A stretch of DNA of 64,000 bases from Dehalococcoidia bacterium (GTDB lineage Bacteria; Chloroflexota; Dehalococcoidia; Bin125): NCBI GenBank assembly GCA_963662615.2, contig CAXXSR010000001.1, forward strand, positions 704,001 through 768,000. Direction: 5' to 3'. Every line of letters begins with the position of its first letter. The first letter of the stretch is position 1. The translations under genes were made by a program, and so were the position numbers. Below are positions 1 through 64,000 of this stretch, piece by piece. The notes below the pieces were generated by a model, which saw only the letters and a list, made by a program, of their open reading frames with translations, was not told the origin of the DNA and searched no databases.

Positions 1-2674
1 TGTCCAGTGCCACAGTCACGACCCGCAGGAGCGTGTCGCGGTCGAACGGCTTCGGCAGAAAGGCCCAGTCGCCGTCCGGCTCCAGGCCGTCCAGCGCCTC
101 GGCGGCGAAGCCGCTCATCACAACCACCTTCAGCGATGGCGCCAGCGCCCGCAACGCGGCCAACGTTTCCCGCCCCGACAGCCCCGGCATCGACGCATCC
201 AGCAGCACGAGATCCGGCGGCTTCGCCGCCCCGCGCACCACGCCGATCGCCTCTCGACCGTGCCGCGCCACCAGCACCTGGTGCCCTGCCCCCTCTAACA
301 CCGTCCGGCAGGCCTCCACCAGCTCCGTGCGATCGTCAACCACCAGCACCGTTGCGCTGACCGTCGCGCCAGTCGTCGCGGCTGCCGGGACGGACGACGT
401 TCCCTGCTCGCCCTCTTTCCCGTCCTGCTCTTGGGCTCCGCCTCGCTCCAGCGGCGGCACGGCCGGGATCCAGATCTGGATCGTCGTCCCGCGCCCGGGC
501 TCCGTCTGCAGGGTGATGGAGCCTTCGTGCTCCCGCACGATGCCGTAGACCATGGCCAGGCCCAGTCCCGTGCCGGCCTCGCCTTTCGTGGAGAAGTACG
601 GTTCGAAGGCGCGCGCCGCCGTCTCCTCATCCATGCCGGCGCCGTTGTCCGACACTTCCAAGAGGGCGTAGCCGTGCTCGCGGGTGGGCATGTCGAACGG
701 CGCCCACGCCGGATCGAGCCGGCGCGCCTTGATCCGCAGCGTGCCGCCGTCCGCCATCGCCTTGCTCCCGTTGAGAGCCAGATTCATGAGCACGTGTTGC
801 AATTGTGTGGGCGCACCCAGAACGCCAATGTCCTCCGGCACCTCCGCCACCAACCGGATCCTGGAGCCCACCGTGCGACGCAGCAGATCCAGCAGCGCCT
901 CCACGAGCGGTCGCAGCAGCATCGCTTCGCGCGCGCTCTCGCTCGCCTGCCCAATCGCCCGCAGCTGCCGCGACAGCTCCGCCGCGCTGGCCGCGGCCGC
1001 GTCCGCCGATTGCAGCAGCGGCGCCACCGCCCCCGCGCTCTCTCGCCTTGCTTCGCTCAGGTTCGCCCGGATCACGGTGAGCAGATTGTTGAAGTCGTGC
1101 GCAATGCCGGCCGCCAGACCGCCCACGGAGTCCATCCGCTGCGCTTGGCGCATCCGCGTTTCCATGGCGCGTTGGTCGGTCACGTCCAGCACTTCGGCCA
1201 GGATCTCGCTTGACGCCGCCAGCCAGTTGAGCGTGATCTCCAGGCAGCGCTCTCCCCTCGCTGCCACCTCGCGCTTGATCTCCACTACGGCCCTTCGCCG
1301 CTGCGGCACGGAGGCCAGCGCCTGGGTCAACCGCGCGCGCTCGGGCTCCGGCGCCAGCTCCACGATCGACGCAGGCGTCGGCGCTCGCTCCAGGCCCAGG
1401 AGGCGCGCGAATTCCTCATTGTGAAACCCAATCCGCCCCGCTCGGTCGGTCACTGCGATCCCGCGCGATGGCGTTTCCACCACGGTCCGGTAGCGCTCTT
1501 CGCTCGCGCGAATCCGTTCCTGCGCCGCCAACCACTCGGACATGTCCCGGCCGATGGCTTGCGTCGTTCCGTCCCCCAGATCCACGGCGTTCAGCTCAAT
1601 GGGCACCTCGCTGCCGTCGGGCCGCACCACGCGCGTGAGCTGTGTAGCGCTGCCGGCGCGACGGACTTCCTCCAGCAGCGTCGATGCGTTCGCCCGCTCC
1701 TCAGCAGGGACAAAGGCGCTGAGGTGCTGGTCCAAGATCGCCTCGCGCGACCGCGCCAGCATGGCGCAGGCCGCGTCGTTCACGTAGAGGCAGCGATCGT
1801 CGCTGTCAAACAGCCACATCCCGTCGCGCGCGCGCTCCAGCAACCGCCGGTAGCGCTCTTCCGTGGCGCGCAACGCCCCTTCCAAGTGCACCCGGTCCGT
1901 CACGTCCAGCGCGTGCACCCGCACCGGCCCCGCCACCGACGCGGCCACTGCCCGCGACGCCACTGCCCGCGACGCCACTGCCCGCGATGCCGTGTAGCTC
2001 CAGGTCCGCTGTTCCCGCTCGCCGGCCCTGATCCGCAGCCGTCCCCGCGCCGATCCCTCTCGCCGGCAGCGCTCCAGATACCGGCGCAGCGCCGCCGCGT
2101 CTTCTCTCGCCACGAACTCGGCCAAATTCCGGCCCCGCAGCGCCTCGGCGGACTGCCCCAACGATCGCGCCGTTGGCGCGTTCACCCACAGCAGCGTCCC
2201 GTCCGGCTCGTGCTCGAATACCAGCTCTAGGCTCTGCCGGTCCGGATCGTGATCCGGCTCACCGGCAAATGGAGCCGTCGCATCGGCGAGGGGTGAGCGA
2301 GATCGATCCGGAGGCGCGCTCGCCGGCGGGACCGGCCCCAACGTCACGAGCAGATGCTCGCCGTCGACATCGCTGGCCTGGACGCGCACGTCGGCGACGC
2401 CGGCGGGGCCGTCCCGCAGCGCGACTACCGCCTCGGCGCGGCCGGCCGCCGCGGCCTGCGCGATCACGTCTTCAAGAGCGGCGCGGTCCCGCGCCTCCTG
2501 CGTAAGCGCTGACACGATCGCGTGGCCCTGGAGCGCCTTCGCACCCGAGCCCGCCGCCGGGATCCCCAAGAGTCTCAGGAACGCCGCGTTCGCGCGGCGC
2601 AGTTGCCCCCGCCTGTCAAGCAAGCAGGCTGGGTCGGCAAGCGCGTCGATCACTCCCCACTGGGCGCCTGGCAT
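1..2674 (-). CDS. Multi-PAS hybrid sensor histidine kinase/response regulator (about 4 PAS + HisKA + HATPase + REC); 3' end runs off the window
   Basis: Not in the ORF track because there is no stop in the window. Manual minus-strand translation is open from ATG 2674 to position 2: PAS segments (LLWVNAP, CLYVNDAACAML, IGFHNEEF), H-box GGLAAGIAHDFNNLL, G-boxes FEPYFSTKGEAGTGLGL, receiver LVLLDASMPG...FLPKPF. Confidence 0.9.
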   Translation of the reverse strand, partial: MPGAQWGVIDALADPACLLDRRGQLRRANAAFLRLLGIPAAGSGAKALQGHAIVSALTQEARDRAALEDVIAQAAAAGRAEAVVALRDGPAGVADVRVQASDVDGEHLLVTLGPVPPASAPPDRSRSPLADATAPFAGEPDHDPDRQSLELVFEHEPDGTLLWVNAPTARSLGQSAEALRGRNLAEFVAREDAAALRRYLERCRREGSARGRLRIRAGEREQRTWSYTASRAVASRAVASRAVAASVAGPVRVHALDVTDRVHLEGALRATEERYRRLLERARDGMWLFDSDDRCLYVNDAACAMLARSREAILDQHLSAFVPAEERANASTLLEEVRRAGSATQLTRVVRPDGSEVPIELNAVDLGDGTTQAIGRDMSEWLAAQERIRASEERYRTVVETPSRGIAVTDRAGRIGFHNEEFARLLGLERAPTPASIVELAPEPERARLTQALASVPQRRRAVVEIKREVAARGERCLEITLNWLAASSEILAEVLDVTDQRAMETRMRQAQRMDSVGGLAAGIAHDFNNLLTVIRANLSEARRESAGAVAPLLQSADAAAASAAELSRQLRAIGQASESAREAMLLRPLVEALLDLLRRTVGSRIRLVAEVPEDIGVLGAPTQLQHVLMNLALNGSKAMADGGTLRIKARRLDPAWAPFDMPTREHGYALLEVSDNGAGMDEETAARAFEPYFSTKGEAGTGLGLAMVYGIVREHEGSITLQTEPGRGTTIQIWIPAVPPLERGGAQEQDGKEGEQGTSSVPAAATTGATVSATVLVVDDRTELVEACRTVLEGAGHQVLVARHGREAIGVVRGAAKPPDLVLLDASMPGLSGRETLAALRALAPSLKVVVMSGFAAEALDGLEPDGDWAFLPKPFDRDTLLRVVTVALD

Positions 2675-2800
2675 GGCCTTCCACTGCCCCTCGCCCACCA
2701 CCACATAACCGCACGCAGCCCTCACTATGACCGATTCGCCCAGCATGATCGACTGCGGTGTTACCGCAGTGTTCCTTTCGGCCAGGGCCGGCGCGCAGGG

Positions 2801-3535
2801 TCAGCGCGGCGCACCCACGAAGCGCAGCCTGTCCACGTACGCGATCCAACCGTCGCGGTCCACCGCCAAGTAGGTGGCCTCATAGCTCCGGCCGGGTTCA
2901 ATCGCGAGCTGAGGTGAAGGGCGGTGGTAGTAGAACGGGACCCGCGCCACGTTGGGAAACGTCCAGTAGCGTCCATGGGAATACACGCCGCTGACCAGTT
3001 CGTCCCGCTCCACGTCCGACACCAGCAGCAGCGACACGGCCCCGCGCCCTCCCACCGGCGGCCAGGAGAACGACGGCGGATTGACGCGGTTTGCCGCCAG
3101 GATCTCCGCCTGCCGCACCGTGGGACGGGAGCCGATCTTCGCCCGCACAATGTTGGAGTCGTAGACCCGAGCGCCCGCCCTCGCGCGCACGAAGTAGCGC
3201 CGGTCGTCGGAGCGATTCGTGGTGACGAACTTGTGCAGCCCCATGCCCGCGACGGGCGTCGCCTCCACTGCATCGACCCGCCGAAACGCAGTCCGTCTCG
3301 CCCAACGCCGGCTGCTTGCCGGCTCGCACTCGTACAGCTCGTAGCGCTCCACGTCCCGGCCGCTGCGCGCCAGGAGCGTGACCGGGTGGTCGCGACTGCC
3401 CAGAAACTCCACCTCGCCACCGAAGGCGCAGGCGAGGACCTTCTGATCGACATAACGAAGCTGGAGGCGTCGCAACCAGCGGTTGCAGTACGCCGGCCAC
3501 AGAGCGAGGCGCTGCAGCTCGGGAGGGACGCACAT
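2801..3535 (-). CDS. Hypothetical protein (244 aa)
   Basis: Purine-rich RBS upstream of the ATG, aromatic-rich globular-looking sequence, co-oriented with neighbours; no family recognised. Confidence 0.6.
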   Translation of the reverse strand: MCVPPELQRLALWPAYCNRWLRRLQLRYVDQKVLACAFGGEVEFLGSRDHPVTLLARSGRDVERYELYECEPASSRRWARRTAFRRVDAVEATPVAGMGLHKFVTTNRSDDRRYFVRARAGARVYDSNIVRAKIGSRPTVRQAEILAANRVNPPSFSWPPVGGRGAVSLLLVSDVERDELVSGVYSHGRYWTFPNVARVPFYYHRPSPQLAIEPGRSYEATYLAVDRDGWIAYVDRLRFVGAPR

Positions 3536-3556
3536 CTCTCTCCCCTCCCGCCCGAC

Positions 3557-4135
3557 TCAGAGCTGTCCGCTCAGCTCCCTCCGCGTTCGCATGCGAAACG
3601 GAGTCACCGCTCCCGACTCCAGGTCGAACTCGTACCGCCACTGCCTCAGAATGTCCACGCCGTAGAGGTGGATCGCCAGGGTCTCGTCCGCCGGGATCTC
3701 CACGGCGTGAATGTCGGCCGGCGGCGCTGGGAGCAACGTCGTTTCGCCCGCGCCCACGATCGTCGGTTCCAGCTCTTCCAAGGTCGCGCGCCACGGCTCC
3801 GATCCCGCGTCCGTGCGTTGATAGTTCCGGTTCCGTTCCAGCCCGCGGATGACGCCCTCCATGGCCCAACTGTTGTGATTGTGGATCGGCGCCCCACTCG
3901 CCGGCTCCCACACGACCGCCAGGATGCTGAAGTCCGACTGTCGGTGGATTACGAAGCCGCGCTCCGGATCGGCGCTGCCGTCCGGCTCTAGGTCCGACAG
4001 GCAGTCGGCCCGCGCGATGATCCGCTCCAGCGGCTTCGCCAGCGCCGCGACCGTCTGTGTTGGCTCCGACCGTTGCCCCACGATCTCGCGACACTCCGCC
4101 ACGAAATCGGTCAGCGTGTAGCGCTTCGACGTCAC
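3557..4135 (-). CDS. Cysteine/3-mercaptopropionate dioxygenase-family cupin
   Basis: WEPASGAPIHNHNSWAMEGVIRGLE and DIHAVE...IHLYG (3-His metal site). Start moved to GTG 4135. Confidence 0.8.
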   Translation of the reverse strand: MTSKRYTLTDFVAECREIVGQRSEPTQTVAALAKPLERIIARADCLSDLEPDGSADPERGFVIHRQSDFSILAVVWEPASGAPIHNHNSWAMEGVIRGLERNRNYQRTDAGSEPWRATLEELEPTIVGAGETTLLPAPPADIHAVEIPADETLAIHLYGVDILRQWRYEFDLESGAVTPFRMRTRRELSGQL

Positions 4136-4178
4136 GGCGCTGGCCTGCGGCACGTCCAAGTTGCGATGGCGCGCTCGC

Positions 4179-4454
4179 TCACGACCCACTCTGCCGTTCG
4201 GCGGTGCTCTCGTCGGAGCCCTCGTCCTGCAGCACGGCGATGCGCCGGAGGATACGCGTCCAGCGGGCCCGATCCACCGGCTGCTGTTGCGGCGTCGTTG
4301 CAACCAGCCGTTCCGCGGTGTCTCCGAGCTGAAGCAGCTCTGCCCGATCGGGGTGATCGGCGGGGATCGCGTCGCGCCACTCGGACCCCGCCAGCAGCAT
4401 ATCGATCACCCGGTCCAAGATCTCTGCGGGCGCTTCGTGACGGCGCTTGGTCAT
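4179..4454 (-). CDS. Small soluble protein, putative anti-sigma N-terminal domain
   Basis: 91 aa, helical (EILDRVIDMLLAG...ELLQLGDTAERL...P), directly downstream of an ECF-like gene. From memory it resembles the N-terminus of Chloroflexota ECF-associated proteins. Confidence 0.5.
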   Translation of the reverse strand: MTKRRHEAPAEILDRVIDMLLAGSEWRDAIPADHPDRAELLQLGDTAERLVATTPQQQPVDRARWTRILRRIAVLQDEGSDESTAERQSGS

Positions 4455-4606
4455 GGCCGCATCATCTCATCACTGCCCCGCCCTCGCGCCCCGACGGCGG
4501 CTCCGCCGTGCGCCCTCAGCCTACCAGAGTGCGGTCGCTGGTCGCTCGCCGTCGCTTCGGGTCACCGCTGCGGGAACGTGACGGAGGGCCGACGCCGCAG
4601 TCCTGC

Positions 4607-5134
4607 TCAGGCCGTCGCTTCAGGCGACGATGACGCCCGCGGCTCCAGGATCTCTCGCAGACGTCGCAGCGCTCGCAGTTGCGCCGACCGCACCTCGGGA
4701 ATCGTTCGCGCCAACGCCCGCGCGGTCTCGTCGCTGGACCACCCCTCAATGAGGTGTAGGAAGATCACTTGCTGTTCCAGTCCGGGCAGCCGGCGGATCG
4801 CGTCGATCAGCCCGTGGTCGCGGACCGTCTGCACGCTTGCAGCGGCCGGCGTCCCCACCGCGACGAGCGGCCGCTCCCTGGCCGCAGCCGGCCGCGCGCA
4901 GCGCTGCACAGCGGCCAGCAGCAACGGCAGCGCCGACGCGGAATCGGCGGGACGCAATCCGGAGCCTTGCAGCTCGCAGTAGGCCTCCGCCACGATCTCG
5001 TCCGCTTTCCCCACGTCCGCAACGACGAACGCGGCGAAACGGGACACCGTGGGAGCGGTCTCCACGTGCACGTCGGCGAACTCCTGGCGCGCGCGGAAAC
5101 GCGCGCGCTGCGGGTCGGGATCTCTCTGCGCCAT
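4607..5134 (-). CDS. Degenerate ECF sigma-70-like protein
   Basis: Region 4 is clear (AIRRLPGLEQQVIFLHLIEGWSSDETARALAR...VRSAQLRALRRLR); region 2 is divergent. Confidence 0.7.
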   Translation of the reverse strand: MAQRDPDPQRARFRARQEFADVHVETAPTVSRFAAFVVADVGKADEIVAEAYCELQGSGLRPADSASALPLLLAAVQRCARPAAARERPLVAVGTPAAASVQTVRDHGLIDAIRRLPGLEQQVIFLHLIEGWSSDETARALARTIPEVRSAQLRALRRLREILEPRASSSPEATA

Positions 5135-5429
5135 GCTCCGTTTCTCCCGCCGCGCCCTGCGGGCGTGGCGCTAAAGCGCCGCTACCATGGGGCTCAACCG
5201 GGTCCATGTCAACACAGCAAGTGATTATGCAGGGCTCATCCGCCGCCGCGGATCTTCGGCCTATTCGCGCCCCGGCAGTGTTCCTGATCGCGCTCTCGCT
5301 CTGGCTGCCCAGCACGCCCCCTGAGCCGCTTGGCTCGAACGGCTGTTCCCCTTCGCTCTGATGCTTTTCCCTCGCTGACCGATGATCTCTGTAGCCGTGA
5401 GGCGCGGAAGGCTGCAGGCGAGCCGAGCC

Positions 5430-5984
5430 ATGATGCGCGCAGATGATGTCGCTGTCGAACCGTCCCACCGGCCCGGCGATGCGCCGGAGCCCTTGGCCGA
5501 TCTGTACGCCCGCCACCACGGCGATCTCGTGGCCTTCGCCAAGCGTCGCATCACCCGGCCGGAGGACGCCGAAGACGTCATCGGCAAGGCCTTCTACAAG
5601 GCCTTGCGCTCGTCTCGCGGGCCCGGGAGCGCCCGCCCCTCCTACCCCTGGCTCCTTCGCATCGCCCGCAACTTGATCACCGACTTCTACCGCACGCAAA
5701 AGCGAGACCAACCGCTCGATGGCGTTGAGCCCGTGATCGACTCGACCGAGAGCGAGGTTTTCGCCGGCCTCGTCGGCCATCGCCTGCAGAGGGCGTTCGC
5801 GTGCCTCACCCCGCAACAACGCGCGGTCACCCGCTGGCGCATCCTGGAGGGCCGCAGCTACGCCGAGGTCGCGACGCTGCTGGACACCAGCGAAGGCGCC
5901 GTCCGGGCCACCCAGATGCGCGCCCTCCGCGCCCTTCGTCGCAGCCTCGCCACTGACGACGCCGACGAGGCGGCGAGCGCCTAG
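5430..5984 (+). CDS. ECF RNA polymerase sigma factor
   Basis: Region 2 DAEDVIGKAFYKA...WLLRIARNLITDFYR and region 4 LTPQQRAV...GRSYAEVATLLDTSEGAVR. Confidence 0.9.
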   Translation: MMRADDVAVEPSHRPGDAPEPLADLYARHHGDLVAFAKRRITRPEDAEDVIGKAFYKALRSSRGPGSARPSYPWLLRIARNLITDFYRTQKRDQPLDGVEPVIDSTESEVFAGLVGHRLQRAFACLTPQQRAVTRWRILEGRSYAEVATLLDTSEGAVRATQMRALRALRRSLATDDADEAASA

Positions 5985-6067
5985 GCGACCTTCGCCCTAC
6001 CATCTGGAGGCGCGCCGGCGTGCTAACCTGCCCGCCAAAAGCGCTGGCGTCAGTCGCGACGGCAATC

Positions 6068-7423
6068 ATGAACCTCCACCGCCTCCTCCAGGAACGGGCC
6101 GCGGCCGGCGATCCAGTCCGCGTGGGCCTGATCGGCGCCGGCAAGTTCGGCGCCATGTACCTGGCGCAGGCGCGCCTGACGGACGGCATCCATCTCCTGG
6201 CCGTCGCCGACCTGGAGCCCCAGCGCGCCCGCGACGCGCTGACCGACGTGGGCTGGGACCCCGCCCGCATCCGCGCGCGCGACTTCGCGGACGCACTGGC
6301 CACCGGCGAGACCCACCTCACCGACGACGCCCTTGCGCTGATCGCGGCCCCCGGCCTGGAGGTGGTGATCGACGCCACCGGCAGCCCCGTCGCCGGTATC
6401 CGCCACGCCCTCGCCTGCTGTCGGGAGGGCAAACACATTGTCATGGTCAGCGTGGAAGCGGACGTCCTTGCCGGACCGCTGCTGGCGCGCCGAGCCCAGG
6501 AAGCCGGCGTCGTCTACAGCCTCGCCTACGGCGACCAGCCTGCGCTCATCTGCGAGCAGGTGGACTGGGCTCGCGCCAGCGGCTTGCCGGTGATCGCCGC
6601 CGGCAAGGGCACGAAGTACCTCCCCGCCTACCACGCCTCCACGCCCGAGACCGTCTGGGAGCACTACGGCCTCACCCCCCAGGAAGCCGCCGACGGCGGC
6701 ATGAACCCACAGATGTTCAACTCCTTCCTTGACGGCACCAAGTCGGCTATTGAGATGGCCGCCGTGGCCAACGCCACCGGCCTCACCCCCGCGCCCGACG
6801 GCCTCGCCTTCCCGCCCTGCGGCGCCGACGATCTCGCCACCGTCCTCCGTCCGCGCGACGCCGGCGGCTCGCTCCACCACGAGGGCCAGGTCGAAGTGGT
6901 CTCCAGCCTCCAGCGCGACGGCCGTCCCGTCTCCCGTGACCTGCGCTGGGGCGTCTACGTCGTCTTCGCGGCGCCCACTGACTATGCGGCGCGCTGCTTC
7001 GGCGAGTACGGTCTCGTCACCGACGCCAGCGGCCGCTTCAGCGCGCTCTACCGGCCCTCCCACCTCATTGGGCTCGAACTCGGCATCTCCGTCGCCAGCG
7101 TCGCCCTGCGCCGCGAGCCCACCGGCGCCCCCACCGGCTTCCGCGCCGACGTCGCCGCCGTCGCCAAGCGCGATCTCGCCGCCGGCGAGCTGCTCGACGG
7201 TGAAGGCGGCTACACGGTCTGGGGCCGGCTCATGCCCGCCGCCGACAGCCTCGCCGTTGCCGCCCTCCCCATCGGCCTTGCCCACGGCGTCCGGCTCGAG
7301 CGGCCGGTCAGCGCCGGCGACGTCATCCCCACCGCCGCCGTCGCCCTCGACGAGGCCGACGAGACCGTGCGCTTTCGTCGCGAGATGGAGCGCGCCTTCG
7401 CGCCGGTGCGGGTGCCGGGCTGA
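6068..7423 (+). CDS. NAD(P)-dependent homoserine dehydrogenase-like oxidoreductase with C-terminal SAF domain
   Basis: Rossmann VGLIGAGKFG, GDQPALI, FLDGTKSAIEM, SAF domain AVAKRDLAAGELLDGEGGY. Confidence 0.85.
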   Translation: MNLHRLLQERAAAGDPVRVGLIGAGKFGAMYLAQARLTDGIHLLAVADLEPQRARDALTDVGWDPARIRARDFADALATGETHLTDDALALIAAPGLEVVIDATGSPVAGIRHALACCREGKHIVMVSVEADVLAGPLLARRAQEAGVVYSLAYGDQPALICEQVDWARASGLPVIAAGKGTKYLPAYHASTPETVWEHYGLTPQEAADGGMNPQMFNSFLDGTKSAIEMAAVANATGLTPAPDGLAFPPCGADDLATVLRPRDAGGSLHHEGQVEVVSSLQRDGRPVSRDLRWGVYVVFAAPTDYAARCFGEYGLVTDASGRFSALYRPSHLIGLELGISVASVALRREPTGAPTGFRADVAAVAKRDLAAGELLDGEGGYTVWGRLMPAADSLAVAALPIGLAHGVRLERPVSAGDVIPTAAVALDEADETVRFRREMERAFAPVRVPG

Positions 7424-7483
7424 GCCGCTTCATCCGCGCCTGAACGAAGTCGCTCCCGAATGGGGCGCTGCCTAGATACGACA

Positions 7484-7506
7484 AGGCCGGGTCAATGACC
7501 CGGCCT
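7484..7506. terminator. Hairpin between convergent genes, probable bidirectional terminator
   Basis: AGGCCGGGTC-AAT-GACCCGGCCT, a perfect 10-bp stem between gene ends at 7423 (+) and 7737 (-); weak U-tract. Confidence 0.5.
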
Positions 7507-7736
7507 CATCAACGAGTAGAGAAGAGCCGAACTCCGAACCTCGCCGCTGCCCGTCGCTTGGCTCTCGCGACGGGATGGCGTTCTGGGTCCGGGTCCTTTC
7601 TGCGTTAGTCTCCCTGCCCGCCCCCCTGCGCGTGGTCGGGCCGTCCGGGCTCGCGCGCATCGAAAGCGGTCTGCAGTGGCCACGGCACGCCGTTGCCGTT
7701 GCCATGATCTGCGAGGGAGCTTGCGTTCGGGCCGCT

Positions 7737-8474
7737 CTAGTTAATGCACATCCCCATGTTCCGATAGCCGCCCAGGCTATCCTTGCACGCTTGTACCTGG
7801 GCGTTGCCACCGTCGCCCTCGCCCTCGACTTCGGGGTCGTCGCCCTCGATCTCGGGGTCGCCGTCGCCCTCACCCTGGCCCTGGCCCTGCGCGCCGGGGT
7901 TGTCGGGCTTGCAGTGGTCGCCCTGGCCTTGGCCCTGGCTGCCGGCGCTGGGGTCGTCCTGGCCCTGGCCTTGCGCACCGGGATCTGTGGGCTTGCCGTG
8001 GTCACCACTGTCGTTTTGGCCCTGGCTGCCGGCGCTGGGGTCGTCCTGGCCCTGGCCTTGCGCGCCGGGATCTACGGGCTTGCCGTGGTCACCACTGTCG
8101 TTTTGGCCCTGGCTGCCGGCGCTGGGATCGTCCTGGCCCTGGCCTTGCGCGCCGGGATCTACGGGCTTGCCGTGGTCACCACTGTCGTTTTGGCCCTGGC
8201 TGCCCGCGCTGGGGGCGCCCTGGCCCTGGCCTTGCGCGCCGGGATCTACGGGCTTGCCGTGGTCACCACTGTCGTTTTGGCCCTGGCTGCCGGCGCTGGG
8301 GTCGTCCTGGCCCTGGCCTTGCGCGCCGGGGTTGTCGGGCTGGCCGGGATCCTCCGGCGCGTTGTCCTGGCCGCCGCCCTCGGCGAACATCACCCCCGTC
8401 AGGGAGCCGATCGCCAGCGCCGCCACGACGAGCGCCACTGTCACTGTCTTACGAAGAACAAATCGATGAAGCAT
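7737..8474 (-). CDS. Secreted low-complexity tandem-repeat protein
   Basis: Signal peptide MLHRFVLRKTVTVALVVAALAIG..., 29-aa repeats, C-terminal CKDSLGGYRNMGMC. Confidence 0.75.
   Translation of the reverse strand: MLHRFVLRKTVTVALVVAALAIGSLTGVMFAEGGGQDNAPEDPGQPDNPGAQGQGQDDPSAGSQGQNDSGDHGKPVDPGAQGQGQGAPSAGSQGQNDSGDHGKPVDPGAQGQGQDDPSAGSQGQNDSGDHGKPVDPGAQGQGQDDPSAGSQGQNDSGDHGKPTDPGAQGQGQDDPSAGSQGQGQGDHCKPDNPGAQGQGQGEGDGDPEIEGDDPEVEGEGDGGNAQVQACKDSLGGYRNMGMCIN
7880..8345. repeat. Coding tandem repeat, 87-bp unit, about 5 copies
   Basis: TCTACGGG recurs at 8071, 8158 and 8245 (period 87). Unit is DPGAQGQGQDDPSAGSQGQNDSGDHGKPV. Confidence 0.9.
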
Positions 8475-8744
8475 CGGATCACCACCCTCTCGGCCATCTG
8501 GCGCCGGACCGCCGCATCGGGGCCCGCCCGCGGCGCCAAGTTGACCTCAACCGGTTAATGGGGGAAAAAGGCGGATTTGTTACGCGCCCGTCACGAAAAG
8601 GTGGCCATCTGCTCCGTCGCCCTTACGACCAGCGGGTGTTTGAAGAGCAAGGAGTCATTGGCGCCGCCGTCGCCGACTCTCCCAACGCTCGGCGCGGAGG
8701 CCGCTTCATCGCTATCATCCGCCCGCAACCGGAAGGCAGTCCCC

Positions 8745-10085
8745 GTGCCGCCCCTGACGGCGTCCCTGCCCCTTCGTCCCACCGCCGCGGCGCTCCGCTG
8801 CGGCTCGCTGCCCCTCCGGCAGCACATCGACGCGCAGTGCGACCGCCTTCAAGCCCTCGAACCCGCCATCCGCGCGCTGCTGCCCGAGCCGGAGCGCCGC
8901 CGCCGCCTCCACCGAGAGGCGGAAGCGCTCCTCCAGCGCTACCCCGATCCGGAGGCGCGGCCGCCGCTTTTCGGTGTCCTGGTCGGGCTGAAGGACATCT
9001 TTCGCGCCGACGGCTTCCCCACCCGGGCCGGCTCGGCCCTCCCGCCGGAGCTGTTCGGGGGCCCGGAGGCCGCCAGTGTCGCGCGCCTGCGCCGCGCCGG
9101 CGCGCTCGTCCTGGGCAAGACGGTTACCACCGAGTTCGCCTACTTCGACCCTGGCCCTACGGCCAACCCGCACGAGACCGCTCACACCCCCGGCGGCTCC
9201 AGTAGCGGCTCCGCGGCGGCGGTCGCGGCGGGCTACGGTCCCCTCGCCCTCGGCTCACAGACCGTGGGCTCGGTGATCCGGCCGGCCGCCTTTTGCGGCG
9301 TCGTGGGCTTCAAGCCCACGTACGCGCGCATCCCCATCGACGGCGTTCTCCCCTTCTCCGCCTCCGTTGACCACGTGGGGCTCTTTACGCAGGACGCCGC
9401 CGGCGCCGCACTCGCCGCTTCGCTTCTCTGCGACGGCTGGCAGCCCCCGCTCGCCGAGGCCGCCGCCGGCCGCCTACCCGTCCTGGCCGTGCCGGACGGC
9501 CCCTATCTTGACCAGGCTGCCCCGGAGGGGCGCCGCGCCTTCGATGATCACGTGGCCCGTCTCGAGTCCCGCGGCTGCGTCGTCCACCGCCTGCCCGCTC
9601 TGTCCGACATTGCCGAGGTCACTCAACGTCACCGCAATCTCGTCGCCGCCGAGTTCGCCGCCGTCCATGACGCTTGGTTCCGCGACTACGGATCGCTCTA
9701 CCGGCCGCACAGCGCCATGCTCATTGAGAGAGGGCGCGCGGTCGCCGGCGCTGATCTCGCCGCCGCCCGCGCCGGTCGGGCGCAGCTGCGCTCCCAACTG
9801 CAGGCGTCGATGGAGGAGCGCGGCATTGACCTCTGGATCTGCCCGGCCGCGCCCGGCCCGGCGCCCGCGGGCCTCGGCGCCACCGGGGACCCCGCCCTGA
9901 ATCTTCCCTGGACCCACGCCGGGCTGCCCGCCCTCACTCTTCCGGCCGGCGCCACCGCCGGAGCCGCAGCCGGCGGCCTGCCTCTGGGCCTGCAGATCGT
10001 AGGCCGCTTCCGCGCCGATGAAGCGCTGCTGGCCTGGGCGCAGCTCCTTGAGCCACTGCTCGCCCCCGGCCAAGCGCACCCCTGA
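8745..10085 (+). CDS. Amidase signature family protein
   Basis: VGLKDIF, TPGGSSSGSAAAVAAG, ALGSQTVGSVIRPAAFCG. Start moved to GTG 8745 after GGAAGG. Confidence 0.9.
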   Translation: MPPLTASLPLRPTAAALRCGSLPLRQHIDAQCDRLQALEPAIRALLPEPERRRRLHREAEALLQRYPDPEARPPLFGVLVGLKDIFRADGFPTRAGSALPPELFGGPEAASVARLRRAGALVLGKTVTTEFAYFDPGPTANPHETAHTPGGSSSGSAAAVAAGYGPLALGSQTVGSVIRPAAFCGVVGFKPTYARIPIDGVLPFSASVDHVGLFTQDAAGAALAASLLCDGWQPPLAEAAAGRLPVLAVPDGPYLDQAAPEGRRAFDDHVARLESRGCVVHRLPALSDIAEVTQRHRNLVAAEFAAVHDAWFRDYGSLYRPHSAMLIERGRAVAGADLAAARAGRAQLRSQLQASMEERGIDLWICPAAPGPAPAGLGATGDPALNLPWTHAGLPALTLPAGATAGAAAGGLPLGLQIVGRFRADEALLAWAQLLEPLLAPGQAHP

Positions 10086-10258
10086 CGCCTCCTCATGCGC
10101 GGAACGGTGACCCCATGCGAGCGGCCCGCCGTGGTCAGGATCCTGCGCCTGCGCGCCCCCGCCCGTTTCCCATCACGCGCGCTCGCCGTACGATCGATCG
10201 CAGCGGGCGCTCTGGTGGCGCGGTCAAATAAATACAGTCGCTCGCTGCGGAGACGGCA

Positions 10259-11545
10259 ATGAACCTCTGCGATGAAGCGTACGAACGCGCCCTGGAATCG
10301 TTGCGCGGCGCCATCACCGATCTCGGCTTCGTGGCCGCCGCGCAAGCGGATGGCCCCCGACGCCTCGGCACCTACGCCGCCGTCTGGGCCCGCGACGGCG
10401 TGATCACCGCCCTTTGGTCCCTGGAGACCGGAGAAAGCGACTTCGTCGCCTGCGGCCGGCGCACTCTGGAGGTGCTGGCCAGGCACCAGACCCACAGCGG
10501 GCAGATCCCCGCCAACGTCCAGCTCGCCGGCGAGCGCCCGGACTATTCCGGGCTGGGTGGCATCGCCAGCATCGACGCCGTGCTCTGGTTCGTGATCGGC
10601 GTTGCCCGCTTCGCCCACAGCGCGCACGATCAGGCCTTCGCCGAGCGCATGCTTCCGCACGCCGATCTCGCCATGCGCTGGCTGGGCGCCCACGACGCCA
10701 ACAACGACGGTCTGCTTGAACTGCCCGAAGCCTCCGACTGGATGGACCTCTTCCCCCGCTCCTACAACGTCCTCTTTGACGAGGTCCTGTGGTATCAGGC
10801 GCAACTGGACTACGGCGCCTTCCTCAACCACCTCGGGCTTGACGGCGCCATCAGCATCCAGCGCGCGGAGCGGACACGCGAACGGCTGCTGGAGGTGTTC
10901 TGGCCCACCTACACCGAAGCGGATTGGACCGCGCTCGGCAGCAGCGGCCGTCGCATTACGGGCGATCACCAGTACCTCCTCAGCTACGTCACGCCGTACG
11001 ATTTCTCCTGGCGCTGCGACGTCTACGCCAACCTGCTCGCTGCCCTCACCGGCCTCCTGGACGAGGCCAAACGCGAACGCCTCTACGGCTTCTTGTGGGG
11101 CGTCGGCATTGACCAGCCCTACCCGGTCCGGGTGCTCTATCCGCCTGTCCAGTCCGGCGCCGAGGACTGGAAGGACTACTTCATCCTCAACTTCCTCAAC
11201 CTGCCCTACCACTATCACAACGGCGGCGTCTGGCCCTTTATTGGTGGCTTGTGGGTCCGCTTCCTCTACCTGCTTGGCCGCACCGACCAGGCGGAGCGCG
11301 CACTCCAGAGCCTCGCCGAGGCCTGCCGCCAGGGGGTGCACGGGGAATGGGAGTTCAATGAATGGCTCCACGGCAAGACCGGCCGCCCCATGGGCAAGCC
11401 CCACCAAGCCTGGAGCGCGGCCGGCTACATCAAGGCCTATTTAGCCCTCAACGGGCGCAGCGCCCTGGAGGACTTTCTCCCCCTCGTGGAGCCGCGCGCT
11501 ACCGACAAGCGGCCCCCAGCGGGGGAAGTCCCCCCCGCATCGTGA
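10259..11545 (+). CDS. GH100-like / amylo-alpha-1,6-glucosidase-fold glycoside hydrolase (neutral invertase-like)
   Basis: VWARDG, DWMDLF, YHYHNGGVWPFIGG, FNEWLHGKTG...QAWSAAGY. Confidence 0.85.
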   Translation: MNLCDEAYERALESLRGAITDLGFVAAAQADGPRRLGTYAAVWARDGVITALWSLETGESDFVACGRRTLEVLARHQTHSGQIPANVQLAGERPDYSGLGGIASIDAVLWFVIGVARFAHSAHDQAFAERMLPHADLAMRWLGAHDANNDGLLELPEASDWMDLFPRSYNVLFDEVLWYQAQLDYGAFLNHLGLDGAISIQRAERTRERLLEVFWPTYTEADWTALGSSGRRITGDHQYLLSYVTPYDFSWRCDVYANLLAALTGLLDEAKRERLYGFLWGVGIDQPYPVRVLYPPVQSGAEDWKDYFILNFLNLPYHYHNGGVWPFIGGLWVRFLYLLGRTDQAERALQSLAEACRQGVHGEWEFNEWLHGKTGRPMGKPHQAWSAAGYIKAYLALNGRSALEDFLPLVEPRATDKRPPAGEVPPAS

Positions 11546-12353
11546 CCACGGCGCTCGCCGTCGCCTTCGCCCCGTCCAGCGCCGCCTGCTCGCCCCGCCC
11601 GCCCACCAGCCCGTCAATGAGTCCGGCGCTGAACGCATCGCCCGCACCCACGGTGTCTTTCACCTCAACATCGTCACCGCCGACGCTCCAGCGGCCCCCG
11701 TCGCGACGGTGCAGCTCCGCCCCGGCGCTTCCCTTCGTGACGCAGAGGTAGCGCAGTCGTGGCGCCGCCGCGAAGTACGCCGCCGGCTCGGCCGGCATGC
11801 CCAGCAGCTCCGCCACCTCCGTATATTCCTCGTCGTTGAGCTTGACCGCGGTCGCGCGCTCCAGCCCCCAGCGCAACACGCCGGCGCTGTAATGCGGCGG
11901 TCGCAGGTTGACGTCGAAGAAGCGCACGGCCTGAGAGGGGAAGTCCAGCAGCCGGCTCAGCGCCCGCTGCGACGTCGCCGCGCGGCAGGCCAGCGTGCCG
12001 TAATGGAGCACGTCGTGCGGCGGCCTCTCCGCCGGCCCCGCAATGGCGTCCCACGCCACCGGCGCCTGGATCGTGAAGTCGTGCCCGCCCTCCCGCAGGC
12101 GAATGCTCACTCGACCCGTGGGCAGCTCCGGATCGCCCTCTACCAAAGAGGAGTCCACGCCGCGCTCGCTCAGGGTGCGGCGAATCCTCTCCCCGTCGGC
12201 GTCGTCGCCCAGCCGCGTGATCAACTGCGCCTGCCAGCCCCGCGCCGCCAAGTGCACCGCTACGTGCAGAGGCGCCCCGGCGACCGCGCGACTGTCGGGA
12301 AATTCGTCAATGAGCGCCTCGCCGAAAAGGAGCGCGCGGCGCGCAGCGGTCAA
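11499..12353 (-). CDS. PfkB-family fructokinase
   Basis: FGEALID, AGAPLHVA, FDVNLRPP, KDTVGAGDAFSAG. Confidence 0.9.
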   Translation of the reverse strand: MTAARRALLFGEALIDEFPDSRAVAGAPLHVAVHLAARGWQAQLITRLGDDADGERIRRTLSERGVDSSLVEGDPELPTGRVSIRLREGGHDFTIQAPVAWDAIAGPAERPPHDVLHYGTLACRAATSQRALSRLLDFPSQAVRFFDVNLRPPHYSAGVLRWGLERATAVKLNDEEYTEVAELLGMPAEPAAYFAAAPRLRYLCVTKGSAGAELHRRDGGRWSVGGDDVEVKDTVGAGDAFSAGLIDGLVGGRGEQAALDGAKATASAVVTMRGGLPPLGAACR

Positions 12354-13666
12354 GAAACCGGCCCGCTCACCGCGGCGGCCGGGCGCTCCCTGGCATGACG
12401 CTCGGCCTCGCGCTCGAACAGCTCCAGCGTGCGCCCCGCGATCCCGGACCAGCCAAGCTCCCGCCGCGCGAACCGGGCGCCCTCTTCCGCCAGCCGCGCC
12501 CGCAGCTGCGGATAGCGCAGCGGCATCGCCAGCATCGCCGCGAACTCGTTCAGCCGCGTGGGGTCCGCGTAGAGGCCCGTCACCCCGAAGTCGATCATGT
12601 GGTGCAGGCCGCCGTGTACGGTGACGACGGCCGGCGTGCCGCAGGCCATCGCTTCCACCGCCGTCATCCCGAACGGCTCATACCGCGACGGCAGCGCAAA
12701 GGCGCCCGCTGCTCGGTAGTGCGCCGCCATCGCCTCATCTGGAACGTACCCGAGCCAGCGCACGTGGCTGCTCACTCCCAACTGCTCCGCCAGCGCCCGC
12801 CACTCCTCAACGAGGCGGCGGTCGGCCGGCGAGCCGGCTCCTGCGGCCAATTGCAGACGGGCGTCGCCCACCATCGCACGCAGCGGCGGCAGGGCGCGGA
12901 GGAGGAGGTCGAAGCCCTTGTTGGATGCGGCCCGGCCAATACAGTAGACGTCGTGCTCGCCAAAGCCCAAGCGCTCCCGCGCCGCCACTTCCCCGGCGAC
13001 CGCCCCTGCGACCGGGGCGTAACGCCGCTCGTCAATGCCCGGCGGGATCATCGTTGCCCGCTCTTCCGGCACGTCGTAGCGCGCGGTCAGCACCTCCACC
13101 TGCTCCGGCGACGTCGCGATCAACTGGTCGCAGCGCCGATAGACCAGGAACTCCTTGCGGATGCGCTCCTCAAAGCGAAACTCGCGTTCCAGCTCCGGCT
13201 TCGCTCCGCCCATCCCCTGCTGCTTCCACCAGCCCAGCGAGTGCGGCGTGTGGATGTGCGGGATCCGCAGCGCCTCGGCGATTCGCAGGCCCGCCCAGCC
13301 TGCGTCCCAATAGTGCGAATTGACCAAGTCGTAGCGGAGGCCGGCGTCGGCCGTCGCCGCAAGGAAGTTCGTCACGAACTCGCCAATGTGTTCGTGCATG
13401 TCCTCCTTGCGGATGAAGGCCGGCCCGCCGCAGGGGACCCGCCACACACGCAGGCCCGCCCCAGCGACGTCCACCGCCGCTTGCCCCTCGAAGCGGCGCG
13501 TGACGATGTCCACCTGATGGCCCCGCTCGGCCAGCCGCTTCCCCAGCTCCAGCACGAAGGTGACCTGCCCGCCCGTGTCCGGCTTGCCCAGCACCGGATC
13601 GGCCGCCACGTAGCCGTGCAGCGACAGCAGCAGGATCGATGCGGGCGATCCGTCCTCGCGCCTCAT
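12350..13666 (-). CDS. mfpsA: GT4 mannosylfructose-phosphate synthase-like (SPS superfamily)
   Basis: LHGYVAADPVLGKPDTGGQV, SHYWDAG, HTPHSLG, EPFGMTAVEAMACGTP. The N-terminal motif matches the MFPS type as recalled, not the HGLIRG...GRDADTGGQ of bacterial SPS. Confidence 0.75.
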   Translation of the reverse strand: MRREDGSPASILLLSLHGYVAADPVLGKPDTGGQVTFVLELGKRLAERGHQVDIVTRRFEGQAAVDVAGAGLRVWRVPCGGPAFIRKEDMHEHIGEFVTNFLAATADAGLRYDLVNSHYWDAGWAGLRIAEALRIPHIHTPHSLGWWKQQGMGGAKPELEREFRFEERIRKEFLVYRRCDQLIATSPEQVEVLTARYDVPEERATMIPPGIDERRYAPVAGAVAGEVAARERLGFGEHDVYCIGRAASNKGFDLLLRALPPLRAMVGDARLQLAAGAGSPADRRLVEEWRALAEQLGVSSHVRWLGYVPDEAMAAHYRAAGAFALPSRYEPFGMTAVEAMACGTPAVVTVHGGLHHMIDFGVTGLYADPTRLNEFAAMLAMPLRYPQLRARLAEEGARFARRELGWSGIAGRTLELFEREAERHARERPAAAVSGPVS

Positions 13667-13671
13667 CACTC

Positions 13672-14460
13672 TTAGTTCCTTTCGCCCGCCACGCCCCAAT
13701 GGGCCAGCCCCTCCAAGATCCCGTGGGCGTACGCCCGCCGCGCCAGATACACATGCTCCCCAGCGGAGGCGGCCCGCAACGCCGCCTGCGCGTTTCCCAC
13801 CACAATGCCGCGCCCCGCGGCTGCCAGCAGGTCCGTGTCGTTCTCCGAGTCGCCGGCCGCGATCAGACGTTCGCGCGGCACCGCCAGGGCGGCGGCCACG
13901 TACTCCGCGGCGACGCCTTTACCGGCACCCGGCGGGATCACGTCCAGATTCGTCTCTCTGGAATGAACGACTTGATGCGGCACCCCGGTCGCGGCGATCG
14001 CCGCTCGCGCCTCGCGCAGTGGCGCTCCCGCCGGCACAGTGAAGCTCGCTCTGAACACCGTCTGAAACTCCGCCGCGTGGGGCACGAACCCCAGCCGCTC
14101 CATCGCCCGGTCGATGGGGCCCCGGTCCCAGCCGTCAAACTGCGCCGCCCAGGCCACGATGGGCTCGCCCTGCAGTTCGATCTCCGTACCCAGCGCGCCG
14201 ATGATCGCCGCGGCATGCACCGGCGTCGGCAAGGACGCTAGACTCGCCCGCACGCTCGCGCAGGGCCGGCCGGAGGCCAGGGCAAGAAGGAGATCGGAGC
14301 GGCTCCGGATGAAGGTGACGAAGGCCGCCAAGCCGTCGTCATCCCCGAGCAGCGTATCGTCTACGTCGCTGACTAGGAGCGAAGTCGTGGACTCGTCGAG
14401 CTGGGCGACCGCGTGAGACGCCCCAGCCCCGCGGTGTGCCGCCAACGCCTTGGGTCGCAT
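13672..14460 (-). CDS. mfppA: HAD-IIB sucrose/mannosylfructose-phosphate phosphatase
   Basis: LLVSDVDDTLLGD, NLDVIPPGAGKG, AGDSENDTDL; directly upstream of the GT4 synthase. Confidence 0.75.
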   Translation of the reverse strand: MRPKALAAHRGAGASHAVAQLDESTTSLLVSDVDDTLLGDDDGLAAFVTFIRSRSDLLLALASGRPCASVRASLASLPTPVHAAAIIGALGTEIELQGEPIVAWAAQFDGWDRGPIDRAMERLGFVPHAAEFQTVFRASFTVPAGAPLREARAAIAATGVPHQVVHSRETNLDVIPPGAGKGVAAEYVAAALAVPRERLIAAGDSENDTDLLAAAGRGIVVGNAQAALRAASAGEHVYLARRAYAHGILEGLAHWGVAGERN

Positions 14461-14625
14461 CGCACCATAAGATAACATTCCCGTTCGCGCCTGTGTGTGT
14501 CGGCGACCCCTTGACGGGCACGGCGAAGGGCACGGCGGAGGGCAAGGCACGTGGGCCTGCCAGATCGCCAACCAACTGACTGGAAATCGCGATACGGGTG
14601 ACGGCGCGGCGCCAGCGACGCTCCC

Positions 14626-15585
14626 TCAGGCGGCGGTGCCGTTCATCGCCAGGTCATCCAAGAGGCGCGAGATGCTGCCGCTGGCCACCGCCACGCGACT
14701 GTCGCCCGCGCCGTAGTAGAGGCGCAGCGTGTCGCCGTCCTCGCCCACGGTGACGCCGCAGGGGAACACCACGTTCTTCACGTCGCCGCTTCGTTCGTAA
14801 TCGGCGTCTGGCTCCAGCACCCAGCCGCGGCGGCGGCGCAGGCAGCGGCTCGGATCGTCCCGATCAAGGAGCGCTACCCCCACCCGGTATACCAACGAGC
14901 CGTTGCTCCCGCCCACGCCGTGGTAGAGCAGCAGCCAGCCGGCCTCCGTCTCGATAGGCGGCGGCCCGCTCCCGATCTTCTGGTGGTCCCAAGAGCCGCC
15001 ATTGCGACGGCACAGCACAGGCCGGTGGTCCGACCATTGGCGCAGATCCTCCGAGTACGACACCCAGATGTCGCCGCTATCCTGAATCATGGGCCGGTGC
15101 AGCAACGCCCAGCGCCCGTTCACCCGCCGCGGCAGCAGCACCGCGTTCTTGTTCGGCGGCGGGAGGATGACCCCATAGCGCTGGAAGAGGCGGAAGTCGT
15201 CCGTCAGCGCCAGCCCCACGCAGGGGCCGTGCGACGAATACGCTGTGTAGGTGACCGCGTAGCAGCCCAACTCCGGCAGCCAAACCACGCGCGGGTCCTC
15301 AATCCCCAGCGCCTCCAACGGGTAGCGCTCCGGCTCCGGCGTCAGTGCCGGCGACGGCTCCACTTGCGACCCATCCAGCCCATTGACGGACCGCGCGCCC
15401 CAGAGCTGGGAACGCATCTCGTGGTCCACGGCTCGGCAAAGCAGGTACGTCTCGCCACCGGGGAGCAGGGCCGCGCCGGGGTTGAAGACGCTGCGGATCG
15501 AGATCGGCCAGTCACCCGCCGTCAGCACCGGATTCCCCTGGTGCCGCGCGAACAGCCCGTTGCCCTGGCCGTTGTTGCTGCTCAT
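14626..15585 (-). CDS. GH130 beta-mannoside phosphorylase/mannosidase-like
   Basis: VFNPGA, GIEDPRV, NKNAVLLP, KIGSGPPPI, GDVKNVVFPCG, YYGAGD. Confidence 0.88.
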   Translation of the reverse strand: MSSNNGQGNGLFARHQGNPVLTAGDWPISIRSVFNPGAALLPGGETYLLCRAVDHEMRSQLWGARSVNGLDGSQVEPSPALTPEPERYPLEALGIEDPRVVWLPELGCYAVTYTAYSSHGPCVGLALTDDFRLFQRYGVILPPPNKNAVLLPRRVNGRWALLHRPMIQDSGDIWVSYSEDLRQWSDHRPVLCRRNGGSWDHQKIGSGPPPIETEAGWLLLYHGVGGSNGSLVYRVGVALLDRDDPSRCLRRRRGWVLEPDADYERSGDVKNVVFPCGVTVGEDGDTLRLYYGAGDSRVAVASGSISRLLDDLAMNGTAA

Positions 15586-16223
15586 GGCGCTCTACTTTAT
15601 GTTAACGCGCTTTCGGATTCCCATACACCATCTGGGCGACATCCGCCCGGCGATATTCGCCTCCACTATCGGCACGCCAAGTGGGGGATTCCATCGAGAG
15701 CTTCCCTATCACGCGGCCTCTCTCCCCTACGTAGACGCAACGCCGTGGCGCCTGTGACGGCTCCATGAGCGTCGATTGGCTCCCTGATTTCGGCCTGGCC
15801 GGAGGCGCCAGCGCCCGTCGCCAGTGTGGCCGGCTTCCGTGCGCGAACGGGGCGGTCCCAGCGCCGGAGGGGGAAGGGCTCCAGGTTGGCGGCAGCCGGC
15901 CGACGGCTGATCCCTGGCGGCAGCTTGGCGGAGGATCGCTGGGGGAGGGACGGCTCCGGGGGCGGATGGCCGCCGCGAGACCTCTCGGTCGCGTGCAGTC
16001 AGCGGATCGACGAAATCCTGCCCGCGGAAAAACATGGCGGCGCACGCGGAACGCTCGTGCGTCACATGAGCCCCCTGATGAGCCGCCACCCAGAACCACT
16101 ACTATTGTCGGTGTCGTTTAGTCCATTGCGCAACTGCCGCCCCAAGACGTAACTTTCACCTAACGCGGCGGCTGCGGGGCTCCCAGCTCCGCTTCCGAAA
16201 TTCGTGACGAGCGGACGCCGAAT

Positions 16224-17567
16224 ATGACGATCGTGTATCGAGGCGCCGCCTCCGCGCGGACCCTCGCGACTGCTGGCTCAGGCGCTGCAGCTGGCTCAGG
16301 CGCTGCAACCGATCAGGCGCCCACTGTCGAGGTGTGGGACCGCGGGCGCGGCTCTCTGTTGCCCACGGCCATCCCCTCCCGCGTCGCCTTCATTAGCACC
16401 CGACTCCCGCGCAAGTGCGGCATCGCCACCTTCACGGCCGACCTGCAAGCCGCCCTGCGCGACGGCTACCCCAGCGTTGAACAGGTCGCCGTCGCTCTCA
16501 GCGAGTCGCCCGGCTCCTACGACTACCCCCCCGAAGTTCGCTTCGACCTCGCCCAGAACGACCCCGCCGCCTACCAGGGAGCCGCCGTTGCCCTCAACGC
16601 CGCTGCGCCCACTGTCGTCTCCCTCCAGCACGAGTTCGGCATCTTCGGCGGCGAAGCCGGCGCCTACGTCTTGCCCCTCATGCGCCGGTTGCAAGCGCCC
16701 GTGGTGGCGACGCTCCACAGCGTCTTGGAGGGGCCCACCCCCGCCCAGCATGACGCCCTCCGCGCCGTTGCCGCGCACGCCCACCGTGTCGTGGTAATGA
16801 GCCGCCGCGGCGCCTCGCTCCTCCAGTCCCACTACGGCCTGCCCGCCGACAAGATCGATCACATTCCCCACGGCATCCCCGACCTCCCCTTCCTGGAGTC
16901 GGCGCCGTACAAGCGCCGCCTTCACCTCAGTGAGCACCAAGTCCTGCTCACCTTCGGGCTTCTGGTACCCAACAAGGGCATTGAGAACGTCATCAAGGCG
17001 CTGCCGCAGATCGCCGCCCGCCATCCCCACGTGCTCTACTTGGTTGTTGGCGAAATGCACCCCGTGGAGCGACGGCGCGACGGCGAGGGCTACCGGCGCA
17101 GCCTCCTCGGCCTCGCGCGCTCACTGGGCGTGGAGGCGCACGTCCGCTTCCACGACCACTTCGTCACTGCGCCGGAGCTACGGGATTTCGTGGGCGCCGC
17201 CGACGTCTGCCTGACCCCTTACCGCGATCGCGACTATCCCACCTCGGGGCCGCTCAGCTACGCCGTCGGCGCCGGCAGGGCGACCATCTCCACACGCTAT
17301 TCGTACGCGGAGGAGCTCCTGGGCGACGGCGCCGGCGTTCTCGTCCCCTTCCAGGACCCGGCCGACATCGCCGCCCACACCATCCGACTGCTTGCCAATG
17401 ACCAGGAGCGCCTCGCCCTGGGGCGGCGCGCCTACGACCTCGGCCGCGGCATGACCTGGCCGGCGGTCGCGCGTCGCCAGATGGAGAGCTTCGGCCGGGC
17501 CCTGCAACTCCCCGCCACCGCGACCACCACCACCGGCACTGTCGAAGTCCCCGCCCTGCGGCACTGA
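16224..17567 (+). CDS. GT4 glycosyltransferase (putative mannosyltransferase)
   Basis: FISTRLPRKCGIATFT, QHEFGIFGG, TFGLLVPNKGIE, TSGPLSYAVGAG. Confidence 0.88.
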   Translation: MTIVYRGAASARTLATAGSGAAAGSGAATDQAPTVEVWDRGRGSLLPTAIPSRVAFISTRLPRKCGIATFTADLQAALRDGYPSVEQVAVALSESPGSYDYPPEVRFDLAQNDPAAYQGAAVALNAAAPTVVSLQHEFGIFGGEAGAYVLPLMRRLQAPVVATLHSVLEGPTPAQHDALRAVAAHAHRVVVMSRRGASLLQSHYGLPADKIDHIPHGIPDLPFLESAPYKRRLHLSEHQVLLTFGLLVPNKGIENVIKALPQIAARHPHVLYLVVGEMHPVERRRDGEGYRRSLLGLARSLGVEAHVRFHDHFVTAPELRDFVGAADVCLTPYRDRDYPTSGPLSYAVGAGRATISTRYSYAEELLGDGAGVLVPFQDPADIAAHTIRLLANDQERLALGRRAYDLGRGMTWPAVARRQMESFGRALQLPATATTTTGTVEVPALRH

Positions 17568-17604
17568 CCGGGCCCGCCTCAGCGCCCTGCCCTAGGCCAC
17601 AGCC

Positions 17605-17997
17605 CTAGGCGCTGGTGTCGTCGCTGGCGGAATCTTCGCGGTGGTAGTCGTCCTGCAGCCGCACCACGTCGTCCAGCTCGGGGCTGGACGCTTCCAGGAT
17701 CTCACTGTCTTCCAGCGCCTCCAGTCGATGGATCGTGCCCGGCGGGAGATCGATCACGTCACCGGGCCGCAGCTCCAGCTCCTCCAGCGCCTCGCTCGAC
17801 GTTCCCACCGTGAGCCGCAGCGCCCCCCGCTGCACGTACATCGTCTCGTGTTTCTGCTTGTGGTACTGCAGGCTGAGCCGCTGCCCTTTCTTCACCTCCA
17901 GGATCTTCCCCGCAAAGCGGTCACTCTCCGCGTAGATGATCTCGCGGCCCCACGGCTTCGCCGCCACGCGCGGCTTCGTCACTTGCACCGGTGACAT
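17605..17997 (-). CDS. Cupin, type II mannose-6-phosphate isomerase-like
   Basis: KPWGRE, RLSLQYHKQKHET, PPGTIHRL, ELDDVVRLQDDY; downstream of manB-manC. Confidence 0.8.
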   Translation of the reverse strand: MSPVQVTKPRVAAKPWGREIIYAESDRFAGKILEVKKGQRLSLQYHKQKHETMYVQRGALRLTVGTSSEALEELELRPGDVIDLPPGTIHRLEALEDSEILEASSPELDDVVRLQDDYHREDSASDDTSA

Positions 17998-18086
17998 AAC
18001 AACCCTCCATTCCTCCTTTGGCCGTGCATCGCGGCGCCGCCTGCTCCTCCCGCCGCGCCTCGCATGGATCGAACGCTCGCAGCGAC

Positions 18087-19184
18087 CTACGGGTCGCGAC
18101 GGCCCGGGTCAGAGCGGATGCCGCTGGCAGGACCGGCCGCCGCGGGCACCGTTGAATTGTGAGGGATCACTGCGTCCGTCAAGCTGGCCGCTGATCCCAC
18201 AACGGCGTCCTTCGCCAGAACACAACCGTCCACCCGCGCCGCCGCCTCTACCCGCACGCCGTCCCACAACACGCTGTCGCGAATCTCCGCGCCGCCGCCA
18301 ATCACGCAGTCGCGGCCGATAACCGCGGGGCCGCGCACCACTGCGCCCGCCTCGATCACGCTCCCTGCTCCCACCAGCAGTGGCCCCTCAAGGTGCGCGC
18401 CCGGCTCGACCGTGGCCCCCATGAGCAAAAAATCGCTCAGCGGCCACTCCAGATCCCGCCGACAGGGACCTACACCGGCCACGGCGTCCATGTTCGCGCG
18501 TCGGTACGCCGCCACCGATCCCACATCGAGCCAGTAGCCCTCATGCCGGAAGCCGTAGATCGACCGCCCCTCCGCGGCCAGCGCCGGAAACAGCGTCTCC
18601 TCCACGCGGCTGAAGGACGTCGCCGCCTCCGCCCCCAGCAGCGGCCGCGCGAACAGCCAGATGCCCGCGTTGATCCACCGCGACGGCGCCGACGCGGCCG
18701 GCGGTTTCTCCACGAAGTGGGTGATCCGGTCGGCGTCATCCAGTGCCACCACGCCGAACTCCGACGGATCCTCCACCTCCGACAGCCCGATCGTCAATTC
18801 CGCCTCCCGCGCCTCGTGGAACGCGATCAACGCGCCAATGTCCAGATCCGTGATGATGTCGCCGTTGATGACGAAGAACGGCGCGTCCCATCCCGCCGCG
18901 ATACTGGCGATGGCCCCGCCCGACCCCAGCGGCGTCTCCTCGTTGACGTAGCGCAGCTCCACTCCCAGCGCACGCCCATCCCCCAACGCCTCCTCAATGA
19001 CGTCGCCGGCGGCCGCGCCCGCCAGCGCGATCTCCGTCACGCCGGCCTCACGCAGATGCCCCAGCAGATGCGACAGCAGCGGCCTGTTGAGCACCGGCAC
19101 CAGCTGCTTGGGCGTCTTGAACGTCAGCGGTCGCAGCCGCGTCCCTTCCCCGCCCACCAGCAAGATTGCCCGCATTGACGTCAT
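18087..19184 (-). CDS. manC: Mannose-1-phosphate guanylyltransferase-like NDP-sugar synthase
   Basis: AILLVGGEGTRLRPLT...PKQLVPV, PLGSGGAI, FVEKPP, INAGIW, C-terminal left-handed beta-helix repeats. Confidence 0.8.
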   Translation of the reverse strand: MTSMRAILLVGGEGTRLRPLTFKTPKQLVPVLNRPLLSHLLGHLREAGVTEIALAGAAAGDVIEEALGDGRALGVELRYVNEETPLGSGGAIASIAAGWDAPFFVINGDIITDLDIGALIAFHEAREAELTIGLSEVEDPSEFGVVALDDADRITHFVEKPPAASAPSRWINAGIWLFARPLLGAEAATSFSRVEETLFPALAAEGRSIYGFRHEGYWLDVGSVAAYRRANMDAVAGVGPCRRDLEWPLSDFLLMGATVEPGAHLEGPLLVGAGSVIEAGAVVRGPAVIGRDCVIGGGAEIRDSVLWDGVRVEAAARVDGCVLAKDAVVGSAASLTDAVIPHNSTVPAAAGPASGIRSDPGRRDP

Positions 19185-19215
19185 CGTGAGCCCGCGTCTC
19201 TTCGCCGCTCCTCCG

Positions 19216-19273
19216 CCCCCGGCCGCCGCAGGCGGCCTCCTCCACCCCCGGCCGCCGCGGGCGGCCTCCTCCA
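19216..19273. repeat. Intergenic 29-bp direct repeat x2 containing a GGCCGCC-GCA-GGCGGCC hairpin
   Basis: Read directly between manB and manC. Confidence 0.8.
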
Positions 19274-19303
19274 CGGCGCAGCGACCTGCTGCCGGCGCTC
19301 AGC

Positions 19304-20701
19304 CTACGCGCGCGGCGTCACCTCCGGCAGCGACACCTCCGGGTCCCGGCTCAGCACCTCCCAGACGATCTCTCGAATCTCGTCCTGCCGCTCCTGCGTC
19401 TTCGCTTCAAAGCGCACCGTCAAGACGGGCCCCGTGTTGGATGCGCGCACCAGCGCCCAGCCATCGCCGAAGTCAATGCGGGCGCCGTCCACTTCCATCA
19501 CCGGGTACGCCTCACGAAAGTGGCTCACCACCTTCGCCACGACGCCGAATTTCTTGTCGTCCGCTGAAGCCAGCTTGATCTCCTCCGACGTCACATAGCG
19601 CGGCAGATCGGCGAACAGCTCCGACGCCGGCTGGTTGGCCTCCGCCAGCAGCCGCGCCACCAGGCACGCCGCGTAGACCGCGTCGTCCACTCCGTAGTAG
19701 TCCTCCGCGAAGTAGAAGTGCCCGCTCCCTTCGCCGCCCAGCAGGAAGCCCTCGTCACGCAGTTTCCGCTTCACCAGCGAGTGCCCGGTGGGGCCGAAGA
19801 CCGGCTCCCCCCCGTGCGCCCGAATGTCGTCCACCGCCGTCAGCGACATCTTCACGTCCACCAGGATGCGCGCCCCCGGATGCCGCGAGAGCAAGTCCCG
19901 CGCGAAAATCGCCACCACCGCGTCCGGGTCGTGCCGCACGCCCTGTTCGTCCACCAGGCCCATGCGGTCCCCGTCGCCGTCCCAGGCGATGCCCAGATCG
20001 GCGCCGCTCTCCCGCACCGCCTCTCGAAGCCCTTCCATGGTGGCCGGATCCTGCGGGTCCGGCAGGTGCGCCGGAAACGTGCCGTCCAACTCCAGGTTGA
20101 TGCCCTGGACCTCGGCGCCGATGCGGCGCAACGCCTCCGGCCCCGTCAGCGTCGCCACCGCGTTGGCGGGGTCCACCATCACCCGCAGCGGTCGCGACAG
20201 CTTGAACCGCGACGCCAGCAGATCCACGTACTCGGGGATCGCCTCGCGGCTCTCCAGGCCCCCCTCGCCCTCCTCGAAGTCGCCTGCCTCGGCGATCCGG
20301 CGCACCTCCTGAATCTCCTCCGGCGAGAGCGGGATCCCCCGCCGCTCCAGCAGCTTGAAGCCGTTGTATTGCGCCGGATTGTGACTCGCGGTGACGTTCG
20401 ATCCGCCGTCGATCCCCCACGACGCCGCCGCGAAATACTGCAGCGGCGACGGCGACAGCCCAATGTCCACCACTGACACGCCGCTCGCCCGCAACCCCCG
20501 CACCAGGCCGTCGCGCAGCTCATCCGATGAGGGACGGTTGTCCCGCCCCACCACCGCCCGGTCCACCCCGTATGACCGCCGCAGGAGCGTCGCGTACGCG
20601 CGCCCCACCCGCTCCGCGATCGGCCCCGTCAGGTCCTTGCCGGCGACCCCGCGGATGTCGTAGGCCCGGAACATGTGCGGATTGAGCAGCGGCGCCGCCA
20701 T
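19304..20701 (-). CDS. manB: Phosphomannomutase/phosphoglucomutase
   Basis: FRAYDIRG, TASHNP (phosphoserine loop), DGDGDR metal loop, GEGSGH, VRASNT. Confidence 0.92.
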   Translation of the reverse strand: MAAPLLNPHMFRAYDIRGVAGKDLTGPIAERVGRAYATLLRRSYGVDRAVVGRDNRPSSDELRDGLVRGLRASGVSVVDIGLSPSPLQYFAAASWGIDGGSNVTASHNPAQYNGFKLLERRGIPLSPEEIQEVRRIAEAGDFEEGEGGLESREAIPEYVDLLASRFKLSRPLRVMVDPANAVATLTGPEALRRIGAEVQGINLELDGTFPAHLPDPQDPATMEGLREAVRESGADLGIAWDGDGDRMGLVDEQGVRHDPDAVVAIFARDLLSRHPGARILVDVKMSLTAVDDIRAHGGEPVFGPTGHSLVKRKLRDEGFLLGGEGSGHFYFAEDYYGVDDAVYAACLVARLLAEANQPASELFADLPRYVTSEEIKLASADDKKFGVVAKVVSHFREAYPVMEVDGARIDFGDGWALVRASNTGPVLTVRFEAKTQERQDEIREIVWEVLSRDPEVSLPEVTPRA

Positions 20702-20824
20702 CGCCTCATCCGTTCCTGCTGCCTGATCGCTGCGTCGGGGAGGACGCGAGCCGATCGCCGGGCCCTTGCCGGTCACCGCTCGCTCGCCCGCAGTCTACAC
20801 GAACCCGCCACCGCCCCCGATCGC

Positions 20825-20998
20825 CCTGACTTGTCCTTCGCATAGCAGAATGGAGCCTGCCTGTCCTGAGCCTGTCGAAGGATCGCAGGGCCGAAAGGGG
20901 CTGGTCGAACGGCCCATCGCGCGTGCCGCGACAGCCATTGCGATCTCGTCTGACGCTTCGCTGCGGCAAGGCTCGCGCGAGGCCGCGGTCGCTCACCG
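20825..20998. repeat. REP/MITE-like intergenic element, copy A (about 170 bp)
   Basis: CTGACTTGTCCTTCGCATAGCAGAA..GGAGCCTGCCTGTCCTGAGCCTGTCGAAGG...; a closely similar direct copy lies at 21935-22104. Confidence 0.85.
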
Positions 20999-21242
20999 TC
21001 CACTGTCGCCGCGCTGCTTATCACCTCCATGTGCTTGCCGAGCAGCGGGTCGAGGAGCTTCTCGGCTCGGCACCTCCCGGACACGTTTCTCATCGCGCAT
21101 GGTCTAGCATGGAACCCGGTGCTGGGGGGCGTTCTCCCCATGCCCGCCTACATACTGATCGAGCCACCCATCCTAGATGCGACGTGTCGGCCGGCTCAGC
21201 GAAGCATGGCCCCAAGGCGGCCGCGCGAGAGGGAGTGACCAC

Positions 21243-21746
21243 GTGGAACGATGGCTGGGCATGGGGCTGATCGGCCTGGTGCTGCTCATCGGCGCGTGCG
21301 GCGGCGACAACGACAACGGCGCCGACGAACTCAGCCTCAACGAGTATTTCAGCCGCCTGCAGGCGCTCGCCGATGAGGTGAGAAGCCGGGCGGACGGCCT
21401 CGCCGAGCCAGTCAGCTTTGACGACGACGTCGCCGGCGTCTTCAACCAGAGCCTCGACATCTTCCGTGATTTCCTCAACGACGTTCGGGAGCTCAACCCG
21501 CCCAGCGAGGCACAGAGCGCGCACGAAGCCCTCGTCAGCGCGCTGGACCACTTCATCGACGCCAACGAGGACCTCGTCGGCCAGCTTGAGGATGCGAGCA
21601 CCGAGGCGGAGTCCCAGGCCATCTTCGAAAACGTGCCCGCGGAGGCCGAGGGGGCCCCCATCGGCAGCGCCTGCGCGGATCTCCAGCAGATCGCGACCGA
21701 CAACAACATCAGCGTTAATCTCGACTGCGGCAGCGATAACGAGTAG
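21243..21746 (+). CDS. Acidic helical lipoprotein
   Basis: Lipobox LLIGAC followed by GGDNDNG; two further Cys near the C-terminus. Confidence 0.75.
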   Translation: MERWLGMGLIGLVLLIGACGGDNDNGADELSLNEYFSRLQALADEVRSRADGLAEPVSFDDDVAGVFNQSLDIFRDFLNDVRELNPPSEAQSAHEALVSALDHFIDANEDLVGQLEDASTEAESQAIFENVPAEAEGAPIGSACADLQQIATDNNISVNLDCGSDNE

Positions 21747-21749
21747 TGG

Positions 21750-21809
21750 TCCGCAGCAGAGCCGCCCCGCGGGGTTCCGAAGCACATACACCCAGTGCAG
21801 CGGCGACAC
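21750..21809 (-). pseudogene. N-terminal remnant of a GIY-YIG nuclease
   Basis: WVYVLRNPAGRLCCG resembles the YVYILR...GRLYIG start of small GIY-YIG nucleases. Similarity ends at the lipoprotein stop. Confidence 0.45.
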
Positions 21810-21817
21810 GAGCGAAA

Positions 21818-21876
21818 CGGCTCCCCGGGCATCCTTCCGCAGGAAGGACCCGCTCTACTAACTGAGCTACCCCGGC
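21818..21876 (-). ncRNA. Chimeric pseudo-tRNA (Phe-like 5' end, hairpin replacing anticodon/T arms, Asn 3' end)
   Basis: Minus strand reads GCCGGGGTAGCTCAGTTAGTAGAGCGGG-TCCTTCCTGCGGAAGGA-TGCCCGGGGAGCCG. Confidence 0.7.
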
Positions 21877-21934
21877 TAGTCGTCCGCATTGCACCGATCC
21901 GGGACCGAGCCGTCAACTACCGTCCTCCGTTCGT

Positions 21935-22104
21935 CCTGACTTGTCCTTCGCATAGCAGAAGGAGCCTGCCTGTCCTGAGCCTGTCGAAGGATCGCAGGGC
22001 CGAAAGGGGCTCGTCGAACGGCCCATCGCGCGTGCCAAAGCCATCGCGATCTTGTCAGACGCTTCGCTGTGGCAAGGCTCCCGCGAGGCCGCGATCCCTC
22101 ACCG
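21935..22104. repeat. REP/MITE-like element, copy B
   Basis: Direct repeat of 20825-20998. Confidence 0.85.
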
Positions 22105-22397
22105 GCTGACGCTGAGCCTGAAATCGCCAGCACCTGGCACTCCCGCCATTCGAGTGCTAGCCTGCTGCCGCCAATAACCGGTCGAGTGATCTGCCCACGG
22201 CGGCCGCCGTCCTGTGCCGCCGCCGGCTGCGTGCGCTGGTGGTCAGCGAGTGACCGCCGGCCTCCTCGCACCCCGCGGGAGTCAACCCGCCGCACTTGGG
22301 CGTCTCGGCTGCGTCTCCCTCGACGGGCGTGCCCGAGCACGGAATGGAAGCCGCCGTCAGCGGCCTCGCCCGTCGACCCGAGCGATGGAGGTGACCG

Positions 22398-24560
22398 ATG
22401 CAGTGTCTGATCCTTGCCGCCGGGGAAGGGAGCCGCCTGGCCTCGAACGGCGACCTCAAGCCACTCTTCCGCGTCGCCGGCCTCCCCCTCCTCGAGCGCG
22501 CCGTAGTCTCCGCCCACCGCGCCGGGGCGACGGACATCCGTGTCGTCACCGGCTACCGCGCCCCCGAGGTCGAGGCCTTCCTCACCGACCTCACCCAGCG
22601 ACGGGGCATTCCGGTCCAAGCCCTCCGCAATCCCCACTGGCATGACGGCAACGGTCGCTCCGTCCTTTGCGCCCGCGACGAGCTCGACGAGCCCTTCCTC
22701 CTCCTCATGGCCGACCACGTGCTCGACGAGACCATCCTCCACACCCTCGCCGCCGAACCCCTCGCCGCCGACGAACTAGTCCTCGCCGTCGACTCCGCCA
22801 TCGACGATAACCACACCGTCGATGTTGTCGACGCGACCCGTGTCCGCCTCGATGGGACCCGCATCGTCGACATCGGCAAGGGCATCCCCCGCTTCGACGC
22901 CTGCGACACCGGAGCCTTTCTCTGCTCGCCGAGTCTCTTCGATGCGCTCGACGAAAGCCTTTCTGACGGGGACTCCACGCTCTCCGGCGGCGTCCGCCGC
23001 CTCGCGGCCCGCGGCAAGCCCCGCGTCGTGGACATCAACGGCCACTACTGGGTCGATGTCGACACACCGGCCGACGCCGACACGGCCCGGGCGCTGCTGT
23101 ACGCCACCCTGGCCAAGCCAGACGACGGCTTGATCGCTCGCACGATCAACCGCCGCCTCTCCCTGGGCCTCCTGACGCCCTTGCTCCTGCGCTTCCCCGG
23201 CGGGATCACCGCCAACCAGGTCACGCTCCTCAGCTTCCTCGTCGCGGGCGCCGCCGCCGGCTTCTTCTTCGCTGCCCTTCCCCTGCTGGGTGGCATCGCT
23301 GTGCAACTCGCCAGTGTGCTGGACGGCTCGGACGGCGAGGTCGCACGGCTCAAGAAGCAGGAATCCGACTTCGGCCGCTTCTTCGACGCCGTCGTCGACC
23401 GCTACGCGGACGCGCTCATCCTCTTCAGCATGTTCTTCTTCGCCTGGACCAGCGTCGACCTCGAGACGCTCCTGGGCGCCGCGCACGACCCAGTGGCCCT
23501 GGGCGCCGGCCTCCTTGCCATTGCCGGCACCGTCATGGTGAGCTACACCTCCGCCAAGGCGGTGGCCGACCTCGGCTACGCCTACCAGGCTCGCTGGATC
23601 GCGAGCGGCCGCGGCCGCGACCTCCGACTCTTCCTGCTCTTCTTGGGCGGCGTGCTCGCCATCGTCCATCCCCTCGCCGTCCTGATCGCCCTCGTCGCGG
23701 TCGCGATACTGACGAACGCCATCGTCTTGCAGCGTCTGCGCCTCTCCCATGCGCAGACGGGCCGCCCCAACCCCTTCGCGGGCGCCCGGACCTCGGCCAT
23801 CGTGCTCGATTTCGACGGCACGGTCGCCGACACGATGCCGATGCTCACCGCGCTCGCCACGGGGCTGATCACCGAGCGCTACCACGTCCCGGCCGCCCGC
23901 GCCCAACGCCGTTACCGGGACACCACCGGGCTCGATTTCGCCAGCCAGCTCGAGCGGCTCTTCCCCAACCACCCCGCCAACTTCGTCGTGTCGCACCAAT
24001 TCGAGGACGCCAAGCGCGACGAGATCCTCGGGCGCCCCGTTTTCCCCGAAGTCATCTCTGCACTCGCCTTCTTCCGGACGCGCGGTATCCAGACGTTCCT
24101 CTGCAGCAGCACAACGCCCGACATCGTCGCTGCCTACGTCGAGCGCCACCGCCTCGCTGGACACCTGGACGCCACCACCGGCTTCCGGCCGGGCTACCGC
24201 AAGGACGCCCAGATCGCCGGCCTGCTTGAGGCGCACGGCATCTGGCCCGAGGAAGCTGTCTTCATCGGCGATTCGCTCGTCGACGGCGCCTTCGCCCGAG
24301 CGGCCGGTGTCCGCTTTGTCGGCCTGCAGCGCGTCTTCACGGCCGCCGAGTTTCGCGCTCGCGGCCTCGCCAGCGCCGCCGACCTCGCGGCGGTCACCCG
24401 CCTCTGGACGAAGGCGCAAGCCTTCGAGTCCTCGACCCCGCAGGCGATCGCCAGCCGACCGCCCCGCCGACCTTGGTCGGGCCTGACGGCGCTGGCACCG
24501 CCGCTACCGCCGGCGCCCGCGCCGTACCCTTCCCCCGCGACTCCGCCTGATAACGCCTGA
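22398..24560 (+). CDS. Fusion of inositol-1-phosphate cytidylyltransferase-like NTP transferase, CDP-alcohol phosphotransferase (DIPPS-like) and HAD phosphatase
   Basis: ILAAGEGSRL...KPL and WVDVDT; CDP-AP signature DGSDGEVARLKKQESDFGRFFDAVVDRYAD with RDLR; HAD motifs VLDFDGTVADT and FIGDSLVD. Confidence 0.85.
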   Translation: MQCLILAAGEGSRLASNGDLKPLFRVAGLPLLERAVVSAHRAGATDIRVVTGYRAPEVEAFLTDLTQRRGIPVQALRNPHWHDGNGRSVLCARDELDEPFLLLMADHVLDETILHTLAAEPLAADELVLAVDSAIDDNHTVDVVDATRVRLDGTRIVDIGKGIPRFDACDTGAFLCSPSLFDALDESLSDGDSTLSGGVRRLAARGKPRVVDINGHYWVDVDTPADADTARALLYATLAKPDDGLIARTINRRLSLGLLTPLLLRFPGGITANQVTLLSFLVAGAAAGFFFAALPLLGGIAVQLASVLDGSDGEVARLKKQESDFGRFFDAVVDRYADALILFSMFFFAWTSVDLETLLGAAHDPVALGAGLLAIAGTVMVSYTSAKAVADLGYAYQARWIASGRGRDLRLFLLFLGGVLAIVHPLAVLIALVAVAILTNAIVLQRLRLSHAQTGRPNPFAGARTSAIVLDFDGTVADTMPMLTALATGLITERYHVPAARAQRRYRDTTGLDFASQLERLFPNHPANFVVSHQFEDAKRDEILGRPVFPEVISALAFFRTRGIQTFLCSSTTPDIVAAYVERHRLAGHLDATTGFRPGYRKDAQIAGLLEAHGIWPEEAVFIGDSLVDGAFARAAGVRFVGLQRVFTAAEFRARGLASAADLAAVTRLWTKAQAFESSTPQAIASRPPRRPWSGLTALAPPLPPAPAPYPSPATPPDNA

Positions 24561-24592
24561 CCGGACTCGGCACGCGGATCGGCCCGTTCGCC

Positions 24593-24698
24593 CCGACCTG
24601 TCCTTCGCATAGCAGAAGGAGCCTGCCCGTCCTGACCTGTCCTTGCCTTCCAGGGAAGGAGCCTGCCGAAGGGCCGAGCGGCCTGTCCTGACCTTGCC
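24593..24698. repeat. Partial/rearranged REP-like element, copy C
   Basis: TGTCCTTCGCATAGCAGAAGGAGCCTGCC and CCTGTCCTGA motifs are shared with copies A and B. Confidence 0.75.
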
Positions 24699-24714
24699 CA
24701 GAGCGCTTCGCGAC

Positions 24715-25020
24715 CTAGCGATGCTGCTGCAGTGCCTCGACGTATGCATTCTGCGCGGCGATGTGCGCTTCCAGCGCCTCACGCTCCTGCGTCTGCGCCG
24801 CCACGAGCCGATCCAACACCTCCGGCGTGATCTCCCCTGGCTCCGTGCGCGGCCCGGTCGACACGTCGAAGACGGGGAAGAATTTGCGAGTAAGTTCGGC
24901 GTGGAGCTTCTGGGCCTGCATGTACGCCATCATGGCTTCGCGCGACGTGCGGCGCCGGCGTTCAAGTTCTTCGTCGGACACGGTATCTGTCCATTCCTGA
25001 TCGGCAGTGGCACCTACCAA
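24715..25020 (-). CDS. Small helical hypothetical protein
   Basis: Charged amphipathic helical sequence; no family recognised. Confidence 0.45.
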   Translation of the reverse strand: MVGATADQEWTDTVSDEELERRRRTSREAMMAYMQAQKLHAELTRKFFPVFDVSTGPRTEPGEITPEVLDRLVAAQTQEREALEAHIAAQNAYVEALQQHR

Positions 25021-25432
25021 ACGCAGAGATCGGGACCGAGCGATACGGCAGCTACGGGCCCGGCCGGGCGATTCCTCGCCCAGAGTTGGCCAGCCTGCCG
25101 CTCCCCTCTATCGCTGGCGATTCCGTCCGGAACGACCTGGGATGCACGGTCGCGGATCGAACCTGACACGAGACTTTCGAGGAAATCATGAGCCGCCTGC
25201 GCGAGGAGCATACGGCGCGCTGCCCCGTCGTCGCGTTTAGTCATCGCACCCAAGCGTAGCTGCCGCCGGCCTAGCGCGGTCGATACGATCAGTCGCGCCG
25301 CCGGCGTTCAGTCCATCACCGCAGCGGCTGCTCATGCTCCTCAGCAGCAGCGCTGGAGGTCGCGGAGCTGCCCTACCCGGCTACGACTAACAGAGTGACC
25401 TCGCCCTCCTTCGCCCCTAGCTGCTCGAGCGA

Positions 25433-25473
25433 ATGGGTCACTCGTCCCATCGCGAATGGGGCGGGTGCACCTG
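25433..25473 (+). promoter_or_regulatory. Tandem NarL/DevR-type operator
   Basis: ATGGGTC-ACTC-GTCCCAT-N5-ATGGGGC-GGGT-GCACCTG, followed about 20 bp later by TAGTTT. Same architecture as 56722-56762. Confidence 0.7.
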
Positions 25474-25622
25474 TGGCGCTGATGGCGCGCTCGGTAGTTT
25501 CGTATCAGTCGCGAAGGTGCCCGGTGCGGCCGAGCACCCTCGCGGCTCGGCAAGTTCGCGAGCATCGCGGCGCCGACGCCTGGAAACGACGCCTGGAAGC
25601 AATGCCTGGAAGGAGTGAATCG

Positions 25623-26228
25623 ATGTTTCGTAACGGAGTCCCACGGGTGGAGTCGGACGATGACCTGGCCCATGGCCAGAGTGTGATCATCGCCGCGCGC
25701 TGGATTTTGGTCGTCGCCGGCCTCGTGCTGGCGATCTGGAATCCCGGCGGTCTCGTCGAGCTGCAGGTCGCGATCGTCGTGATCCTCGGCCTGGCGCTCG
25801 GCAACTTCGCCCTGCACACGCAAGTCCTCGGGAAGGGGCCGTCAATGGCCCGGGTGGTCTACGCGGCCAGCGTGGCCGACTTGGCGGCAATCTCTCTGCT
25901 GATCATCTCCGGAGGCGGTTTTCCGGCCGCGCCCTACGTGTTCTACCTGCCCGCGCTCCTGGCGATCTCGGTGACGTTCCGCACGGAGGTCATGGCGCTC
26001 TATACGGCGGCGGCGCTGGGCGCGTACGGACTGATCGCCGTCGTCACGGCGAGCGGGGGCGATCTGCTGACGGTGCTGATCGAACTCCTCGTGCTCGCCG
26101 CCGTGCCGGTCTGCGGCAACGTCTACTGGCGCTTGGAGCGCGACCGACGGAGCCGCGCCGGGCAACAGACAGAGGTCGACCCCCTGACGTCGCAGGCCGC
26201 AGAGGGAAGCTGGCCCCGGCCTGCCTGA
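25623..26228 (+). CDS. Membrane protein, stand-alone paralog of the sensor domain of the kinase at 56872
   Basis: AGGAG RBS; about 5-6 TM; ARWILV...GNFALH...ASVADLAAI...FYLPALLAISVTF...LERDRR. Confidence 0.8.
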   Translation: MFRNGVPRVESDDDLAHGQSVIIAARWILVVAGLVLAIWNPGGLVELQVAIVVILGLALGNFALHTQVLGKGPSMARVVYAASVADLAAISLLIISGGGFPAAPYVFYLPALLAISVTFRTEVMALYTAAALGAYGLIAVVTASGGDLLTVLIELLVLAAVPVCGNVYWRLERDRRSRAGQQTEVDPLTSQAAEGSWPRPA

Positions 26229-26258
26229 TCCACTGAGTCATACCACGAGAGGTGAGTC

Positions 26259-26876
26259 ATGCTACGCAACAGGACTACTGCCCAAGAAGCGGCCGAGGAC
26301 ATCTTCTTCGGCCAGCTCGTGATGAACTGGGCCCGATGGTTCGTCATCGGCGCCGCGGCCATCCTGATTCTCGGCACCGCAGAGCGGACCACGGACTTGG
26401 TCTTCGGCATCTGGCCCGTCGTTGGGCTGATGGCGGTCAACTTCTACCTGCATGGGCGCCGCATCGGGGAACGCCCCGCCAATCCGCGCCTGATCATGCT
26501 GGCCAGCGTGCTGGACGTGGCGGTCATCACGGTCGTCATTCTCACCGGGCTGGGCGCCGGCCTGGGCGACGGTATTCACAGCCCCTTCTTCGTCGCCTAC
26601 TACCCCGTTGTCTTGGCCTTCGCCTTCGTCATGCAGCCCCGGACGACCGTCGTCTACACCGTGGCGGTGCTGGCCGCCTACGCGGGTGCATGCGTCCTCG
26701 CCGACGGCACAACGGTGCTCAGCTCCTCGGCCGAACTTGAGAAGCTGGCGGCGCGCCTGATCACGCTCGCGGCCGTGGGCGGCCTCGGGACCTACTTCTG
26801 GCGCATCCAGCGGCGTCGACGCCACGCGCTCTTGGCTGAGGAGCCTGGCGTCGCCAACCACCCGGCGGGTTCGTAG
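26259..26876 (+). CDS. Membrane protein, second stand-alone sensor-domain paralog
   Basis: GAGG RBS; ARWFVI...VNFYLH...LASVLDVAVIT...SPFFVAYYPVVLAFAFV...RLITL...IQRRRR. Confidence 0.8.
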   Translation: MLRNRTTAQEAAEDIFFGQLVMNWARWFVIGAAAILILGTAERTTDLVFGIWPVVGLMAVNFYLHGRRIGERPANPRLIMLASVLDVAVITVVILTGLGAGLGDGIHSPFFVAYYPVVLAFAFVMQPRTTVVYTVAVLAAYAGACVLADGTTVLSSSAELEKLAARLITLAAVGGLGTYFWRIQRRRRHALLAEEPGVANHPAGS

Positions 26877-26910
26877 AGCGAGGAACGGTTGCGAGCGGGA
26901 CGACGTCGCT

Positions 26911-28140
26911 ATGAAAATCCTGCGCCATCTCACCCCTAAGTCCCGCGGCTGGCTGGACTCCCTGCTGGCGCCGGCCGCGGATCCGCGCCAGACCTTCGCC
27001 GACGTGGTCCAACGCCAGCAGGATCTCCTGGCCCGACTGCGCCAGGCGCGAACGAGCATCGCGGTGTCGCGAGAGCGACTGGAGGCCAAGATCGCGGAAG
27101 GACGGAGCAAACTCGCGCTCCTGGAGGAGCAGGCGCGCGAGCCGGGGCGCGATGACCTGACCCCCTTCGTCCTCCAGCTCCGCCGTCGCGCCGCCGAGGA
27201 GATCCACGCGCTGGAAGCGGAGCTGCGCACGCTGCGGCAGGAGGAGGAAGTCCTGCCGCTGGTGGAGCAGCGCCTCGTGGCCGAGATCGATGCCCTGCAT
27301 GCTCGCCGAGAGGTCCAGGCAGCGCGTCACAGCAGCACTGAGGCGCAGGTGCGCGTGCAGGAAGCGCTGGGCGGCATCGCCGAGGAAGTGGCCGGCCTCA
27401 GCCTGGCCCTGGAGCAGGCCGAGCAGCGAACCGAGCAACTCCAGTCCCGGGCGTCGGCGATCGACCAACTCGTCGAACTCGGGCTTCCGCAGGCGCCGGG
27501 CCGCTCCACCGGCGACCCCGCTGCACGGCGGCTGGCGCTTCGCTTCTCGTTCGAAGCCGGCAACGAGGAGATGGGGCAGTTCCAAGAGCAACTCCAGGCC
27601 GGGCTGCAGGTGGTGCAACAGCTCATCTACGAGTACGAGCAGCTCAAGCCGGTGCTGGTGCGTCGCCGCGCCACCGATTCTCTCTCCGTCGCCTACGTCC
27701 CCGCCCTCGCCGAGGAAACATACCGCCAGGGCATGAGCGTGCTCGAGCACGCGCTGGAACTTGCGCGCGCGCTGCGCTCACCCGGGACGACGGATCTCGA
27801 CGCCGACATCGCCGCGCTGGAGCGCGAAGGCGAAACGGCCCAGCGCGAAACGGCACAGCGCCAGGCGGCGCCGTCCGAACCCGCGCCAACCCTGCCCAAC
27901 ACGCTGGCGACCCTGACGGAGCGGCGGGATGCCCTGCGACGCCACCGCGCGCGCGTCGATGAGCTCATCCGCCATGCCGGCCGCTGTCAAGCGTCGCTGC
28001 AGCAAGCGCGGATCGAATTGGCGAGCCTCAACGCCAGCAATTCCGCGGCCGGCGTCAACGCCGTCACCGCGACGTTAATGAACACCCTCCAACAGGCCCG
28101 CGAGGTCCAGGAGGAACTGACCAAGGACGGCGCTGGCTAG
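26911..28140 (+). CDS. PspA/IM30-like coiled-coil protein with an extra C-terminal helical domain
   Basis: AADPRQTF...LARLRQARTSIAVSRERLE...GRDDL...AQVRVQEALGGI...AEQRTEQLQSRASAIDQLVELG follows the PspA pattern; about 200 extra helical residues follow. Confidence 0.7.
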   Translation: MKILRHLTPKSRGWLDSLLAPAADPRQTFADVVQRQQDLLARLRQARTSIAVSRERLEAKIAEGRSKLALLEEQAREPGRDDLTPFVLQLRRRAAEEIHALEAELRTLRQEEEVLPLVEQRLVAEIDALHARREVQAARHSSTEAQVRVQEALGGIAEEVAGLSLALEQAEQRTEQLQSRASAIDQLVELGLPQAPGRSTGDPAARRLALRFSFEAGNEEMGQFQEQLQAGLQVVQQLIYEYEQLKPVLVRRRATDSLSVAYVPALAEETYRQGMSVLEHALELARALRSPGTTDLDADIAALEREGETAQRETAQRQAAPSEPAPTLPNTLATLTERRDALRRHRARVDELIRHAGRCQASLQQARIELASLNASNSAAGVNAVTATLMNTLQQAREVQEELTKDGAG

Positions 28141-28204
28141 GCCCTGCGCCGTGGCGCATCACGGATCAGCGAGTGGATCTGCACTCGCAATGGAGGAATA
28201 TCCC

Positions 28205-29419
28205 ATGACGATCACAGAGCACCCCAATCAGTCGGAGACAGACACGGCCGTCATTCCCGTCTCGCCTGACGAGATTGTCCCGGCGGAGGGGACCGAGCCC
28301 ACCGCGCCCGAGGCGCCCGAGGCGCTCTCGCCGGAGGAGGTCCGGGACTTCCAGGCCCGAGCCGGCGCCTTGGTCGCCGATCTGGGCAACGCCAGCGGCA
28401 GCAAGGAGTTGCAACAGATCGACGGCATCTCCGGCCTTGGCGTTCAGGCGCAGCGCCGCGCCGGGTCGGAACTCGACCTGCTCAGGGGGCGCATGAAAGA
28501 CATCTTTACCCGCGATGGACCCAACGCCGAGCTCTGGGCCGATCTCCTGGAGATGCGCAAGGCCCTTGAGCGCATCGACCCGCAGCAGTTGAGCCGCCCC
28601 AGCCTCAACCGGCGGCTATCCGGCGTCCTCTCGTTCGTGCGCCGCTCGGCCCCCGGTTTGAAGGCGCTTGAGCGAATCGCCCTCCGCCATGAATCGGTCT
28701 CCAAAGAAGTCGAGGTGATTGAGGCGAGGCTCCGCGAGGGCCGCATGATGCTGTCGCGGGACAACGTCGAATTGCGCAAGCTCTACGAGCAGGTCGAGGC
28801 GCAGCAAGTCACGATTCAGAAGAACGCCTACCTGGGCGAGCTCATCATCCGCGAGCTGGCCGCCCTCATCGACCGGACCGACGACCCGCTCAAGGCCGAG
28901 CGGCTGCGCAGCCCCCTCCACGACGTCGCCACGCGCGTGCAGGACCTTCGCATGATGGAGGAGGTCGGGCATCAGTTTTTCGTGAGCATCGAGATGACCC
29001 GCGAGAACAATTCCCGCTTGGGGCAGTCGGTGGAGCGCACCCTCGCGCTGGGCACGAACGTCGTGACCATCGGTCTGGCTATCCAGGTAGCGCTCGTGCG
29101 CCAGAAGCGCGTCCTCGACGCGACCCGTCGGACGCGGGAGTTCCTGCGCGGCATGATCGCCGCCAACGCTGCCGCCATCAAACGCCATACGGCGGAGATC
29201 GGCGATGTCTACAACAGTCCCGTGATCGCCATCGAGAAAGTCACGCAGGCCCACCAGGACTTTGTCGACGCCATCGACATGGCCAACCGCATCAAGCAGG
29301 AGGGCATCGAGGCCGCGCGGGAAAACATCGCCCGCCTCGGCCAGATGTCCGCCGATCTGCAGCGTCGCTCTGGCGCGCTGGGGGACCCCGGACGCGAATC
29401 CACGTCCGTGGAGGTGTGA
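28205..29419 (+). CDS. telA: Toxic anion resistance protein (TelA/KlaB/YaaN family)
   Basis: GGAGG RBS; LGVQAQ...L..IDP...ESVSKEVEVI...L..G...LSRDNVEL...RVQDL...ENNSRL...QKRVLDA. Confidence 0.8.
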   Translation: MTITEHPNQSETDTAVIPVSPDEIVPAEGTEPTAPEAPEALSPEEVRDFQARAGALVADLGNASGSKELQQIDGISGLGVQAQRRAGSELDLLRGRMKDIFTRDGPNAELWADLLEMRKALERIDPQQLSRPSLNRRLSGVLSFVRRSAPGLKALERIALRHESVSKEVEVIEARLREGRMMLSRDNVELRKLYEQVEAQQVTIQKNAYLGELIIRELAALIDRTDDPLKAERLRSPLHDVATRVQDLRMMEEVGHQFFVSIEMTRENNSRLGQSVERTLALGTNVVTIGLAIQVALVRQKRVLDATRRTREFLRGMIAANAAAIKRHTAEIGDVYNSPVIAIEKVTQAHQDFVDAIDMANRIKQEGIEAARENIARLGQMSADLQRRSGALGDPGRESTSVEV

Positions 29420-29477
29420 TTGACCTGCTCGCAATCCTGGCTGGCCGCCGCTGGGGCGCGCATGGAGCGGGACACGC

Positions 29478-30221
29478 TTACCCCGCCTGCACCGCCAGGA
29501 GCCCTCCGGCGAGAAGGGGAACCGCGACCGCTAGGAGTTGCAGGGCGGAATCCGGCGCACTGTGCAGCCACCGCAGATCCACTGGCAGCGTTCGTCCATC
29601 GTCGAGGGTGACCTGTCCTTCCAACTGCACGACCCGGCGGCGCAGCAGGCGGGCACGAGCGGACAGTCGGCGCTGCGTCAGGGAAAGGGCGAACGCTGCT
29701 GCGCCGACGAGGAGTGCCGGCCAGGGGACCGTTCCGCCCTGCGCGAACGCGGCGGTGATTACCGGGTAGGCGCCCCAGGCCAACGCGAAGCCGACGTCCG
29801 TGTGGAAGCGCCCTCCGAACCATTCCAGGTTGTAGGCAAGGAGCATCGCCACTCCGGCCAGCATGAACAATCCCAGCAGCGGAGACCCTTGCACAATCCC
29901 CAGCGCGCCCAGGGCCAGCGCGCCAGCAAGGCCCAGTACGGTCAGAGCCAGCAAGTGTCCGGACGGAATCGCTGTGCGCAGCGGCCGATCCTGCCACTCA
30001 TCCATTGCATGCGCGGCGATTCCCACCGCCAGGAAGAAAGCCAGCAGCGTCGCAGCCAATCGGAGCATGTCGACCTGGGTCACTGTCACTGCCCCCAGCA
30101 CCACGTACGCCAGGTGCCAGGTGGTGTAGGGCGGATGCAGGAGCGTCCAATAGTCGCGCCAGCCGCCCCCCGGCAGCGCATAGAAGGCCACTCGCCGAGC
30201 CGCTCGAGCTTCAGCCCTCAT
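29478..30221 (-). CDS. UbiA/MenA-like membrane protein
   Basis: Multi-TM; LLHPPYT, AHAMDEWQDRPLRT, LAYNLE; overlaps the methyltransferase stop. Confidence 0.65.
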   Translation of the reverse strand: MRAEARAARRVAFYALPGGGWRDYWTLLHPPYTTWHLAYVVLGAVTVTQVDMLRLAATLLAFFLAVGIAAHAMDEWQDRPLRTAIPSGHLLALTVLGLAGALALGALGIVQGSPLLGLFMLAGVAMLLAYNLEWFGGRFHTDVGFALAWGAYPVITAAFAQGGTVPWPALLVGAAAFALSLTQRRLSARARLLRRRVVQLEGQVTLDDGRTLPVDLRWLHSAPDSALQLLAVAVPLLAGGLLAVQAG

Positions 30222-30963
30222 CGCTCCCACCCCCTTCGGATTTCCGTCCCCACATGACGACGCCTCCTCCCCAGCTCATCACACGGACGTGAACGTCCTC
30301 GATCCCGGCGGCGCTCCACCATCCGCGTTGGCTCTCCAGCGGAAAGCGCTGGTAGAACCTGTCGATGCTCGGTCCCAGAAACCGACCGACCTCGTACCAG
30401 CTTCGCGAGACGAGAGCCCCGGCCAGGGGCAGTCCTACCCGCGTATGCAGCCACCAGGCCGCCTGCAGGGGCAGAGAATCTGGACGGGAGAACTCCAGCC
30501 CGGCCAGGGTGCCGCCGGGTCGCAATGTCCGCGCTAATTCCGCCAGGGTGGCCGGCGGATCCGCGACGTACCGCAGCAGGTAGGTAAAGGTAACGGCATC
30601 AAACGTTCGGTCCGGGAACGGCAGGCAGCGGGCGTCGCCGCGCACCAGTCCAATCCGCGCTGTCAGGCCGGCGTCGTCCAGCGCGCGCGCGCCCGCAGCC
30701 AGCATCGCGGGCGATTGGTCCAGCCCCACAATCGCTGCGGGCGTCCGCTGCGCCACCGCACGAGCCACCCTGGCCGTGCCCGTCGCAACATCGAGAACGC
30801 GTCCATCCGCCGGCACCGCCACGCGGGAGAGCAAGAAGCGGCGCCAGCGCGCGTTCTGCCCGAACGAGAGCAGCTCGGCCAGCAGGTCGTACTCGTCGGC
30901 GATGCCGGCAAAGAGACGGCGCGCGACCGCCGCCGGGTCCGCAGCGACTTCTGGCGAACGCAT
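30211..30963 (-). CDS. UbiE/MenG-family methyltransferase
   Basis: F.GIA.EYD...LSFGQNARWR, VLDVATGTA, LPFPDRTFDAVT, LRPGG...LEFSRP. Confidence 0.85.
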   Translation of the reverse strand: MRSPEVAADPAAVARRLFAGIADEYDLLAELLSFGQNARWRRFLLSRVAVPADGRVLDVATGTARVARAVAQRTPAAIVGLDQSPAMLAAGARALDDAGLTARIGLVRGDARCLPFPDRTFDAVTFTYLLRYVADPPATLAELARTLRPGGTLAGLEFSRPDSLPLQAAWWLHTRVGLPLAGALVSRSWYEVGRFLGPSIDRFYQRFPLESQRGWWSAAGIEDVHVRVMSWGGGVVMWGRKSEGGGSDEG

Positions 30964-31232
30964 GGAGCGATCCTAATCTCCTTTCGGTGCGTAGCCACCG
31001 CCCCGCCTCCTGGGAGGGGCGACACGTTCGGATTCTGGGGCCACTGTCACGGCGCCACGGTCACGACGCCACTGTCACGGCGCCGCTGCACGGCTCCTAC
31101 GCAGCACCCCCCTGTTGCCGCGCTGCACGGAGCGCCCACGACATGGCGCTTATCCAGTGAGCCCGCAATGTATGGTGATCCGAGCGCTCGCCAAGGAGCG
31201 CCCCTTGCCGGCAACGTCTTGAGGAGGCCCTC

Positions 31233-32402
31233 ATGATCACGCGGTTCTCATCGCTGTACGCCGGACACGTGGATCTCGACGACATGGGCCAAGACGCCAC
31301 GCCGGTCAACGAGCGGCGGCTGTCCAACGAGCAGCTTGCCACGGTGTTCTCCAAGACCGAGGCGATGGCCCGCTGCATGGACGACAACGGGTACGACACG
31401 CTCTGGCTGGCGGAGCACCATTTCCAGCACGAGGGCTACGAGTGCATCCCCAACCTGCTGATGCTGGGCGTGCATCTCTCGCACCTGACCGAACGGCTGA
31501 AGATTGGCTGCGGCTTCAACATCGCACCGATGTGGCACCCGCTGCGCCTCGCCGAGGACTTCGCCACCGCCGACATCCTAACCGACGGGCGCATCGTCTT
31601 CGGCCTCGGCCGCGGCTATCACACCCGCGAGGTCGAGAGCCTCGGCGGACCCATGCTCGACCAGGAGGCGAACCGCGACTACTTCGAAGAGCAGACCGAG
31701 ATCATCTTCAAGGCCTTCCACGACGAGTCGTTCTCGCACCATGGCAAGCACTACGACCTGCCCCCGCGCGTGCCCTACCGCGGCTATGAGCTTGAGGAGT
31801 TGACGCTCGTCCCGCGGCCGACGCATCCGGTCGAGTGCTGGCAGCCCATCGTCAGCGCATCGGCACGCGGCCTCGACTTCATGGTCAAGCATGGGATCAA
31901 GGGAGTGGTCGGCGGCGGATCGGCGCTGATGTCGGAGGGCCCCATGGCCGCCTACCGCGACGCGCTCGGCCGCGCTGGCATCGAGGCCAAGCTCGGCGAA
32001 GGGCTCGCCGTTGGGGTCAACTTCCACCTCGCCGACACCAAGGCACAGGCCATCAAGGAAGCGACCCCGTTCTACGAGGAACACATCAAGATGTTCGCCC
32101 CGCTCGGCTTTTTTCGCGGCCTCAGCGACGAGCAACTCGACGTGGTCGCACAGCGCGGCGGCTGGGCCGCGGCGGGCATCCCGACCCTCCACGAGGCCTG
32201 TGAGAACCGCAGTTGGTATTGCGGTCCGCCCCAGGGATTCATCGACTACCTGCATGCGCTGGGTGACGCCGCGCCGGGCCTCGAGATGGTCAACGTCCAG
32301 GCGAGCATGGCCACGCCGCAGCAGGTGATCATCGAGCAGCTGCAGTGGTTCGCGAGCGCGGTGATGCCGGAGTTTCAGCCCGCCGGCGCGGCCATCCGCT
32401 GA
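31233..32402 (+). CDS. Luciferase-like (LLM) flavin-dependent oxidoreductase
   Basis: WLAEHHFQHEGYE, WHPLRLAEDFATADILTDGR...GLGRGY. Confidence 0.9.
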   Translation: MITRFSSLYAGHVDLDDMGQDATPVNERRLSNEQLATVFSKTEAMARCMDDNGYDTLWLAEHHFQHEGYECIPNLLMLGVHLSHLTERLKIGCGFNIAPMWHPLRLAEDFATADILTDGRIVFGLGRGYHTREVESLGGPMLDQEANRDYFEEQTEIIFKAFHDESFSHHGKHYDLPPRVPYRGYELEELTLVPRPTHPVECWQPIVSASARGLDFMVKHGIKGVVGGGSALMSEGPMAAYRDALGRAGIEAKLGEGLAVGVNFHLADTKAQAIKEATPFYEEHIKMFAPLGFFRGLSDEQLDVVAQRGGWAAAGIPTLHEACENRSWYCGPPQGFIDYLHALGDAAPGLEMVNVQASMATPQQVIIEQLQWFASAVMPEFQPAGAAIR

Positions 32403-32458
32403 CCGCCGGATTCGGGAACCACCTGCGATGCGCGCATGGGCGACGGGCGGCAGCGTGC

Positions 32459-32474
32459 AATGGCTCCCCGGGCA
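32459..32474 (-). mobile_element. att-like duplicate of the tRNA-Asn 3' end
   Basis: AATGGCTCCCCGGGCA is identical to 34505-34520. Confidence 0.7.
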
Positions 32475-32558
32475 CGACGCCGCGCGCCTCTAGCACACCT
32501 ACGCCGTGCCGGCCCTGGTCGCCTGATGGTGATCTGTCAGGATGGCAGCCGAGGAGAA

Positions 32559-32945
32559 TCAGCCGTCCAGCAGTGTCTCAACGCGGCTGAACAGCCACTT
32601 GCCGTCGTGTCTGCGCAGGGCGCAGCGGTAGGTGCCTTTGCCCTCAACCTTCAGTTCGCGGCCGCGCAGGAGGACCATGAAATAGCAGCTGAGCTGGGCG
32701 GAATCGCCGTCGCCCTCAAGCACGTGATTGCTGGTCCAGATGCGCATCCCGCGCATATGGTCGGGCAGACTCTCTGGCTGCTGCGTCAACGCATCACGGC
32801 CGCGGCGGTGCCCGCGCCGCCCTTCGAACACACCGTCGTCTGTAAAGGTGTCCGCAAAGGCCGGCCCGTCGCGGGCGTCGTAGGTCTGGCAGAAGCGCGC
32901 CATCAACTCTACGATTTCGACCTTGTCGGCTGCCGTCAGCGGCAT
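32559..32945 (-). CDS. SnoaL/NTF2-like protein
   Basis: DKVEIVELMARF...D..D...F..DGVF...G.Y...L.R.DG.W.F..; GGAGAGG RBS. Confidence 0.8.
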   Translation of the reverse strand: MPLTAADKVEIVELMARFCQTYDARDGPAFADTFTDDGVFEGRRGHRRGRDALTQQPESLPDHMRGMRIWTSNHVLEGDGDSAQLSCYFMVLLRGRELKVEGKGTYRCALRRHDGKWLFSRVETLLDG

Positions 32946-33134
32946 CGCATCCTCTCCGCTTCTGGTCCCGGTCGTCCCAGTAGGAGAGGATAGGCGATTG
33001 GCCTGCCCCAGGCATCCACAGGGGGTGGTCGAAAAGTTGCCCGCACGATGACCGGCGCCCCGCCGGCGACTGCTGTTGTAGACTCCCACCTGACACGCCG
33101 GCCCAGCAACTGCTCGCCTAACAGGGGGACCGTC

Positions 33135-34220
33135 ATGAAGCTCGGACTGTTCACGATGCCCAGCCACCCGCCGGAGCGCCCGCTCGGCGAGGGGCACGAG
33201 TTCGACATCCAGACGCTCGTCTGGGCCGATCAGTACGGATTCGCAGAGGCTTGGATCGGCGAGCACCACTCCGCCGTCTGGGAGCCCCACCCCGCACCAG
33301 ATCTGCTGGTGATCGAGGGCTTTCGCGCGACCAAGAACATCCGCATCGGCCCGGGTGGGTTCCTCCTCCCCTACCACCATCCGGCGGAGCTGGCGAACCG
33401 CGTCGCGATGATGGATCACATCTCCGGCGGCCGGCTCAACTTCGGCATCGCCGCCTCGGGCCTCCCCACGGATTGGGAAATGTTCCAGGTGGATGGCGAG
33501 GCCGGCGAGAATCGCGAGATGACCCGCGAATCGATCGACTGCATTCTCGACATGTGGACGCAGGAACCCGGCTGGGTCCACGAGGGCAAGTACTGGCACG
33601 CCGCCGTGCCGCAGCCCATGGAGCCGGGGCTCCGCCACCACCTCAAGCCGTTACAGAAACCCCATCCGCCTATCGGCGTGGCGGGCTTCTCGTCGCCGTC
33701 GCCCACGTTGGAGATGGCCGGGGAGCGTGGCTGGATCCCCATGAGCCTCAATCTCAATACCGGCTACGTGAAGGGCCATTGGGACTCGTACGAGGCCGGC
33801 GCCAGGCGCGCGGGCCGGACCGTCAGCCGCCGCGATTGGCGCATGGTTCGGGAGGTCTTCGTCGCCGACACGGACGAGCAGGCGATGGCGGGCAGCGTGG
33901 GCGACATGATGGGGCGCATGATGAGCGAGTACTTCCTGCCCCTGCTCGACCACTTCTCGTTCAAAGAGCACCTCAAAGCCGACCCCAGCGTGTCGGACGA
34001 CGACGTCACCGTGGCCTACTGCGCCGAACACAACTGGCTGGTGGGATCTCCGCAGACCGTGGCGAAAAAGATCGAGCGCGTCTACGAAGAGGTCGGCGGG
34101 TTCGGGACCCTGCTGCTGTTCTGCTTTGACTATGCCGACAACCCTGAGCCCTGGCGTCGCTCCATGGAACTGCTCGCGACCGACGTGATGCCGCGTGTGG
34201 CCCATCTGACGGGCGAATAG
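33135..34220 (+). CDS. LLM flavin-dependent monooxygenase (limonene/diketocamphane monooxygenase-like)
   Basis: MKLGLFTMPSHPPER, AWIGEHH, LPYHHPAELANRVAMMDH, PLQKPHPPI. Confidence 0.9.
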   Translation: MKLGLFTMPSHPPERPLGEGHEFDIQTLVWADQYGFAEAWIGEHHSAVWEPHPAPDLLVIEGFRATKNIRIGPGGFLLPYHHPAELANRVAMMDHISGGRLNFGIAASGLPTDWEMFQVDGEAGENREMTRESIDCILDMWTQEPGWVHEGKYWHAAVPQPMEPGLRHHLKPLQKPHPPIGVAGFSSPSPTLEMAGERGWIPMSLNLNTGYVKGHWDSYEAGARRAGRTVSRRDWRMVREVFVADTDEQAMAGSVGDMMGRMMSEYFLPLLDHFSFKEHLKADPSVSDDDVTVAYCAEHNWLVGSPQTVAKKIERVYEEVGGFGTLLLFCFDYADNPEPWRRSMELLATDVMPRVAHLTGE

Positions 34221-34390
34221 CTTCAAGGGGGCCTGGACGCCCCACAGCCGCACCGCCGCTGACGAACGGCGACGGAATGAATGCGGACGAACGCTTGTCG
34301 ATGCCGCTCGGGGAGGCGATCTTTTCCTGGGCGCCATTCGGCGCCTCCGGCCCGATCCGATCCCGGAGGCCGATCTGCGCGACATCTTGC

Positions 34391-34469
34391 CGGCCGCCGA
34401 GTTTCGCGCTCGCGGCCTCGGCAGCGCCGCCGACCTCGCGCTAAATCCTTCCGCAGGAAGGACCCGCTC
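34391..34469. repeat. Composite duplication: 50 bp from the IPCT-DIPPS-HAD gene plus 25 bp of the pseudo-tRNA hairpin
   Basis: 34391-34440 matches 24340-24389 (1 mismatch); 34445-34469 matches 21831-21855 (identical). Confidence 0.85.
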
Positions 34470-34506
34470 AACCGGAACACGGCGCGCGCCTGCGATACGT
34501 GCGAAA

Positions 34507-34582
34507 TGGCTCCCCGGGCAGGACTCGAACCTGCGACCTAGCGGTTAACAGCCGCCCGCTCTACCAATTGAGCTACCGGGGA
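34507..34582 (-). tRNA. tRNA-Asn(GTT)
   Basis: TCCCCGGTAGCTCAATTGGTAGAGC...CT-GTT-AA...GGTTCGAGTCC...GGGGAGCCA. Confidence 0.97.
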
Positions 34583-34610
34583 TCGCCGCAATGCCATGGC
34601 CGCAACGCCG

Positions 34611-34684
34611 TGGCTGCCGAGCCAGGACTCGAACCTGAACTGAGGGATCCAAAGTCCCCCGTGCTACCATTACACCACTCGGCA
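34611..34684 (-). tRNA. tRNA-Gln(TTG)
   Basis: TGCCGAGTGGTGTAATGGTAGCAC-GGGGA-CTTTGGA-TCCCT...GGTTCGAGTCC...CCA. Confidence 0.97.
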
Positions 34685-34718
34685 CCGCGCGCCTCAATCG
34701 GGCCTTCACTGATCCCAC

Positions 34719-34807
34719 TGGTGCCGAAGGCCGGACTCGAACCGGCACGGGAGTTGCCCCCCAACAGTGTTTGAGACTGTCGCGTCTACCAATTCCGCCA
34801 CTTCGGC
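34719..34807 (-). tRNA. tRNA-Leu(CAA)
   Basis: GCCGAAGTGGCGGAATTGGTAGACGC, ACAGT-CTCAAAC-ACTGT, long variable arm, GGTTCGAGTCC, CCA. Confidence 0.97.
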
Positions 34808-34957
34808 ACGGCCTCGGCCTCCCGATAGTATCTCGGGAATCGACGGGCCGCTACAGCGGCGCGGCGCGACGGCGATCGCCATCTCCTCCACCGGCTTGGA
34901 CCTCGCGGCCGCCTGCCCGGGGTCCCCAAGACGCAGTCGTGCGATGCGGGCCGCGGA

Positions 34958-35413
34958 CTAGGCGCCCTCTGCCTCCAGGATGCGCTTCGCGTTCGCGAAC
35001 GTGTCCACCATCACGCCTTGCACGCGGCGCCGCATCAGCAGAGGCCACAGGATCTTGCTCATCGGTACCATCAGGCCGCGCGCCTGGAAATCCATCTGCT
35101 GTCGCACCTGCGTCCCTCCGCCGGACGGCGTCATTTCGAAGCTGACCGTGATCTGCATCTGTTTGTCCCCACCAACATGGACCTGCCGGCGGGGCGCGTC
35201 GAACTCCGTGACCTGCCATGCCGTCTCCGACTTGAACGGCGGAATGCCCCCGTACTCCCGGTATGACGAGCCCACTCCCAGTGCGCCCTCCGGCGTCTCC
35301 ACCATCCGCTCGGTGAAGACCACCCATTCCGGGTAGCGCTTGACATCGCTCAGGAGCGCCCACACCTGCTCGGGCGACGCCTTGATCTCCCTCGCCATCT
35401 CCAGTCGCGGCAC
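34958..35413 (-). CDS. SRPBCC (START/polyketide cyclase) family protein
   Basis: IKASPEQVWALLSDVKRYPEW...VTEFDAPRR...F..TP.GGGT.V. Confidence 0.85.
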   Translation of the reverse strand: MPRLEMAREIKASPEQVWALLSDVKRYPEWVVFTERMVETPEGALGVGSSYREYGGIPPFKSETAWQVTEFDAPRRQVHVGGDKQMQITVSFEMTPSGGGTQVRQQMDFQARGLMVPMSKILWPLLMRRRVQGVMVDTFANAKRILEAEGA

Positions 35414-35572
35414 GGTTTCACCTGCTCTCTAGCGACGGCTGATCGCCACTGCTCGGCAGTATACGGGCCCCATTTCACCCCGGACGGGACGTCGCAGCGT
35501 TGCCGGCGGCGATAGCGCGCCGGGTTGAGAACCGTCCCCCTCCTGCCGATGATCAGATCGGCGGAGTGGATC

Positions 35573-36577
35573 ATGCGGCGGCTCGCAATCACGGACGTCT
35601 CGCCCGGCGCCGTTCTTGGCGCCAGCGTCTTCAATGAGGTGGGCCGCCCCCTCGTCAAGGCCGGCGTCCCTCTCACGGACCGACTGCTGAACCTCGTCGC
35701 CGCCCGCGGCTACTGTCGTCTCGTGCTCCTCGCCGACGGCGAGACCCTCCAGCCCGAGTTCGTCCCCCCGGAAGCCCGCGCCGAAGTCCTGGAAGCGCTC
35801 ATCCCCTCCGTTGACTTCCTGCTCGCGATCTGGCGCAACCAGACCCTCCTGCGGCCCCACGATGCCCACCACCTGGACCGCCGCCTGCGCTCCGCCGTGG
35901 GCACGTTCGCTCGCGAGGAGCGCTTCGGGGGCGCCCTCAGTGTGCCCGGGCCCGTGCGCCGCGGGCCCGCCCAGTGGCTCGACGACGCCGTCAACGCCGC
36001 CGCGGTCGCCGTCTGCCTCGGCCGCGCCTTCGCCCTCGACGAAGCCACCCTCCATCGCCTGGCCCACGGCATGCTCCTGCGGGACGTCGCCATGTTGACG
36101 CTCGCGCCCGAGGTGCACGACTGCCCCGGCGAGCTGCCACCCGCTGCCCGCGCCGCCGTCCGCGAGCACCCCATGCGCGCCTACCAGCTGCTCGCCGCCC
36201 TGGAGTGGATGGATGAGTCGGCCCGACTCGTCGTCCTGCAGCACCACGAGCGCCACGACGGCTCCGGCTACCCCGCCGGCCTCAGCGTCCTCCATCGTGT
36301 GCAGCGCACGCGCTCGGAGCTGCTCAACGACAACCTCACCCTCCTCGTCAGCGACATCGCCGCCGTCGCGGACGTCTTCAACGCCCTCACCGTTGATCGC
36401 GCCCACCGCCCCTGCCGCCCGCCGACAGAGGTCGCCGGCATCCTCCGCGCCATGATGGGCGCCACCCTGAATGAAGAAGTCGTCCGCCTCCTCCTTGAGA
36501 GCTGGCGCCCTCCCCAGGAGGCAGCGGCGGCCACCGGCTCCGACATCACTGCCTCCGACGTCGGCGCCTCCGGCTAG
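35573..36577 (+). CDS. HD-GYP domain protein with a degenerate metal site
   Basis: QHHERHDGSGYPAGL present; the HD dyad reads RD (LLRDVAM) and DVFDAL reads DVFNAL. Confidence 0.8.
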   Translation: MRRLAITDVSPGAVLGASVFNEVGRPLVKAGVPLTDRLLNLVAARGYCRLVLLADGETLQPEFVPPEARAEVLEALIPSVDFLLAIWRNQTLLRPHDAHHLDRRLRSAVGTFAREERFGGALSVPGPVRRGPAQWLDDAVNAAAVAVCLGRAFALDEATLHRLAHGMLLRDVAMLTLAPEVHDCPGELPPAARAAVREHPMRAYQLLAALEWMDESARLVVLQHHERHDGSGYPAGLSVLHRVQRTRSELLNDNLTLLVSDIAAVADVFNALTVDRAHRPCRPPTEVAGILRAMMGATLNEEVVRLLLESWRPPQEAAAATGSDITASDVGASG

Positions 36578-37548
36578 CCCGTCTCAATCCCCAGCGCCAC
36601 TGTGGTCGCCACTCCGGCCACATAGCCCACCACGATCGCCGCGCCCGTCAGGCGCAGCACCACCCGTGTTCGCGGCCGCCACAGCGCGGCGAATGCGAAC
36701 AGCATCATGCCAATCCCGAAGATCGCCGGCGCCGCCTGCTCATTGCTGGCCGCGCGCAAGATGCTGCCGTCGTTGAATGCCACATCGGCGGAGAAGAGCA
36801 CCGCCATATTGAAAATGTTGCTGCCGAAGACGTTGCCCACCACCAGCTCCGCCGCCCCCCGCCGCATCGCCGCCGCCGACGTGACCACCTCCGGCAGCGA
36901 CGTCGCGAACGCCAGCGCCACCACGCCGATCACGCCCCCGCTCACGCCCAGCGTCTCCGCCATCCCCTTGGCCGCGTCCGGGATGAAGAGGGAGGCCACG
37001 AAGACCACGCCGCTCGCCGCCGCCAGCCACCGTACCGCCCCGCCCAGCGAATACATGGGCGCCACCAGCGGCTCCGCCACCGGCCTGGGGCCGCGGCCGC
37101 GTTCCACCCGGTACAGCAGGACAGACGAGAGTGCGTACATCGCAATGAGGATCGTCGTCCCCAGCCCCACCCTGCCCAGGTCCGGGTCGTCGATCAGCAG
37201 AAACAGCCCGGTCCAGACGCCCAGCGCCACCGCAATGATGCCGGCGCCCGCCGCCGCTCGGTCCCCGGAGACGGCGCCCGGCCGCCAGATCAGCAAGGCG
37301 GCGAAGATCGTCATGTTGAACATGTTCGAGCCCAACACGGTGCCCACCGCCAAGTCGGGCTCGTCGATCGCCCCCGCCGACGTCGTCACCACCAGCTCCG
37401 GCAGCGACGTCGCCCCCGCCAGCACGATCGTCCCCAGCCAGACCCGTCCCAGCCCCGTGTGACCGGCCACGGCCTCCACGGCGTCCACTAGGCGCGGCCC
37501 GGCCAGGGCGATCGCCCCGGCGCAGGCGAAGAAGATGATGAAATCCAC
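36574..37548 (-). CDS. Ca2+/Na+ antiporter (CaCA, YrbG-like)
   Basis: Two alpha-repeats, ATSLPEL...GSNMFN and ATSLPEV...GSNIFN. Confidence 0.9.
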   Translation of the reverse strand: MDFIIFFACAGAIALAGPRLVDAVEAVAGHTGLGRVWLGTIVLAGATSLPELVVTTSAGAIDEPDLAVGTVLGSNMFNMTIFAALLIWRPGAVSGDRAAAGAGIIAVALGVWTGLFLLIDDPDLGRVGLGTTILIAMYALSSVLLYRVERGRGPRPVAEPLVAPMYSLGGAVRWLAAASGVVFVASLFIPDAAKGMAETLGVSGGVIGVVALAFATSLPEVVTSAAAMRRGAAELVVGNVFGSNIFNMAVLFSADVAFNDGSILRAASNEQAAPAIFGIGMMLFAFAALWRPRTRVVLRLTGAAIVVGYVAGVATTVALGIETG

Positions 37549-37715
37549 GTCAGCGTCTCATGGCACCCGGCGCGCGCGCCTGCTGCGCGCTGGCGGCCGC
37601 CACGCCTGGACCGTGCCGGCGCCGGGCGCCGCCCCGGGGGACGGAATACAAGGACATGTCCCTGACTGTCTCCTGTGAATGGCCTGTCTACTGTGGATGA
37701 CGGGGCGGGCTACCC

Positions 37716-38987
37716 CTAAGGGGGGCGCTCACTCCCACCCTCCCCACCCCCGACTCGCTCGACCGCGACGACACCAATGCGGCGCTCGTCGGCGCTCATT
37801 ACCGTGAAGCGGTAGCCGCTCTGCTCCACGGACTCGCCCCGCGCCGGCATCCGCCGCAGCGTCGCCAGCAGCAGTCCGGCCACCGTCTCCGCCTCAGGCG
37901 AGTGGAGGTCCACCTGGAGCTGCTGCTCCAGGTCGCTCAACGGCCGTCGCCCTTCCACATAGAGGCGGCCACCTATCCGCACGTCCAGCTCGTCCTGCGG
38001 CGGCCCGCTCTCGCTGCGGATCTGCCCCACCACCTCCTCTAGGACGTCCTCCAGCGTCACCAGCCCCGCCGTGGCGCCGAACTCGTCAATCAGAATCACC
38101 AGGTGGACGCCGCTCTGCTGCATCGTCGCCAGCACCCGCGCCACCGTGGCCCGCTCCGAATCGAACGCCGCCTCCCGCATGATCTCTTGGGCGCGGGCAT
38201 CCGTGCGTCCCTGTTCATACGCCGCCGCGACGTCGCTGATGTGGACATGCCCCACAATGTTGTCGGTAGAGCCGGCGTAGACGGGCAGACGCAAGAACCC
38301 TGCCTCCCTCATCCGCTCCGCCACAACGGGCAGCGGCTCGTCCACCGCCGCCACCACCATGTTCACCCGCGGCGTCATGATCCCGCGCACCTGCTGTTGC
38401 TGCAGCCGCAGCGCCCCCAGCAGCATGCTCGACTCGTCGACTTGGATGACGCCCGACTCGGCCCCCATGCGGATCGCTGTGCGCAGCTCCCCCAAGCTCA
38501 GCGACGGTCGCGCCTCCCCCCGCTCGCCGATCACCGACAGCAGCCCCCCGCTGAGAGCGTCCAGCCCCGCTACGACCGGCGCCATCAGCCGCGACCACGC
38601 CTCTAACGGCAGGGCGTAGAGGCGCGCCAGCGTCAGGTTGTGGTGCAGCGCCACGCTCTTCGGCGCCACCTCTGCGAACACGACCAGCAGCACCGTCACG
38701 GCGAACGTGGCGACCAGAATGTCCGCGCCCCCGCCCACGATCTCCGCTGCCATCACGGTCCCCACGGCCGCCGCCGCTGTGTTCGTGAGGTTGTTCCCCA
38801 GCAGGATGGCCGACAGTAGCCGTCGCGGCGTCGCCAGCAGCTGCGCCGCCCGCGCCGCCCCCGCCGCGCCCTCACGCGCGGCGTGCTCCAGACGCACCCG
38901 TTCCAGCGACAGAAACGCCGTTTCCGAACTTGAGAAGAAGGCGGAGAGAAGCAGTAGCACGATCAGCAAGGGCACGTAGACCGTCAC
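37716..38987 (-). CDS. CNNM/CorB (hemolysin-family) DUF21-CBS-CorC protein
   Basis: SAFFSSSETAF, ILLGNN, AEVAPKS, IMTPR, IDEFGATAGLVTLEDVLEEVVG. Start is GTG after GGAGG. Confidence 0.9.
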   Translation of the reverse strand: MTVYVPLLIVLLLLSAFFSSSETAFLSLERVRLEHAAREGAAGAARAAQLLATPRRLLSAILLGNNLTNTAAAAVGTVMAAEIVGGGADILVATFAVTVLLVVFAEVAPKSVALHHNLTLARLYALPLEAWSRLMAPVVAGLDALSGGLLSVIGERGEARPSLSLGELRTAIRMGAESGVIQVDESSMLLGALRLQQQQVRGIMTPRVNMVVAAVDEPLPVVAERMREAGFLRLPVYAGSTDNIVGHVHISDVAAAYEQGRTDARAQEIMREAAFDSERATVARVLATMQQSGVHLVILIDEFGATAGLVTLEDVLEEVVGQIRSESGPPQDELDVRIGGRLYVEGRRPLSDLEQQLQVDLHSPEAETVAGLLLATLRRMPARGESVEQSGYRFTVMSADERRIGVVAVERVGGGEGGSERPP

Positions 38988-39139
38988 CCGAAACCTCCCG
39001 GCGCGCTCTCTGCGCGCCTGCTGCGGGAACGGTAGCATCCGCTGCCGTGCCGTCCACATCGCGCCGCCGCCGCGGTTGCCTGCCGGTCATGGCCTCGGCC
39101 CTCGCTCCCCCTCTCCAGCGCTCGCCGATGGAGAGGGGG

Positions 39140-39168
39140 TTGGAGCCTGTCCTGAGCTAGTCGAAGGA
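39140..39168. repeat. Short REP-like copy D
   Basis: GGAGCCTGTCCTGAGCTAGTCGAAGG core motif shared with copies A-C. Confidence 0.65.
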
Positions 39169-39240
39169 GGGTGAGGCTTGCCCGTTCCTCTTCAACCCGT
39201 CCCGAGCTGGTCAAGCGGTCGACACGCCAAATGCCCGACG

Positions 39241-40503
39241 CTAGCCCCAGCGCGGCCGGAAATCGCGCGGGATCCCCAACTGGGACTTGGCGATCCATTC
39301 CAGCACCAGCATGTCCGACGGCGGATGCGCCTTGCCGCCCCGCACGTCGCGATAGTGGCGCTCCAGCCCGAAGCGGCGGAATAGCCCCGGCCCCCCGGCG
39401 ATGTCCATCGCCAAGTTCACCACCCGCACGTGATTGTTGGTCGTGATGTATTTGCAGATGCCGCCCTTCACGCCCGCCTCCTCTCGCTCCCACCGCTTCG
39501 CCATCCAGTCCTCCGCGGAACTCCGGATCAGCGCCCGCGACGCGGCATTGAGGGCGACCATCTCGGCCAGTTGGTATTGCAGGCCGGCCATGTGGCTCAG
39601 CGGCCGTTCCTCCAACGGCGGCCGGCGCTCCTGTAGGTAACGCGTCGCCCAGTCCGTCGCCGCCTGCGCCACGCCCAAGTACACCGCCGACACGGTGATG
39701 TTGAACCAGGCCCCGAACGCCGACCGCGACGCGAACAGCGCCTCCGCGCGCTGCGGCGGTGGCATCAGCACAGCCGGCACGAAGACCTCCTTGAACTCCA
39801 CCTCCCAGCTCCCGCTGGCGCGCAGCCCCAGCACGTCCCAGCTGCTCGCGCCTGGGCTCGACACCCCGGGCGTGCGCTTCGGCACGATCACCATGGCCAC
39901 CAGGTCATCGCCGTCGGGGTGATCTTCCAGATGGACCACCGCCCCCACCATGTCCGCCACCGGCCAGTTGGAGCAGTAGGCCTTGCGGCCGCTGATGGAC
40001 CAGCCCCCCTCCGCCCGCCGCGCCTTCGTCTCCGGCAGAAAGTACGAGCCCGGTGTCCCCGTCTCGCTGAACGACGCGCACAGAATCGACTTCTGGGCTC
40101 CCACCGTCCCCAGCACGTACTCCAGGCGGACTTTGCGATCCGCTGGCGCCGTCTCCAGGTCGTCCAGCATGGAGCCAAGCGTGAAGCAGTGCATATTCAC
40201 GCCAATGGCCGTGCCCGCGCACCCCTGCGCCAGCTGCTCCTGACAGGCGCACAGTTCGAGCAGAGTGACGTCCTCTCCCCCGTGCCGGGCCGGGAGCGTC
40301 ATCTGCGCGTAGCCGCTCTCCTGCATCGCCTCGAAGTTCTCACTGGGGAAGCTGTTGTCGCGGTCGTGCTCGTCGGCCCGCGTCGCGAAGTCGGCCGCGT
40401 GCGTGCGCGCCCGCTCCAATAGACGTGCCTCCCGCTCGCTCAAGGGTCGGCCCAGCAGGGTCGGGTAGGCCGGGAAGATGCCGGCGCTCTCGTCGCTGGG
40501 CAT
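39241..40503 (-). CDS. Acyl-CoA dehydrogenase-family flavoprotein
   Basis: FPSENF, GGWSISGRKAYCS, WDVLGLRASGS, YLGVAQAA, LERHYRDVRGG. Confidence 0.9.
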   Translation of the reverse strand: MPSDESAGIFPAYPTLLGRPLSEREARLLERARTHAADFATRADEHDRDNSFPSENFEAMQESGYAQMTLPARHGGEDVTLLELCACQEQLAQGCAGTAIGVNMHCFTLGSMLDDLETAPADRKVRLEYVLGTVGAQKSILCASFSETGTPGSYFLPETKARRAEGGWSISGRKAYCSNWPVADMVGAVVHLEDHPDGDDLVAMVIVPKRTPGVSSPGASSWDVLGLRASGSWEVEFKEVFVPAVLMPPPQRAEALFASRSAFGAWFNITVSAVYLGVAQAATDWATRYLQERRPPLEERPLSHMAGLQYQLAEMVALNAASRALIRSSAEDWMAKRWEREEAGVKGGICKYITTNNHVRVVNLAMDIAGGPGLFRRFGLERHYRDVRGGKAHPPSDMLVLEWIAKSQLGIPRDFRPRWG

Positions 40504-40559
40504 GCCCGGCCTCCTCCCTTCCGTCGCACGGTCTGGCGGCATCCTACAATCAAGCCATC

Positions 40560-41960
40560 GTGCCCGCGTTGCTCCCCGTCACGCTGACGCCGCTTGAGTG
40601 GGAACTGTCCTACCGGCCCCTCTGGCCGATCGCCGCTACGCTGATCGACCGCGAGCCCGGCGTCGTCTTCCTGGACAGCGGCGGCGACCCGACCGGGCAC
40701 GCGCGATGGTCCATCCTCGCCTGGCGCCCGCGCCGCCTGCTCTCCTGGCCGCAGGGCGCCCCCGGCGCCCTGGACGCGCTTCGCCACCACCTTGCGACGC
40801 GGCGCCTGGCCCGCCCCACCTCAGCCCCGCCCCAGCAGTGGCAGATCCCCTTTCACGGCGGCTGGCTGGGCTGGTTCGCCTACGACCTGGGCCGCCACAT
40901 TGAGCGCCTGCCCGCGCGCGCCCGCGCCGACCCAGCCATCCCCGACTTCGTCCTCGGCGAGTACGACGTGGCTTTGGTGGAGGACCGCCGCGAGGGCCGG
41001 CTCTTCGCGGCGGGCTCCGCCGCCAGTGCCCGGCACGCCTGCAGGCTCCGCGACCGCCTGGACGCGGTGCTGCAGCGGCCCTGCCCCGACGGACCTCCTC
41101 TCCCCACCAACGGCGCTATCGCCTCACCGCCACGGCCGGCGCTCGACAAGCGCCGCTATCTCGACGCCGTCGAGCGGGTGCTGCGCTACATCGTCGCCGG
41201 CGACATCTACCAGGCGAACTTCGCCCACCGCTTCGACGCCCGCTACACCGGCGCCTCCGCCGACCTCTACGCCCGCCTGCGCGCGGCCAGTCCTGCCCCC
41301 TGCGGCGGCTTCTTCGCCCTCCCCGGCGCTCCCGAGCTGCTCTCCATCAGCCCTGAGCTGTTCCTCGCCAAGCGCGGCGACCGCGTCGAGACCCAGCCCA
41401 TCAAGGGCACGCGACCCCGCGCCGCCGACCCGGGCCAGGACGCCGCTCAGCTCGACGCCCTCGAACAGAGCGAAAAAGAGCGCGCCGAGCTGCTGATGAT
41501 CGTGGACCTCCTCCGCAACGACCTTGGCCGCGTCGCGCGAGTGGGCTCCGTGGCGGTGGAGGAGTTGCGCCGCCTGACCAGCCACCCCACCGTCCACCAC
41601 GCCTCCGCCACGGTCAGCGCCTGCCTCCCCGCCGACATCCACGCCGTCGATCTGCTCACCGCAACCTTTCCCGGCGGCTCCATCAGCGGCGCTCCCAAGA
41701 TCCGCGCCATGGAGGTCCTGGAAGAGCTCGAGCCGGTGCGCCGCGGCCCCTACAGCGGCGCCGCCGGCTTCATCGGCTACGACGGCGACCTGCGCCTCAG
41801 CCTGCTCATTCGCACCCTCGTTCGGCAGGGGTCGAACGTCAGCTATCACGTCGGCGGTGGCATCGTCGCCGACTCCGATCCGGAGGCCGAGTACCAGGAA
41901 ACGTTGGACAAGGGCGCCGCCATGATGCGCGCTCTGATGGGCCCGGGCGCCGGCCCGTGA
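40560..41960 (+). CDS. pabB: Aminodeoxychorismate synthase component I
   Basis: GDIYQAN, SPELF, PabB-type PIKGT, AELLMIVDLLRND, FPGGSISGAPKIRAM; overlaps pabC. Confidence 0.88.
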   Translation: MPALLPVTLTPLEWELSYRPLWPIAATLIDREPGVVFLDSGGDPTGHARWSILAWRPRRLLSWPQGAPGALDALRHHLATRRLARPTSAPPQQWQIPFHGGWLGWFAYDLGRHIERLPARARADPAIPDFVLGEYDVALVEDRREGRLFAAGSAASARHACRLRDRLDAVLQRPCPDGPPLPTNGAIASPPRPALDKRRYLDAVERVLRYIVAGDIYQANFAHRFDARYTGASADLYARLRAASPAPCGGFFALPGAPELLSISPELFLAKRGDRVETQPIKGTRPRAADPGQDAAQLDALEQSEKERAELLMIVDLLRNDLGRVARVGSVAVEELRRLTSHPTVHHASATVSACLPADIHAVDLLTATFPGGSISGAPKIRAMEVLEELEPVRRGPYSGAAGFIGYDGDLRLSLLIRTLVRQGSNVSYHVGGGIVADSDPEAEYQETLDKGAAMMRALMGPGAGP

Positions 41961-43240
41961 GCCAGCCCGTGAGCCGGTCCCTGAGTCAGGATCTGATCTG
42001 GGCCGGTGGACGCCTCCACCAAGGTAGCGCGACCGTCGACGCCGCCGACCGTGGCCTCCTCCTCGGCGACGGCCTCTTCGAGACGCTGCTCGTGGTCAAC
42101 CGCTCGCCCGTCCTCCGCGACGAGCACGTCGAGCGCCTCCTCGCCAGCGCCGCGGCCCTCCGCTTCTCTCTCCCCGCCGGCTTCCTTGACGATCTCGACA
42201 CGGCGCTGGACGCCACCCTGGCGGCGCTGCCGCAAACCGTCGCCTCTCTGCGCATCACGCTGACACGGGGAGTGGGGCCGCGCGGACTGGAGCCGCCGCC
42301 GGATGGAATCCCCACTCTCTTGCTCCAGGCCGCCCCCTTCGACCCCAGCGCCGTCGTGACCGCCGGCGCCGCCATCCTGGACGCGCCCCGCATCGATCCC
42401 CTCGACCCGCTCGCCGGGCACAAGAGCACGTCGGCCTTGCGCTGGGTGCTCGCGCGCATGCGCGCGCAGGCGCGCGGAGCGGATGTCGCTTTGCTCCGCA
42501 CCGTCGCCGGCGACATGGCCGAGGCCGACTTCGCCAACCTCTTTCTCGTCGCCGGGGACAAGGTTGTCACGCCGCCGCTCTCCCGCGGCGTCCTCCCCGG
42601 CGTGACCCGCGCCTGGGCCATCGACGCCCTCCGCGCCGACGCCCGGCTGCTGATCGAGCGCCCCTGTGAAGCCGACGAGCTCCTTGGCGCCGCCGAAGTC
42701 TTCCTCACCTCCAGCCTGATCGGCGTGCGCCCGCTCCGCTCCATCGACGGGCGTTCGCTGCCGGCCCGCGCACCAGTCGCCGCCTGGCTGCAGAGCCAAT
42801 ACGCGCGGCTCGCGGGGCTGGAATGACGCCGGCCGGGTCGATGCCAGGGCGCTCTCTTCCGCGCGCCGCGCGCGCGGCTGTTCCGCCGAATCCAGGACGC
42901 GCTGCGTCTCCACGATCAGCTCACCCAGGTCGGTGCCGGTCTCTTCCTGAATGACTCGCCGCAGCACCGGCGGCACGCTCTCCAGCACCGTCACCACCCG
43001 CCGCAGCGATGCCCGCACCTGGCGCAGGCGCGCCGCCTCCTCCGCCGGCGTCACCAGATCGTCCACCAGCGACGCCTGCGCACGGGAGGCAACCAGCGGC
43101 TCCGGCAGGCCCCGCACCCACACCAGCGACCGCCGCCCCGGCCCCCGATCGTCCGTGATCGGCTCGACCGCCACCACCTCGTCCGACCGTGCGTATTTGC
43201 CGTAGCCCAGGCTGACCAACTGGCCCGATTGAATGCGCAT
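41846..43240 (-). CDS. Hypothetical protein (RemA-like N-terminus); only the first ~125 codons look coding
   Basis: GGAGGAGG RBS; MRIQSGQLVSLGYGKYARSDEVVAVEPI. The frame has no stop until 41846 and so runs antisense through pabC. Confidence 0.5.
   Translation of the reverse strand: MRIQSGQLVSLGYGKYARSDEVVAVEPITDDRGPGRRSLVWVRGLPEPLVASRAQASLVDDLVTPAEEAARLRQVRASLRRVVTVLESVPPVLRRVIQEETGTDLGELIVETQRVLDSAEQPRARRAEESALASTRPASFQPREPRVLALQPGGDWCAGRQRTPVDGAERAHADQAGGEEDFGGAKELVGFTGALDQQPGVGAEGVDGPGAGHAGEDAAGERRRDNLVPGDEKEVGEVGLGHVAGDGAEQSDIRSARLRAHAREHPAQGRRALVPGERVEGIDAGRVQDGGAGGHDGAGVEGGGLEQESGDSIRRRLQSARPHSPCQRDAQRGDGLRQRRQGGVQRRVEIVKEAGGEREAEGRGAGEEALDVLVAEDGRAVDHEQRLEEAVAEEEATVGGVDGRATLVEASTGPDQILTQGPAHGLAHGPAPGPIRARIMAAPLSNVSWYSASGSESATMPPPT
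41957..42826 (+). CDS. pabC: Aminodeoxychorismate lyase / class IV aminotransferase
   Basis: DRGLLLGDGLFET, HVERL, LRITLTRG, GHKSTS, VLPGVTR, VFLTSS. Confidence 0.85.
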   Translation: MSQPVSRSLSQDLIWAGGRLHQGSATVDAADRGLLLGDGLFETLLVVNRSPVLRDEHVERLLASAAALRFSLPAGFLDDLDTALDATLAALPQTVASLRITLTRGVGPRGLEPPPDGIPTLLLQAAPFDPSAVVTAGAAILDAPRIDPLDPLAGHKSTSALRWVLARMRAQARGADVALLRTVAGDMAEADFANLFLVAGDKVVTPPLSRGVLPGVTRAWAIDALRADARLLIERPCEADELLGAAEVFLTSSLIGVRPLRSIDGRSLPARAPVAAWLQSQYARLAGLE

Positions 43241-43275
43241 CGCCGCCCTCCTCCACTGACCGAGGCCTCGCAACT

Positions 43276-43488
43276 CTAAACGGGGACGGCGGCTCGCGGG
43301 AGGGCGGTCCAGACGGCGTCACGTTCCCCCTCCAGCCTCCGAAAGAAGTAGCGGAGCATGCGGCTGTAGCTCTCGACGGTGCGGCGGGAGCCAGAGCGGC
43401 GCTCCTCCTCCGCCAAGAAGGCGTAGAGGGCGCGCTCCCAGCGGTCGGGCGCGGTGGGATCGAGCGTAAGCGCGGTCGTGATCGGCAT
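43276..43488 (-). pseudogene. Truncated tyrosine recombinase (N-terminal SAM-like domain only)
   Basis: FLAEEERRSGSRRTVESYSRMLRYFF matches the integrase core-binding N-terminus; no catalytic domain follows. Confidence 0.65.
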
Positions 43489-43611
43489 GCGGACCTCTCT
43501 TTCCGGGGTCCACACGACATTGCCATCGTGTGGGACGCGTAGCCAGCGAACCTAGACGGACGAGTCAGTGTGAGACCAGACCTGATACTCGCGAACAGGC
43601 TCGAAGCCGGT

Positions 43612-44682
43612 TCAAACCGCGATCTCGCCCAGGAGGAGGTACGTTCCTGCTACGACAAACGCCGCGTCGGTCGCGGAGGGATCATCATCATGCGCTTTGC
43701 TCGCGAGATCACGTAGGCCCCGCAGCGAATTCCACAGTCGGTCAGCCTCGGCCCGGAGTAGTTGCCGCTCGCGTCGACCCTCGATCTTCTCGTTCAAGTA
43801 AGCGCCGATCCGGTTCAACGTCCTTGCCTCGGTGACGTCCAAGGCGTCGTCACGGTCTCCTGGCAGTTTGGAGTATGTCGGGCGGGGGTCTTGCCAGAGA
43901 TAGCGCGCGGTCGCGTCGAATAGGCTCCGACAGCCATACATCGCCGCTTGGCGCCCGGCTGGAGAGTCCGCTTCCAATCCCACGCGGATGACGTCAAGAT
44001 GGCTGGAGAGACCAGCCCGCTCTAGAGCAGCCTCAAGCTCTCTGCGGGCTCCACCCCACACGTCGTGTACGCGATGGCCGAGGGCCGCAACTGTTCGTGT
44101 CTCGGCCTGCTTCGCCGCGGCGAGCCCCGACGCGGAGAGCTGGGCGGCTCCATCCACAGCGCCGTGCCCGAAACTAGCTGCATGGGACTCCAAGAGCCCC
44201 CCAGTCAGCAGTTCGTTCATGATCCCGCGCATTCGATCGGCATCGACGCGGAGTACCTCCGCAACGCCCCGGACGTCGACGTGGAGAATCGGGCTGGTCG
44301 TCTGCTGGCGACGGCCCATGCGCCGGTAACACTGCAGAAGGATCCTCTCCAGGTCATCGTCGGTGAAGTCGCCGTCATAGAGCGCGGCGTCCCAATCGGT
44401 CGAACGCAGCTCGTCGATCGCCGATTCCTCGGCGGGGAGTTGATCAAGGCTAATGAGCCCGTGCACCCACTGAAGGCCGTATTCCTTCGCGACTGCGTGC
44501 AAGTCCTGACCAGGGTGGTTCTGGTCGCGGAACCGCCGAGACATACGGAGATCCAGTGTGAAGAGCCAGTGTTCGCCGGAGTCGACGTGGATGAAGTGAT
44601 CGACGAACCTCGGTTCTCCGCTCCGATCGTCGGGCTCAGATCGGATGTCGTAGCCCCAATAGGGGTCCTCTTCAACAACCAT
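43612..44682 (-). CDS. Hypothetical protein, putative wHTH plus HEPN/Abi-like C-terminal domain
   Basis: GGAGG RBS; helical C-terminus with AAMYGCRSLFD and RDLASKAH (Rx6H); adjacent to the integrase remnant. Confidence 0.6.
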   Translation of the reverse strand: MVVEEDPYWGYDIRSEPDDRSGEPRFVDHFIHVDSGEHWLFTLDLRMSRRFRDQNHPGQDLHAVAKEYGLQWVHGLISLDQLPAEESAIDELRSTDWDAALYDGDFTDDDLERILLQCYRRMGRRQQTTSPILHVDVRGVAEVLRVDADRMRGIMNELLTGGLLESHAASFGHGAVDGAAQLSASGLAAAKQAETRTVAALGHRVHDVWGGARRELEAALERAGLSSHLDVIRVGLEADSPAGRQAAMYGCRSLFDATARYLWQDPRPTYSKLPGDRDDALDVTEARTLNRIGAYLNEKIEGRRERQLLRAEADRLWNSLRGLRDLASKAHDDDPSATDAAFVVAGTYLLLGEIAV

Positions 44683-44832
44683 GTCGAAGCCCTCCGCGGG
44701 CGCTGTCCCCAGCCGTGTGTCGGATTATCGCAGGCCCGAGTCGGCCGAGTTGATCGCTTGTCTCCCGGTGCCACACGATGCGTCGATCGTGTCGTTCGCC
44801 GGGCCAGGCAACGTGTGCCAAGACCCAGGCTG

Positions 44833-45930
44833 TCACTCCAGCAACCGCACGCGGTGATTCTCGCTGTCGCCGATGTAGACTCGCCCATCGTCGTCGACAA
44901 AGACGCCGTGGGGGCGCGCGAGGCCACAGCGAAGCGGATCACCGTCCGGCCCATCCCGTCGCGTTCCGTCGCCGGCCACGGTCGTGATAACCCCGCGCTG
45001 GTCGATGCGTCGGATCGTGTGGTTCTCGGTATCCGCCAAGTAGATATCGCCGTTAGCAGCAAGGGCCATCCCCTTCGGTCCGGCCAGCGTGGCCGCCTTG
45101 GCTGGGCCGTTGTCGCCGCTGGCACCCTGCTCGCCTGTTCCGGCGATGTGGTGGATGGTCTCGGCTTCCAAATCGATGCGATAGACGGCATTGCCTTCGC
45201 GGAGGGCCACGTACAGATCGCTTGGGGGACGGAAGGCCAGCGTCCGCGGCCCGTTGAGCGGCGTCCCGGCGAGCGGCGCCCCGTCTGGGGTAGGATCCTG
45301 GGCGCCGTTCCCAGCGAACGCGTCGATCCGGCCGGACGTGAGGTCGACTCGGCGGATGCGGTGGTTCGAGATATCCGCGATGTAGAGCGCGCCCTGGTCG
45401 TCCAGCTCAATGCTGTGGGGCTGGTGCAACGCGGCGGCCGTTGCGGGTCCAGCGTCGCCCCCGAAGCCTCGCTGCCCGGTCCCGGCGATCGTCGAGATTC
45501 CGCCGCTCTCCGCGTCGACCCGTCGCACGACGTGGTTCTGCATCTCGACGAGATACATGTTCCCCCGAACGTCGAAGCGCAACTCATAGGGCTGGCGGAG
45601 ATCAGCCTGGCGCGCAGGGCCACCATCTCCCCCGTAGCCCTCGCGCCCGCTCCCGACGGCCGTCGAGAGTGTGTTCGTCGTCAGATCCAAGCGCCGCACG
45701 CGGTGGTTGTCGACCTCGCAGATGTAGAGCGCGCCATCCGGGCCGACCGCGAGGCCGAAAGGGTTGGCGAGCTGCCCCTCCGCTGCAGGCCCGCCGTCGC
45801 CGGAGAAGCCCGCCACGCCTGTTCCGGCGAGTGTTCGGATCGTGGCCCCCCTCACGAGGACCACCTCCGCCAGGTGGCGCGGGCCTGTTCGCCGAATTCG
45901 TCGCGGGCGACTTGCGCCCGGTCCATCCAA
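44833..45930 (-). CDS. NHL-repeat beta-propeller protein
   Basis: About 6 repeats of TxAGTG..G..GDGGPA..A.L..P.G...LYIAD..NH.IRR; true start uncertain. Confidence 0.88.
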   Translation of the reverse strand: MDGPGASRPRRIRRTGPRHLAEVVLVRGATIRTLAGTGVAGFSGDGGPAAEGQLANPFGLAVGPDGALYICEVDNHRVRRLDLTTNTLSTAVGSGREGYGGDGGPARQADLRQPYELRFDVRGNMYLVEMQNHVVRRVDAESGGISTIAGTGQRGFGGDAGPATAAALHQPHSIELDDQGALYIADISNHRIRRVDLTSGRIDAFAGNGAQDPTPDGAPLAGTPLNGPRTLAFRPPSDLYVALREGNAVYRIDLEAETIHHIAGTGEQGASGDNGPAKAATLAGPKGMALAANGDIYLADTENHTIRRIDQRGVITTVAGDGTRRDGPDGDPLRCGLARPHGVFVDDDGRVYIGDSENHRVRLLE

Positions 45931-46292
45931 CGGAGCGGGAGCTCGGTCTCAGGATTTCGATCCACGCAGGGAACTCCGGGATCCGCCACCCCATGGCAAC
46001 GGGACCAGACGAGGCCCGTGAGAGGTGGATGACGTGTAGGCCGGTGCCGACATCCGTGCGCGCGACGTTTCACCACATCCACGGCGCGGGCGCACCTGAC
46101 TGGCACAGCGTCCATGGGGCGGAGTCTAGGCGGCCAGGCCTGACTCCACACGATCTCGTCATCGTGCAGGCTGTCATGCTTGGGTGGCGCCCAGGAGTTG
46201 GGCCTCGCAGCAGCCGGCGCTCAGCTAGAATCCGCCTGACTCCGGCGGGTCGGGGATGAGCGGCGGCCTGCCGGAGCACGAAGGAGCGAACG

Positions 46293-47396
46293 ATGGCTGA
46301 TCCGACCCGCGTCGGCATCGTCGGCGCGACTGTGACCCCCGGCGGTAGCGGCTGGGGCGCGAACGCCCACGTTCCCGCCCTGCAGGCGCTGCCTCACTAC
46401 CAGCTCCGAGCCGTCTGCACCGCGCATGCGGAGACCGCGGCCACGTCGGCTGCACGTTTCGGCGCCGAGTTGGCGTTCCACGACATCAAGGACATGGTCG
46501 CGCGCCCGGACCTCGATCTCGTCGTTGTCTGCGTGCGCGTGCCGTGGCACTACGACCTGGTGATGGCAAGCCTCCGCGCGGGCAAGCCCGTCTTCTGCGA
46601 GTGGCCACTCGGCGCCACGCTGGAGGAGGCGGAGGAGATGGCGAACCTCGCGCGTGAACGCAAATTACGCACCGCCGTCGGGCTGCAGGCCCGCAGCGAC
46701 CCGAGCGTCCGCTACGCGCGCGACCTCATCGCCCAGCGCTACGTCGGCGAGGTGCTGACCGCCAACCTCCGCGTGATGTCGCAAGCGGTGCTGGAACGCG
46801 GCCCGGGTCGTATCTGGCAGGCAGTGCGCGCGGCCGGCGCCAATCCGCTCACGATCGCCGGCGGCCACGCGATCGACGCCCTCTGCTACATCCTCGGCGA
46901 GGTGGTGGAGCTGTCGGCGCGCGTGACGACACGGATCACGGAGTGGCGCGACGAGGAGACCGGCGCCGGCGTCCCGGTCGACGCCCCCGACAGCATCACC
47001 GTTGCGGCGCGTATCGAGAGCGGGGCCGAGATCGCCATCCAGGTGGCCCACGTGCCCGCCCAGCCCACCGGCACCCGCCTCGAGATCTACGGCGACGCGG
47101 GGGCGCTCTTCCTGACGGCGCCTTCAGTGTCCACCGGTCCCAGCCTGCTACATGGCGCCCGAGGCAGCGACGCACCGGCGGAGCTGGCACCGCCGACCGA
47201 GTATCTGGTGGCTCCGGAGGGCACGCCGCCAGGCCCGCCCCGCAACGTCGCGCACGCCTATGCACGGATGGCGGACGCCCTCGAAGCCGGCAAGCAGTTC
47301 GATCCCGACTTCGACCTGGCGGTGAGGCGGCATCGTCTGCTGGCAGCGATCGAGCGTTCCTCAGAGACCGGAACCACGGAAACCGTCTCTGGCTAG
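46293..47396 (+). CDS. Gfo/Idh/MocA oxidoreductase
   Basis: VGIVGA, AHVPAL, AGKPVFCEWPLG, GHAID. Confidence 0.9.
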   Translation: MADPTRVGIVGATVTPGGSGWGANAHVPALQALPHYQLRAVCTAHAETAATSAARFGAELAFHDIKDMVARPDLDLVVVCVRVPWHYDLVMASLRAGKPVFCEWPLGATLEEAEEMANLARERKLRTAVGLQARSDPSVRYARDLIAQRYVGEVLTANLRVMSQAVLERGPGRIWQAVRAAGANPLTIAGGHAIDALCYILGEVVELSARVTTRITEWRDEETGAGVPVDAPDSITVAARIESGAEIAIQVAHVPAQPTGTRLEIYGDAGALFLTAPSVSTGPSLLHGARGSDAPAELAPPTEYLVAPEGTPPGPPRNVAHAYARMADALEAGKQFDPDFDLAVRRHRLLAAIERSSETGTTETVSG

Positions 47397-47786
47397 CATG
47401 CGCGCGACGCGACCGAGGAGCGGCCACCGGTCCGCCGAGATCCCCGGGATTAAACGTTCCGGTCGCGCGGCGCTGCCCAGGGTCGCTCGCTACGTCCGAT
47501 TCCCCGTCGGATAGATCTGTCCGACGTAGAGTCGGACTTTGCAGCTACAGGCTCGGCCCTCTGTGCGTGGCCATTGGCAAGCTGCGCGTGAAAAAGAATT
47601 TGGGATCGCCCACACCGTCGTTGAGATTCTCGCCAGCCCGTGGGGGCTCAGTCCGACTCTATTTTGGACAGACCTGTCCGAGATAGAGTCCTACATAGCG
47701 TCCTGCGCGACTGATGGCCCCTTGCGCCTTCCCTGATCACAGCCGCCGGGATCTCGGGATGGGCAGACTGGTCGGGGCCATTGCTC

Positions 47787-48662
47787 TCAGGCGCGCGGCG
47801 CGAGCGCCTCGAGCGCAGCGTAATCCGGCCCCGGCTGGCCGACCGGGCGGATCGGCTGGATCACCACCTGGTCGGCGCCCTTCTCGAAGTACTCGTCGAG
47901 CTTCGCGCGAATCGTGTCAGCCTCTCCGCAGAGCACCATTGCGTCCATCAGCCGGTCACTGCCGCCATCCTCTAGATCAGCCTCCTCGAAGCCGAGCCGG
48001 AACCAGTTGCGGTAGTAATTCGGCAGCGGCAGATAGGGCTGCAGCGCCTGGCGTGCCGCCGCTCGGGCCTGCTCGGGGTCGCTCGACAGGCAGACCTTCT
48101 GCTCGCAGATGACCGCCGCACCCCCGCCCATGTGTTGGCGGGCGATGGTCGCCTGCTCCGGCGTCACGTTGTAGGAGAACGCGCCGAGCGCGCGTTCCCC
48201 GGCAAGCTTGGTCATGTTCGGGCCAAGCGCCGCGAGCACCACTGGCTTCTCCGGCGGCGCGCCGCCGAGCGCCGCCCAGGCCAGATCCATGCCGTCGAGG
48301 TAGGAGCGCATCGTCGCGACGGGCCTTTGGTACTCATGCCCGCGCATGTCCGTGACCAGTGGCCGGTGCGACACGCCGAGGCCGAGCACAAAGCGTCCGC
48401 CGTAGAGCGCGTTCAGCGAGTTCGAGCCCATCACCGAGGCTGCTGGATCGCGGGCGTAGATGTTCGCGATGCCGCTCGCCACCTGGAGCTCCTTGCTGTG
48501 GCCGAGCAGATAGCCGGCGATCGCGAACGTCTCATAGTTGAACGCTTCTGGGTACCATAGGGTCGAGTAGCCCAGTTCCTCTACGCGCCGGGCGAGCTCG
48601 GCGAGCTGCTGCGCGTCCAGTTGGTCGGTGAAACTGAACACGCCGAATCTTCCGAATGCCAT
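47787..48662 (-). CDS. LLM-class, probably F420-dependent, oxidoreductase (MSMEG_4141-like)
   Basis: VEELGYSTLWYPE, ASGIANIYARD, RFVLGLGVSH, LAALGP.M, LPNY..NW.RLGF. Confidence 0.85.
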   Translation of the reverse strand: MAFGRFGVFSFTDQLDAQQLAELARRVEELGYSTLWYPEAFNYETFAIAGYLLGHSKELQVASGIANIYARDPAASVMGSNSLNALYGGRFVLGLGVSHRPLVTDMRGHEYQRPVATMRSYLDGMDLAWAALGGAPPEKPVVLAALGPNMTKLAGERALGAFSYNVTPEQATIARQHMGGGAAVICEQKVCLSSDPEQARAAARQALQPYLPLPNYYRNWFRLGFEEADLEDGGSDRLMDAMVLCGEADTIRAKLDEYFEKGADQVVIQPIRPVGQPGPDYAALEALAPRA

Positions 48663-49109
48663 GGGCTGCCTTCCGCTCGATGAAGACGCCAGTATAGCTG
48701 GGAAATTCCGGTTCGGCCTACGTCGCGCACAGACGGGGGCCGAACTCCGGGGATGCCGTGAAGGTCTACAGCTTGGGGATCGAGGCCGAGCATCAGGTCT
48801 CGGCGCCGCCCTGCAATCGGGGGACGAGAATCCGACATTGAGTCCGACACGCCGTCCGGTAACGGACTCTATGTCGGACAGGCGTGTAGGAAATGCGATC
48901 CCCGAAGTGTGACTCTAGGCGATGAGCCGCCATGCTGGAGTGCCGATCAATTGCCGATCAACGGATGGGCACGCCCCGCGACAGGACGGCACTGCACGGG
49001 CTGCGGGCCCCTCTGGACCAGATGGGAATGGGACCGCGCGGCACGCAGCAACACACAGCGGCATGGGGGTGAGCGGACTTCAAAACCGCTCGGTCCGCAG
49101 GGGCCTCGC

Positions 49110-49161
49110 GCCTGCGGCGGAGCCGCCCCCAAAAAGCCTGCGGCGGAGCCGCCCCCAAAAA
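49110..49161. repeat. 26-bp tandem duplication with a small hairpin and A-tract
   Basis: GCCTGCGGCGGAGCCGCCCCCAAAAA x2. Confidence 0.8.
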
Positions 49162-49449
49162 GAAGGCGAAGCCCCCTCCGCCAAACATCCCGCGTTTCGT
49201 GAGATCTTCGGCGACCTGGCTGCCACGCCCGAACCCTGAGAATTGCCCATCCACCTGCGCAATCGCCACCCAATTGCCACCCAACTCCCTGCCAGCCCGC
49301 CGCATGAGGCCGACCTGACCGGCACACCTCGCGCACGTCCCCGCGACTTTATTTTGGACAGACCTGTGCGACCTAAAGTTCAACGCACGGCCCAAGGGTG
49401 GATTGCCAATCTTCACGGGCGGGAACTCGGTGGCGAAGCCAGAGGTCGT

Positions 49450-50635
49450 CTAATGATCTCGTTGGCAGATGAAGCTCGCATCCAGGTCGTTCACGGACGG
49501 GCACCCGATGAGCGCCATCGATCGGCGGATCTCGCTCCGCAGAAGTTCCAGTGCCCTCTCCACGCCGCGCTGCCCGCCGGCCCCCAGGCCATAGAGGTAG
49601 GGCCGTCCGATCATGCACGCCCTCGCCCCCAGCGCCAGCGCCTTGACGACGTCGGAGCCGCGCCGAACGCCCCCATCGAGAACCACTTCCGCTCTCCCAC
49701 TGACCGCGTTGACGATCTCGGGCAACGCAGCGATCGCCGCTGGCGCCTGGTCCAACTGTCGGCCGCCGTGATTGGAGACGACGATCGCCTGGACGCCCAG
49801 CTCAACCGCGCGTTGTGCGTCCTCCGGACGCAGGATGCCCTTGACGGCAAACGGGCCGTCCCATTGCTCGACCATCCACGCTAAGTCGTCCCACGTCACC
49901 GAGGGATCGAATTGCCTATTCACGTACGTGCCCAGCGCGGTGACGTCGCTGCGACCTGCCTCGCCCCGCCCCACGACGTTCGCCATCGTGATGCGCGGAC
50001 TGGTCAGGAAGCGCCACCACCAGCTCGGGTGCAGGCCGGCGTCGATAATGGCGCTGACAGTGAGCTGCGGCGGGATCGTCATGCCGTTGCGGAGGTCGCG
50101 TTCGCGCTGGCCCAGCACCGGCACGTCAACGGTCAAGCAGAGTGCCGCGTAGCCGCTCTCACGGCAACGCTCGAAGAACTCCGCCACCAGACCGCGGTCG
50201 CGCCACACGTAGATTTGGAACCACTGTGGTCCGCTGGCGGCGGCGGCGACGTCCTCAATCGAAGCGCTGGAGATGGCCGACAGGGTGTAGATCGTTCCCG
50301 CGCGCTCGGCGGCCCGCGCCACGGCAAGTTCGCCCTCGTGGTGAAATAGACGGGTGAGACCGGTCGGGGACAGGATCAGCGGCAGATCGATCGGCTGGCC
50401 GAGCACGGTGGTGGCGATCTTCACCGCTGACACGTCAACAAACACCTTGGGAACTGAGGTCGTAGCGTTGAAAATCGGCACGATTACGACGCTCCGCAAC
50501 CTCGTCCTCGGCGCCACCTTCGGCGTAGTCGAAGACGGCCCGCGGCAGGCGTCGTTTCGCGACCTGGCGAAGGTCAGCGATGGAGTGGCAACGCGCAAGT
50601 CGCCGCTCGGTCGAGCCGGGCAAAGATCTCAGCAT
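49450..50635 (-). pseudogene. FMN-dependent alpha-hydroxy acid dehydrogenase (LldD/MftD-like), frameshifted near 50455
   Basis: Frame 1 has SIADLR..AKRRLPRAVFDYAEGGAEDE...FQRYDL. Frame 2 continues VPKVFVDVS...SNHGGRQLD...DGGVRRGSDVVKALALGA. Confidence 0.85.
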
Positions 50636-50966
50636 CGCTTCACGGCCTGCATCGGTGGCCCCGCGGCCGGCGCTCCTCCGCGGCATCGCTCGACCAGAGA
50701 GATGTGGCCAAGGAAACGGGACGCCGCGCGAGTCGGCGCCGACCAGGCGCTAGCCTACTCCATCCTTGCCCTGACGGAGGTGTGCTGAGGGCTGGTTGGC
50801 AGTGCCCAAGCGCCGCGAGACTCGGCCCCCCTGCGGGACGGGAGCGCTCGACATGGCCTCGACCGCCTGCGGCGCCGCGACTGGCCGGGCGCGGTAGAGC
50901 CGGCGAGACCCGCGAGACCTACACCGCTATCTTGACCCGGCTGATGAAATTTTCGAGAGGATCGCG

Positions 50967-51668
50967 ATGACCTCCCTCGGCTCACGCACCGCCCTCGTGA
51001 CTGGCGGCAATCGCGGGATCGGCCTCGCGGCATGCCGCCAACTTGCTCGCGCCGGCCTCCGTGTCATTCTCACGGCGCGGGATTCGCATCGGGGCCGCGA
51101 GGCCACGGCGCTGCTCAAAGGCGAGGGGCTGGACGTCGCCTTCGAGCCGATGGACGTTGGCGACCGCGAGAGCGTCGCCTCCTGCCTGAGGCGCCTCAGT
51201 CAACAGGACATCATCGTCGATGTGCTGGTCAACAATGCCGGCATTTTCCCCTCGCAGGACATCCTGCGCGTCGATGTGGACATGCTCGACGAAGTGCTGG
51301 CCGTGCACGTGGTGGGACCATTCCGGCTCTGCCGGGCGCTCCTGCCCACGATGATCGAGCGCGGCTACGGCCGGATCGTCAACGTCTCTTCGGGCCTTGG
51401 CGCGGTCTGCGATCAGCCGCCGGCCGCCGGCGTCTACGGCGTGTCCAAGGCTTCGCTCAACGCCCTGACCCGCAGCCTGGCCGCATCCGTCCGCGGCGAT
51501 GTGAAGGTGAACGCCTTGCACCCGGGCTGGGTGCGTACCGAGATGGGCGGCGCGGGTGCGCCGGTCAGTCCTGAGGAGGCCGCAGCCTCGCTGGTGTGGC
51601 TGGCCACGCTGCCGGCGGACGGTCCCAACGGCGGCTTCTTCTTCAACCGCCGCTCAGTCGCTTGGTAG
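50967..51668 (+). CDS. Short-chain dehydrogenase/reductase (carbonyl reductase-like)
   Basis: TGGNRGIG, NNAGI, VSS, YGVSK, HPGWVRTEMGG. Confidence 0.92.
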   Translation: MTSLGSRTALVTGGNRGIGLAACRQLARAGLRVILTARDSHRGREATALLKGEGLDVAFEPMDVGDRESVASCLRRLSQQDIIVDVLVNNAGIFPSQDILRVDVDMLDEVLAVHVVGPFRLCRALLPTMIERGYGRIVNVSSGLGAVCDQPPAAGVYGVSKASLNALTRSLAASVRGDVKVNALHPGWVRTEMGGAGAPVSPEEAAASLVWLATLPADGPNGGFFFNRRSVAW

Positions 51669-52170
51669 GTCGAAGCCCAAGCGTTCCCGGCGCTCCTGTC
51701 CCGACACACGCGAAACGATGCCCTGAGCCGGCCGCGGCCGGCTTCCACACTCACTGTGCCGTCCCACCAGCGCGGCGGTCGTTCCAGCAGCGCCACGCGC
51801 TCGCGGTCCCGCCGTCACCATCCACGCATAGTGTCGGCCTTGCCTGACGTGCGAACGACGGGGCCGAGCCAGCCTCACGCGCTGCGCCGGGAACCACTGC
51901 GCCCGGAACCACCTCGCCGGATGTATCCATGGAGCTTGGTCCAACTCCTGCGATAACCTAATCTCGCAGGCGCACGGATCTCCCTCACACCCCCGTGACG
52001 CCGCAGCACGCTTGGCCTCTCAGCATCGATGCGGATCTCTGTACCGCTGCGAACAGAGTCGCGAGCGCGGGCCCTGACCGCCCGCGAAGAGTCTGCAGCG
52101 AGCATCTGCCGGTCCCGGGAAGGACACCACGCCATGGTCCGCCCTGGCCGCTGGAAGGAACGTCAGTTTC

Positions 52171-53439
52171 ATGCCGACGAGCTGGCGCTCGATCTCCTAC
52201 GGCTGGTGGCTGCTCGCGGCCGCCGTACTGGCACAGGCCGTGTTGACCGGGGTCTCCTTCTGGTCTTTTGGCCTCTACATCCAGCCGCTGGAAGGCGAGT
52301 TCGGTTGGTCGCGCGCGCAGGTGTCGCTGGGCTTCTCCATCGCGCTGTTGATCAGCGGGCTGATTGCACCGTTCGTCGGCAAGGCGGTCGACGTCTATGG
52401 CCCGCGTCGGGTGATCATCATCGGTGCGGCCTCGTCGGCCGCCAGCTACCTCCTGCTGACCACGACCAGCGCGTTGTGGGAGTGGTACGTCTTCCAGTCG
52501 ATCAATGCTGTGTTCCGGCAGATGATCTTCTTCATTCCGTTCACGGCCCTGATCGCGATCTGGTTCGACCGGCGGCGCGGTGCCGCCATCGGGATCTTGA
52601 CAACGGGCTTTGCGCTCGGCGGCGCGGTTCTCGTGCCCATCATGCGGGTAATCATCGACGCCGTCGATTGGGACGGCTCGTTCCTCGTATCCGCCGCCTT
52701 GGTGGGCGCGATCTTCCTGCCCTTAGGGCTGCTGATCCGCAACCGCCCCGCCGACACGCGCTCAGCCGTGGATGGAGGGCCGCGGTCCGCCGCCGCGTCC
52801 ACGGCGTCGTCCCCTCCAGCCAGCTTGACGCTCGGTCAGGCGCTGCGGACGCCGATCTTCTGGTTGATCGCCTTCGCCATCGCTATGCTCTTCTACGGTC
52901 TCTTCGGCTGGACCGTGCACGCCATCCTCTACTACGAATCCGTCGGGATTTCGCCTGGCTGGGCGGCGGCGCTCTTCTCCATCGCGTCCGGCGGCTCCAT
53001 GCTCACCCGCCTGGCGTTCGGGTTCCTCGCGGACCGTCTTGGCAACATCGAGGCGGCCGGCGCCGGGCTCACCGCTTGCCTGGTCCTCGCCATGCTGGTC
53101 CTGTTCGCGACCGGCGGCTCCACGCTCGGCGTGGCACTGTTCCTGCCGCTGTTCATGATCGGCGCCGGCGGTGGACCCTTGCTCGAGTTGCTCTTGCTCA
53201 CGCGCGCCTTCGGCGTTGCGAACTTCGGCACGATCCTCGGCGCCGTGGCCGTGGTGGAGACGATCGGGCTCGTGATGAGCCCCACGGCGGCTGGCGCCAT
53301 CTTCGACGCCACCGGCGAGTACGACTGGGCGCTCATGATGCTCGCCGGCGCCTTTGGCGCCTCGTCGGTGCTGTTCTGGGTCGCCGGCAGACGGCGACGG
53401 CCTATCCTCGCGGAGCCGCCGCTCGCCCCAGACGGATGA
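52171..53439 (+). CDS. MFS transporter (oxalate/formate antiporter- or monocarboxylate-like)
   Basis: About 12 TM; GKAVDVYGPRRV, WFDRRRGAAIG, GFLADRLG. Confidence 0.9.
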   Translation: MPTSWRSISYGWWLLAAAVLAQAVLTGVSFWSFGLYIQPLEGEFGWSRAQVSLGFSIALLISGLIAPFVGKAVDVYGPRRVIIIGAASSAASYLLLTTTSALWEWYVFQSINAVFRQMIFFIPFTALIAIWFDRRRGAAIGILTTGFALGGAVLVPIMRVIIDAVDWDGSFLVSAALVGAIFLPLGLLIRNRPADTRSAVDGGPRSAAASTASSPPASLTLGQALRTPIFWLIAFAIAMLFYGLFGWTVHAILYYESVGISPGWAAALFSIASGGSMLTRLAFGFLADRLGNIEAAGAGLTACLVLAMLVLFATGGSTLGVALFLPLFMIGAGGGPLLELLLLTRAFGVANFGTILGAVAVVETIGLVMSPTAAGAIFDATGEYDWALMMLAGAFGASSVLFWVAGRRRRPILAEPPLAPDG

Positions 53440-53911
53440 GGCCGCCGTCCCTCCAGCGCTCCGGTCCCGATCGGGCCGCCTGTGCGGAGGCAAGGCGACC
53501 GAATTCGTTGTGGGAGGAGAGTACGTCCGTCCCCAGCCCAGCAATACAAGTTGAGGAGGTCCGCCGCGATCTCGCCGTCACCATCTCGCGATAGTGACGT
53601 GTGCCGACCGCGCGACGAACGCGTCGGCGGCGATCTACCATGTGGACCGACGCCCGGCGACGCCGGGTGGCTCACGCCCGAAGTCCGAGTGCCGCGAGGA
53701 CGACACGGATGATGAGATCGGGTTTGCGGGCAGGGGCGGCTAGGTGACCGCGACGCTGCGCGCTCGCGATGCGGGCACGACGGTCGAGCTGCTGACCGTC
53801 GAATGGGACGGACAGGTCCGCCGATTCGCGCGGGAGGGACTCTAGTTGGATCGCCTTCGGGAGTCCACGGCAGGACGGCGCAAGGCGGCTCCGACGCCGC
53901 GGGCTGTTTGT

Positions 53912-54277
53912 ATGGGCGCCTACCTTCAGCACCTCTTCATCCGGACGCCGCTGACCATCGCGCTTGTCCTGGCGGCCCTAGGCCTGGGAGCTGCGGCCGC
54001 GACCTTGCACGCATCCGCTGACGTCCAAGAGCCCGACAGGGTCACCCTGTGTCACAACGGGCGCAGCCTGACCCTGTCCCTGAACGCCGAAGCTGACCAT
54101 CTTGCGCACGGAGATACGCCGGGGCCATGCTCACCTGGGGGGCTCGCGGCGACCGGATTCGGCGGTCTGGCCGACAGCGACGGGAGCGACGTGCCGGCGT
54201 GGGCCTGGGCCGCGCTTGCGGCCGGGGTGACGTCGGCGGCGCTCGTGGCTGGGCGCGGGGCGCTGCGCCGACGCTGA
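53912..54277 (+). CDS. Small secreted protein with a Cys/His mini-domain and an LPxTG-like C-terminal anchor
   Basis: Signal peptide; VTLCHNGRSL...HLAHGDTPGPC; LAATGFGGLA + TM + RRR. Confidence 0.7.
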   Translation: MGAYLQHLFIRTPLTIALVLAALGLGAAAATLHASADVQEPDRVTLCHNGRSLTLSLNAEADHLAHGDTPGPCSPGGLAATGFGGLADSDGSDVPAWAWAALAAGVTSAALVAGRGALRRR

Positions 54278-54380
54278 GGCCGTCCTTCAGGAGGCGGCGC
54301 TCAGGGCCGTCGCGATCCGCTCAGAGTGTGCACGGTCATCAGTCGCTCTTGGCCGCGCACAGTCTGACAGCGCCCGCGAA

Positions 54381-55064
54381 TCAGCCAGCGTTGTCGCCGT
54401 CGTCGGGCGCCACAGGATCGGGCGCCACAGAGTCGGGCCCGGGCTGATTGACGAAGTGCCGCGCCAGTGGGCGCAGCGCCTCCATGATCTCGCCCGCCAC
54501 CTCTTCTGCCACTTCACACTCGTGCATTGCCGCGCTCATGTGACTGAGCCACCGCTCGGCGAGGCGAAGACTGATCGGGAAGGGCAAGTGTCGCTGTCGC
54601 AAGCGGGGCGAGCCATAGCGCTGGGTGTAGCGCGGTTCGCCTCCCAGCCACTGCTCGAAAAACAGCTTCTGCTTCGCGCGTCCGGCATCCAGGTCCGCCG
54701 GGAACAGCGAACGGATCTCGGGATCCGCCTCAATGCGGTCGTAGAGGGAATCGATCACTCGCTCAACGGCGTCGCGCCCGCCGATGCGCGCGATGAGCGT
54801 TTCCGGCTCGAGGGCTCCGACGTCGTGGACGAGGGAATTCACGCGGGCGAGAGGCGGTGCGCCGAGGTGATCCGCCACCGGCTTCGAGCCCGCCAACTCG
54901 GCTGCCCGCTCAAAGCCAGCGCAATGAACCACGGGCAGTGTCGGATAGCGCGGGTACTGGGAATCAGTCTCGGACCGCCCGCAGCGAACAAAGCGTGAAC
55001 CACGAGCCGTCGTGACCCCCCGTGCCCAGGTGCACCCAGTGCAGAGGCCGAGATCTTGCGCCAC
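54381..55064 (-). CDS. Group II truncated hemoglobin fused to an N-terminal 4-Cys domain
   Basis: IGG...YDRI..DP....FP.DL...KQKLFFEQWLGGEPRY...G.PRLRQRHLPFPI...RWL; N-terminus CTGC...C...YPRYP.LPV..C.GFE. Confidence 0.8.
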   Translation of the reverse strand: MAQDLGLCTGCTWARGVTTARGSRFVRCGRSETDSQYPRYPTLPVVHCAGFERAAELAGSKPVADHLGAPPLARVNSLVHDVGALEPETLIARIGGRDAVERVIDSLYDRIEADPEIRSLFPADLDAGRAKQKLFFEQWLGGEPRYTQRYGSPRLRQRHLPFPISLRLAERWLSHMSAAMHECEVAEEVAGEIMEALRPLARHFVNQPGPDSVAPDPVAPDDGDNAG

Positions 55065-55257
55065 TCCCCGTTGACCTCCAGTCGTCCCGCTAGACCGTAC
55101 GATACAGCGGGGGTCTGACGTGAACGAAAGCTCGATTGTCGGGCGGGCGGATTGGCGGGCGGGCGGATTGGTGGCCTGGCGAATTAACTCGCTGATGGGG
55201 ACGCGTCTTGGATCGCTCAAGCACGCAGGATTCATCGTCTGCGTCTGAAGGGCTCCG

Positions 55258-55625
55258 ATGACATACAACGACCTGCTCAAACTCTATCTCCCGGATACGT
55301 CCCCCGCAGACGACTACGCACCGTTCATGGCTGCTGCGCGGGCTGTCTTGTTGCCCGGAAAAGGGCCACCGTGGCAAGAGTTCGACGGCGCCTCGAACCT
55401 CATTGGTTGGCGGTTCAGATCTACGCGTGAGTAGCTGGACGACTACATCAAGACTGATGATGAGCCGTTTGAGGCGATTTACACGCGAGAGCGCGTGCTC
55501 TTCGGGATGTTCACGAGCGGGGTTTCCTGCATCGAGAGCACCTGCTACGCCCTATACGCACTAGCGAGTCAGCCATCGGTCCTTGGCGTCACATTCGACG
55601 AGAATGAGCGGCGACTGACGCTGGC
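55258..55625 (+). pseudogene. Interrupted gene fragment (possibly HEPN-like) with in-frame TAG at 55432-55434
   Basis: ATG 55258 ...WQEFDGASNLIGWRFRSTRE*LDDY...ERVLFGMFTSGVSCIESTCYALYAL; truncated by the convergent SGNH gene. Confidence 0.5.
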
Positions 55626-55642
55626 CGCTTCGTGGCGGTGCC

Positions 55643-56641
55643 TTAGCCGCGTCGCCTCCCGGAGACAAAGAGGTGGCACACGCCCATAACGATCCCCACG
55701 ACGGCGCCGGCTGCCGCCAGCAGCGCCAGCGGAAGCGCCCAGATCCAGCTGTCCGATGACGGCGCCTGCGCCAGGCCGCCGCTTCCCGTGTTGGGCAGGC
55801 CGCCGGGAGCGCTGGGGCCGGCTGTGCCGGACGCCGCAATGAACTCCTGAGCGATGATCGTGTAGCCGGCGTCATTGGCGTGGCAGCAGTCCGACTGCAT
55901 CTGCTGAGGTCCCAGTGAGCCGGCCACGTCCGCCACCTCCGCGGAGTGCCGCGCCGCGGCGGCTCGGATCAGGTCATTCAGCCCCGCCGGCAGCCCCAGT
56001 GCTGGCGCACCCTCCAAGATGCTCTCTGCCACCGGAGCCAGCGAATGCAGTTCGCAATCGGGGTGGATCAGCATGTTGCTGTACGTCATGGCGATGATCG
56101 GCGTGCTCGCGCCCGCCGCGCCGCGCAGCTCGCCGAGTATGACCTCGAAGTTTCCGGCGAAGCTCGTCAGCGTCGCTTCCACCGCCCCCACGCACTCCGC
56201 CGACGGGCCGCCGCTGCAGACCGGAACCAGCGCCATCATGTCGTTCCCGCCGATGTTCAGCGTGATCATGCGCACGTCGTCCTCCGCGCTGGCGTTGCCG
56301 TTCCGCTCGCGCAACTGGGCCACCGCTGCTTCCAGCTGTCCCTCGGCGATCATCGAATCGCTGGTCTCGCCGCTCACGGCCACATTCTGTAGTTGGAGGG
56401 AAGGGCCGCCGGCGTCGGCGGGCGTCAGGGCGTCCGTCAGGTGGCGGTGGACCTGGGGCACGTATCCGCTCGTCGCCGCGTCCGACGCGCCCACGCCCGC
56501 CGCCAGCGAGTCACCGAGCGCCAGGTACACTGGCGCTTCGCCCCCGCTCGACTCGTCCGCCAACGCCGCGCCCGTCCCCGCTCCCACCGCAAGCAGGACG
56601 CCCAATATCAAGACCGAGAACCGTCGCAACTGCTTTTTCAT
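55643..56641 (-). CDS. Secreted SGNH/GDSL hydrolase with LPNTG C-terminal anchor
   Basis: Signal peptide MKKQLRRFSVL...; YLALGDSL, IGGND, DCCHANDAGY; LPNTGSGGLA + TM + RRR. Confidence 0.9.
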   Translation of the reverse strand: MKKQLRRFSVLILGVLLAVGAGTGAALADESSGGEAPVYLALGDSLAAGVGASDAATSGYVPQVHRHLTDALTPADAGGPSLQLQNVAVSGETSDSMIAEGQLEAAVAQLRERNGNASAEDDVRMITLNIGGNDMMALVPVCSGGPSAECVGAVEATLTSFAGNFEVILGELRGAAGASTPIIAMTYSNMLIHPDCELHSLAPVAESILEGAPALGLPAGLNDLIRAAAARHSAEVADVAGSLGPQQMQSDCCHANDAGYTIIAQEFIAASGTAGPSAPGGLPNTGSGGLAQAPSSDSWIWALPLALLAAAGAVVGIVMGVCHLFVSGRRRG

Positions 56642-56721
56642 GATTGAACCTTCGTTCCCGCGCGGCCGGCTTCCTGCTGTGCCGCTGCACACGCAGTCTC
56701 GCCGCGGCGCCCCGCCCGTCG

Positions 56722-56762
56722 AAGGTACGGATGTCCCATTGCCCATGGGACGCCTGACCCAT
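56722..56762 (-). promoter_or_regulatory. Tandem NarL/DevR-type operator between the divergent SGNH and kinase genes
   Basis: Minus strand reads ATGGGTC-AGGC-GTCCCAT-N5-ATGGGAC-ATCC-GTACCTT. Confidence 0.7.
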
Positions 56763-56871
56763 TTGCGCGCCGCCCGGCGCTCTCGGCAGGCCCCCGGCGA
56801 CGGCGCGATTCCCCCCGGCGTCGCCTGCGACGGGAGAAACGCGCCACCGCGTCCGCTACGATTCCCCCACC

Positions 56872-58044
56872 ATGGACTGGCTGCGCCGCCCCCTATCGGA
56901 GCAACAGCGCGCCAGCCTGCCCATCCTGGTGGTGGTCCGCTGGCTGATCCTCGGCGTGGTGCTCTTCTTTCTCAACTTCCACGCGGGCGCGGAGACCGGC
57001 GAGCGGATCGGCCTCAATCTCGTCCTCGTGGGCGCCGCCCTGCTCAACGCCCGCCTCCATTGGCTGATGTGGAACGGCCGGCGGATCCCCGTGGCCCTCC
57101 CGTTGCTCGCCAGCCTCTACGACATCACCGGGATCACGGCGGGCGTCGCTCTCATCGACGGCTTTGACAACCCCAACTTCCTCGTCTACTTCCCGGCCCT
57201 GCTCGCCTTCACCCTCGTCTTCCCCGGCTGGTGGAGCGTCCTCTACACGGCCGGCGCTCTGGCCGCCTACACGCCCATCAGCATCCTCACCCACTCCGCC
57301 TTCGACGGCGGTGACACGGCCGACGTCAAGGCCATGGTCCTCCGCCTTACCACCCTGGTGGCGACGCTCCTCATCGCCAACATGATCGTTCGCATCGAAC
57401 GGCGCCGCCGCGAACGCGCCGTGGCGGCCGAGCACGCCAGCGGCCTGGAACGCGAGCGTGTCTCCGAGGAGATCCATGACGGCGTCGCCCAGAACGTGTA
57501 CCTCTTGGCCATGAACCTGGAGATGCTCGCCGAGGTCGAGCGCGACCCCGACCGCGCCGAGCGCGTCAGCTCCATGGTCCGGCTCGCCAAGGAGACGCTG
57601 ATCGAGACGCGCGGCCTCCTCACGAACCTCCAGCCGGTGATGGCGGGCACGAAGGGCTTGCCGGACCTGGTCCGCACGCAGGCCGAGGAGTTCGCCGCCG
57701 TCACCCGCATCCCCGTCCACGTCAACATCGACGGCCCCCCCCGCGACCTCCCGCCCGAGTCCATCGGTGACATCTATCGCGTGGTCCAGGAGGGGCTGGC
57801 CAACGTCTACAAGCACGCCCGCGCCACGGAGGCCACGATCGCGCTCAACTACCGCCCCCACGACCTCCTCATCGAGGTGCGGGATAATGGCCGCGGCCTG
57901 GATCTCGTGGACGACGGCCACCGCGGCCACGGCATCCACAACATGCGCCAGCGCGCCGCTCGACTGGGTGGCGGTATCGTCTTCGAGGCGCTGGACGGGG
58001 GCGGCACCCGCCTCGCTATGACCGTGCCGCTGGGGAAGAGCTGA
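56872..58044 (+). CDS. Membrane sensor histidine kinase (HisKA_3)
   Basis: About 5-6 TM with no large extracellular loop; ERERVSEEIHDGVAQ, QEGLANVYKHA, DNGRG, GHGIHNMRQRA. Confidence 0.93.
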   Translation: MDWLRRPLSEQQRASLPILVVVRWLILGVVLFFLNFHAGAETGERIGLNLVLVGAALLNARLHWLMWNGRRIPVALPLLASLYDITGITAGVALIDGFDNPNFLVYFPALLAFTLVFPGWWSVLYTAGALAAYTPISILTHSAFDGGDTADVKAMVLRLTTLVATLLIANMIVRIERRRRERAVAAEHASGLERERVSEEIHDGVAQNVYLLAMNLEMLAEVERDPDRAERVSSMVRLAKETLIETRGLLTNLQPVMAGTKGLPDLVRTQAEEFAAVTRIPVHVNIDGPPRDLPPESIGDIYRVVQEGLANVYKHARATEATIALNYRPHDLLIEVRDNGRGLDLVDDGHRGHGIHNMRQRAARLGGGIVFEALDGGGTRLAMTVPLGKS

Positions 58045-58045
58045 G

Positions 58046-58714
58046 ATGAAGCAGATCCGCGTCTTGCTCGTCGACGATCACGCCGTCGTCCGCGCCGGCC
58101 TTCGCGCCATCCTCGAGGTTGAAGATGACATCGCCGTCGTCGCCGAAGCCGCCGACGGCGACGCCGCCGTCCGTGAGGCCCTCGCCGCCAACCCCGCCGT
58201 CGTGATCATGGACGTGCGCATGGGCCCCACCGACGGCATCCAGGCTTGCCGCGAGATCAAGAGTGAGCGCGACGGCATCGGCGTCCTCATGCTGACGTCG
58301 TTCGGCGGTGCCGAGGCGGTCGTGGCGGCCTTGGCGGCCTTGATGGCCGGCGCCTCCGGCTTCCTCCTCAAGAACACTGGCCGTGACGAACTCCTCCGCG
58401 CCATCCGCGCCGTCGCTCGCGGCGAGTCGTTGCTGGACGCCGCCGCCACCCGCCAGATCACCAACAAGATCGTGGACCTCGCCGCCGGCGGCGGCGCCCC
58501 GCTCGTCTCACGCCTCTCCGATCGAGAGCGGGAGGTCCTGACCTTGGTCGCGCAAGGTCACACGAACAAAGAGATCGCCGGAGAGCTGGTGATCTCCAAG
58601 GTCACGGCCCGCAACCACGTCAGCCACATCCTGGAGAAGTTGGGGATGAGCCGCCGCAGCGAGGCGGCCGCCTTCGCCGCCCAGATGGGTCTGCTGGACC
58701 AACCCTCCACCTAG
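58046..58714 (+). CDS. NarL/LuxR-family response regulator (DevR-like)
   Basis: VDDHAVVR, MDVRM, LMLTSF, LSDREREVL..VAQG.TNKEIA..L.IS..T..NHVS.IL.KL. Confidence 0.95.
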   Translation: MKQIRVLLVDDHAVVRAGLRAILEVEDDIAVVAEAADGDAAVREALAANPAVVIMDVRMGPTDGIQACREIKSERDGIGVLMLTSFGGAEAVVAALAALMAGASGFLLKNTGRDELLRAIRAVARGESLLDAAATRQITNKIVDLAAGGGAPLVSRLSDREREVLTLVAQGHTNKEIAGELVISKVTARNHVSHILEKLGMSRRSEAAAFAAQMGLLDQPST

Positions 58715-58797
58715 CCGCGCTCCAGGCGACACGCGTCGTGCTCACCCTGCCGCCGTCCAAGTGAGCGGGCCAGCCGCGGGCTCGGAACGCGCAAAAC

Positions 58798-58833
58798 GGT
58801 GCCCAGGGGCAGAATCGAACTGCCGGCACAGCG
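58798..58833 (-). mobile_element. Degenerate att-like copy of the tRNA-Phe 3' end
   Basis: GGTGCCCAGGGGCAGAATCGAACTGCCGGCACAGCG versus tRNA GGTGCCGAGGGGCAGAATCGAACTGCCGACACCGCG. Confidence 0.8.
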
Positions 58834-58868
58834 CCTGCCGGCACAGCGCCCGCCAACCGAGCCCCAAC

Positions 58869-59318
58869 TTATTCGCGCCAGAACTGCGCCAGGGCGTCGG
58901 CAACAGCCCGATGCTGGGCGGGACTCAGGCGGCTTGCGAACTCGCGCTCAAGATCGCCGCGGTGCTTGGCGATCGCGCCCTCGTAGGCGCGCGCGCCCTT
59001 CGCAGTGAGGACGACGAACACGCCTCTGCGATCCCGTGGTACGCGGTCGCGGCGCACGAACCCCGCCTTCTCGATTCGGTCCACGAGGCGCGTCATGCCG
59101 CTGCGGGTAAAGAGCGATCGCTCCTGCAGCTCCTGCATGCGCAGTCGCTGGTCGGGTGCGTCGTAGAGCCGGCCCAGCACGTCCAGGAACGCCAGCGACA
59201 CCCCGGAATGCTCTTGCAGGTCGCGTTCGACGGCGTGGAACACCTGCGCGTTGGTGAAGATGATGCCTCGCCAGGCATCCCACCAAGCCGGTTCGGAGGA
59301 AGCAGCGTCAACGGGCAT
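58869..59318 (-). CDS. MarR-family transcriptional regulator
   Basis: LRMQELQE...TRSGMTRLVDRIEKAGFVRR....DRRG..V.LT..G. Confidence 0.92.
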   Translation of the reverse strand: MPVDAASSEPAWWDAWRGIIFTNAQVFHAVERDLQEHSGVSLAFLDVLGRLYDAPDQRLRMQELQERSLFTRSGMTRLVDRIEKAGFVRRDRVPRDRRGVFVVLTAKGARAYEGAIAKHRGDLEREFASRLSPAQHRAVADALAQFWRE

Positions 59319-59339
59319 GGCCCCAGCTTACCGCGCAAT

Positions 59340-59412
59340 ATGCTTTCGCAATGACTGTCAGAATAATATAATGGATTACAGTGTTTGATAAAGCAAACAG
59401 TGCGGTTGTATA
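59340..59412. promoter_or_regulatory. AT-rich divergent promoter with probable MarR operator
   Basis: TATAAT at 59367-59372; palindrome TGTTTG-ATAAAG-CAAACA at 59382-59399. Confidence 0.6.
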
Positions 59413-59568
59413 CATCCACTTGGACCCCGCCCGGGGGTGCCGGAAGAAGGGGAGCCATGGACACCGGCATCATGGCGAACGGCACCGAGAATGCACCGCT
59501 CTTGGCGGACCGCCAGACGGGCACGGGTTGGGGCTAAAGAAGCAGGACAGACAGGAAGGATGCACGCA

Positions 59569-59838
59569 ATGACGACGCTCTTCGTTCGGCACCAGGTTGA
59601 CGATTTCGCGAAGTGGAAGCAGGTGTACGACGACTTCCGCCCAAAGCAGCAGCAGTTGGGCATCACGGCGGAGGCCGTGTACCGCGCCGCCGACAACGCG
59701 AACGACGTGACCGTGATGCACGAATTCGCGACCCTCGAGGCCGCCCAGCAGTTCATGGCGAGCGACCTCTTGCGCGAGGCGATGCAGAAGGCCGGGGTCG
59801 CCGGGAAGCCCACGATCTGGTTCGCCGACAAGACGTAA
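59569..59838 (+). CDS. Small dimeric alpha/beta-barrel (cyclase/ABM-like) protein
   Basis: VRHQVDDFAKWKQVYD...YR..DN.NDV.V..EF...A..F..S..LREAM..AGV.G.P.IWF. Confidence 0.8.
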   Translation: MTTLFVRHQVDDFAKWKQVYDDFRPKQQQLGITAEAVYRAADNANDVTVMHEFATLEAAQQFMASDLLREAMQKAGVAGKPTIWFADKT

Positions 59839-60030
59839 CGCCGGCACGCCACGCCGGTCGCCGAGCAGCCCAGGACATCGCCTGGACCAATGGCAACCTG
59901 CACGCCCGCTCCGGCACGTCTATCTGCCCCAGTGCACGATTCGCGGCCTGGTCGCTGTCGAACCTGCTGCAAGAGATAACGGCCCTTCGCAGCGATTACG
60001 CCGTGAATCGCCCTGACCAGATGGGGAAAA

Positions 60031-60069
60031 TGGCGCCGCCGGGCAGAATCGAACTGCCGGCACCGCGAT
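60031..60069 (-). mobile_element. Second degenerate att-like copy of the tRNA-Phe 3' end
   Basis: TGGCGCCGCCGGGCAGAATCGAACTGCCGGCACCGCGAT. Confidence 0.8.
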
Positions 60070-60168
60070 GGGCGCGGCCCGCGGCCGGCGGGCACGAATG
60101 CGTGCCGGGTGATCGAGCGGGTGCTGGCTCGCGTACAACTGGACAGAGAAATGGAGAGTGAGGCCAGG

Positions 60169-60885
60169 ATGTCCCAACGATTCCGCAACCGCGTCCTTCC
60201 CTTCGCGCTGCTCGTGCTTGTGCTGAGCGCGGCTTCAGCAGCAACGGCGGCCGTGTCCAATGACTCGCGCCCCGCTGCGGGGGCGACTCCGCCTGCCACC
60301 CAGGTGGGCAGCGTGGTGATCTCCGCCGTCACGGTGGCCGGCGCCGGAAGCGCCCTCAGCGTCACCAACCTTGGCGGCGACGCCGTGGATCTCACCGGCT
60401 GGTTCGTCTGCAACGCGCCCGGCTACTGGCCGCTTCCTGCACGTACGCTGGCAGCGGGCGAGTCCTTCACCATCCATGCCGGGAGCGGCGCCGACACGGA
60501 CACGGACGTGTACGCGGCGGGGGGCTTCGGCAGCCTGGATGATATTGGCGAGGTGGCTCTCTACACGCAGCCCCAATTCGAGGACCCCGGCAGCATTGTC
60601 GCCTACGTAGGCTGGAACGGCGGCAAGGTGCGCAAAGGCGTCGCGCAGGCCGCCGGTATCTGGGGCGACGCCGACGTCACGCTGGCGCTCGGCGACACGA
60701 TCGTGCGAACCGGCTCTGCGCCCGACGCCAGCGCCTACTCGGTCGCGGTCGAGGGACTGCCCGCCACGGGCTCGGGCGGGCTCGCCGACGCCGGCGCTTC
60801 CGCCGGCTGGCTGTGGGGGATCGTGGCGGCCGTGGCAGCGGCCGGTCTCCTGATCGCCGCCCGGCGCGTGATCCGTCGCGACTGA
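60169..60885 (+). CDS. Secreted lamin-tail-like domain protein with LPATG anchor
   Basis: Signal peptide; VVIS...VTNLGGDAVDLTGW...LP..TLAAGE.F; LPATGSGGLA + TM + RRVIRR. Confidence 0.8.
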   Translation: MSQRFRNRVLPFALLVLVLSAASAATAAVSNDSRPAAGATPPATQVGSVVISAVTVAGAGSALSVTNLGGDAVDLTGWFVCNAPGYWPLPARTLAAGESFTIHAGSGADTDTDVYAAGGFGSLDDIGEVALYTQPQFEDPGSIVAYVGWNGGKVRKGVAQAAGIWGDADVTLALGDTIVRTGSAPDASAYSVAVEGLPATGSGGLADAGASAGWLWGIVAAVAAAGLLIAARRVIRRD

Positions 60886-61175
60886 CCCCAGGCGGTGTGG
60901 TCGCGCGGGGCAGGCATCGGATTCTTCCCGCCTCCTCGGCAGGCCGGGCGCTAGCGAGCGCCTGCTCCCGCTGAATTCGGGCGGAGTCGTTTGAGTCGGC
61001 TCGCCGCACCGTAATTGGGCGGGGAGAGCAGAAGGCCCGCTGCCTGCCTCCGGGGGGCTCTCAGGACTGACGGTCGAGCCGCCAGACCTCGCGTCTGGGA
61101 GCCGCTGGGAGTAGGAGCGCGGCACCGCCCCCTGAGCGAACGAAATTGCAGCGAGGGCGGCCGCTCACGCGAAAG

Positions 61176-61251
61176 TGGTGCCGAGGGGCAGAATCGAACT
61201 GCCGACACCGCGATTTTCAGTCGCGTGCTCTACCGACTGAGCTACCTCGGC
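61176..61251 (-). tRNA. tRNA-Phe(GAA)
   Basis: GCCGAGGTAGCTCAGTCGGTAGAGC-ACGCGA-CTGAAAA-TCGCG...GTTCGATTC...CACCA. Confidence 0.97.
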
Positions 61252-61262
61252 CCGTCTTCCGC

Positions 61263-61291
61263 ATTTCATCGGACCGCGGCCGAGCCGTCAA
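61263..61291 (-). promoter_or_regulatory. Putative sigma70 promoter of tRNA-Phe
   Basis: TTGACG-N17-TGAAAT, 11 bp upstream of the tRNA; a homologous copy lies at 21888-21916. Confidence 0.6.
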
Positions 61292-61320
61292 CCATCGATC
61301 GTGAAACGCCCCACCCCGCC

Positions 61321-61647
61321 TCAGGGGCGAGCGCAGTCAGGGAGCGGCTCGCCAACCTGCGCCGATTGCCAGCAGTTCCGCTCCGAGATCAGCCTTCCGC
61401 CAATGGTGAACACGTAGGGCCGTTGCCACCGATCCCTGGCTCCGTTCGGCGCCACGTACTCGATCGTCAGCATCGAGCCGCCCAGCACCGGGTCAACCTG
61501 GGTGGCCACCACGGTCCAGGGCTCCAGCTCCGTTGCGTCCTCCGCCAGAGTCGCCTCGTCCTGCTCTAACTCGGCCCCCAATTGGCAGGCCGACGCCAGC
61601 GCAATCACGGCCAAGACGAAACCCGCGAGCGCGACCTGTCGGATCAT
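61321..61647 (-). CDS. Small lipoprotein
   Basis: MIRQVALAGFVLAVIALASAC lipobox; C-terminal Cys pair. Confidence 0.65.
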   Translation of the reverse strand: MIRQVALAGFVLAVIALASACQLGAELEQDEATLAEDATELEPWTVVATQVDPVLGGSMLTIEYVAPNGARDRWQRPYVFTIGGRLISERNCWQSAQVGEPLPDCARP

Positions 61648-61804
61648 CAGTCGAATTCTAGTTCACCGCGCGGGACAACGCCGAGGGCGCAAGAGTCGGA
61701 AGCGAGGGGCGCGGAGCCTGCACGACCGAAGCCTGCACCGCCGCGCCCGACCATCCCTGCGGCACGCGCACCAGCCCCCTCGCCGCCCGGCAACGAGCGC
61801 CGGC

Positions 61805-63043
61805 CTAGCCCTTGCGCGCCGGCTCCTTGCTCCAGACCCCCAGCCGCTGCAGCGTCGCGATCTCGTCGTCCGACTTTCCCAGCAGCTCTTTCAGCACCTC
61901 CTCCGTGTGCTGGCCCAGCAAGGGAGCGGGTCCCGTGATACGCGCGGGCGTCTTGGAGAGACGAATCGCCGGACCGGGGTAGAGGGCGCTCCCCATGACG
62001 GGGTGTTCGACGGCGACATGGAAGCCGCGGGCCTGGAGGTGAGGGTCGGCCAGGATCTCCGACGCTGACAGCACCGCGCCCGCTGCCACGCCGGCCGATT
62101 GCAACTCCTCCATCGCCTCCCGATGCGATCGCGACGCCGTCCACGCGCCCACACGCTCGTCAATGAGGTCGTGGGCGGCCCGCCGGCCCTCCAGCGTCTC
62201 CAGCAGCGGCTCTCGCGCCCACTCGGGATCGCCCAGCGCCGCGCGCAGCCGCGGCCAGTCGGCATCATCCCGACAGGCGATCACGACAAAGCGGTCGCTC
62301 CCGTTGGCCGACCGGCAGGGATAGACCCCGTGCGGCGCCATGGACGGGTGCCGATTGCCATAGCGCCGCGGATTGCGTCCCGTCGCCGCGTATTCCAGCA
62401 GCCGGTCCGCCCCGTGCGGGATGGCCGTCTCCAGCTCGCTCAACGCAATATGGCGCCCCTGTCCCGTACGCCGGCGCTCTCGGATCGCGGTGAGCACGGC
62501 GAACGCACCCAACGCTCCCGAGGCAGGGTCGCCGTAGGCATTGGTCGTGAGCAGCGGCGGCCCGTCGGGGTAGCCGTTCGTGGCCGTGATGCCGGCCATC
62601 GACTCCACCGTCGTGCCAATGGCCACGTAGTCCTTCTCCGGACCGCTGTCCCCAAACGCCGACAGCGAGAGCAGCACCAAGCGCGGATGGCGCGCGGTCA
62701 GGCCGGCGGGCTCCAGACCAAGTTTCCGCACGACGCGGGGCGGGTAGTTCTCCACCAGCACGTCCGACATCGCCAGCAATTCGTGGAAGAGCGACTGCCC
62801 CTCCGGGATCTGCAGGTCGATGGTGATACCGCGTTTGTTGCGATTGATCGAGTTGTGGTTGGGCGCCGACTCGTGGCGCTGGTCCCCCGGCTGCGCGTCG
62901 GGGTGCGGCGAGCCGCGCCACCAGTCGTAGTAGCGCGCCGCCTCGATCTTGATTACCTCCGCCCCAAACAGCGACAGCATGTAGGCCGCCATCGGGCCCG
63001 CCCACCCCTGCGACAGATCGAGCACGCGCATGCGCTCAGCCAT
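61805..63043 (-). CDS. Family III CoA-transferase (CaiB/BaiF)
   Basis: RVLDLSQGWAGP, GAEVIKIE, NRNKRGITIDL, DVLVENY, APLLGQHT. Confidence 0.92.
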   Translation of the reverse strand: MAERMRVLDLSQGWAGPMAAYMLSLFGAEVIKIEAARYYDWWRGSPHPDAQPGDQRHESAPNHNSINRNKRGITIDLQIPEGQSLFHELLAMSDVLVENYPPRVVRKLGLEPAGLTARHPRLVLLSLSAFGDSGPEKDYVAIGTTVESMAGITATNGYPDGPPLLTTNAYGDPASGALGAFAVLTAIRERRRTGQGRHIALSELETAIPHGADRLLEYAATGRNPRRYGNRHPSMAPHGVYPCRSANGSDRFVVIACRDDADWPRLRAALGDPEWAREPLLETLEGRRAAHDLIDERVGAWTASRSHREAMEELQSAGVAAGAVLSASEILADPHLQARGFHVAVEHPVMGSALYPGPAIRLSKTPARITGPAPLLGQHTEEVLKELLGKSDDEIATLQRLGVWSKEPARKG

Positions 63044-64000
63044 CGCGCACCTCTGGCGACTCCGCGCTCGCCGCCTCCGCGATCCCCGCCGCCGCCAGCA
63101 CCGCGCGCGTGTGCTCCCCCAGCGACGGCGCCGGCGCCAGCCCCCGCCCGCCCTCCAGCGAGCCCGCCAGCCGAAACGGCAACCCCGGCACGCGCACGGT
63201 GCGCTCCCCAACCGGCAGCGCGTCCCAGTAGTCGCGCGCTTCCAACTGCGGCGATGCGTACACCTGCGCCGCCGTGGGCACGAAATTGAACGGCAACCCC
63301 CGCCCCTGCGATGCGTGGTAGAAGGAGACGGCATCTTGACGCCGTGTCCACCCGCCCACCAGCGCGTCCAGCGCCTCGGCGTTCGCTTCACGCGCCTCGG
63401 GCGAGCGGAACCGCGGATCGTCCCGCAGCTCTGGCCGGCCCATCGCTTCGAAGAGTCGGCCCAAGTGCCACGACAGCAACACGTGCACGCCGCACCAGCC
63501 GTCGCGCGCCGGCTGGATCCCCACCAGCGGGATGAGCGACGAGAAGGAGCGTCCGGCGCGCTCCCGCTCCACACCCGTGTACTGGAAGCGGACGGTATCG
63601 AACATCGCCGCCGCCGCAATCGCCTCCTGCGCCGCCACCTCAACGGCCTGGCCGCCCACCTCGTCCACGGCCTCCAGCGCCGCCATCGTCCCCACCGCTC
63701 CGTACACCCCCGTCATGAACAGCCCCAGCGCGGACCCCGTGATCACGGGCGGGCGCTCGCGCTCCCCCATCGCGTGGACCCAACCGCCCAGCGCCTGCAG
63801 CACGCCGAACGTCGCCTCGTAGCCCGCATAGGGGCCGTCCTGTCCGAACGGCGTGATCGACGTGCACACCAGACGCGGCAACGACGCCTCTAGCGACGCC
63901 TGATCGAGCCCGCGCGATCGCATCCCACCGGGCGCCGCCGAATCCAACAGCACGTCGGCCCCGGCCAGCAGTCGCCGCAAGCTGCGGACGCCCCCGGTCG
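63036..64000 (-). CDS. Family III CoA-transferase-like subunit, 5' end outside the window
   Basis: ADVLLDS, SITPFGQDGPY, DDPRF, APSLGEHT; overlaps the downstream paralog start. Confidence 0.88.
   Translation of the reverse strand, partial: TGGVRSLRRLLAGADVLLDSAAPGGMRSRGLDQASLEASLPRLVCTSITPFGQDGPYAGYEATFGVLQALGGWVHAMGERERPPVITGSALGLFMTGVYGAVGTMAALEAVDEVGGQAVEVAAQEAIAAAAMFDTVRFQYTGVERERAGRSFSSLIPLVGIQPARDGWCGVHVLLSWHLGRLFEAMGRPELRDDPRFRSPEAREANAEALDALVGGWTRRQDAVSFYHASQGRGLPFNFVPTAAQVYASPQLEARDYWDALPVGERTVRVPGLPFRLAGSLEGGRGLAPAPSLGEHTRAVLAAAGIAEAASAESPEVRDG

What the first reader, a model, noticed from the sequence alone, without database searches (positions are those of the whole stretch)
22398..24560. 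IPCT-DIPPS enzyme carrying an extra C-terminal HAD phosphatase domain
Seen: three domains in one 720-aa frame with intact catalytic motifs (DxD HAD motif I, GD motif IV). Known: bifunctional IPCT/DIPPS makes di-myo-inositol-phosphate phosphate (or related polyol phosphodiesters); the final dephosphorylation is by a separate, often unassigned phosphatase. Inference: a Rosetta-stone fusion nominating a HAD enzyme for that last step, giving one-polypeptide solute synthesis. It is a second osmolyte route next to the mannosylfructose cluster.
Basis: partly seen in the sequence, partly recalled or inferred. Interest (0 to 1): 0.7.

Follow-up and report, generated by a model that had tools for sequence, protein, structure and literature searches.

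The report
IPCT-DIPPS enzyme with fused HAD phosphatase
One gene joins the two enzymes that build an inositol-phosphate stress solute to a third phosphatase domain that probably finishes the product, which names a testable candidate for a pathway step never firmly tied to a gene.

Summary
Window 22398-24560(+) is one 720-aa ORF with three domains: an IPCT-like nucleotidyltransferase, a six-helix DIPPS-like CDP-alcohol phosphotransferase, and a C1-capped HAD-IA domain. All catalytic motifs are intact.

It is not an assembly artefact. 116 of the 120 best database clusters share the architecture. Contigs from 4 runs in 4 studies cover the ORF without indels.

The same HAD subfamily is linked to these partners in several other ways:
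- fused to CDP-OH domains alone;
- fused to NTP-transferases alone;
- encoded in overlapping CDP-OH / HAD / NTP gene triplets.

This supports one pathway.

Most likely (about 0.55) the protein makes CDP-inositol, couples it to a phosphorylated polyol (probably inositol-1-phosphate), and removes the terminal phosphate. The product would be di-myo-inositol phosphate or a close relative. Support:
- a six-TM core and the arginine pair that binds the acceptor's phosphate in PIP synthases;
- a small-molecule-type HAD;
- a separate inositol-lipid cluster next to MIPS elsewhere in the genome.

Not shown: substrates, product, expression. A lipid head-group role, as proposed for a Bacteroides NTP/CDP-OH/HAD cluster, is not excluded. 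MIPS co-occurrence is uninformative. I found no paper describing the fusion. I rate it a new variant of a known kind.

The parts
22398..24560 (+). Whole three-domain ORF, 720 aa plus stop
   Evidence: the ORF listing. AF2 model with mean pLDDT 87.2. 116 of the 120 best homologue clusters share the architecture.
22398..23105 (+). Residues 1-236: IPCT-like cytidylyltransferase domain (Rossmann-like). The AAGxGxR...K motif is invariant (A7 A8 G9 G11 R13 K21).
   Evidence: Pfam NTP_transf_3 and NTP_transferase. PDB 2xme A. fulgidus IPCT at E 1e-22 and T. maritima IPCT 4jd0 at 5e-11. Foldseek TM 0.89 and 0.81, normalised to the target. Invariant columns.
23106..23210 (+). Residues 237-271: linker and juxtamembrane helix (245-264), with invariant N251, R252 and S255
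   Evidence: Model secondary structure. Alignment invariants.
23211..23759 (+). Residues 272-454: six-helix CDP-alcohol phosphotransferase core (helices 272-291, 295-318, 324-351, 353-392, 407-420, 426-454). No further TM helices follow.
   Evidence: Pfam CDP-OH_P_transf. PDB AF2299 at 91.3 bits and AfDIPPS at 68.6 bits. The model superposes on 4mnd at TM 0.89.
23322..23399 (+). Residues 309-334: CDP-alcohol signature D309xxD312G313xxA316R317...G326xxxD330xxxD334
   Evidence: Regex. Invariant in 32 of 32 sequences of A1 and in all fused loci.
23541..23747 (+). Residues 382-450: candidate acceptor pocket, made of S382-Y-T-S-A-K387, R407xxR410 (RxxR) and R446
   Evidence: These align to the RsPIPS Ser/Lys stretch, RxxR motif and TM6 Arg, which Clarke 2015 assign to binding the phosphate of inositol phosphate. 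Conserved in 8 of 8 fused rows.
23796..24428 (+). Residues 467-677: HAD subfamily-IA phosphatase-like domain with a four-helix C1 cap (helices 480-495, 499-508, 514-521, 528-543)
   Evidence: Pfam HAD_2 and Hydrolase. Domain model with pLDDT 96.0 and pTM 0.92. The nearest solved folds are all small-molecule HAD-IA enzymes.
23808..23822 (+). HAD motif I, D471-F-D473-G-T475 (nucleophile and general acid/base)
   Evidence: Read directly from the sequence. Invariant in A1 and A2.
24267..24284 (+). HAD motif IV, G624-D625-S-L-V-D629 (Mg2+ ligands)
   Evidence: D625 and D629 are invariant.
24447..24557 (+). Residues 684-720: proline-rich tail. It is disordered in the model and is shared only with the closest relatives.
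   Evidence: pLDDT below 50 for 684-720. Alignment A1.
21927..22104 (.). REP-like repeat upstream of the gene. A second full copy lies at 20817-20998.
   Evidence: the repeat finder families D1-D4. The ~40-nt core gives 48 matches in the genome.
24584..24667 (.). Partial copies of the same repeat, 24 nt after the stop codon
   Evidence: the repeat finder families D1 and D2.

Best explanation
A self-contained, single-polypeptide pathway for a soluble inositol phosphodiester. The product is most likely di-myo-inositol phosphate (DIP).

**Step 1 (inferred from homology).** The cytoplasmic N-terminal domain condenses CTP with L-myo-inositol-1-phosphate, supplied by the genome's MIPS, to give CDP-inositol.

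**Step 2 (inferred).** The six-helix membrane domain works at its cytoplasm-facing cavity. It transfers the inositol-phosphate group from CDP-inositol to the hydroxyl of a second, phosphorylated polyol. That polyol is most likely another inositol-1-phosphate. Its phosphate would be held by R407, R410 and R446. The products are CMP and a phosphodiester that still carries a terminal phosphate (DIPP).

**Step 3 (the new part, inferred).** The HAD domain sits about 12 residues after the last membrane helix, so it is on the cytoplasmic side next to that cavity. It hydrolyses the terminal phosphomonoester through an Asp471 phospho-enzyme intermediate and releases the finished solute.

**Shown here:**
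- the architecture;
- intact and conserved catalytic residues in all three domains;
- the recurrent genetic linkage of this HAD subfamily with both partner enzymes.

**Not shown:** any substrate, any product, or expression.
For: **1. Architecture and conservation.** There are three Pfam domains. All motif residues are invariant in 32 homologues at 44-87% identity. 116 of the 120 best clusters are fused.

**2. IPCT-DIPPS core.**
- Full-length match to NCBIfam NF041135 (E 2e-70, residues 1-443).
- Match to the A. fulgidus IPCT-DIPPS crystal structure (E 1e-48).
- The model superposes on that structure as one unit: TM 0.89 normalised to the target, rmsd 3.1 A over 451 columns.
- The two best PDB hits for the NTP domain are both IPCTs.

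**3. Soluble, phosphorylated acceptor.** Clarke 2015 (passages read) make two points.
- Six-TM CDP-alcohol transferases use soluble acceptors, while lipid-acceptor enzymes carry 3-4 extra C-terminal helices.
- An RxxR motif plus a TM6 Arg bind the phosphate of inositol phosphate in PIP synthases.

Here the core has six helices and the HAD follows directly. R407xxR410 and R446 align to those arginines and are kept in 8 of 8 fused rows.

**4. Rosetta-stone network.** Of the best 150 hits to the HAD domain in the exhaustive search, I scanned 25 longer proteins.
- 8 are NTP+CDP-OH+HAD.
- 3 have an unassigned N-terminal domain plus CDP-OH and HAD.
- 2 are genuine CDP-OH+HAD fusions (P0145, P0250).
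- 2 are NTP+HAD without a membrane domain (P0200, P0218).
- L062 and L075 carry CDP-OH, HAD and NTP as adjacent genes. The overlaps are 4 nt in L062.
- L024 carries CDP-OH followed by HAD.
- The cap, which sets specificity in C1-type HADs, keeps a family signature across all these forms.

**5. HAD type.** The domain has a four-helix C1 cap (pLDDT 96). All listed nearest solved folds are small-molecule HAD-IA enzymes. They include the phosphatase domain of the bifunctional mannitol-1-phosphate dehydrogenase/phosphatase MtlD.

**6. Inositol lipid synthesis looks separately provided.** The only other CDP-alcohol transferase in the genome is PIP-synthase-like. It sits about 5.4 kb downstream of MIPS, together with two PIM-acyltransferase-like genes and a GT4.

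**7. Accessory, stand-alone cassette.**
- There are no conserved neighbours in 8 fused loci.
- No match was found in 6 same-family genomes.
- The HAD subfamily occurs in 1 of 151 class genomes.
- It lies beside a sugar-solute-like cluster and PspA/TelA stress genes.
Against: - No biochemical or expression data exist. No RNA run holds the stretch.
- The score against the IPCT/DIPPS equivalog model is 237.7 bits, against a cutoff of 580.
- MIPS is never adjacent to the fused gene (0 of 7 loci, and about 790 kb away in this genome). Twelve two-domain relatives do have MIPS in the locus.
- MIPS is present in 5 of 5 other fused genomes. This carries no weight, because 145 of 151 class genomes have it.
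- The fused clade sits on a long stem (1.14 changes per column), and its TM-helix motif differs from the two-domain forms (SYTSAK against SYTADKYD). Acceptor specificity may therefore have changed.
- The CDP-OH domain alone scores higher against AF2299, which binds CDP-glycerol, than against AfDIPPS (91.3 against 68.6 bits).
- The arginine-pair criterion was established on PIP synthases. In my alignment the Archaeoglobus DIPPS-type row has Thr at the R446 column.
- According to PMC4587543, Jorge et al. 2015 showed that a MIPS-IPCT-synthase operon in Rhodothermus makes a lipid from CDP-inositol. Nesting among MIPS-linked two-domain genes therefore does not prove a DIPPS function.
- Two-domain and split forms in 36 class genomes lack this HAD. 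The HAD is therefore not a general requirement of such enzymes.
- DIP is regarded as a solute of organisms growing above about 55 C (PMC8397731). The fused gene occurs in lineages not known as thermophiles.
Confidence: 0.55

Rival explanations
1. Inositol phospholipid head-group pathway. The NTP domain makes CDP-inositol. The membrane domain transfers inositol phosphate to a lipid alcohol (diacylglycerol, dialkylglycerol or ceramide). Alternatively it uses CDP-diacylglycerol plus inositol-1-phosphate to make PIP. The HAD either supplies the lipid alcohol or removes the phosphate of PIP.
For: - Heaver et al. 2022 (passages read) describe an NTP-transferase, CDP-alcohol-transferase and HAD cluster next to MIPS in Bacteroides vulgatus and Prevotella. 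They report a CDP-OH/HAD fusion in P. veroralis and propose, without confirmation, that the cluster makes inositol lipids.
- As described in PMC4587543, Jorge et al. 2015 showed lipid synthesis from CDP-inositol in Rhodothermus marinus.
- This genome has only two CDP-alcohol transferases.
Against: - The membrane domain has only six helices. It lacks the extra helices that Clarke 2015 link to lipid acceptors.
- It keeps the arginine pair for a phosphorylated soluble acceptor.
- Transfer of inositol phosphate from CDP-inositol to a lipid alcohol leaves no phosphate for a phosphatase to remove (reasoning from the chemistry).
- The NTP-domain motifs are invariant. That would be pointless if the donor were CDP-diacylglycerol.
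- The HAD has a closed four-helix cap, and all listed structural neighbours act on small soluble molecules.
- A PIP-synthase-like gene with acyltransferases and a GT4 already sits beside MIPS.
- The fused gene is missing from 6 of 6 same-family genomes, so it cannot make a core membrane lipid.
- This HAD subfamily was not found in 201 sampled genomes of the phylum of the Bacteroidetes MAG L022 at E <= 1e-12.
Confidence: 0.2
2. The product class is the same, but the HAD acts before the coupling step. It dephosphorylates inositol-1-phosphate (or glycerol-3-phosphate) to the free polyol. The membrane domain then couples that polyol to CDP-inositol. This is the older scheme for DIP synthesis (recalled from Chen et al. 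1998 and Rodionov et al. 2007, neither read here).
For: - NTP+HAD fusions without a membrane domain exist (P0200, P0218). The HAD therefore need not sit next to the membrane enzyme.
- Polyol-phosphate phosphatases are among the nearest folds (MtlD phosphatase domain).
Against: - The conserved RxxR and TM6 arginines point to an acceptor that still carries its phosphate.
- A free-running inositol-1-phosphatase fused to an enzyme that needs inositol-1-phosphate for step 1 would compete for its own substrate (reasoning).
- The genome already has IMPase-family genes, one of them directly beside MIPS.
- From recall, the characterised DIPP synthases use inositol-1-phosphate and not inositol (Rodrigues et al. 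2007; paper not held).
Confidence: 0.1
3. A soluble phosphodiester built from other alcohols. Examples are glycerophosphoinositol or diglycerol phosphate made via CDP-glycerol, or a so far unknown polyol phosphodiester. The HAD still removes the terminal phosphate.
For: - The CDP-OH domain alone is closer to AF2299 (91.3 bits), which binds CDP-glycerol according to Clarke 2015, than to AfDIPPS (68.6 bits).
- The fused clade sits on a long stem and has its own TM-helix motif.
- The equivalog cutoff is not reached.
Against: - The NTP domain's two best solved relatives are both inositol-1-phosphate cytidylyltransferases.
- The two N-terminal domains superpose as a unit on IPCT-DIPPS better than on AF2299 (TM 0.89 against 0.74).
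- The fused clade is nested (support 97) among genes that sit next to MIPS.
Confidence: 0.1

Closest known systems
Bifunctional IPCT/DIPPS of Archaeoglobus fulgidus (PDB 4mnd; NCBIfam NF041135)
   Same: - The N-terminal cytidylyltransferase is fused to a six-TM CDP-alcohol phosphotransferase.
- The full CDP-alcohol signature is present.
- Sequence match E 1e-48 over residues 1-443.
- The model superposes at TM 0.89, 29% identity.
   Different: - This protein carries an extra C-terminal HAD domain (residues 467-677).
- It scores 237.7 bits against an equivalog cutoff of 580.
- It is not adjacent to MIPS.
- It comes from a Chloroflexota-like genome and not from a known hyperthermophile.
AF2299 of A. 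fulgidus (PDB 4o6m, 4o6n, 4q7c), a CDP-alcohol phosphotransferase of unassigned physiological role
   Same: - It is the best solved match for the membrane domain alone (91.3 bits, E 9e-25).
- It has six TM helices, a cytoplasmic N-terminal domain and the RxxR motif.
- It does not process lipids, according to Clarke 2015.
   Different: - AF2299's N-terminal domain is only 'cytidylyltransferase-like', and it has no HAD.
- The HAD subfamily was not found with this query in the Archaeoglobus MAG searched.
- A related family with an unassigned N-terminal domain, a CDP-OH domain with an A-K variant motif, and a HAD does exist (P0152, P0155, P0163, L062, L075).
Bacteroides vulgatus / Prevotella 'alternative inositol lipid cluster' (Heaver et al. 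2022, PMC9246714)
   Same: [quoted passage not shown]
- A CDP-OH/HAD fusion is reported in P. veroralis.
   Different: - There the genes are separate or only partly fused, sit next to MIPS, and are proposed (unconfirmed) to make lipids.
- Here all three are fused and are not linked to MIPS.
- Sequence kinship of the HADs could not be shown (0 of 201 genomes at E <= 1e-12).
Bifunctional mannitol-1-phosphate dehydrogenase/phosphatase MtlD of Acinetobacter baumannii (PDB 7ocn, 7ocs)
   Same: - A HAD-IA phosphatase domain is fused to the enzyme that makes a polyol phosphate, so one protein releases the free polyol.
- Its phosphatase domain is among the nearest folds to the HAD here (TM 0.73-0.77 normalised to the query).
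- That mannitol serves as a compatible solute there is recalled, not read here.
   Different: - The partner domain and chemistry are unrelated.
- The HAD is N-terminal there.
- Identity is only 12-13%.
Bacterial PIP synthase followed by a PIP phosphatase (RsPIPS/MtPIPS, Clarke 2015; BT_1523/BT_1525, Heaver 2022)
   Same: - The logic is the same: a CDP-alcohol transferase uses inositol-1-phosphate as acceptor, and a phosphatase then removes the terminal phosphate.
- The arginine pair aligns.
   Different: - There the donor is the lipid CDP-diacylglycerol and there is no NTP-transferase domain.
- The PIPSynth model scores 52.5 bits against a cutoff of 170.
- This genome has its own PIPS-like gene elsewhere.

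Membership tests
Bifunctional IPCT/DIPPS (NF041135; EC 2.7.7.74 + 2.7.8.34) | N-terminal inositol-1-phosphate cytidylyltransferase-type domain with the nucleotide-binding GxGxR...K motif | tested here: met
   Pfam NTP_transf_3. 2xme and 4jd0, both IPCTs, are the best NTP-domain PDB hits. Foldseek TM 0.89 and 0.81. A7 A8 G9 G11 R13 K21 are invariant. Substrate specificity itself was not tested.
Bifunctional IPCT/DIPPS (NF041135; EC 2.7.7.74 + 2.7.8.34) | CDP-alcohol phosphotransferase signature DxxDGxxAR...GxxxDxxxD on a six-TM core fused behind the IPCT domain | tested here: met
   Residues 309-334. Six helices between 272 and 454. The two domains superpose together on 4mnd at TM 0.89.
Bifunctional IPCT/DIPPS (NF041135; EC 2.7.7.74 + 2.7.8.34) | Score above the curated equivalog cutoff | tested here: not met
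   237.7 bits against a cutoff of 580. By its name, the model is built on Thermococcales sequences.
Bifunctional IPCT/DIPPS (NF041135; EC 2.7.7.74 + 2.7.8.34) | Genomic association with myo-inositol-1-phosphate synthase | tested here: inconclusive
   MIPS lies in the same genome but about 790 kb away. It is in the locus in 0 of 7 fused loci, against 12 two-domain loci. It is present in 5 of 5 other fused genomes, but also in 145 of 151 class genomes.
Bifunctional IPCT/DIPPS (NF041135; EC 2.7.7.74 + 2.7.8.34) | Formation of CDP-inositol and DIPP from CTP and L-myo-inositol-1-phosphate | not testable with these tools
   This needs an enzyme assay.
CDP-alcohol phosphotransferases with a soluble inositol-phosphate acceptor (criteria of Clarke et al. 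2015) | Six-TM architecture without extra C-terminal helices, plus an RxxR motif and a TM6 Arg in the acceptor pocket | tested here: met
   Passages of PMC4634129. R407xxR410 and R446 align to the RsPIPS arginines. They are conserved in 8 of 8 fused rows. The HAD starts 12 residues after the last helix.
HAD superfamily, subfamily IA (C1-capped phosphatases and mutases) | Motifs I (DxDxT), II (S/T), III (K) and IV (GDxxxD) | tested here: met
   D471, D473, T475, S571, K602, D625 and D629 are invariant in A1. The same columns are invariant in A2.
HAD superfamily, subfamily IA (C1-capped phosphatases and mutases) | Four-helix bundle cap inserted between motif I and motif II | tested here: met
   Helices 26-41, 45-54, 60-67 and 74-89 of the domain model, pLDDT 96. 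Nearest folds are AlnB, 3d6j, phosphoglycolate-phosphatase-like proteins, beta-phosphoglucomutase and the MtlD phosphatase domain.
HAD superfamily, subfamily IA (C1-capped phosphatases and mutases) | Phosphatase activity (as opposed to mutase or dehalogenase activity) on the phosphorylated diester | not testable with these tools
   No NCBIfam equivalog is reached. The best is phosphoglycolate phosphatase at 31 bits against a cutoff of 225.
CDP-inositol lipid pathway (Rhodothermus BEPIS; Bacteroides alternative cluster) | NTP-transferase + CDP-alcohol transferase (+ HAD) encoded next to MIPS | tested here: not met
   The three enzyme types are present, but MIPS is not in any of the 7 fused loci nor near the gene in the window's genome. 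The reference sequences could not be fetched, so homology to BEPIS or the B. vulgatus genes is untested. The HAD was not found in 201 genomes of that phylum.
Phosphatidylinositol-phosphate synthase (NF045883) | Score above the curated cutoff, with no nucleotidyltransferase domain | tested here: not met
   52.5 bits against a cutoff of 170. A separate PIPS-like gene (98.4 bits, also below the cutoff) lies near MIPS.

The most novel reading that the evidence does not exclude
This HAD subfamily is the long-missing dedicated phosphatase for the phosphorylated phosphodiesters made by soluble-product CDP-alcohol transferases. The fused enzyme would then show that DIP-type solutes are made from a single portable gene by many non-thermophilic bacteria (Chloroflexota, Actinomycetota, Planctomycetota, deltaproteobacterial lineages). 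Until now these solutes have been treated as a hallmark of life above about 55 C. Given the long stem of the fused clade and its own pocket motif, the product may even be a phosphodiester solute not yet described.
Probability: 0.3. Interest if true: 0.75.

Novelty: new variant of a known kind. Interest (0 to 1): 0.55.

Why it matters
**An open pathway step becomes testable.** The last step of DIP synthesis, dephosphorylation of DIPP, has no firmly assigned gene. It is usually credited to IMPase-family enzymes, as in the figure legend of PMC8397731, or to unspecific phosphatases (recalled). A fusion that ties a specific HAD subfamily to IPCT and DIPPS names a concrete candidate. It can be tested with one construct and one point mutant.

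**Simple engineering of a protein-stabilising solute.** If the reading is right, the whole route from a common metabolite (inositol-1-phosphate) to the finished solute sits in one gene.

**Wider distribution of such solutes.** The gene family would serve as a marker for inositol-phosphodiester solutes in uncultured mesophilic bacteria.

**Relevance to gut bacteria.** It bears on the unconfirmed 'alternative' inositol pathway of Bacteroides and Prevotella, where the role of the HAD is also unexplained.

Tried and rejected
**Scans and phyletic tests**
- A single-protein scan of named genomes found no relative. The permitted repeat with alignment A1 worked.
- MIPS co-occurrence as a phyletic test was rejected as uninformative. 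MIPS is in 145 of 151 class genomes and 109 of 109 high-quality ones.
- The synteny or insertion test against same-family genomes was inconclusive. PMM is only 41-56% identical there, and TelA was not found in 0 of 5.
- No conserved neighbours exist among 8 fused loci. Only antisense shadow ORFs cluster.
- The link to the Bacteroides HAD could not be made. There were 0 of 201 hits at E <= 1e-12 in the phylum of L022, and L022's own genome has none.
- The HAD was not found with this query in an Archaeoglobus MAG or a Methanophagales MAG. The test of an AF2299-HAD link in Archaeoglobus therefore gave nothing.

**Local sequence features**
- Rfam finds only four tRNAs in the window and no riboswitch near the gene.
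- The sigma-70 and terminator scan of 20700-25500 found one promoter-like site, inside the ORF on the opposite strand, and no terminators.

**Expression**
- No RNA holder is listed among the 24 runs.

**Literature**
- Papers not held: Nogly 2014, Rodrigues 2007, Sciara 2014 and Brito 2011. Jorge 2015 was never looked up and is known only through citing papers. DIPPS- and IPCT-specific pocket residues could therefore not be compared. I used the PIP-synthase criteria instead.
- Searches for a prior description of the fusion found none:
  - 'haloacid dehalogenase' + 'di-myo-inositol': 2 papers, both irrelevant.
  - 'DIPP phosphatase': 4 papers, 1 relevant.
  - DIP + Chloroflexota terms: none of the 12 listed contains di-myo-inositol.
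  - The first search was spoiled because 'had' matches the English word.

**Apparent split or short forms that are not real**
- P0010 and P0011, close relatives 'without HAD', are frameshift truncations and not natural two-domain forms.
- Three of the five Pfam 'CDP-OH+HAD' proteins (P0122, P0123, P0144) are N-terminal fragments of triad-type proteins.

**Contig joint**
- A joint 22036->24584 in contigs of X2 and X4 (37-nt side) lies in the dispersed repeat. I do not count it as a deletion variant.

Full report
**Observation**

The window holds one ATG-started ORF at 22398..24560 on the + strand, 720 aa. Pfam places three domains in it, all above their gathering scores:
- NTP_transf_3 at residues 3-132 (NTP_transferase extends to 224);
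- CDP-OH_P_transf at 271-436;
- HAD_2/Hydrolase at 466-642.

NCBIfam gives a full-length match of residues 1-443 to the bifunctional IPCT/DIPPS model NF041135. The E-value is 2e-70, but the score of 237.7 bits is below the equivalog cutoff of 580.

The catalytic motifs are present:
- the CDP-alcohol signature DGSDGEVAR...G...D...D at 309-334;
- HAD motif I, DFDGT, at 471-475;
- HAD motif IV, GDSLVD, at 624-629.

**Is the fusion real?**

The word-indexed protein search returned 280 hits. Of the best 120, 116 list all three domain types and are 638-757 aa long. The four exceptions are damaged copies:
- P0010 and P0011 match residues 1-459 and 1-505 at 88% and 79% identity and then run into out-of-frame tails.
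- P0008 and P0009 lack the N-terminus.

In an alignment of 32 fused homologues (44-87% identity to the first row), these residues are invariant:
- NTP motif: A7 A8 G9 G11 R13 K21;
- the eight signature residues of the CDP-alcohol motif;
- HAD residues D471, D473, G474, T475, S571, K602, D625 and D629.

With strict patterns, 106 of 116 long homologues keep all four motifs. Eight of the ten misses are in my narrow N-terminal pattern.

The stretch occurs nearly identically in runs of 9 studies. Contigs of four runs from four studies cover all 30 bins of 22000-24900. Single contigs bridge both domain junctions in X1 and X4, and no indel is reported inside the ORF.

**Anatomy**

An AlphaFold2 model built on the 32-row alignment has mean pLDDT 87.2 and pTM 0.68. 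It shows:
- a Rossmann-like domain (residues 1-236);
- a juxtamembrane helix (245-264);
- six membrane helices (272-291, 295-318, 324-351, 353-392, 407-420, 426-454);
- a linker of about 12 residues;
- a HAD core with a four-helix cap (480-543);
- a disordered proline-rich tail (684-720).

Residues 1-450 superpose as one unit on the A. fulgidus IPCT-DIPPS crystal structure 4mnd. The TM-score is 0.89 normalised to the target, rmsd 3.1 A, 29% identity.

The N-terminal domain is cytoplasmic in that structure and six helices follow. By topology, the C-terminal HAD must therefore also be cytoplasmic, on the same side as the transferase's active-site cavity (inference).

Folded alone, the HAD domain reaches pLDDT 96 and pTM 0.92. 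All listed nearest solved structures are soluble small-molecule HAD-IA enzymes:
- the alnumycin P phosphatase AlnB;
- 3d6j from Bacteroides fragilis;
- phosphoglycolate-phosphatase-like proteins;
- beta-phosphoglucomutase;
- the phosphatase domain of the bifunctional mannitol-1-phosphate dehydrogenase/phosphatase MtlD of Acinetobacter baumannii.

**Relatives and linkage**

A scan of named species genomes with the alignment found 220 relatives, of which 79 loci were kept.

Seven loci carry the full fusion:
- two Dehalococcoidia MAGs;
- a Chloroflexota MAG;
- a Deltaproteobacteria MAG;
- Candidatus Scalindua sediminis;
- an Acidimicrobiales MAG;
- a Solirubrobacterales MAG.

None of the seven has MIPS within the locus. 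Twelve two-domain loci have MIPS in the locus (11 within 2 kb, L015 at about 9 kb). None of the two-domain loci has this HAD nearby.

Three loci show the HAD as a separate gene that is physically linked to its partners:
- In L062, a CDP-OH gene (802-2136), a HAD gene (2133-2759) and an NTP-transferase gene (2756-3478) overlap by 4 nt.
- L075 has the same gene order.
- L024 (Heimdallarchaeota) has a CDP-OH gene followed by a HAD gene.

An exhaustive search with the HAD domain alone found 1393 representatives at E <= 0.001, 306 at <= 1e-10 and 17 at <= 1e-30. From the best 150, I scanned the 23 proteins of 302 aa or longer plus two of 278-299 aa, 25 in all:

| Architecture | Count | Members |
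|---|---|---|
| NTP + CDP-OH + HAD | 8 | P0092, P0127-P0131, P0141, P0153 |
| Unassigned N-terminal domain + CDP-OH + HAD | 3 | P0152, P0155, P0163 |
| CDP-OH + HAD by Pfam | 5 | P0145 and P0250 genuine; P0122, P0123 and P0144 are fragments of triad-type proteins |
| NTP + HAD, no membrane domain | 2 | P0200, P0218 |
| HAD with an unassigned extension | 7 | P0125, P0133, P0134, P0206, P0245, P0248, P0253 |

The cap of the HAD sets substrate choice in C1-type members (established knowledge of the HAD superfamily). It keeps a family signature, Y-x2-T-x-G-x2-F-x2-Q...P-x4-N...E-x2-K, across the fused, adjacent and stand-alone forms.

These independent arrangements are the strongest evidence that the three activities belong to one pathway.

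**Phylogeny and distribution**

I built a tree of the CDP-OH domain with 42 rows (quick method, SH-aLRT support). The fused proteins form one clade (support 99). That clade also includes a Methanophagales fragment without a detectable HAD. It has a long stem (1.14 changes per column) and is nested (support 97) among MIPS-linked two-domain genes of Proteobacteria and Bacteroidota. The Archaeoglobus row is long-branched and basal.

In 151 sampled genomes of the window's class:
- 37 have a match at E <= 1e-20, but only the window's own genome has a match that reaches past residue 466.
- None of the six same-family genomes has any match.
- The HAD subfamily itself is found in 1 of 151 genomes.

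There are no conserved neighbours among the eight fused loci. The gene therefore behaves as a sporadic, self-contained cassette. Earlier notes of this scan call the genome an uncultured Dehalococcoidia/Chloroflexota (unchecked). The nearest named homologues agree with that.

**What distinguishes a solute from a lipid?**

Clarke et al. 2015 (PMC4634129, passages read) state the following:
- Six-TM CDP-alcohol transferases use soluble acceptors, whereas those with lipid acceptors have three or four more helices.
- Neither AF2299 nor AfDIPP synthase processes lipids.
- In PIP synthases, an RxxR motif and a TM6 arginine bind the phosphate of inositol phosphate.

Here the core has six helices. R407xxR410 and R446 align with the RsPIPS arginines and are conserved in 8 of 8 fused rows. 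A phosphorylated acceptor gives a phosphorylated product, which is exactly what a fused phosphatase would act on.

The genome contains only two CDP-alcohol transferases. The other is PIP-synthase-like (98.4 bits against a cutoff of 170). It lies about 5.4 kb downstream of MIPS with these genes:
- an IMPase-family gene that is HisN-like;
- two PIM-acyltransferase-like genes;
- a PHP-family phosphoesterase;
- a GT4.

Inositol lipid synthesis therefore appears to be provided separately.

**Caveats**

- MIPS presence (own genome; 5 of 5 other fused genomes) is not evidence, because 145 of 151 class genomes have MIPS.
- The arginine criterion comes from PIP synthases. The Archaeoglobus DIPPS-type row shows Thr at the R446 column in my alignment.
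- The CDP-OH domain alone is closer to AF2299, which binds CDP-glycerol, than to AfDIPPS (91.3 against 68.6 bits).
- The fused clade has its own TM-helix motif (SYTSAK against SYTADKYD).
- As described in PMC4587543, a MIPS-IPCT-synthase operon in Rhodothermus makes an ether lipid from CDP-inositol. MIPS-linked two-domain relatives are therefore not necessarily DIPP synthases.
- Heaver et al. 2022 (PMC9246714, passages read) propose, without confirmation, a lipid role for a Bacteroides/Prevotella cluster of the same three enzyme types. I could not show that their HAD belongs to this subfamily (0 of 201 genomes).
- The papers with DIPPS- and IPCT-specific residue data were not held.

**Mechanism proposed**

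1. CTP + L-myo-inositol-1-phosphate -> CDP-inositol (N-terminal domain).
2. CDP-inositol + a phosphorylated polyol, most likely inositol-1-phosphate -> DIPP + CMP (membrane domain).
3. DIPP -> DIP + phosphate (HAD, through the Asp471 nucleophile).

All three steps are inferred. The architecture, the motifs and the linkage are shown.

My confidence is 0.55 for a soluble inositol phosphodiester finished by the HAD. Within that, DIP itself is the leading but not the only candidate.

| Rival | Confidence |
|---|---|
| Inositol lipid head-group pathway | 0.2 |
| HAD acting upstream to free the acceptor polyol | 0.1 |
| Other alcohols, such as CDP-glycerol-based diesters | 0.1 |

**Context in the window**

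Upstream on the opposite strand lie several sugar-metabolism genes:
- phosphomannomutase;
- mannose-1-phosphate guanylyltransferase;
- a cupin of the PMI type;
- a GT4;
- a GH130 beta-1,2-mannobiose-phosphorylase-like gene;
- an SPP-like HAD-IIB;
- an SPS/MshA-like GT4;
- a fructokinase-like PfkB.

Downstream are two unassigned membrane proteins, a PspA-like gene and TelA.

A REP-like repeat flanks the gene at 21927-22104 and 24584-24667. Its 40-nt core gives 48 matches in the genome.

**Novelty**

In the searchable library I found no paper that describes an IPCT-DIPPS-HAD fusion or assigns a HAD to DIPP dephosphorylation. One paper labels an IMPase-family gene as 'DIPP phosphatase' in a figure legend. 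It also states that DIP genes had been seen only in organisms growing above 55 C before deep-sea Thaumarchaeota (PMC8397731).

Automatic annotations already list the three COG-type functions on such proteins (source names), so the architecture is visible in databases.

I rate it a new variant of a known kind, with interest 0.55. It turns an open step of a known pathway into a one-construct experiment, and it hints at DIP-type solutes outside thermophiles. The function is still inferred.

Noticed in passing
L090 (= G000:C1:1492000-1508000), about 3739-11963: MIPS sits in an inositol-lipid-like cluster:
- a divergent IMPase-family gene (HisN-like, 272.6 bits against a cutoff of 275);
- MIPS;
- two PIM-acyltransferase-like genes;
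- a PHP/CehA-family metallophosphoesterase (L090:9207-10034);
- a GT4;
- a PIP-synthase-like gene.

The PHP-family gene between the acyltransferases and the GT4/PIPS genes is a candidate PIP phosphatase.
   Followed up: partly
window 11502-20776: A sugar-solute-like cluster:
- fructokinase-like PfkB (11502-12353, -);
- SPS/MshA-like GT4 (12353-13699, -);
- SPP-like HAD-IIB (13675-14571, -);
- GH130 beta-1,2-mannobiose-phosphorylase-like gene (14629-15585, -);
- GT4 (16224-17567, +);
- PMI-type cupin, GDP-mannose pyrophosphorylase and phosphomannomutase.

The composition fits a mannosyl-fructose-type pathway. The product is untested.
   Followed up: partly
window 20817-20998, 21927-22104, 24584-24667: A REP-like dispersed repeat. 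Two ~180-nt copies (87-99% identical in their parts) bracket a 189-aa ORF with no family hit (21177-21746). Partial copies follow the fused gene's stop codon. The ~40-nt core has 48 matches in the genome. Translated, it produces spurious ORFs in the intergenic regions.
   Followed up: partly
window 22036 -> 24584 (contigs of runs X2 and X4): One contig in each of two runs joins 22036 to 24584, skipping 2547 nt that contain the whole fused gene. The joint lies in the repeat and has only 37 nt on its shorter side. It may belong to another repeat copy rather than to a deletion variant.
   Followed up: no
L062:802-3478; L075:9902-12742; proteins P0152, P0155, P0163: A second family. Its parts:
- a CDP-OH protein with a ~215-240-aa N-terminal domain that has no Pfam hit (its similarity to AF2299's cytidylyltransferase-like domain is my impression and is untested);
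- a variant signature, DGxDGExAK;
- no RxxR motif.

It is either fused to this HAD or followed by separate HAD and NTP-transferase genes.
   Followed up: partly
L048, L050, L054, L055, L057, L058, L061, L073, L078 (Acidobacteriota MAGs): An NTP-transferase match and a CDP-OH match lie about 1.7 kb apart on the same strand. Either a larger protein or a gene sits between the two modules. What lies between was not examined.
   Followed up: no
window 25395-29419: Downstream of the fused gene lie two membrane proteins with no Pfam or NCBIfam hit (25395-26228, 26259-26876), then a PspA/IM30-like gene (below the Pfam cutoff) and TelA. TelA was not found in 5 same-family genomes.
   Followed up: no
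L092-L100 (class relatives G101, G119, G153, G080, G136, G098, G054, G045, G133): The two-domain IPCT/CDP-OH matches in these genomes are reported with one TAG (in one case also a TGA) inside the match. I did not check whether the alignment merely runs past the gene's end or the stop lies within the gene.
   Followed up: no
L020 (Methanophagales MAG), 2-763: A CDP-OH domain that falls inside the HAD-fused clade. Its ORF ends right after the membrane domain, and no HAD was found in the locus or the genome with this query. The N-terminus is cut off by the contig end.
   Followed up: partly

Follow-up and report, generated by a model that had tools for sequence, protein, structure and literature searches.

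The question raised by this locus is what two membrane proteins that resemble the sensor domain of a histidine kinase, and lack the kinase itself, do at the head of an operon encoding a PspA-like protein. Work on PspA/IM30 systems has covered a few phyla, each with membrane partners of its own (PspBC, LiaI/LiaF, PspM). The window, a stretch of 64,000 nucleotides from the 2.66-Mb genome of a Dehalococcoidia bacterium (G000), contains on its plus strand memA (25623-26228, 201 aa) and memB (26259-26876, 205 aa), both encoding six-helix membrane proteins that are kinase-less paralogs of the sensor domain. They are followed, on the same strand and with intergenic gaps of 10-34 bp, by the genes of a PspA/IM30-family protein of 409 aa (26911-28140), with its PspA domain at residues 13-187, and of a TelA-family protein (28151-29419), listed as an ORF of 422 aa whose true start may be slightly downstream. 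UbiA-like and UbiE/MenG-like genes adjoin this operon according to the Pfam scan. Also on the plus strand, a HisKA_3 histidine kinase of 390 aa (56872-58044), whose residues 1-180 constitute the six-helix sensor domain (56872-57411), precedes a NarL/LuxR-type response regulator of 222 aa (58046-58714) with the recognition helix ISKVTARNHVSHILEKLG. Pfam assigned HisKA_3 (E 6.6e-12) and HATPase_c to the kinase, and Response_reg and GerE to the regulator.

An earlier note on this DNA had described memA and memB as heading an operon with PspA/IM30-like and TelA genes, and this was borne out by gene order, by Pfam and by comparison of the PspA profile with solved structures. PF04012 (PspA_IM30) matched the window protein with an E of 6.5e-7 and 29.6 bits, below the Pfam cut-off of 33.9, and the profile of the PspA-like family matched solved Vipp1/PspA chains with E from 1e-17 to 3e-10, the best of these matches (E 9.8e-18) covering positions 3-218. 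Judged by its profile, the window protein is a member of the PspA/IM30 family. The TelA match (PF05816) covered positions 7-328 of 332 with an E of 3.6e-41 and scored 141.8 bits, the cut-off being 30; a sequence search of solved structures gave no relative of this protein.

The alignment by eye of the kinase sensor with the two kinase-less proteins was confirmed by BLASTP. memA and memB matched each other with an E of 5e-25 (31% identity over 189 aa), residues 18-171 of the kinase matched memA (E 7e-10, 28% identity) and residues 23-164 matched memB (E 6e-13, 33% identity). Six columns (R23, W24, N59, D84, Y106 and P108 in kinase numbering) are invariant in a 31-row alignment, in which the three kinds match over their full length and share the polar residues of helices 1-4. 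The kinase-less copies retain R-W in helix 1, N in helix 2, D in helix 3 and Y-x-P in helix 4, as well as a loop of G-G-F-x-N/S-x-F type between helices 3 and 4; the loop motif, GGFxNxF in many relatives, is only partly kept in the window proteins (DGFDNPNF in the kinase, GGGFPAAPY in memA and GDGIHSPFF in memB). A tblastn search of the whole genome found exactly three copies of the domain in G000, and memB is the best conserved of the three kinds. In the tree, memA, memB and the kinase sensor form old, separate lineages, so that memA and memB are, on their sequences, ancient paralog lineages and not recent copies of the sensor of the window kinase.

Examination of co-occurrence across Chloroflexota showed that the memA-memB tandem is kept in 63 of 64 loci, with a PspA gene downstream of it in 58 and upstream in 25, and a TelA gene in eight. 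Consequently memA-memB-PspA is a conserved Chloroflexota cluster. The family profile recovered 1107 representative clusters, a phylum-wide family of PspA partners that no Pfam family matches; this partnership is suggested by gene order. A kinase with the same domain lies, together with its regulator, within 10 kb of the tandem in 18 of the 64 loci, and L006 is an additional locus with such a kinase, there cut by the contig end. The regulon had been called split, and kinase and cluster do stand apart in the window; however, the loci with both together make this one arrangement of a known-looking module. The kinases of G000 and of a relative, G009, occupy their own long branch, set apart from the cluster-adjacent kinases, and the window operon may have been recruited into the regulon of a different kinase.

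The top 18 representatives of the family carry a memA and a memB copy in one protein of 288-435 aa. AlphaFold2 modelled one of these fusions, the metagenomic protein P0121, with 12 helices (pLDDT 87.9, pTM 0.86), and the model is predicted to pack as a pseudo-dimer of two six-helix halves, like the membrane anchors of adenylyl cyclases. With VIA-align it matched AC9 (6r3q; Z 26.1, rmsd 4.6, 350 aligned) and AC5 (8sl3; Z 24.0, rmsd 4.0, 365 aligned), the next match having a Z of 11.0, and one half of it matched Mycobacterium tuberculosis Cya (7yzi) with a Z of 10.2; these values belong to the predicted model of the fusion and not to the window's own proteins. By extension, the unfused memA and memB would be in contact with each other.

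The earlier note had regarded memA and memB as accessory modulators that are free copies of the kinase's own sensor. According to this explanation they would be induced, would bind the six-helix domain of the kinase in mixed dimers or higher assemblies and would give feedback in the place of LiaF. In favour of this, the domains are homologous end to end with shared polar helix residues, the box described below implies co-regulation, and hetero-association of histidine kinase paralogs is known in other systems. The adjacency of kinase and regulator to the cluster in 18 of 64 loci points in the same direction, but three of five cluster genomes searched, with all candidates scored, had no kinase bearing this domain, and in the other two it was 300-520 kb distant. 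Conversely, neither memA nor memB was found with the query used in G009, a genome that is 91% complete and contains both the kinase and the box regulon. Moreover, the top 18 representatives join memA and memB to each other, and none of the 150 matches listed joins either of them to the kinase. Kinase-free genomes, fusions and the age of the lineages weaken the claim, and leave kinase modulation as at most a facultative function; as the main role of memA and memB we hold it to be unlikely.

The second line of evidence concerns the promoters. The palindrome ATGGGTC-N4-GTCCCAT occurs exactly at 25433-25450 (plus strand) and 56745-56762 (minus strand). Allowing up to two mismatches there are five matches in the window, namely both sites on both strands and one at 14114, against a mean of 0.28 in shuffled sequences, none of 100 of which reached five. 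A second box lies 5 bp further on at both sites. Double box A (25433-25473, plus strand, matrix score 61.9 bits), the predicted operator of the memA operon, reads ATGGGTC-ACTC-GTCCCAT, 5 bp, ATGGGGC-GGGT-GCACCTG, and a predicted -10 hexamer, TAGTTT (25495-25500, plus strand), lies 21 bp past its box 2. Double box B (56722-56762, 54.3 bits) reads ATGGGTC-AGGC-GTCCCAT, 5 bp, ATGGGAC-ATCC-GTACCTT on the minus strand. Its box 1 is 110 bp upstream of the kinase start, and the earlier note had placed it next to the kinase; the double box faces away from the kinase, towards the divergent gene of a GDSL/SGNH hydrolase (55643-56641, minus strand) with its own predicted -10 hexamer, GAGACT (56695-56700, minus strand). 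This regulon member is a secreted protein that carries both a signal peptide and, at its C-terminus, a sorting signal of LPNTG type. Reading of the sequence on the kinase side found no -10 at the fixed distance, so autoregulation of the kinase is not shown.

The double box is not restricted to these two sites. The genome contains five exact copies of the box, and none of the reversed pattern used as control. A weight matrix built without the -10 region found ten sites in G000 with scores of 22.8-65.6 bits, whereas the null reached at most 10.2. In all ten a -10-like hexamer lies exactly 21 bp past the double box, with the pattern N-A-N-N-N-T at +63 to +68; at every other offset from 58 to 72 this pattern appears in one site or none. 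Eight of the ten have a G at +61, and the start codons lie at +88 to +190 from the box. The regulon is made up of about ten promoters marked by the double box, which by these data is a real, non-random operator tied to the PspA operon and predicted to be bound by a regulator. Among 41 genomes (G000 and 40 relatives) the double box was present in two, G000 and G009, the latter having further sites under a looser search. In addition, all eight foreign sites examined (L006, L007, L008, L012, L064, L026, L048 and L066), which were partly found by eye, show upstream of the memAB cluster a double box in this 41-nt frame and N-A-N-N-N-T at +63; in five of them it was the best matrix match of the whole locus. 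Over the distant loci in general the matrix derived from G000 gave a median top score of 7.3, not above the null of 8.4. The same architecture of box and -10 is found upstream of the memAB cluster in other classes.

Which regulator binds this box has to be considered. The closest solved relatives of the window regulator include the VraR/LiaR type (5hev, E 8.6e-39), and its DNA-binding domain matched both the VraR/LiaR-type 4wt0 and, as best solved match, DosR, each with an E of 1.6e-13. The helix signature TARNHVS was found in the regulators of G000, G009 and L134 and in seven regulators beside memAB clusters; the 12 remaining GerE-type helices of G000 lack it. A different regulator could own the box, with the kinase beside one site by coincidence, since G000 encodes some nine full NarL-type regulators as well as other LuxR-type helices (18 tblastn matches to the window regulator), the site beside the window kinase serves the divergent gene, and the G009 kinase has none within 1.5 kb. 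For the last two reasons the regulator is tied to the box by co-occurrence and by the helix that they share with other loci. Against a different regulator stands TARNHVS itself, which is unique in G000 to the window regulator and recurs beside box-preceded clusters of other classes. Furthermore, a close kinase homolog (58% identity, with a regulator 72% identical) was present among the relatives only in G009, the only other genome with the double box, although the agreement of G000 and G009 is close to one observation because both are kin. Finally, three near-identical contigs from one metagenome organism carry the palindrome 57 bp ahead of an operon of a kinase and a regulator, the latter sharing 54% identity with the regulator of the window. 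A different regulator seems to us quite improbable; the box is probably bound by the NarL-type regulator of the window, which would activate and not repress.

That memA-memB is a decoy or buffer, an induced sink that binds the membrane ligand of the kinase (quinone or lipid) and resets the signal with the kinase untouched, has a poor chance of being correct: the kinase-less copies keep the polar helix residues and the helix 3-4 loop, UbiA-like and UbiE/MenG-like genes are adjacent, and RegB binds ubiquinone by its helix-1 Arg and by a similar loop, GGXXNPF, that joins helices 3 and 4 (PMC3000548, passages found), but the kinase N-terminus matched the RegB family (NF033792) at positions 4-175 with an E of 8e-5 and only 21.6 bits against a cut-off of 350, in membrane helices whose composition inflates scores, the loop motif is partly kept, and the flanking PspA genes are left unexplained.

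The reading that we prefer is that the window contains one of the copies of a membrane-stress module conserved in Chloroflexota, in which memA-memB is a sensor/anchor arm, a proposal whose chances we judge to be evenly balanced as a whole. In this module the kinase, as the transcriptional arm, would use as its sensor a dimer of six-helix membrane domains, which are distant relatives of the PilS/RegB type in sequence and resemble the hexahelical adenylyl cyclase anchors in fold, and would phosphorylate the adjacent NarL-type regulator; the signal would be membrane stress. The regulator would most likely bind the 41-bp double inverted repeat as two dimers; since the promoter-proximal half-site of the repeat abuts the -35 position in about ten promoters, the regulator would be a class-II-type activator. 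In addition to memA-memB-pspA-telA, it would control the wall-anchored GDSL hydrolase and a secreted FG-GAP protein, together with a number of small zinc-ribbon or single-helix membrane proteins. memA and memB would pair into a 12-helix pseudo-dimer, the counterpart of the homodimeric sensor of the kinase, and their most likely role would be that of a membrane sensor/anchor arm with the flanking PspA, which they would contact, and here also TelA. The narrower idea that this heterodimer is either a PspA/TelA-coupled receptor of membrane damage or an induced decoy for the membrane ligand of the kinase is tentative, and we lean against it.

The circuit logic of a two-component system, a NarL regulator and a PspA operon is already known, and its functional steps are here inferred. 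The origin of the partner is unusual, as it is a kinase-sensor paralog with, in the model, the fold of adenylyl cyclase anchors. The promoter code (a 41-bp double box, 21 bp and a -10) is sharply defined and directly testable, and it predicts that a set of small zinc-ribbon proteins and secreted envelope proteins are effectors under the same control. If the narrower idea above is true, a single sensing fold would serve one stress response in two ways, through transcription and through direct recruitment of proteins, and bacteria would offer a counterpart to the change from homodimer to pseudo-heterodimer known from the adenylyl cyclase anchors.

Comparison with known systems places the module as follows. 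Class III adenylyl cyclase anchors also exist as homodimer and pseudo-heterodimer versions of one module, and have been proposed to be receptors (PMC4821796, PMC9552081, both in the parts found); the likeness is one of fold in the predicted model only, identity being 7-12%, and the window proteins have no cyclase domain. PilS (PF25323) senses the membrane protein PilA through its six helices (PMC6058289, in the part seen). In language-model look-alike clusters scoring 0.96, PF25323 is present on 17% and 48% of the members, among them free-standing proteins about 200 aa long, and the kinase relatives P0266 and P0253 reached 25.5 and 21.8 bits with a cut-off of 27. PF25323 gave no match to the three window proteins at E up to 0.01, nor to memA and memB at E up to 10, and PilS differs in output domain and regulon. 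The window kinase resembles RegB/PrrB/ActS in its six-helix sensor and, in part, in a Gly-rich N/P/F loop on the outer face; it also has a helix-1 Arg, which is invariant in the alignment of the three kinds (Arg and Gln of helix 1 are conserved in the RegB family, according to the part of PMC3000548 found). Its core is HisKA_3 and not HisKA, and the weak match, collinear over positions 4-175, scores far under the family cut-off.

The DevR/DosR box is of the GGGAC-N4-GTCCC type, and the core of the window box, GGG(T/A)C-N4-G(T/A)CCC, is similar. The base-contacting residues of DosR, K179, K182 and N183 (PMC4082495, in the part available), align with V, R and N in the window regulator; sensor and regulon are unrelated to those of the hypoxia system. 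PspA-PspB-PspC and other partner sets likewise have PspA/IM30 beside membrane proteins with a dedicated regulator, and zinc-ribbon partners recur among them, in the passages found of two surveys (PMC11237479, PMC9239133); those passages mention no TelA or kinase-sensor paralog by pspA, and such cases may be listed in the supplements and web tables.

A close parallel is with LiaFSR-LiaIH of Bacillus subtilis and VraTSR of staphylococci, which also have a HisKA_3 kinase with a NarL-type regulator and, as main target operon, a PspA homolog with small membrane proteins. The operon with the PspA homolog is here preceded by the box and -10, and would be under the control of the regulator. LiaFSR-type kinases are intramembrane-sensing, with two helices and a HAMP linker; in contrast, the window sensor has about 180 residues and six helices, and the Pfam scan found no HAMP domain in the kinase. 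No LiaF, Toastrack or LiaI-type domain was found by Pfam in memA, memB or the scanned neighbours, LiaF-TM appearing in one of 21 family members with an E of only 0.2. The membrane partners are instead paralogs of the sensor itself, and TelA lies within the operon. A HisKA_3 kinase with a NarL regulator near the VraR/LiaR type and DevR makes the Lia-analogous envelope-stress circuit of the earlier note a fair description, and the module is a Lia/Psp-type envelope-stress system in a conserved, undescribed variant with kinase-less sensor copies.

Four close-packed genes occupied positions 25623–29419 on the plus strand of the window, and encoded the six-helix membrane proteins memA (201 aa) and memB (205 aa), neither of which matched a Pfam or NCBIfam family, a PspA-like protein of 409 aa and, as the last of the four, a TelA-family protein (E 3.6e-41). 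The PspA-like protein matched PF04012 under the cut-off (E 6.5e-7), and the profile of its family matched solved Vipp1/PspA chains at E 1e-17. The HisKA_3 kinase (390 aa) and the NarL-type regulator (222 aa) were located at 56872–58714, divergent from a GDSL hydrolase (55643–56641) whose sequence combines a signal peptide with a sorting signal of the LPNTG type. Sortase-type signals of this Chloroflexota genome were seen in two secreted proteins (55643–55800 and 60109–60885), both of which close with LPNTG or LPATG, then a hydrophobic segment and basic residues. Rfam analysis of 24500–59500 identified three tRNAs, in a row at 34510–34807 on the minus strand, and nothing else, and simple promoter and terminator scans gave no signal above shuffles. 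The stretch or part of it was present in 20 runs of 9 studies, with no RNA run listed among these.

The homology between the kinase membrane domain and the two kinase-less proteins, which the earlier note had proposed by eye, was confirmed by BLASTP for memA against memB (E 5e-25) and for the kinase N-terminus against memA (E 7e-10) and memB (E 6e-13). In an alignment of 31 rows (13 kinase N-termini, 8 memA and 10 memB) the whole domain could be aligned end to end, with an invariant Arg-Trp in helix 1, Asn in helix 2, Asp in helix 3 and Tyr-x-Pro in helix 4. Since a well-supported branch of the maximum likelihood tree separated each kind from the others (kinase 100/97, memA 99/97, memB 98/98), the three are old paralog lineages and not recent copies. 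By tblastn, the genome held just these three copies of the six-helix domain, one PspA, one TelA and six HisKA_3 kinase cores, while the regulator query gave 18 matches.

The exact 18-nt palindrome of the double box was found at 25433 (plus strand) and 56745 (minus strand). Both sites pointed out in the earlier note are therefore real, but they belong to a larger set. Genome-wide, the exact palindrome occurred in five places, against none for the reversed pattern, and the second box followed 5 bp on in all five. The motif scan that the note had called for, done with a weight matrix built from these five exact sites, gave ten genome sites of 22.8–65.6 bits, the best match on reversed or complemented sequence being 10.2. 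At all ten, a hexamer N-A-N-N-N-T lay at +63 to +68 from the box start, whose A64 and T68 did not vary in this genome of 68% G+C, and eight carried G at +61. As this stretch is outside the matrix it is an independent check, and at any other offset from 58 to 72 the hexamer appeared at none or one of the sites. This predicts a −10 element 21 bp after box 2, whose right half would take the −35 position, in the geometry of a class-II activator site. Start codons lay +88 to +190 from the box start. The genes downstream were the memA operon and those for the GDSL hydrolase, for a secreted FG-GAP protein, and for a helix plus YHS-like protein with a double-zinc-ribbon membrane protein behind it. Further sites preceded a 62-aa ORF and four small proteins that were Cys-rich or had a single helix, among them three paralogous zinc ribbons; one site had no clear downstream ORF. 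The box that the note had placed next to the kinase reads on the minus strand as the predicted promoter of the divergent GDSL gene. On the kinase side, no N-A-N-N-N-T was present at the corresponding spacing, so that autoregulation of the kinase is unsupported.

Some further observations were made on the box sites and the genes behind them. A box 1 match with two mismatches (ATGGGGCCCCGGTCCCAG) lies at 14114–14131, outside the ten matrix sites. Upstream of the boxes at 25433 and C1:1795685 about 180 bp are common and 82% identical (window 25250–25432; C1:1795703–1795838 of the same genome, locus L005). This stretch resembles a promoter module that was duplicated, or else an unrecognised element lying on one strand or the other; the start of a short divergent ORF there shows no conservation of coding. 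The box as part of a mobile repeat was rejected, because beyond these two sites nothing but the box was shared. The three zinc-ribbon paralogs under predicted box control (C1:516387–516611, 597199–597411 and 518632–519165; L001, L002 and L146) carry the pattern CxxCG...W.(F/L)...CxxC...YCxxC. In another locus (L026:9144–9400) a zinc-ribbon ORF stands directly before memA, and the protein P0123 joins a zinc ribbon to fused memA and memB; these two cases suggest a functional tie between Cys-rich zinc ribbons and the six-helix pair.

Indirect evidence points to the window regulator as the putative binder of the box. Among 41 genomes, the double box and a close homolog of the kinase-regulator pair were both confined to the window's genome and one relative, G009 (kinase 58% and regulator 72% identical, the only close homolog of the kinase among 40 relatives), an agreement that is not independent because the two are kin. 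A looser search of G009 gave four matches, and the two new ones among them raised its distinct sites to five, four with the hexamer; no box was found within 1.5 kb of its kinase, nor any stand-alone memA or memB with the window query. The recognition helix of the window regulator contains T-A-R-N-H-V-S, a signature that the genome's 12 other GerE-type helices lack. The same signature was found in the regulators of G009 and of metagenome contig L134 and in seven regulators beside memA-memB clusters, and T-V-R-N-H-V-S in three more. A double inverted repeat in the 41-nt frame stood before the first cluster gene in seven distant loci (L006, L007, L008, L012, L064, L048 and L066) and, in L026, between the divergent kinase and memA genes, some of these eight sites having been first seen by eye. 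Their core is xGGTx-N4-xACCx, box 2 often ends in GCACCT, and N-A-N-N-N-T followed 21 nt after the repeat at all eight. In five of the eight, the repeat was the best matrix match of the whole 6–20 kb locus and lay 99–169 bp before the gene. Over the distant loci as a whole, the matrix had no power, with a median top score of 7.3 against a null of 8.4. A strict search for the box in the 64 distant loci gave matches that were not at promoter positions, a 7-4-7 inverted-repeat search yielded no common palindrome, and of 62 upstream regions just 4 had GCACCT in a box-like context.

A scan of metagenome contigs for the exact pattern returned 31 stretches, mostly by chance, most of which differ in base composition and have no second box. 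One organism was informative (L111, L126 and L134, three near-identical contigs), with the perfect palindrome ATGGGTC-ATCT-GACCCAT 57 bp before a kinase-regulator operon. Its regulator is 54% identical to that of the window, with the same recognition helix; its kinase is a HisKA_3 protein of 676 aa, in whose long N-terminus the window six-helix domain had no tblastn match at E up to 1e-5. Among solved structures, the window regulator's DNA-binding domain was matched best by DosR and, at the same E of 1.6e-13, by an enterococcal domain of LiaR type. Of the three base-contacting residues described for DosR (PMC4082495), one is identical in the window regulator and one conservatively replaced.

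All 598 relatives of memB (E up to 1e-3, 112–359 aa) were unnamed or "hypothetical", and none had a Pfam domain. From one-genome-per-species contigs, 64 loci of Dehalococcoidia, Anaerolineae, Chloroflexia and Thermomicrobiales were taken and their genes counted by tblastn. memA directly preceded memB in 63, the exception being a truncated match; a PspA gene followed memB in 58, a second PspA preceded memA in 25, and TelA was present in 8. In this co-occurrence analysis, of the kind that the earlier note had suggested, the memA-memB-PspA part was conserved, but the kinase was not always present. A kinase with the homologous N-domain lay with its regulator inside 18 of the 64 loci, and in one further locus, L006, the contig end cuts the kinase. 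Therefore the 31-kb separation in the window, from which a split regulon had been proposed, is the split form of an often contiguous module. Five genomes with the cluster and no adjacent kinase were examined: two had a kinase-length ORF with the domain 300–520 kb off, and three, with all candidates scored, had memA and memB only. The kinase and the memA-memB pair are separable parts. In an even phylum sample of 401 genomes (unpublished G195 and G065 included), where 8 candidates per genome were scored and counts are lower bounds, at least 67 held the domain, G000, the window's own genome, included. ORFs of 400–500 aa held most of the matches, and stand-alone pairs were found among the candidates scored in G000, G052 and G266. 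In the genome of L021 (G435, C1:1979885–1981188), memA is in two pieces with a TAG and a TGA lies inside the memB match, reflecting either decaying genes or assembly errors.

At E up to 1e-3, the profile of the 31-row alignment matched 1107 representative clusters, and 229 of these still matched at E up to 1e-30. The best 18 of the 1107 were proteins of 288–435 aa with two copies of the domain; the four that were read had a memA-like N half and a memB-like C half, and one an extra N-terminal zinc ribbon. Among 24 longer matches scanned, HisKA_3 was found in 17, HisKA in one, a PD40 propeller before the domain in one, and the PilS-like six-helix family of Pfam just under the cut-off in two. One protein of 684 aa (P0179) combines a PD40 beta-propeller region with a C-terminal memA-like domain. 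In a language-model atlas, the clusters nearest to memB had the PilS-like family, stand-alone proteins included. Seven of 21 family members matched Pfam Phage_holin_2, at E 7.5e-5 or weaker, which was judged membrane-helix noise. The domain profile had no match among solved-structure sequences at E up to 10. The AlphaFold2 model of the memA-memB fusion P0121 (22 sequences; pLDDT 87.9, pTM 0.86) has twelve helices. Foldseek gave no PDB match at E up to 0.001, its best being adenylyl-cyclase membrane domains (E 8e-3), and in an exhaustive alignment adenylyl cyclase 9 (Z 26.1) and adenylyl cyclase 5 (Z 24.0) ranked first by their membrane domains, far above the next row at 11.0.

The best account of these data is a two-arm response. 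In the first arm, the kinase-regulator pair would activate about ten box promoters. In the second, the memA-memB pair would act on the membrane together with PspA and, in the window, with TelA, an arm proposed because of the gene order, with PspA behind memB in 58 of the 64 loci and also before memA in 25, and of the role that PspA partners have in other phyla. A role of memA-memB as a ligand sink is possible, and fits the polar helix residues kept in the kinase-less copies. The modulator role of the earlier note, in which free domains tune the kinase, may hold where both are present, but as a general role it is ruled out since three of the five cluster genomes have the pair and no such kinase and since memA and memB are predicted to pair with each other.

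No description of this design was found by word searches of the literature. In the passages searched of two broad PspA-neighbourhood surveys (PMC11237479 and PMC9239133), neither TelA nor such a partner is mentioned, and "Chloroflexi" occurs once in one, in another context, and nowhere in the other.

The anchors of adenylyl cyclases, described as 2x6-helix pseudo-dimers, are proposed receptors, and one half of the fusion model matched the anchor of M. tuberculosis Cya (Z 10.2). The kinase sensor may accordingly be read, on the predicted fold, as a homodimeric six-helix receptor module, and memA plus memB as its putative kinase-less, heterodimeric version. The kinase N-terminus also had a weak, collinear match to that of the RegB/PrrB family, and the kinase was the sole ORF of the genome matching this N-terminal part. 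On the minus strand at 29478–30963, genes for a UbiA-like prenyltransferase (a weak match, E 0.0019) and for a methyltransferase of UbiE/MenG type (E 9.7e-36) run toward the end of the TelA gene; they would matter only if quinones were what the six-helix domain senses, as in RegB. RegB is described as binding ubiquinone by an Arg of helix 1 and by a GGXXNPF loop that links helices 3 and 4 (PMC3000548). The present family has a loop related to that of RegB, and its helix-1 Arg does not vary.
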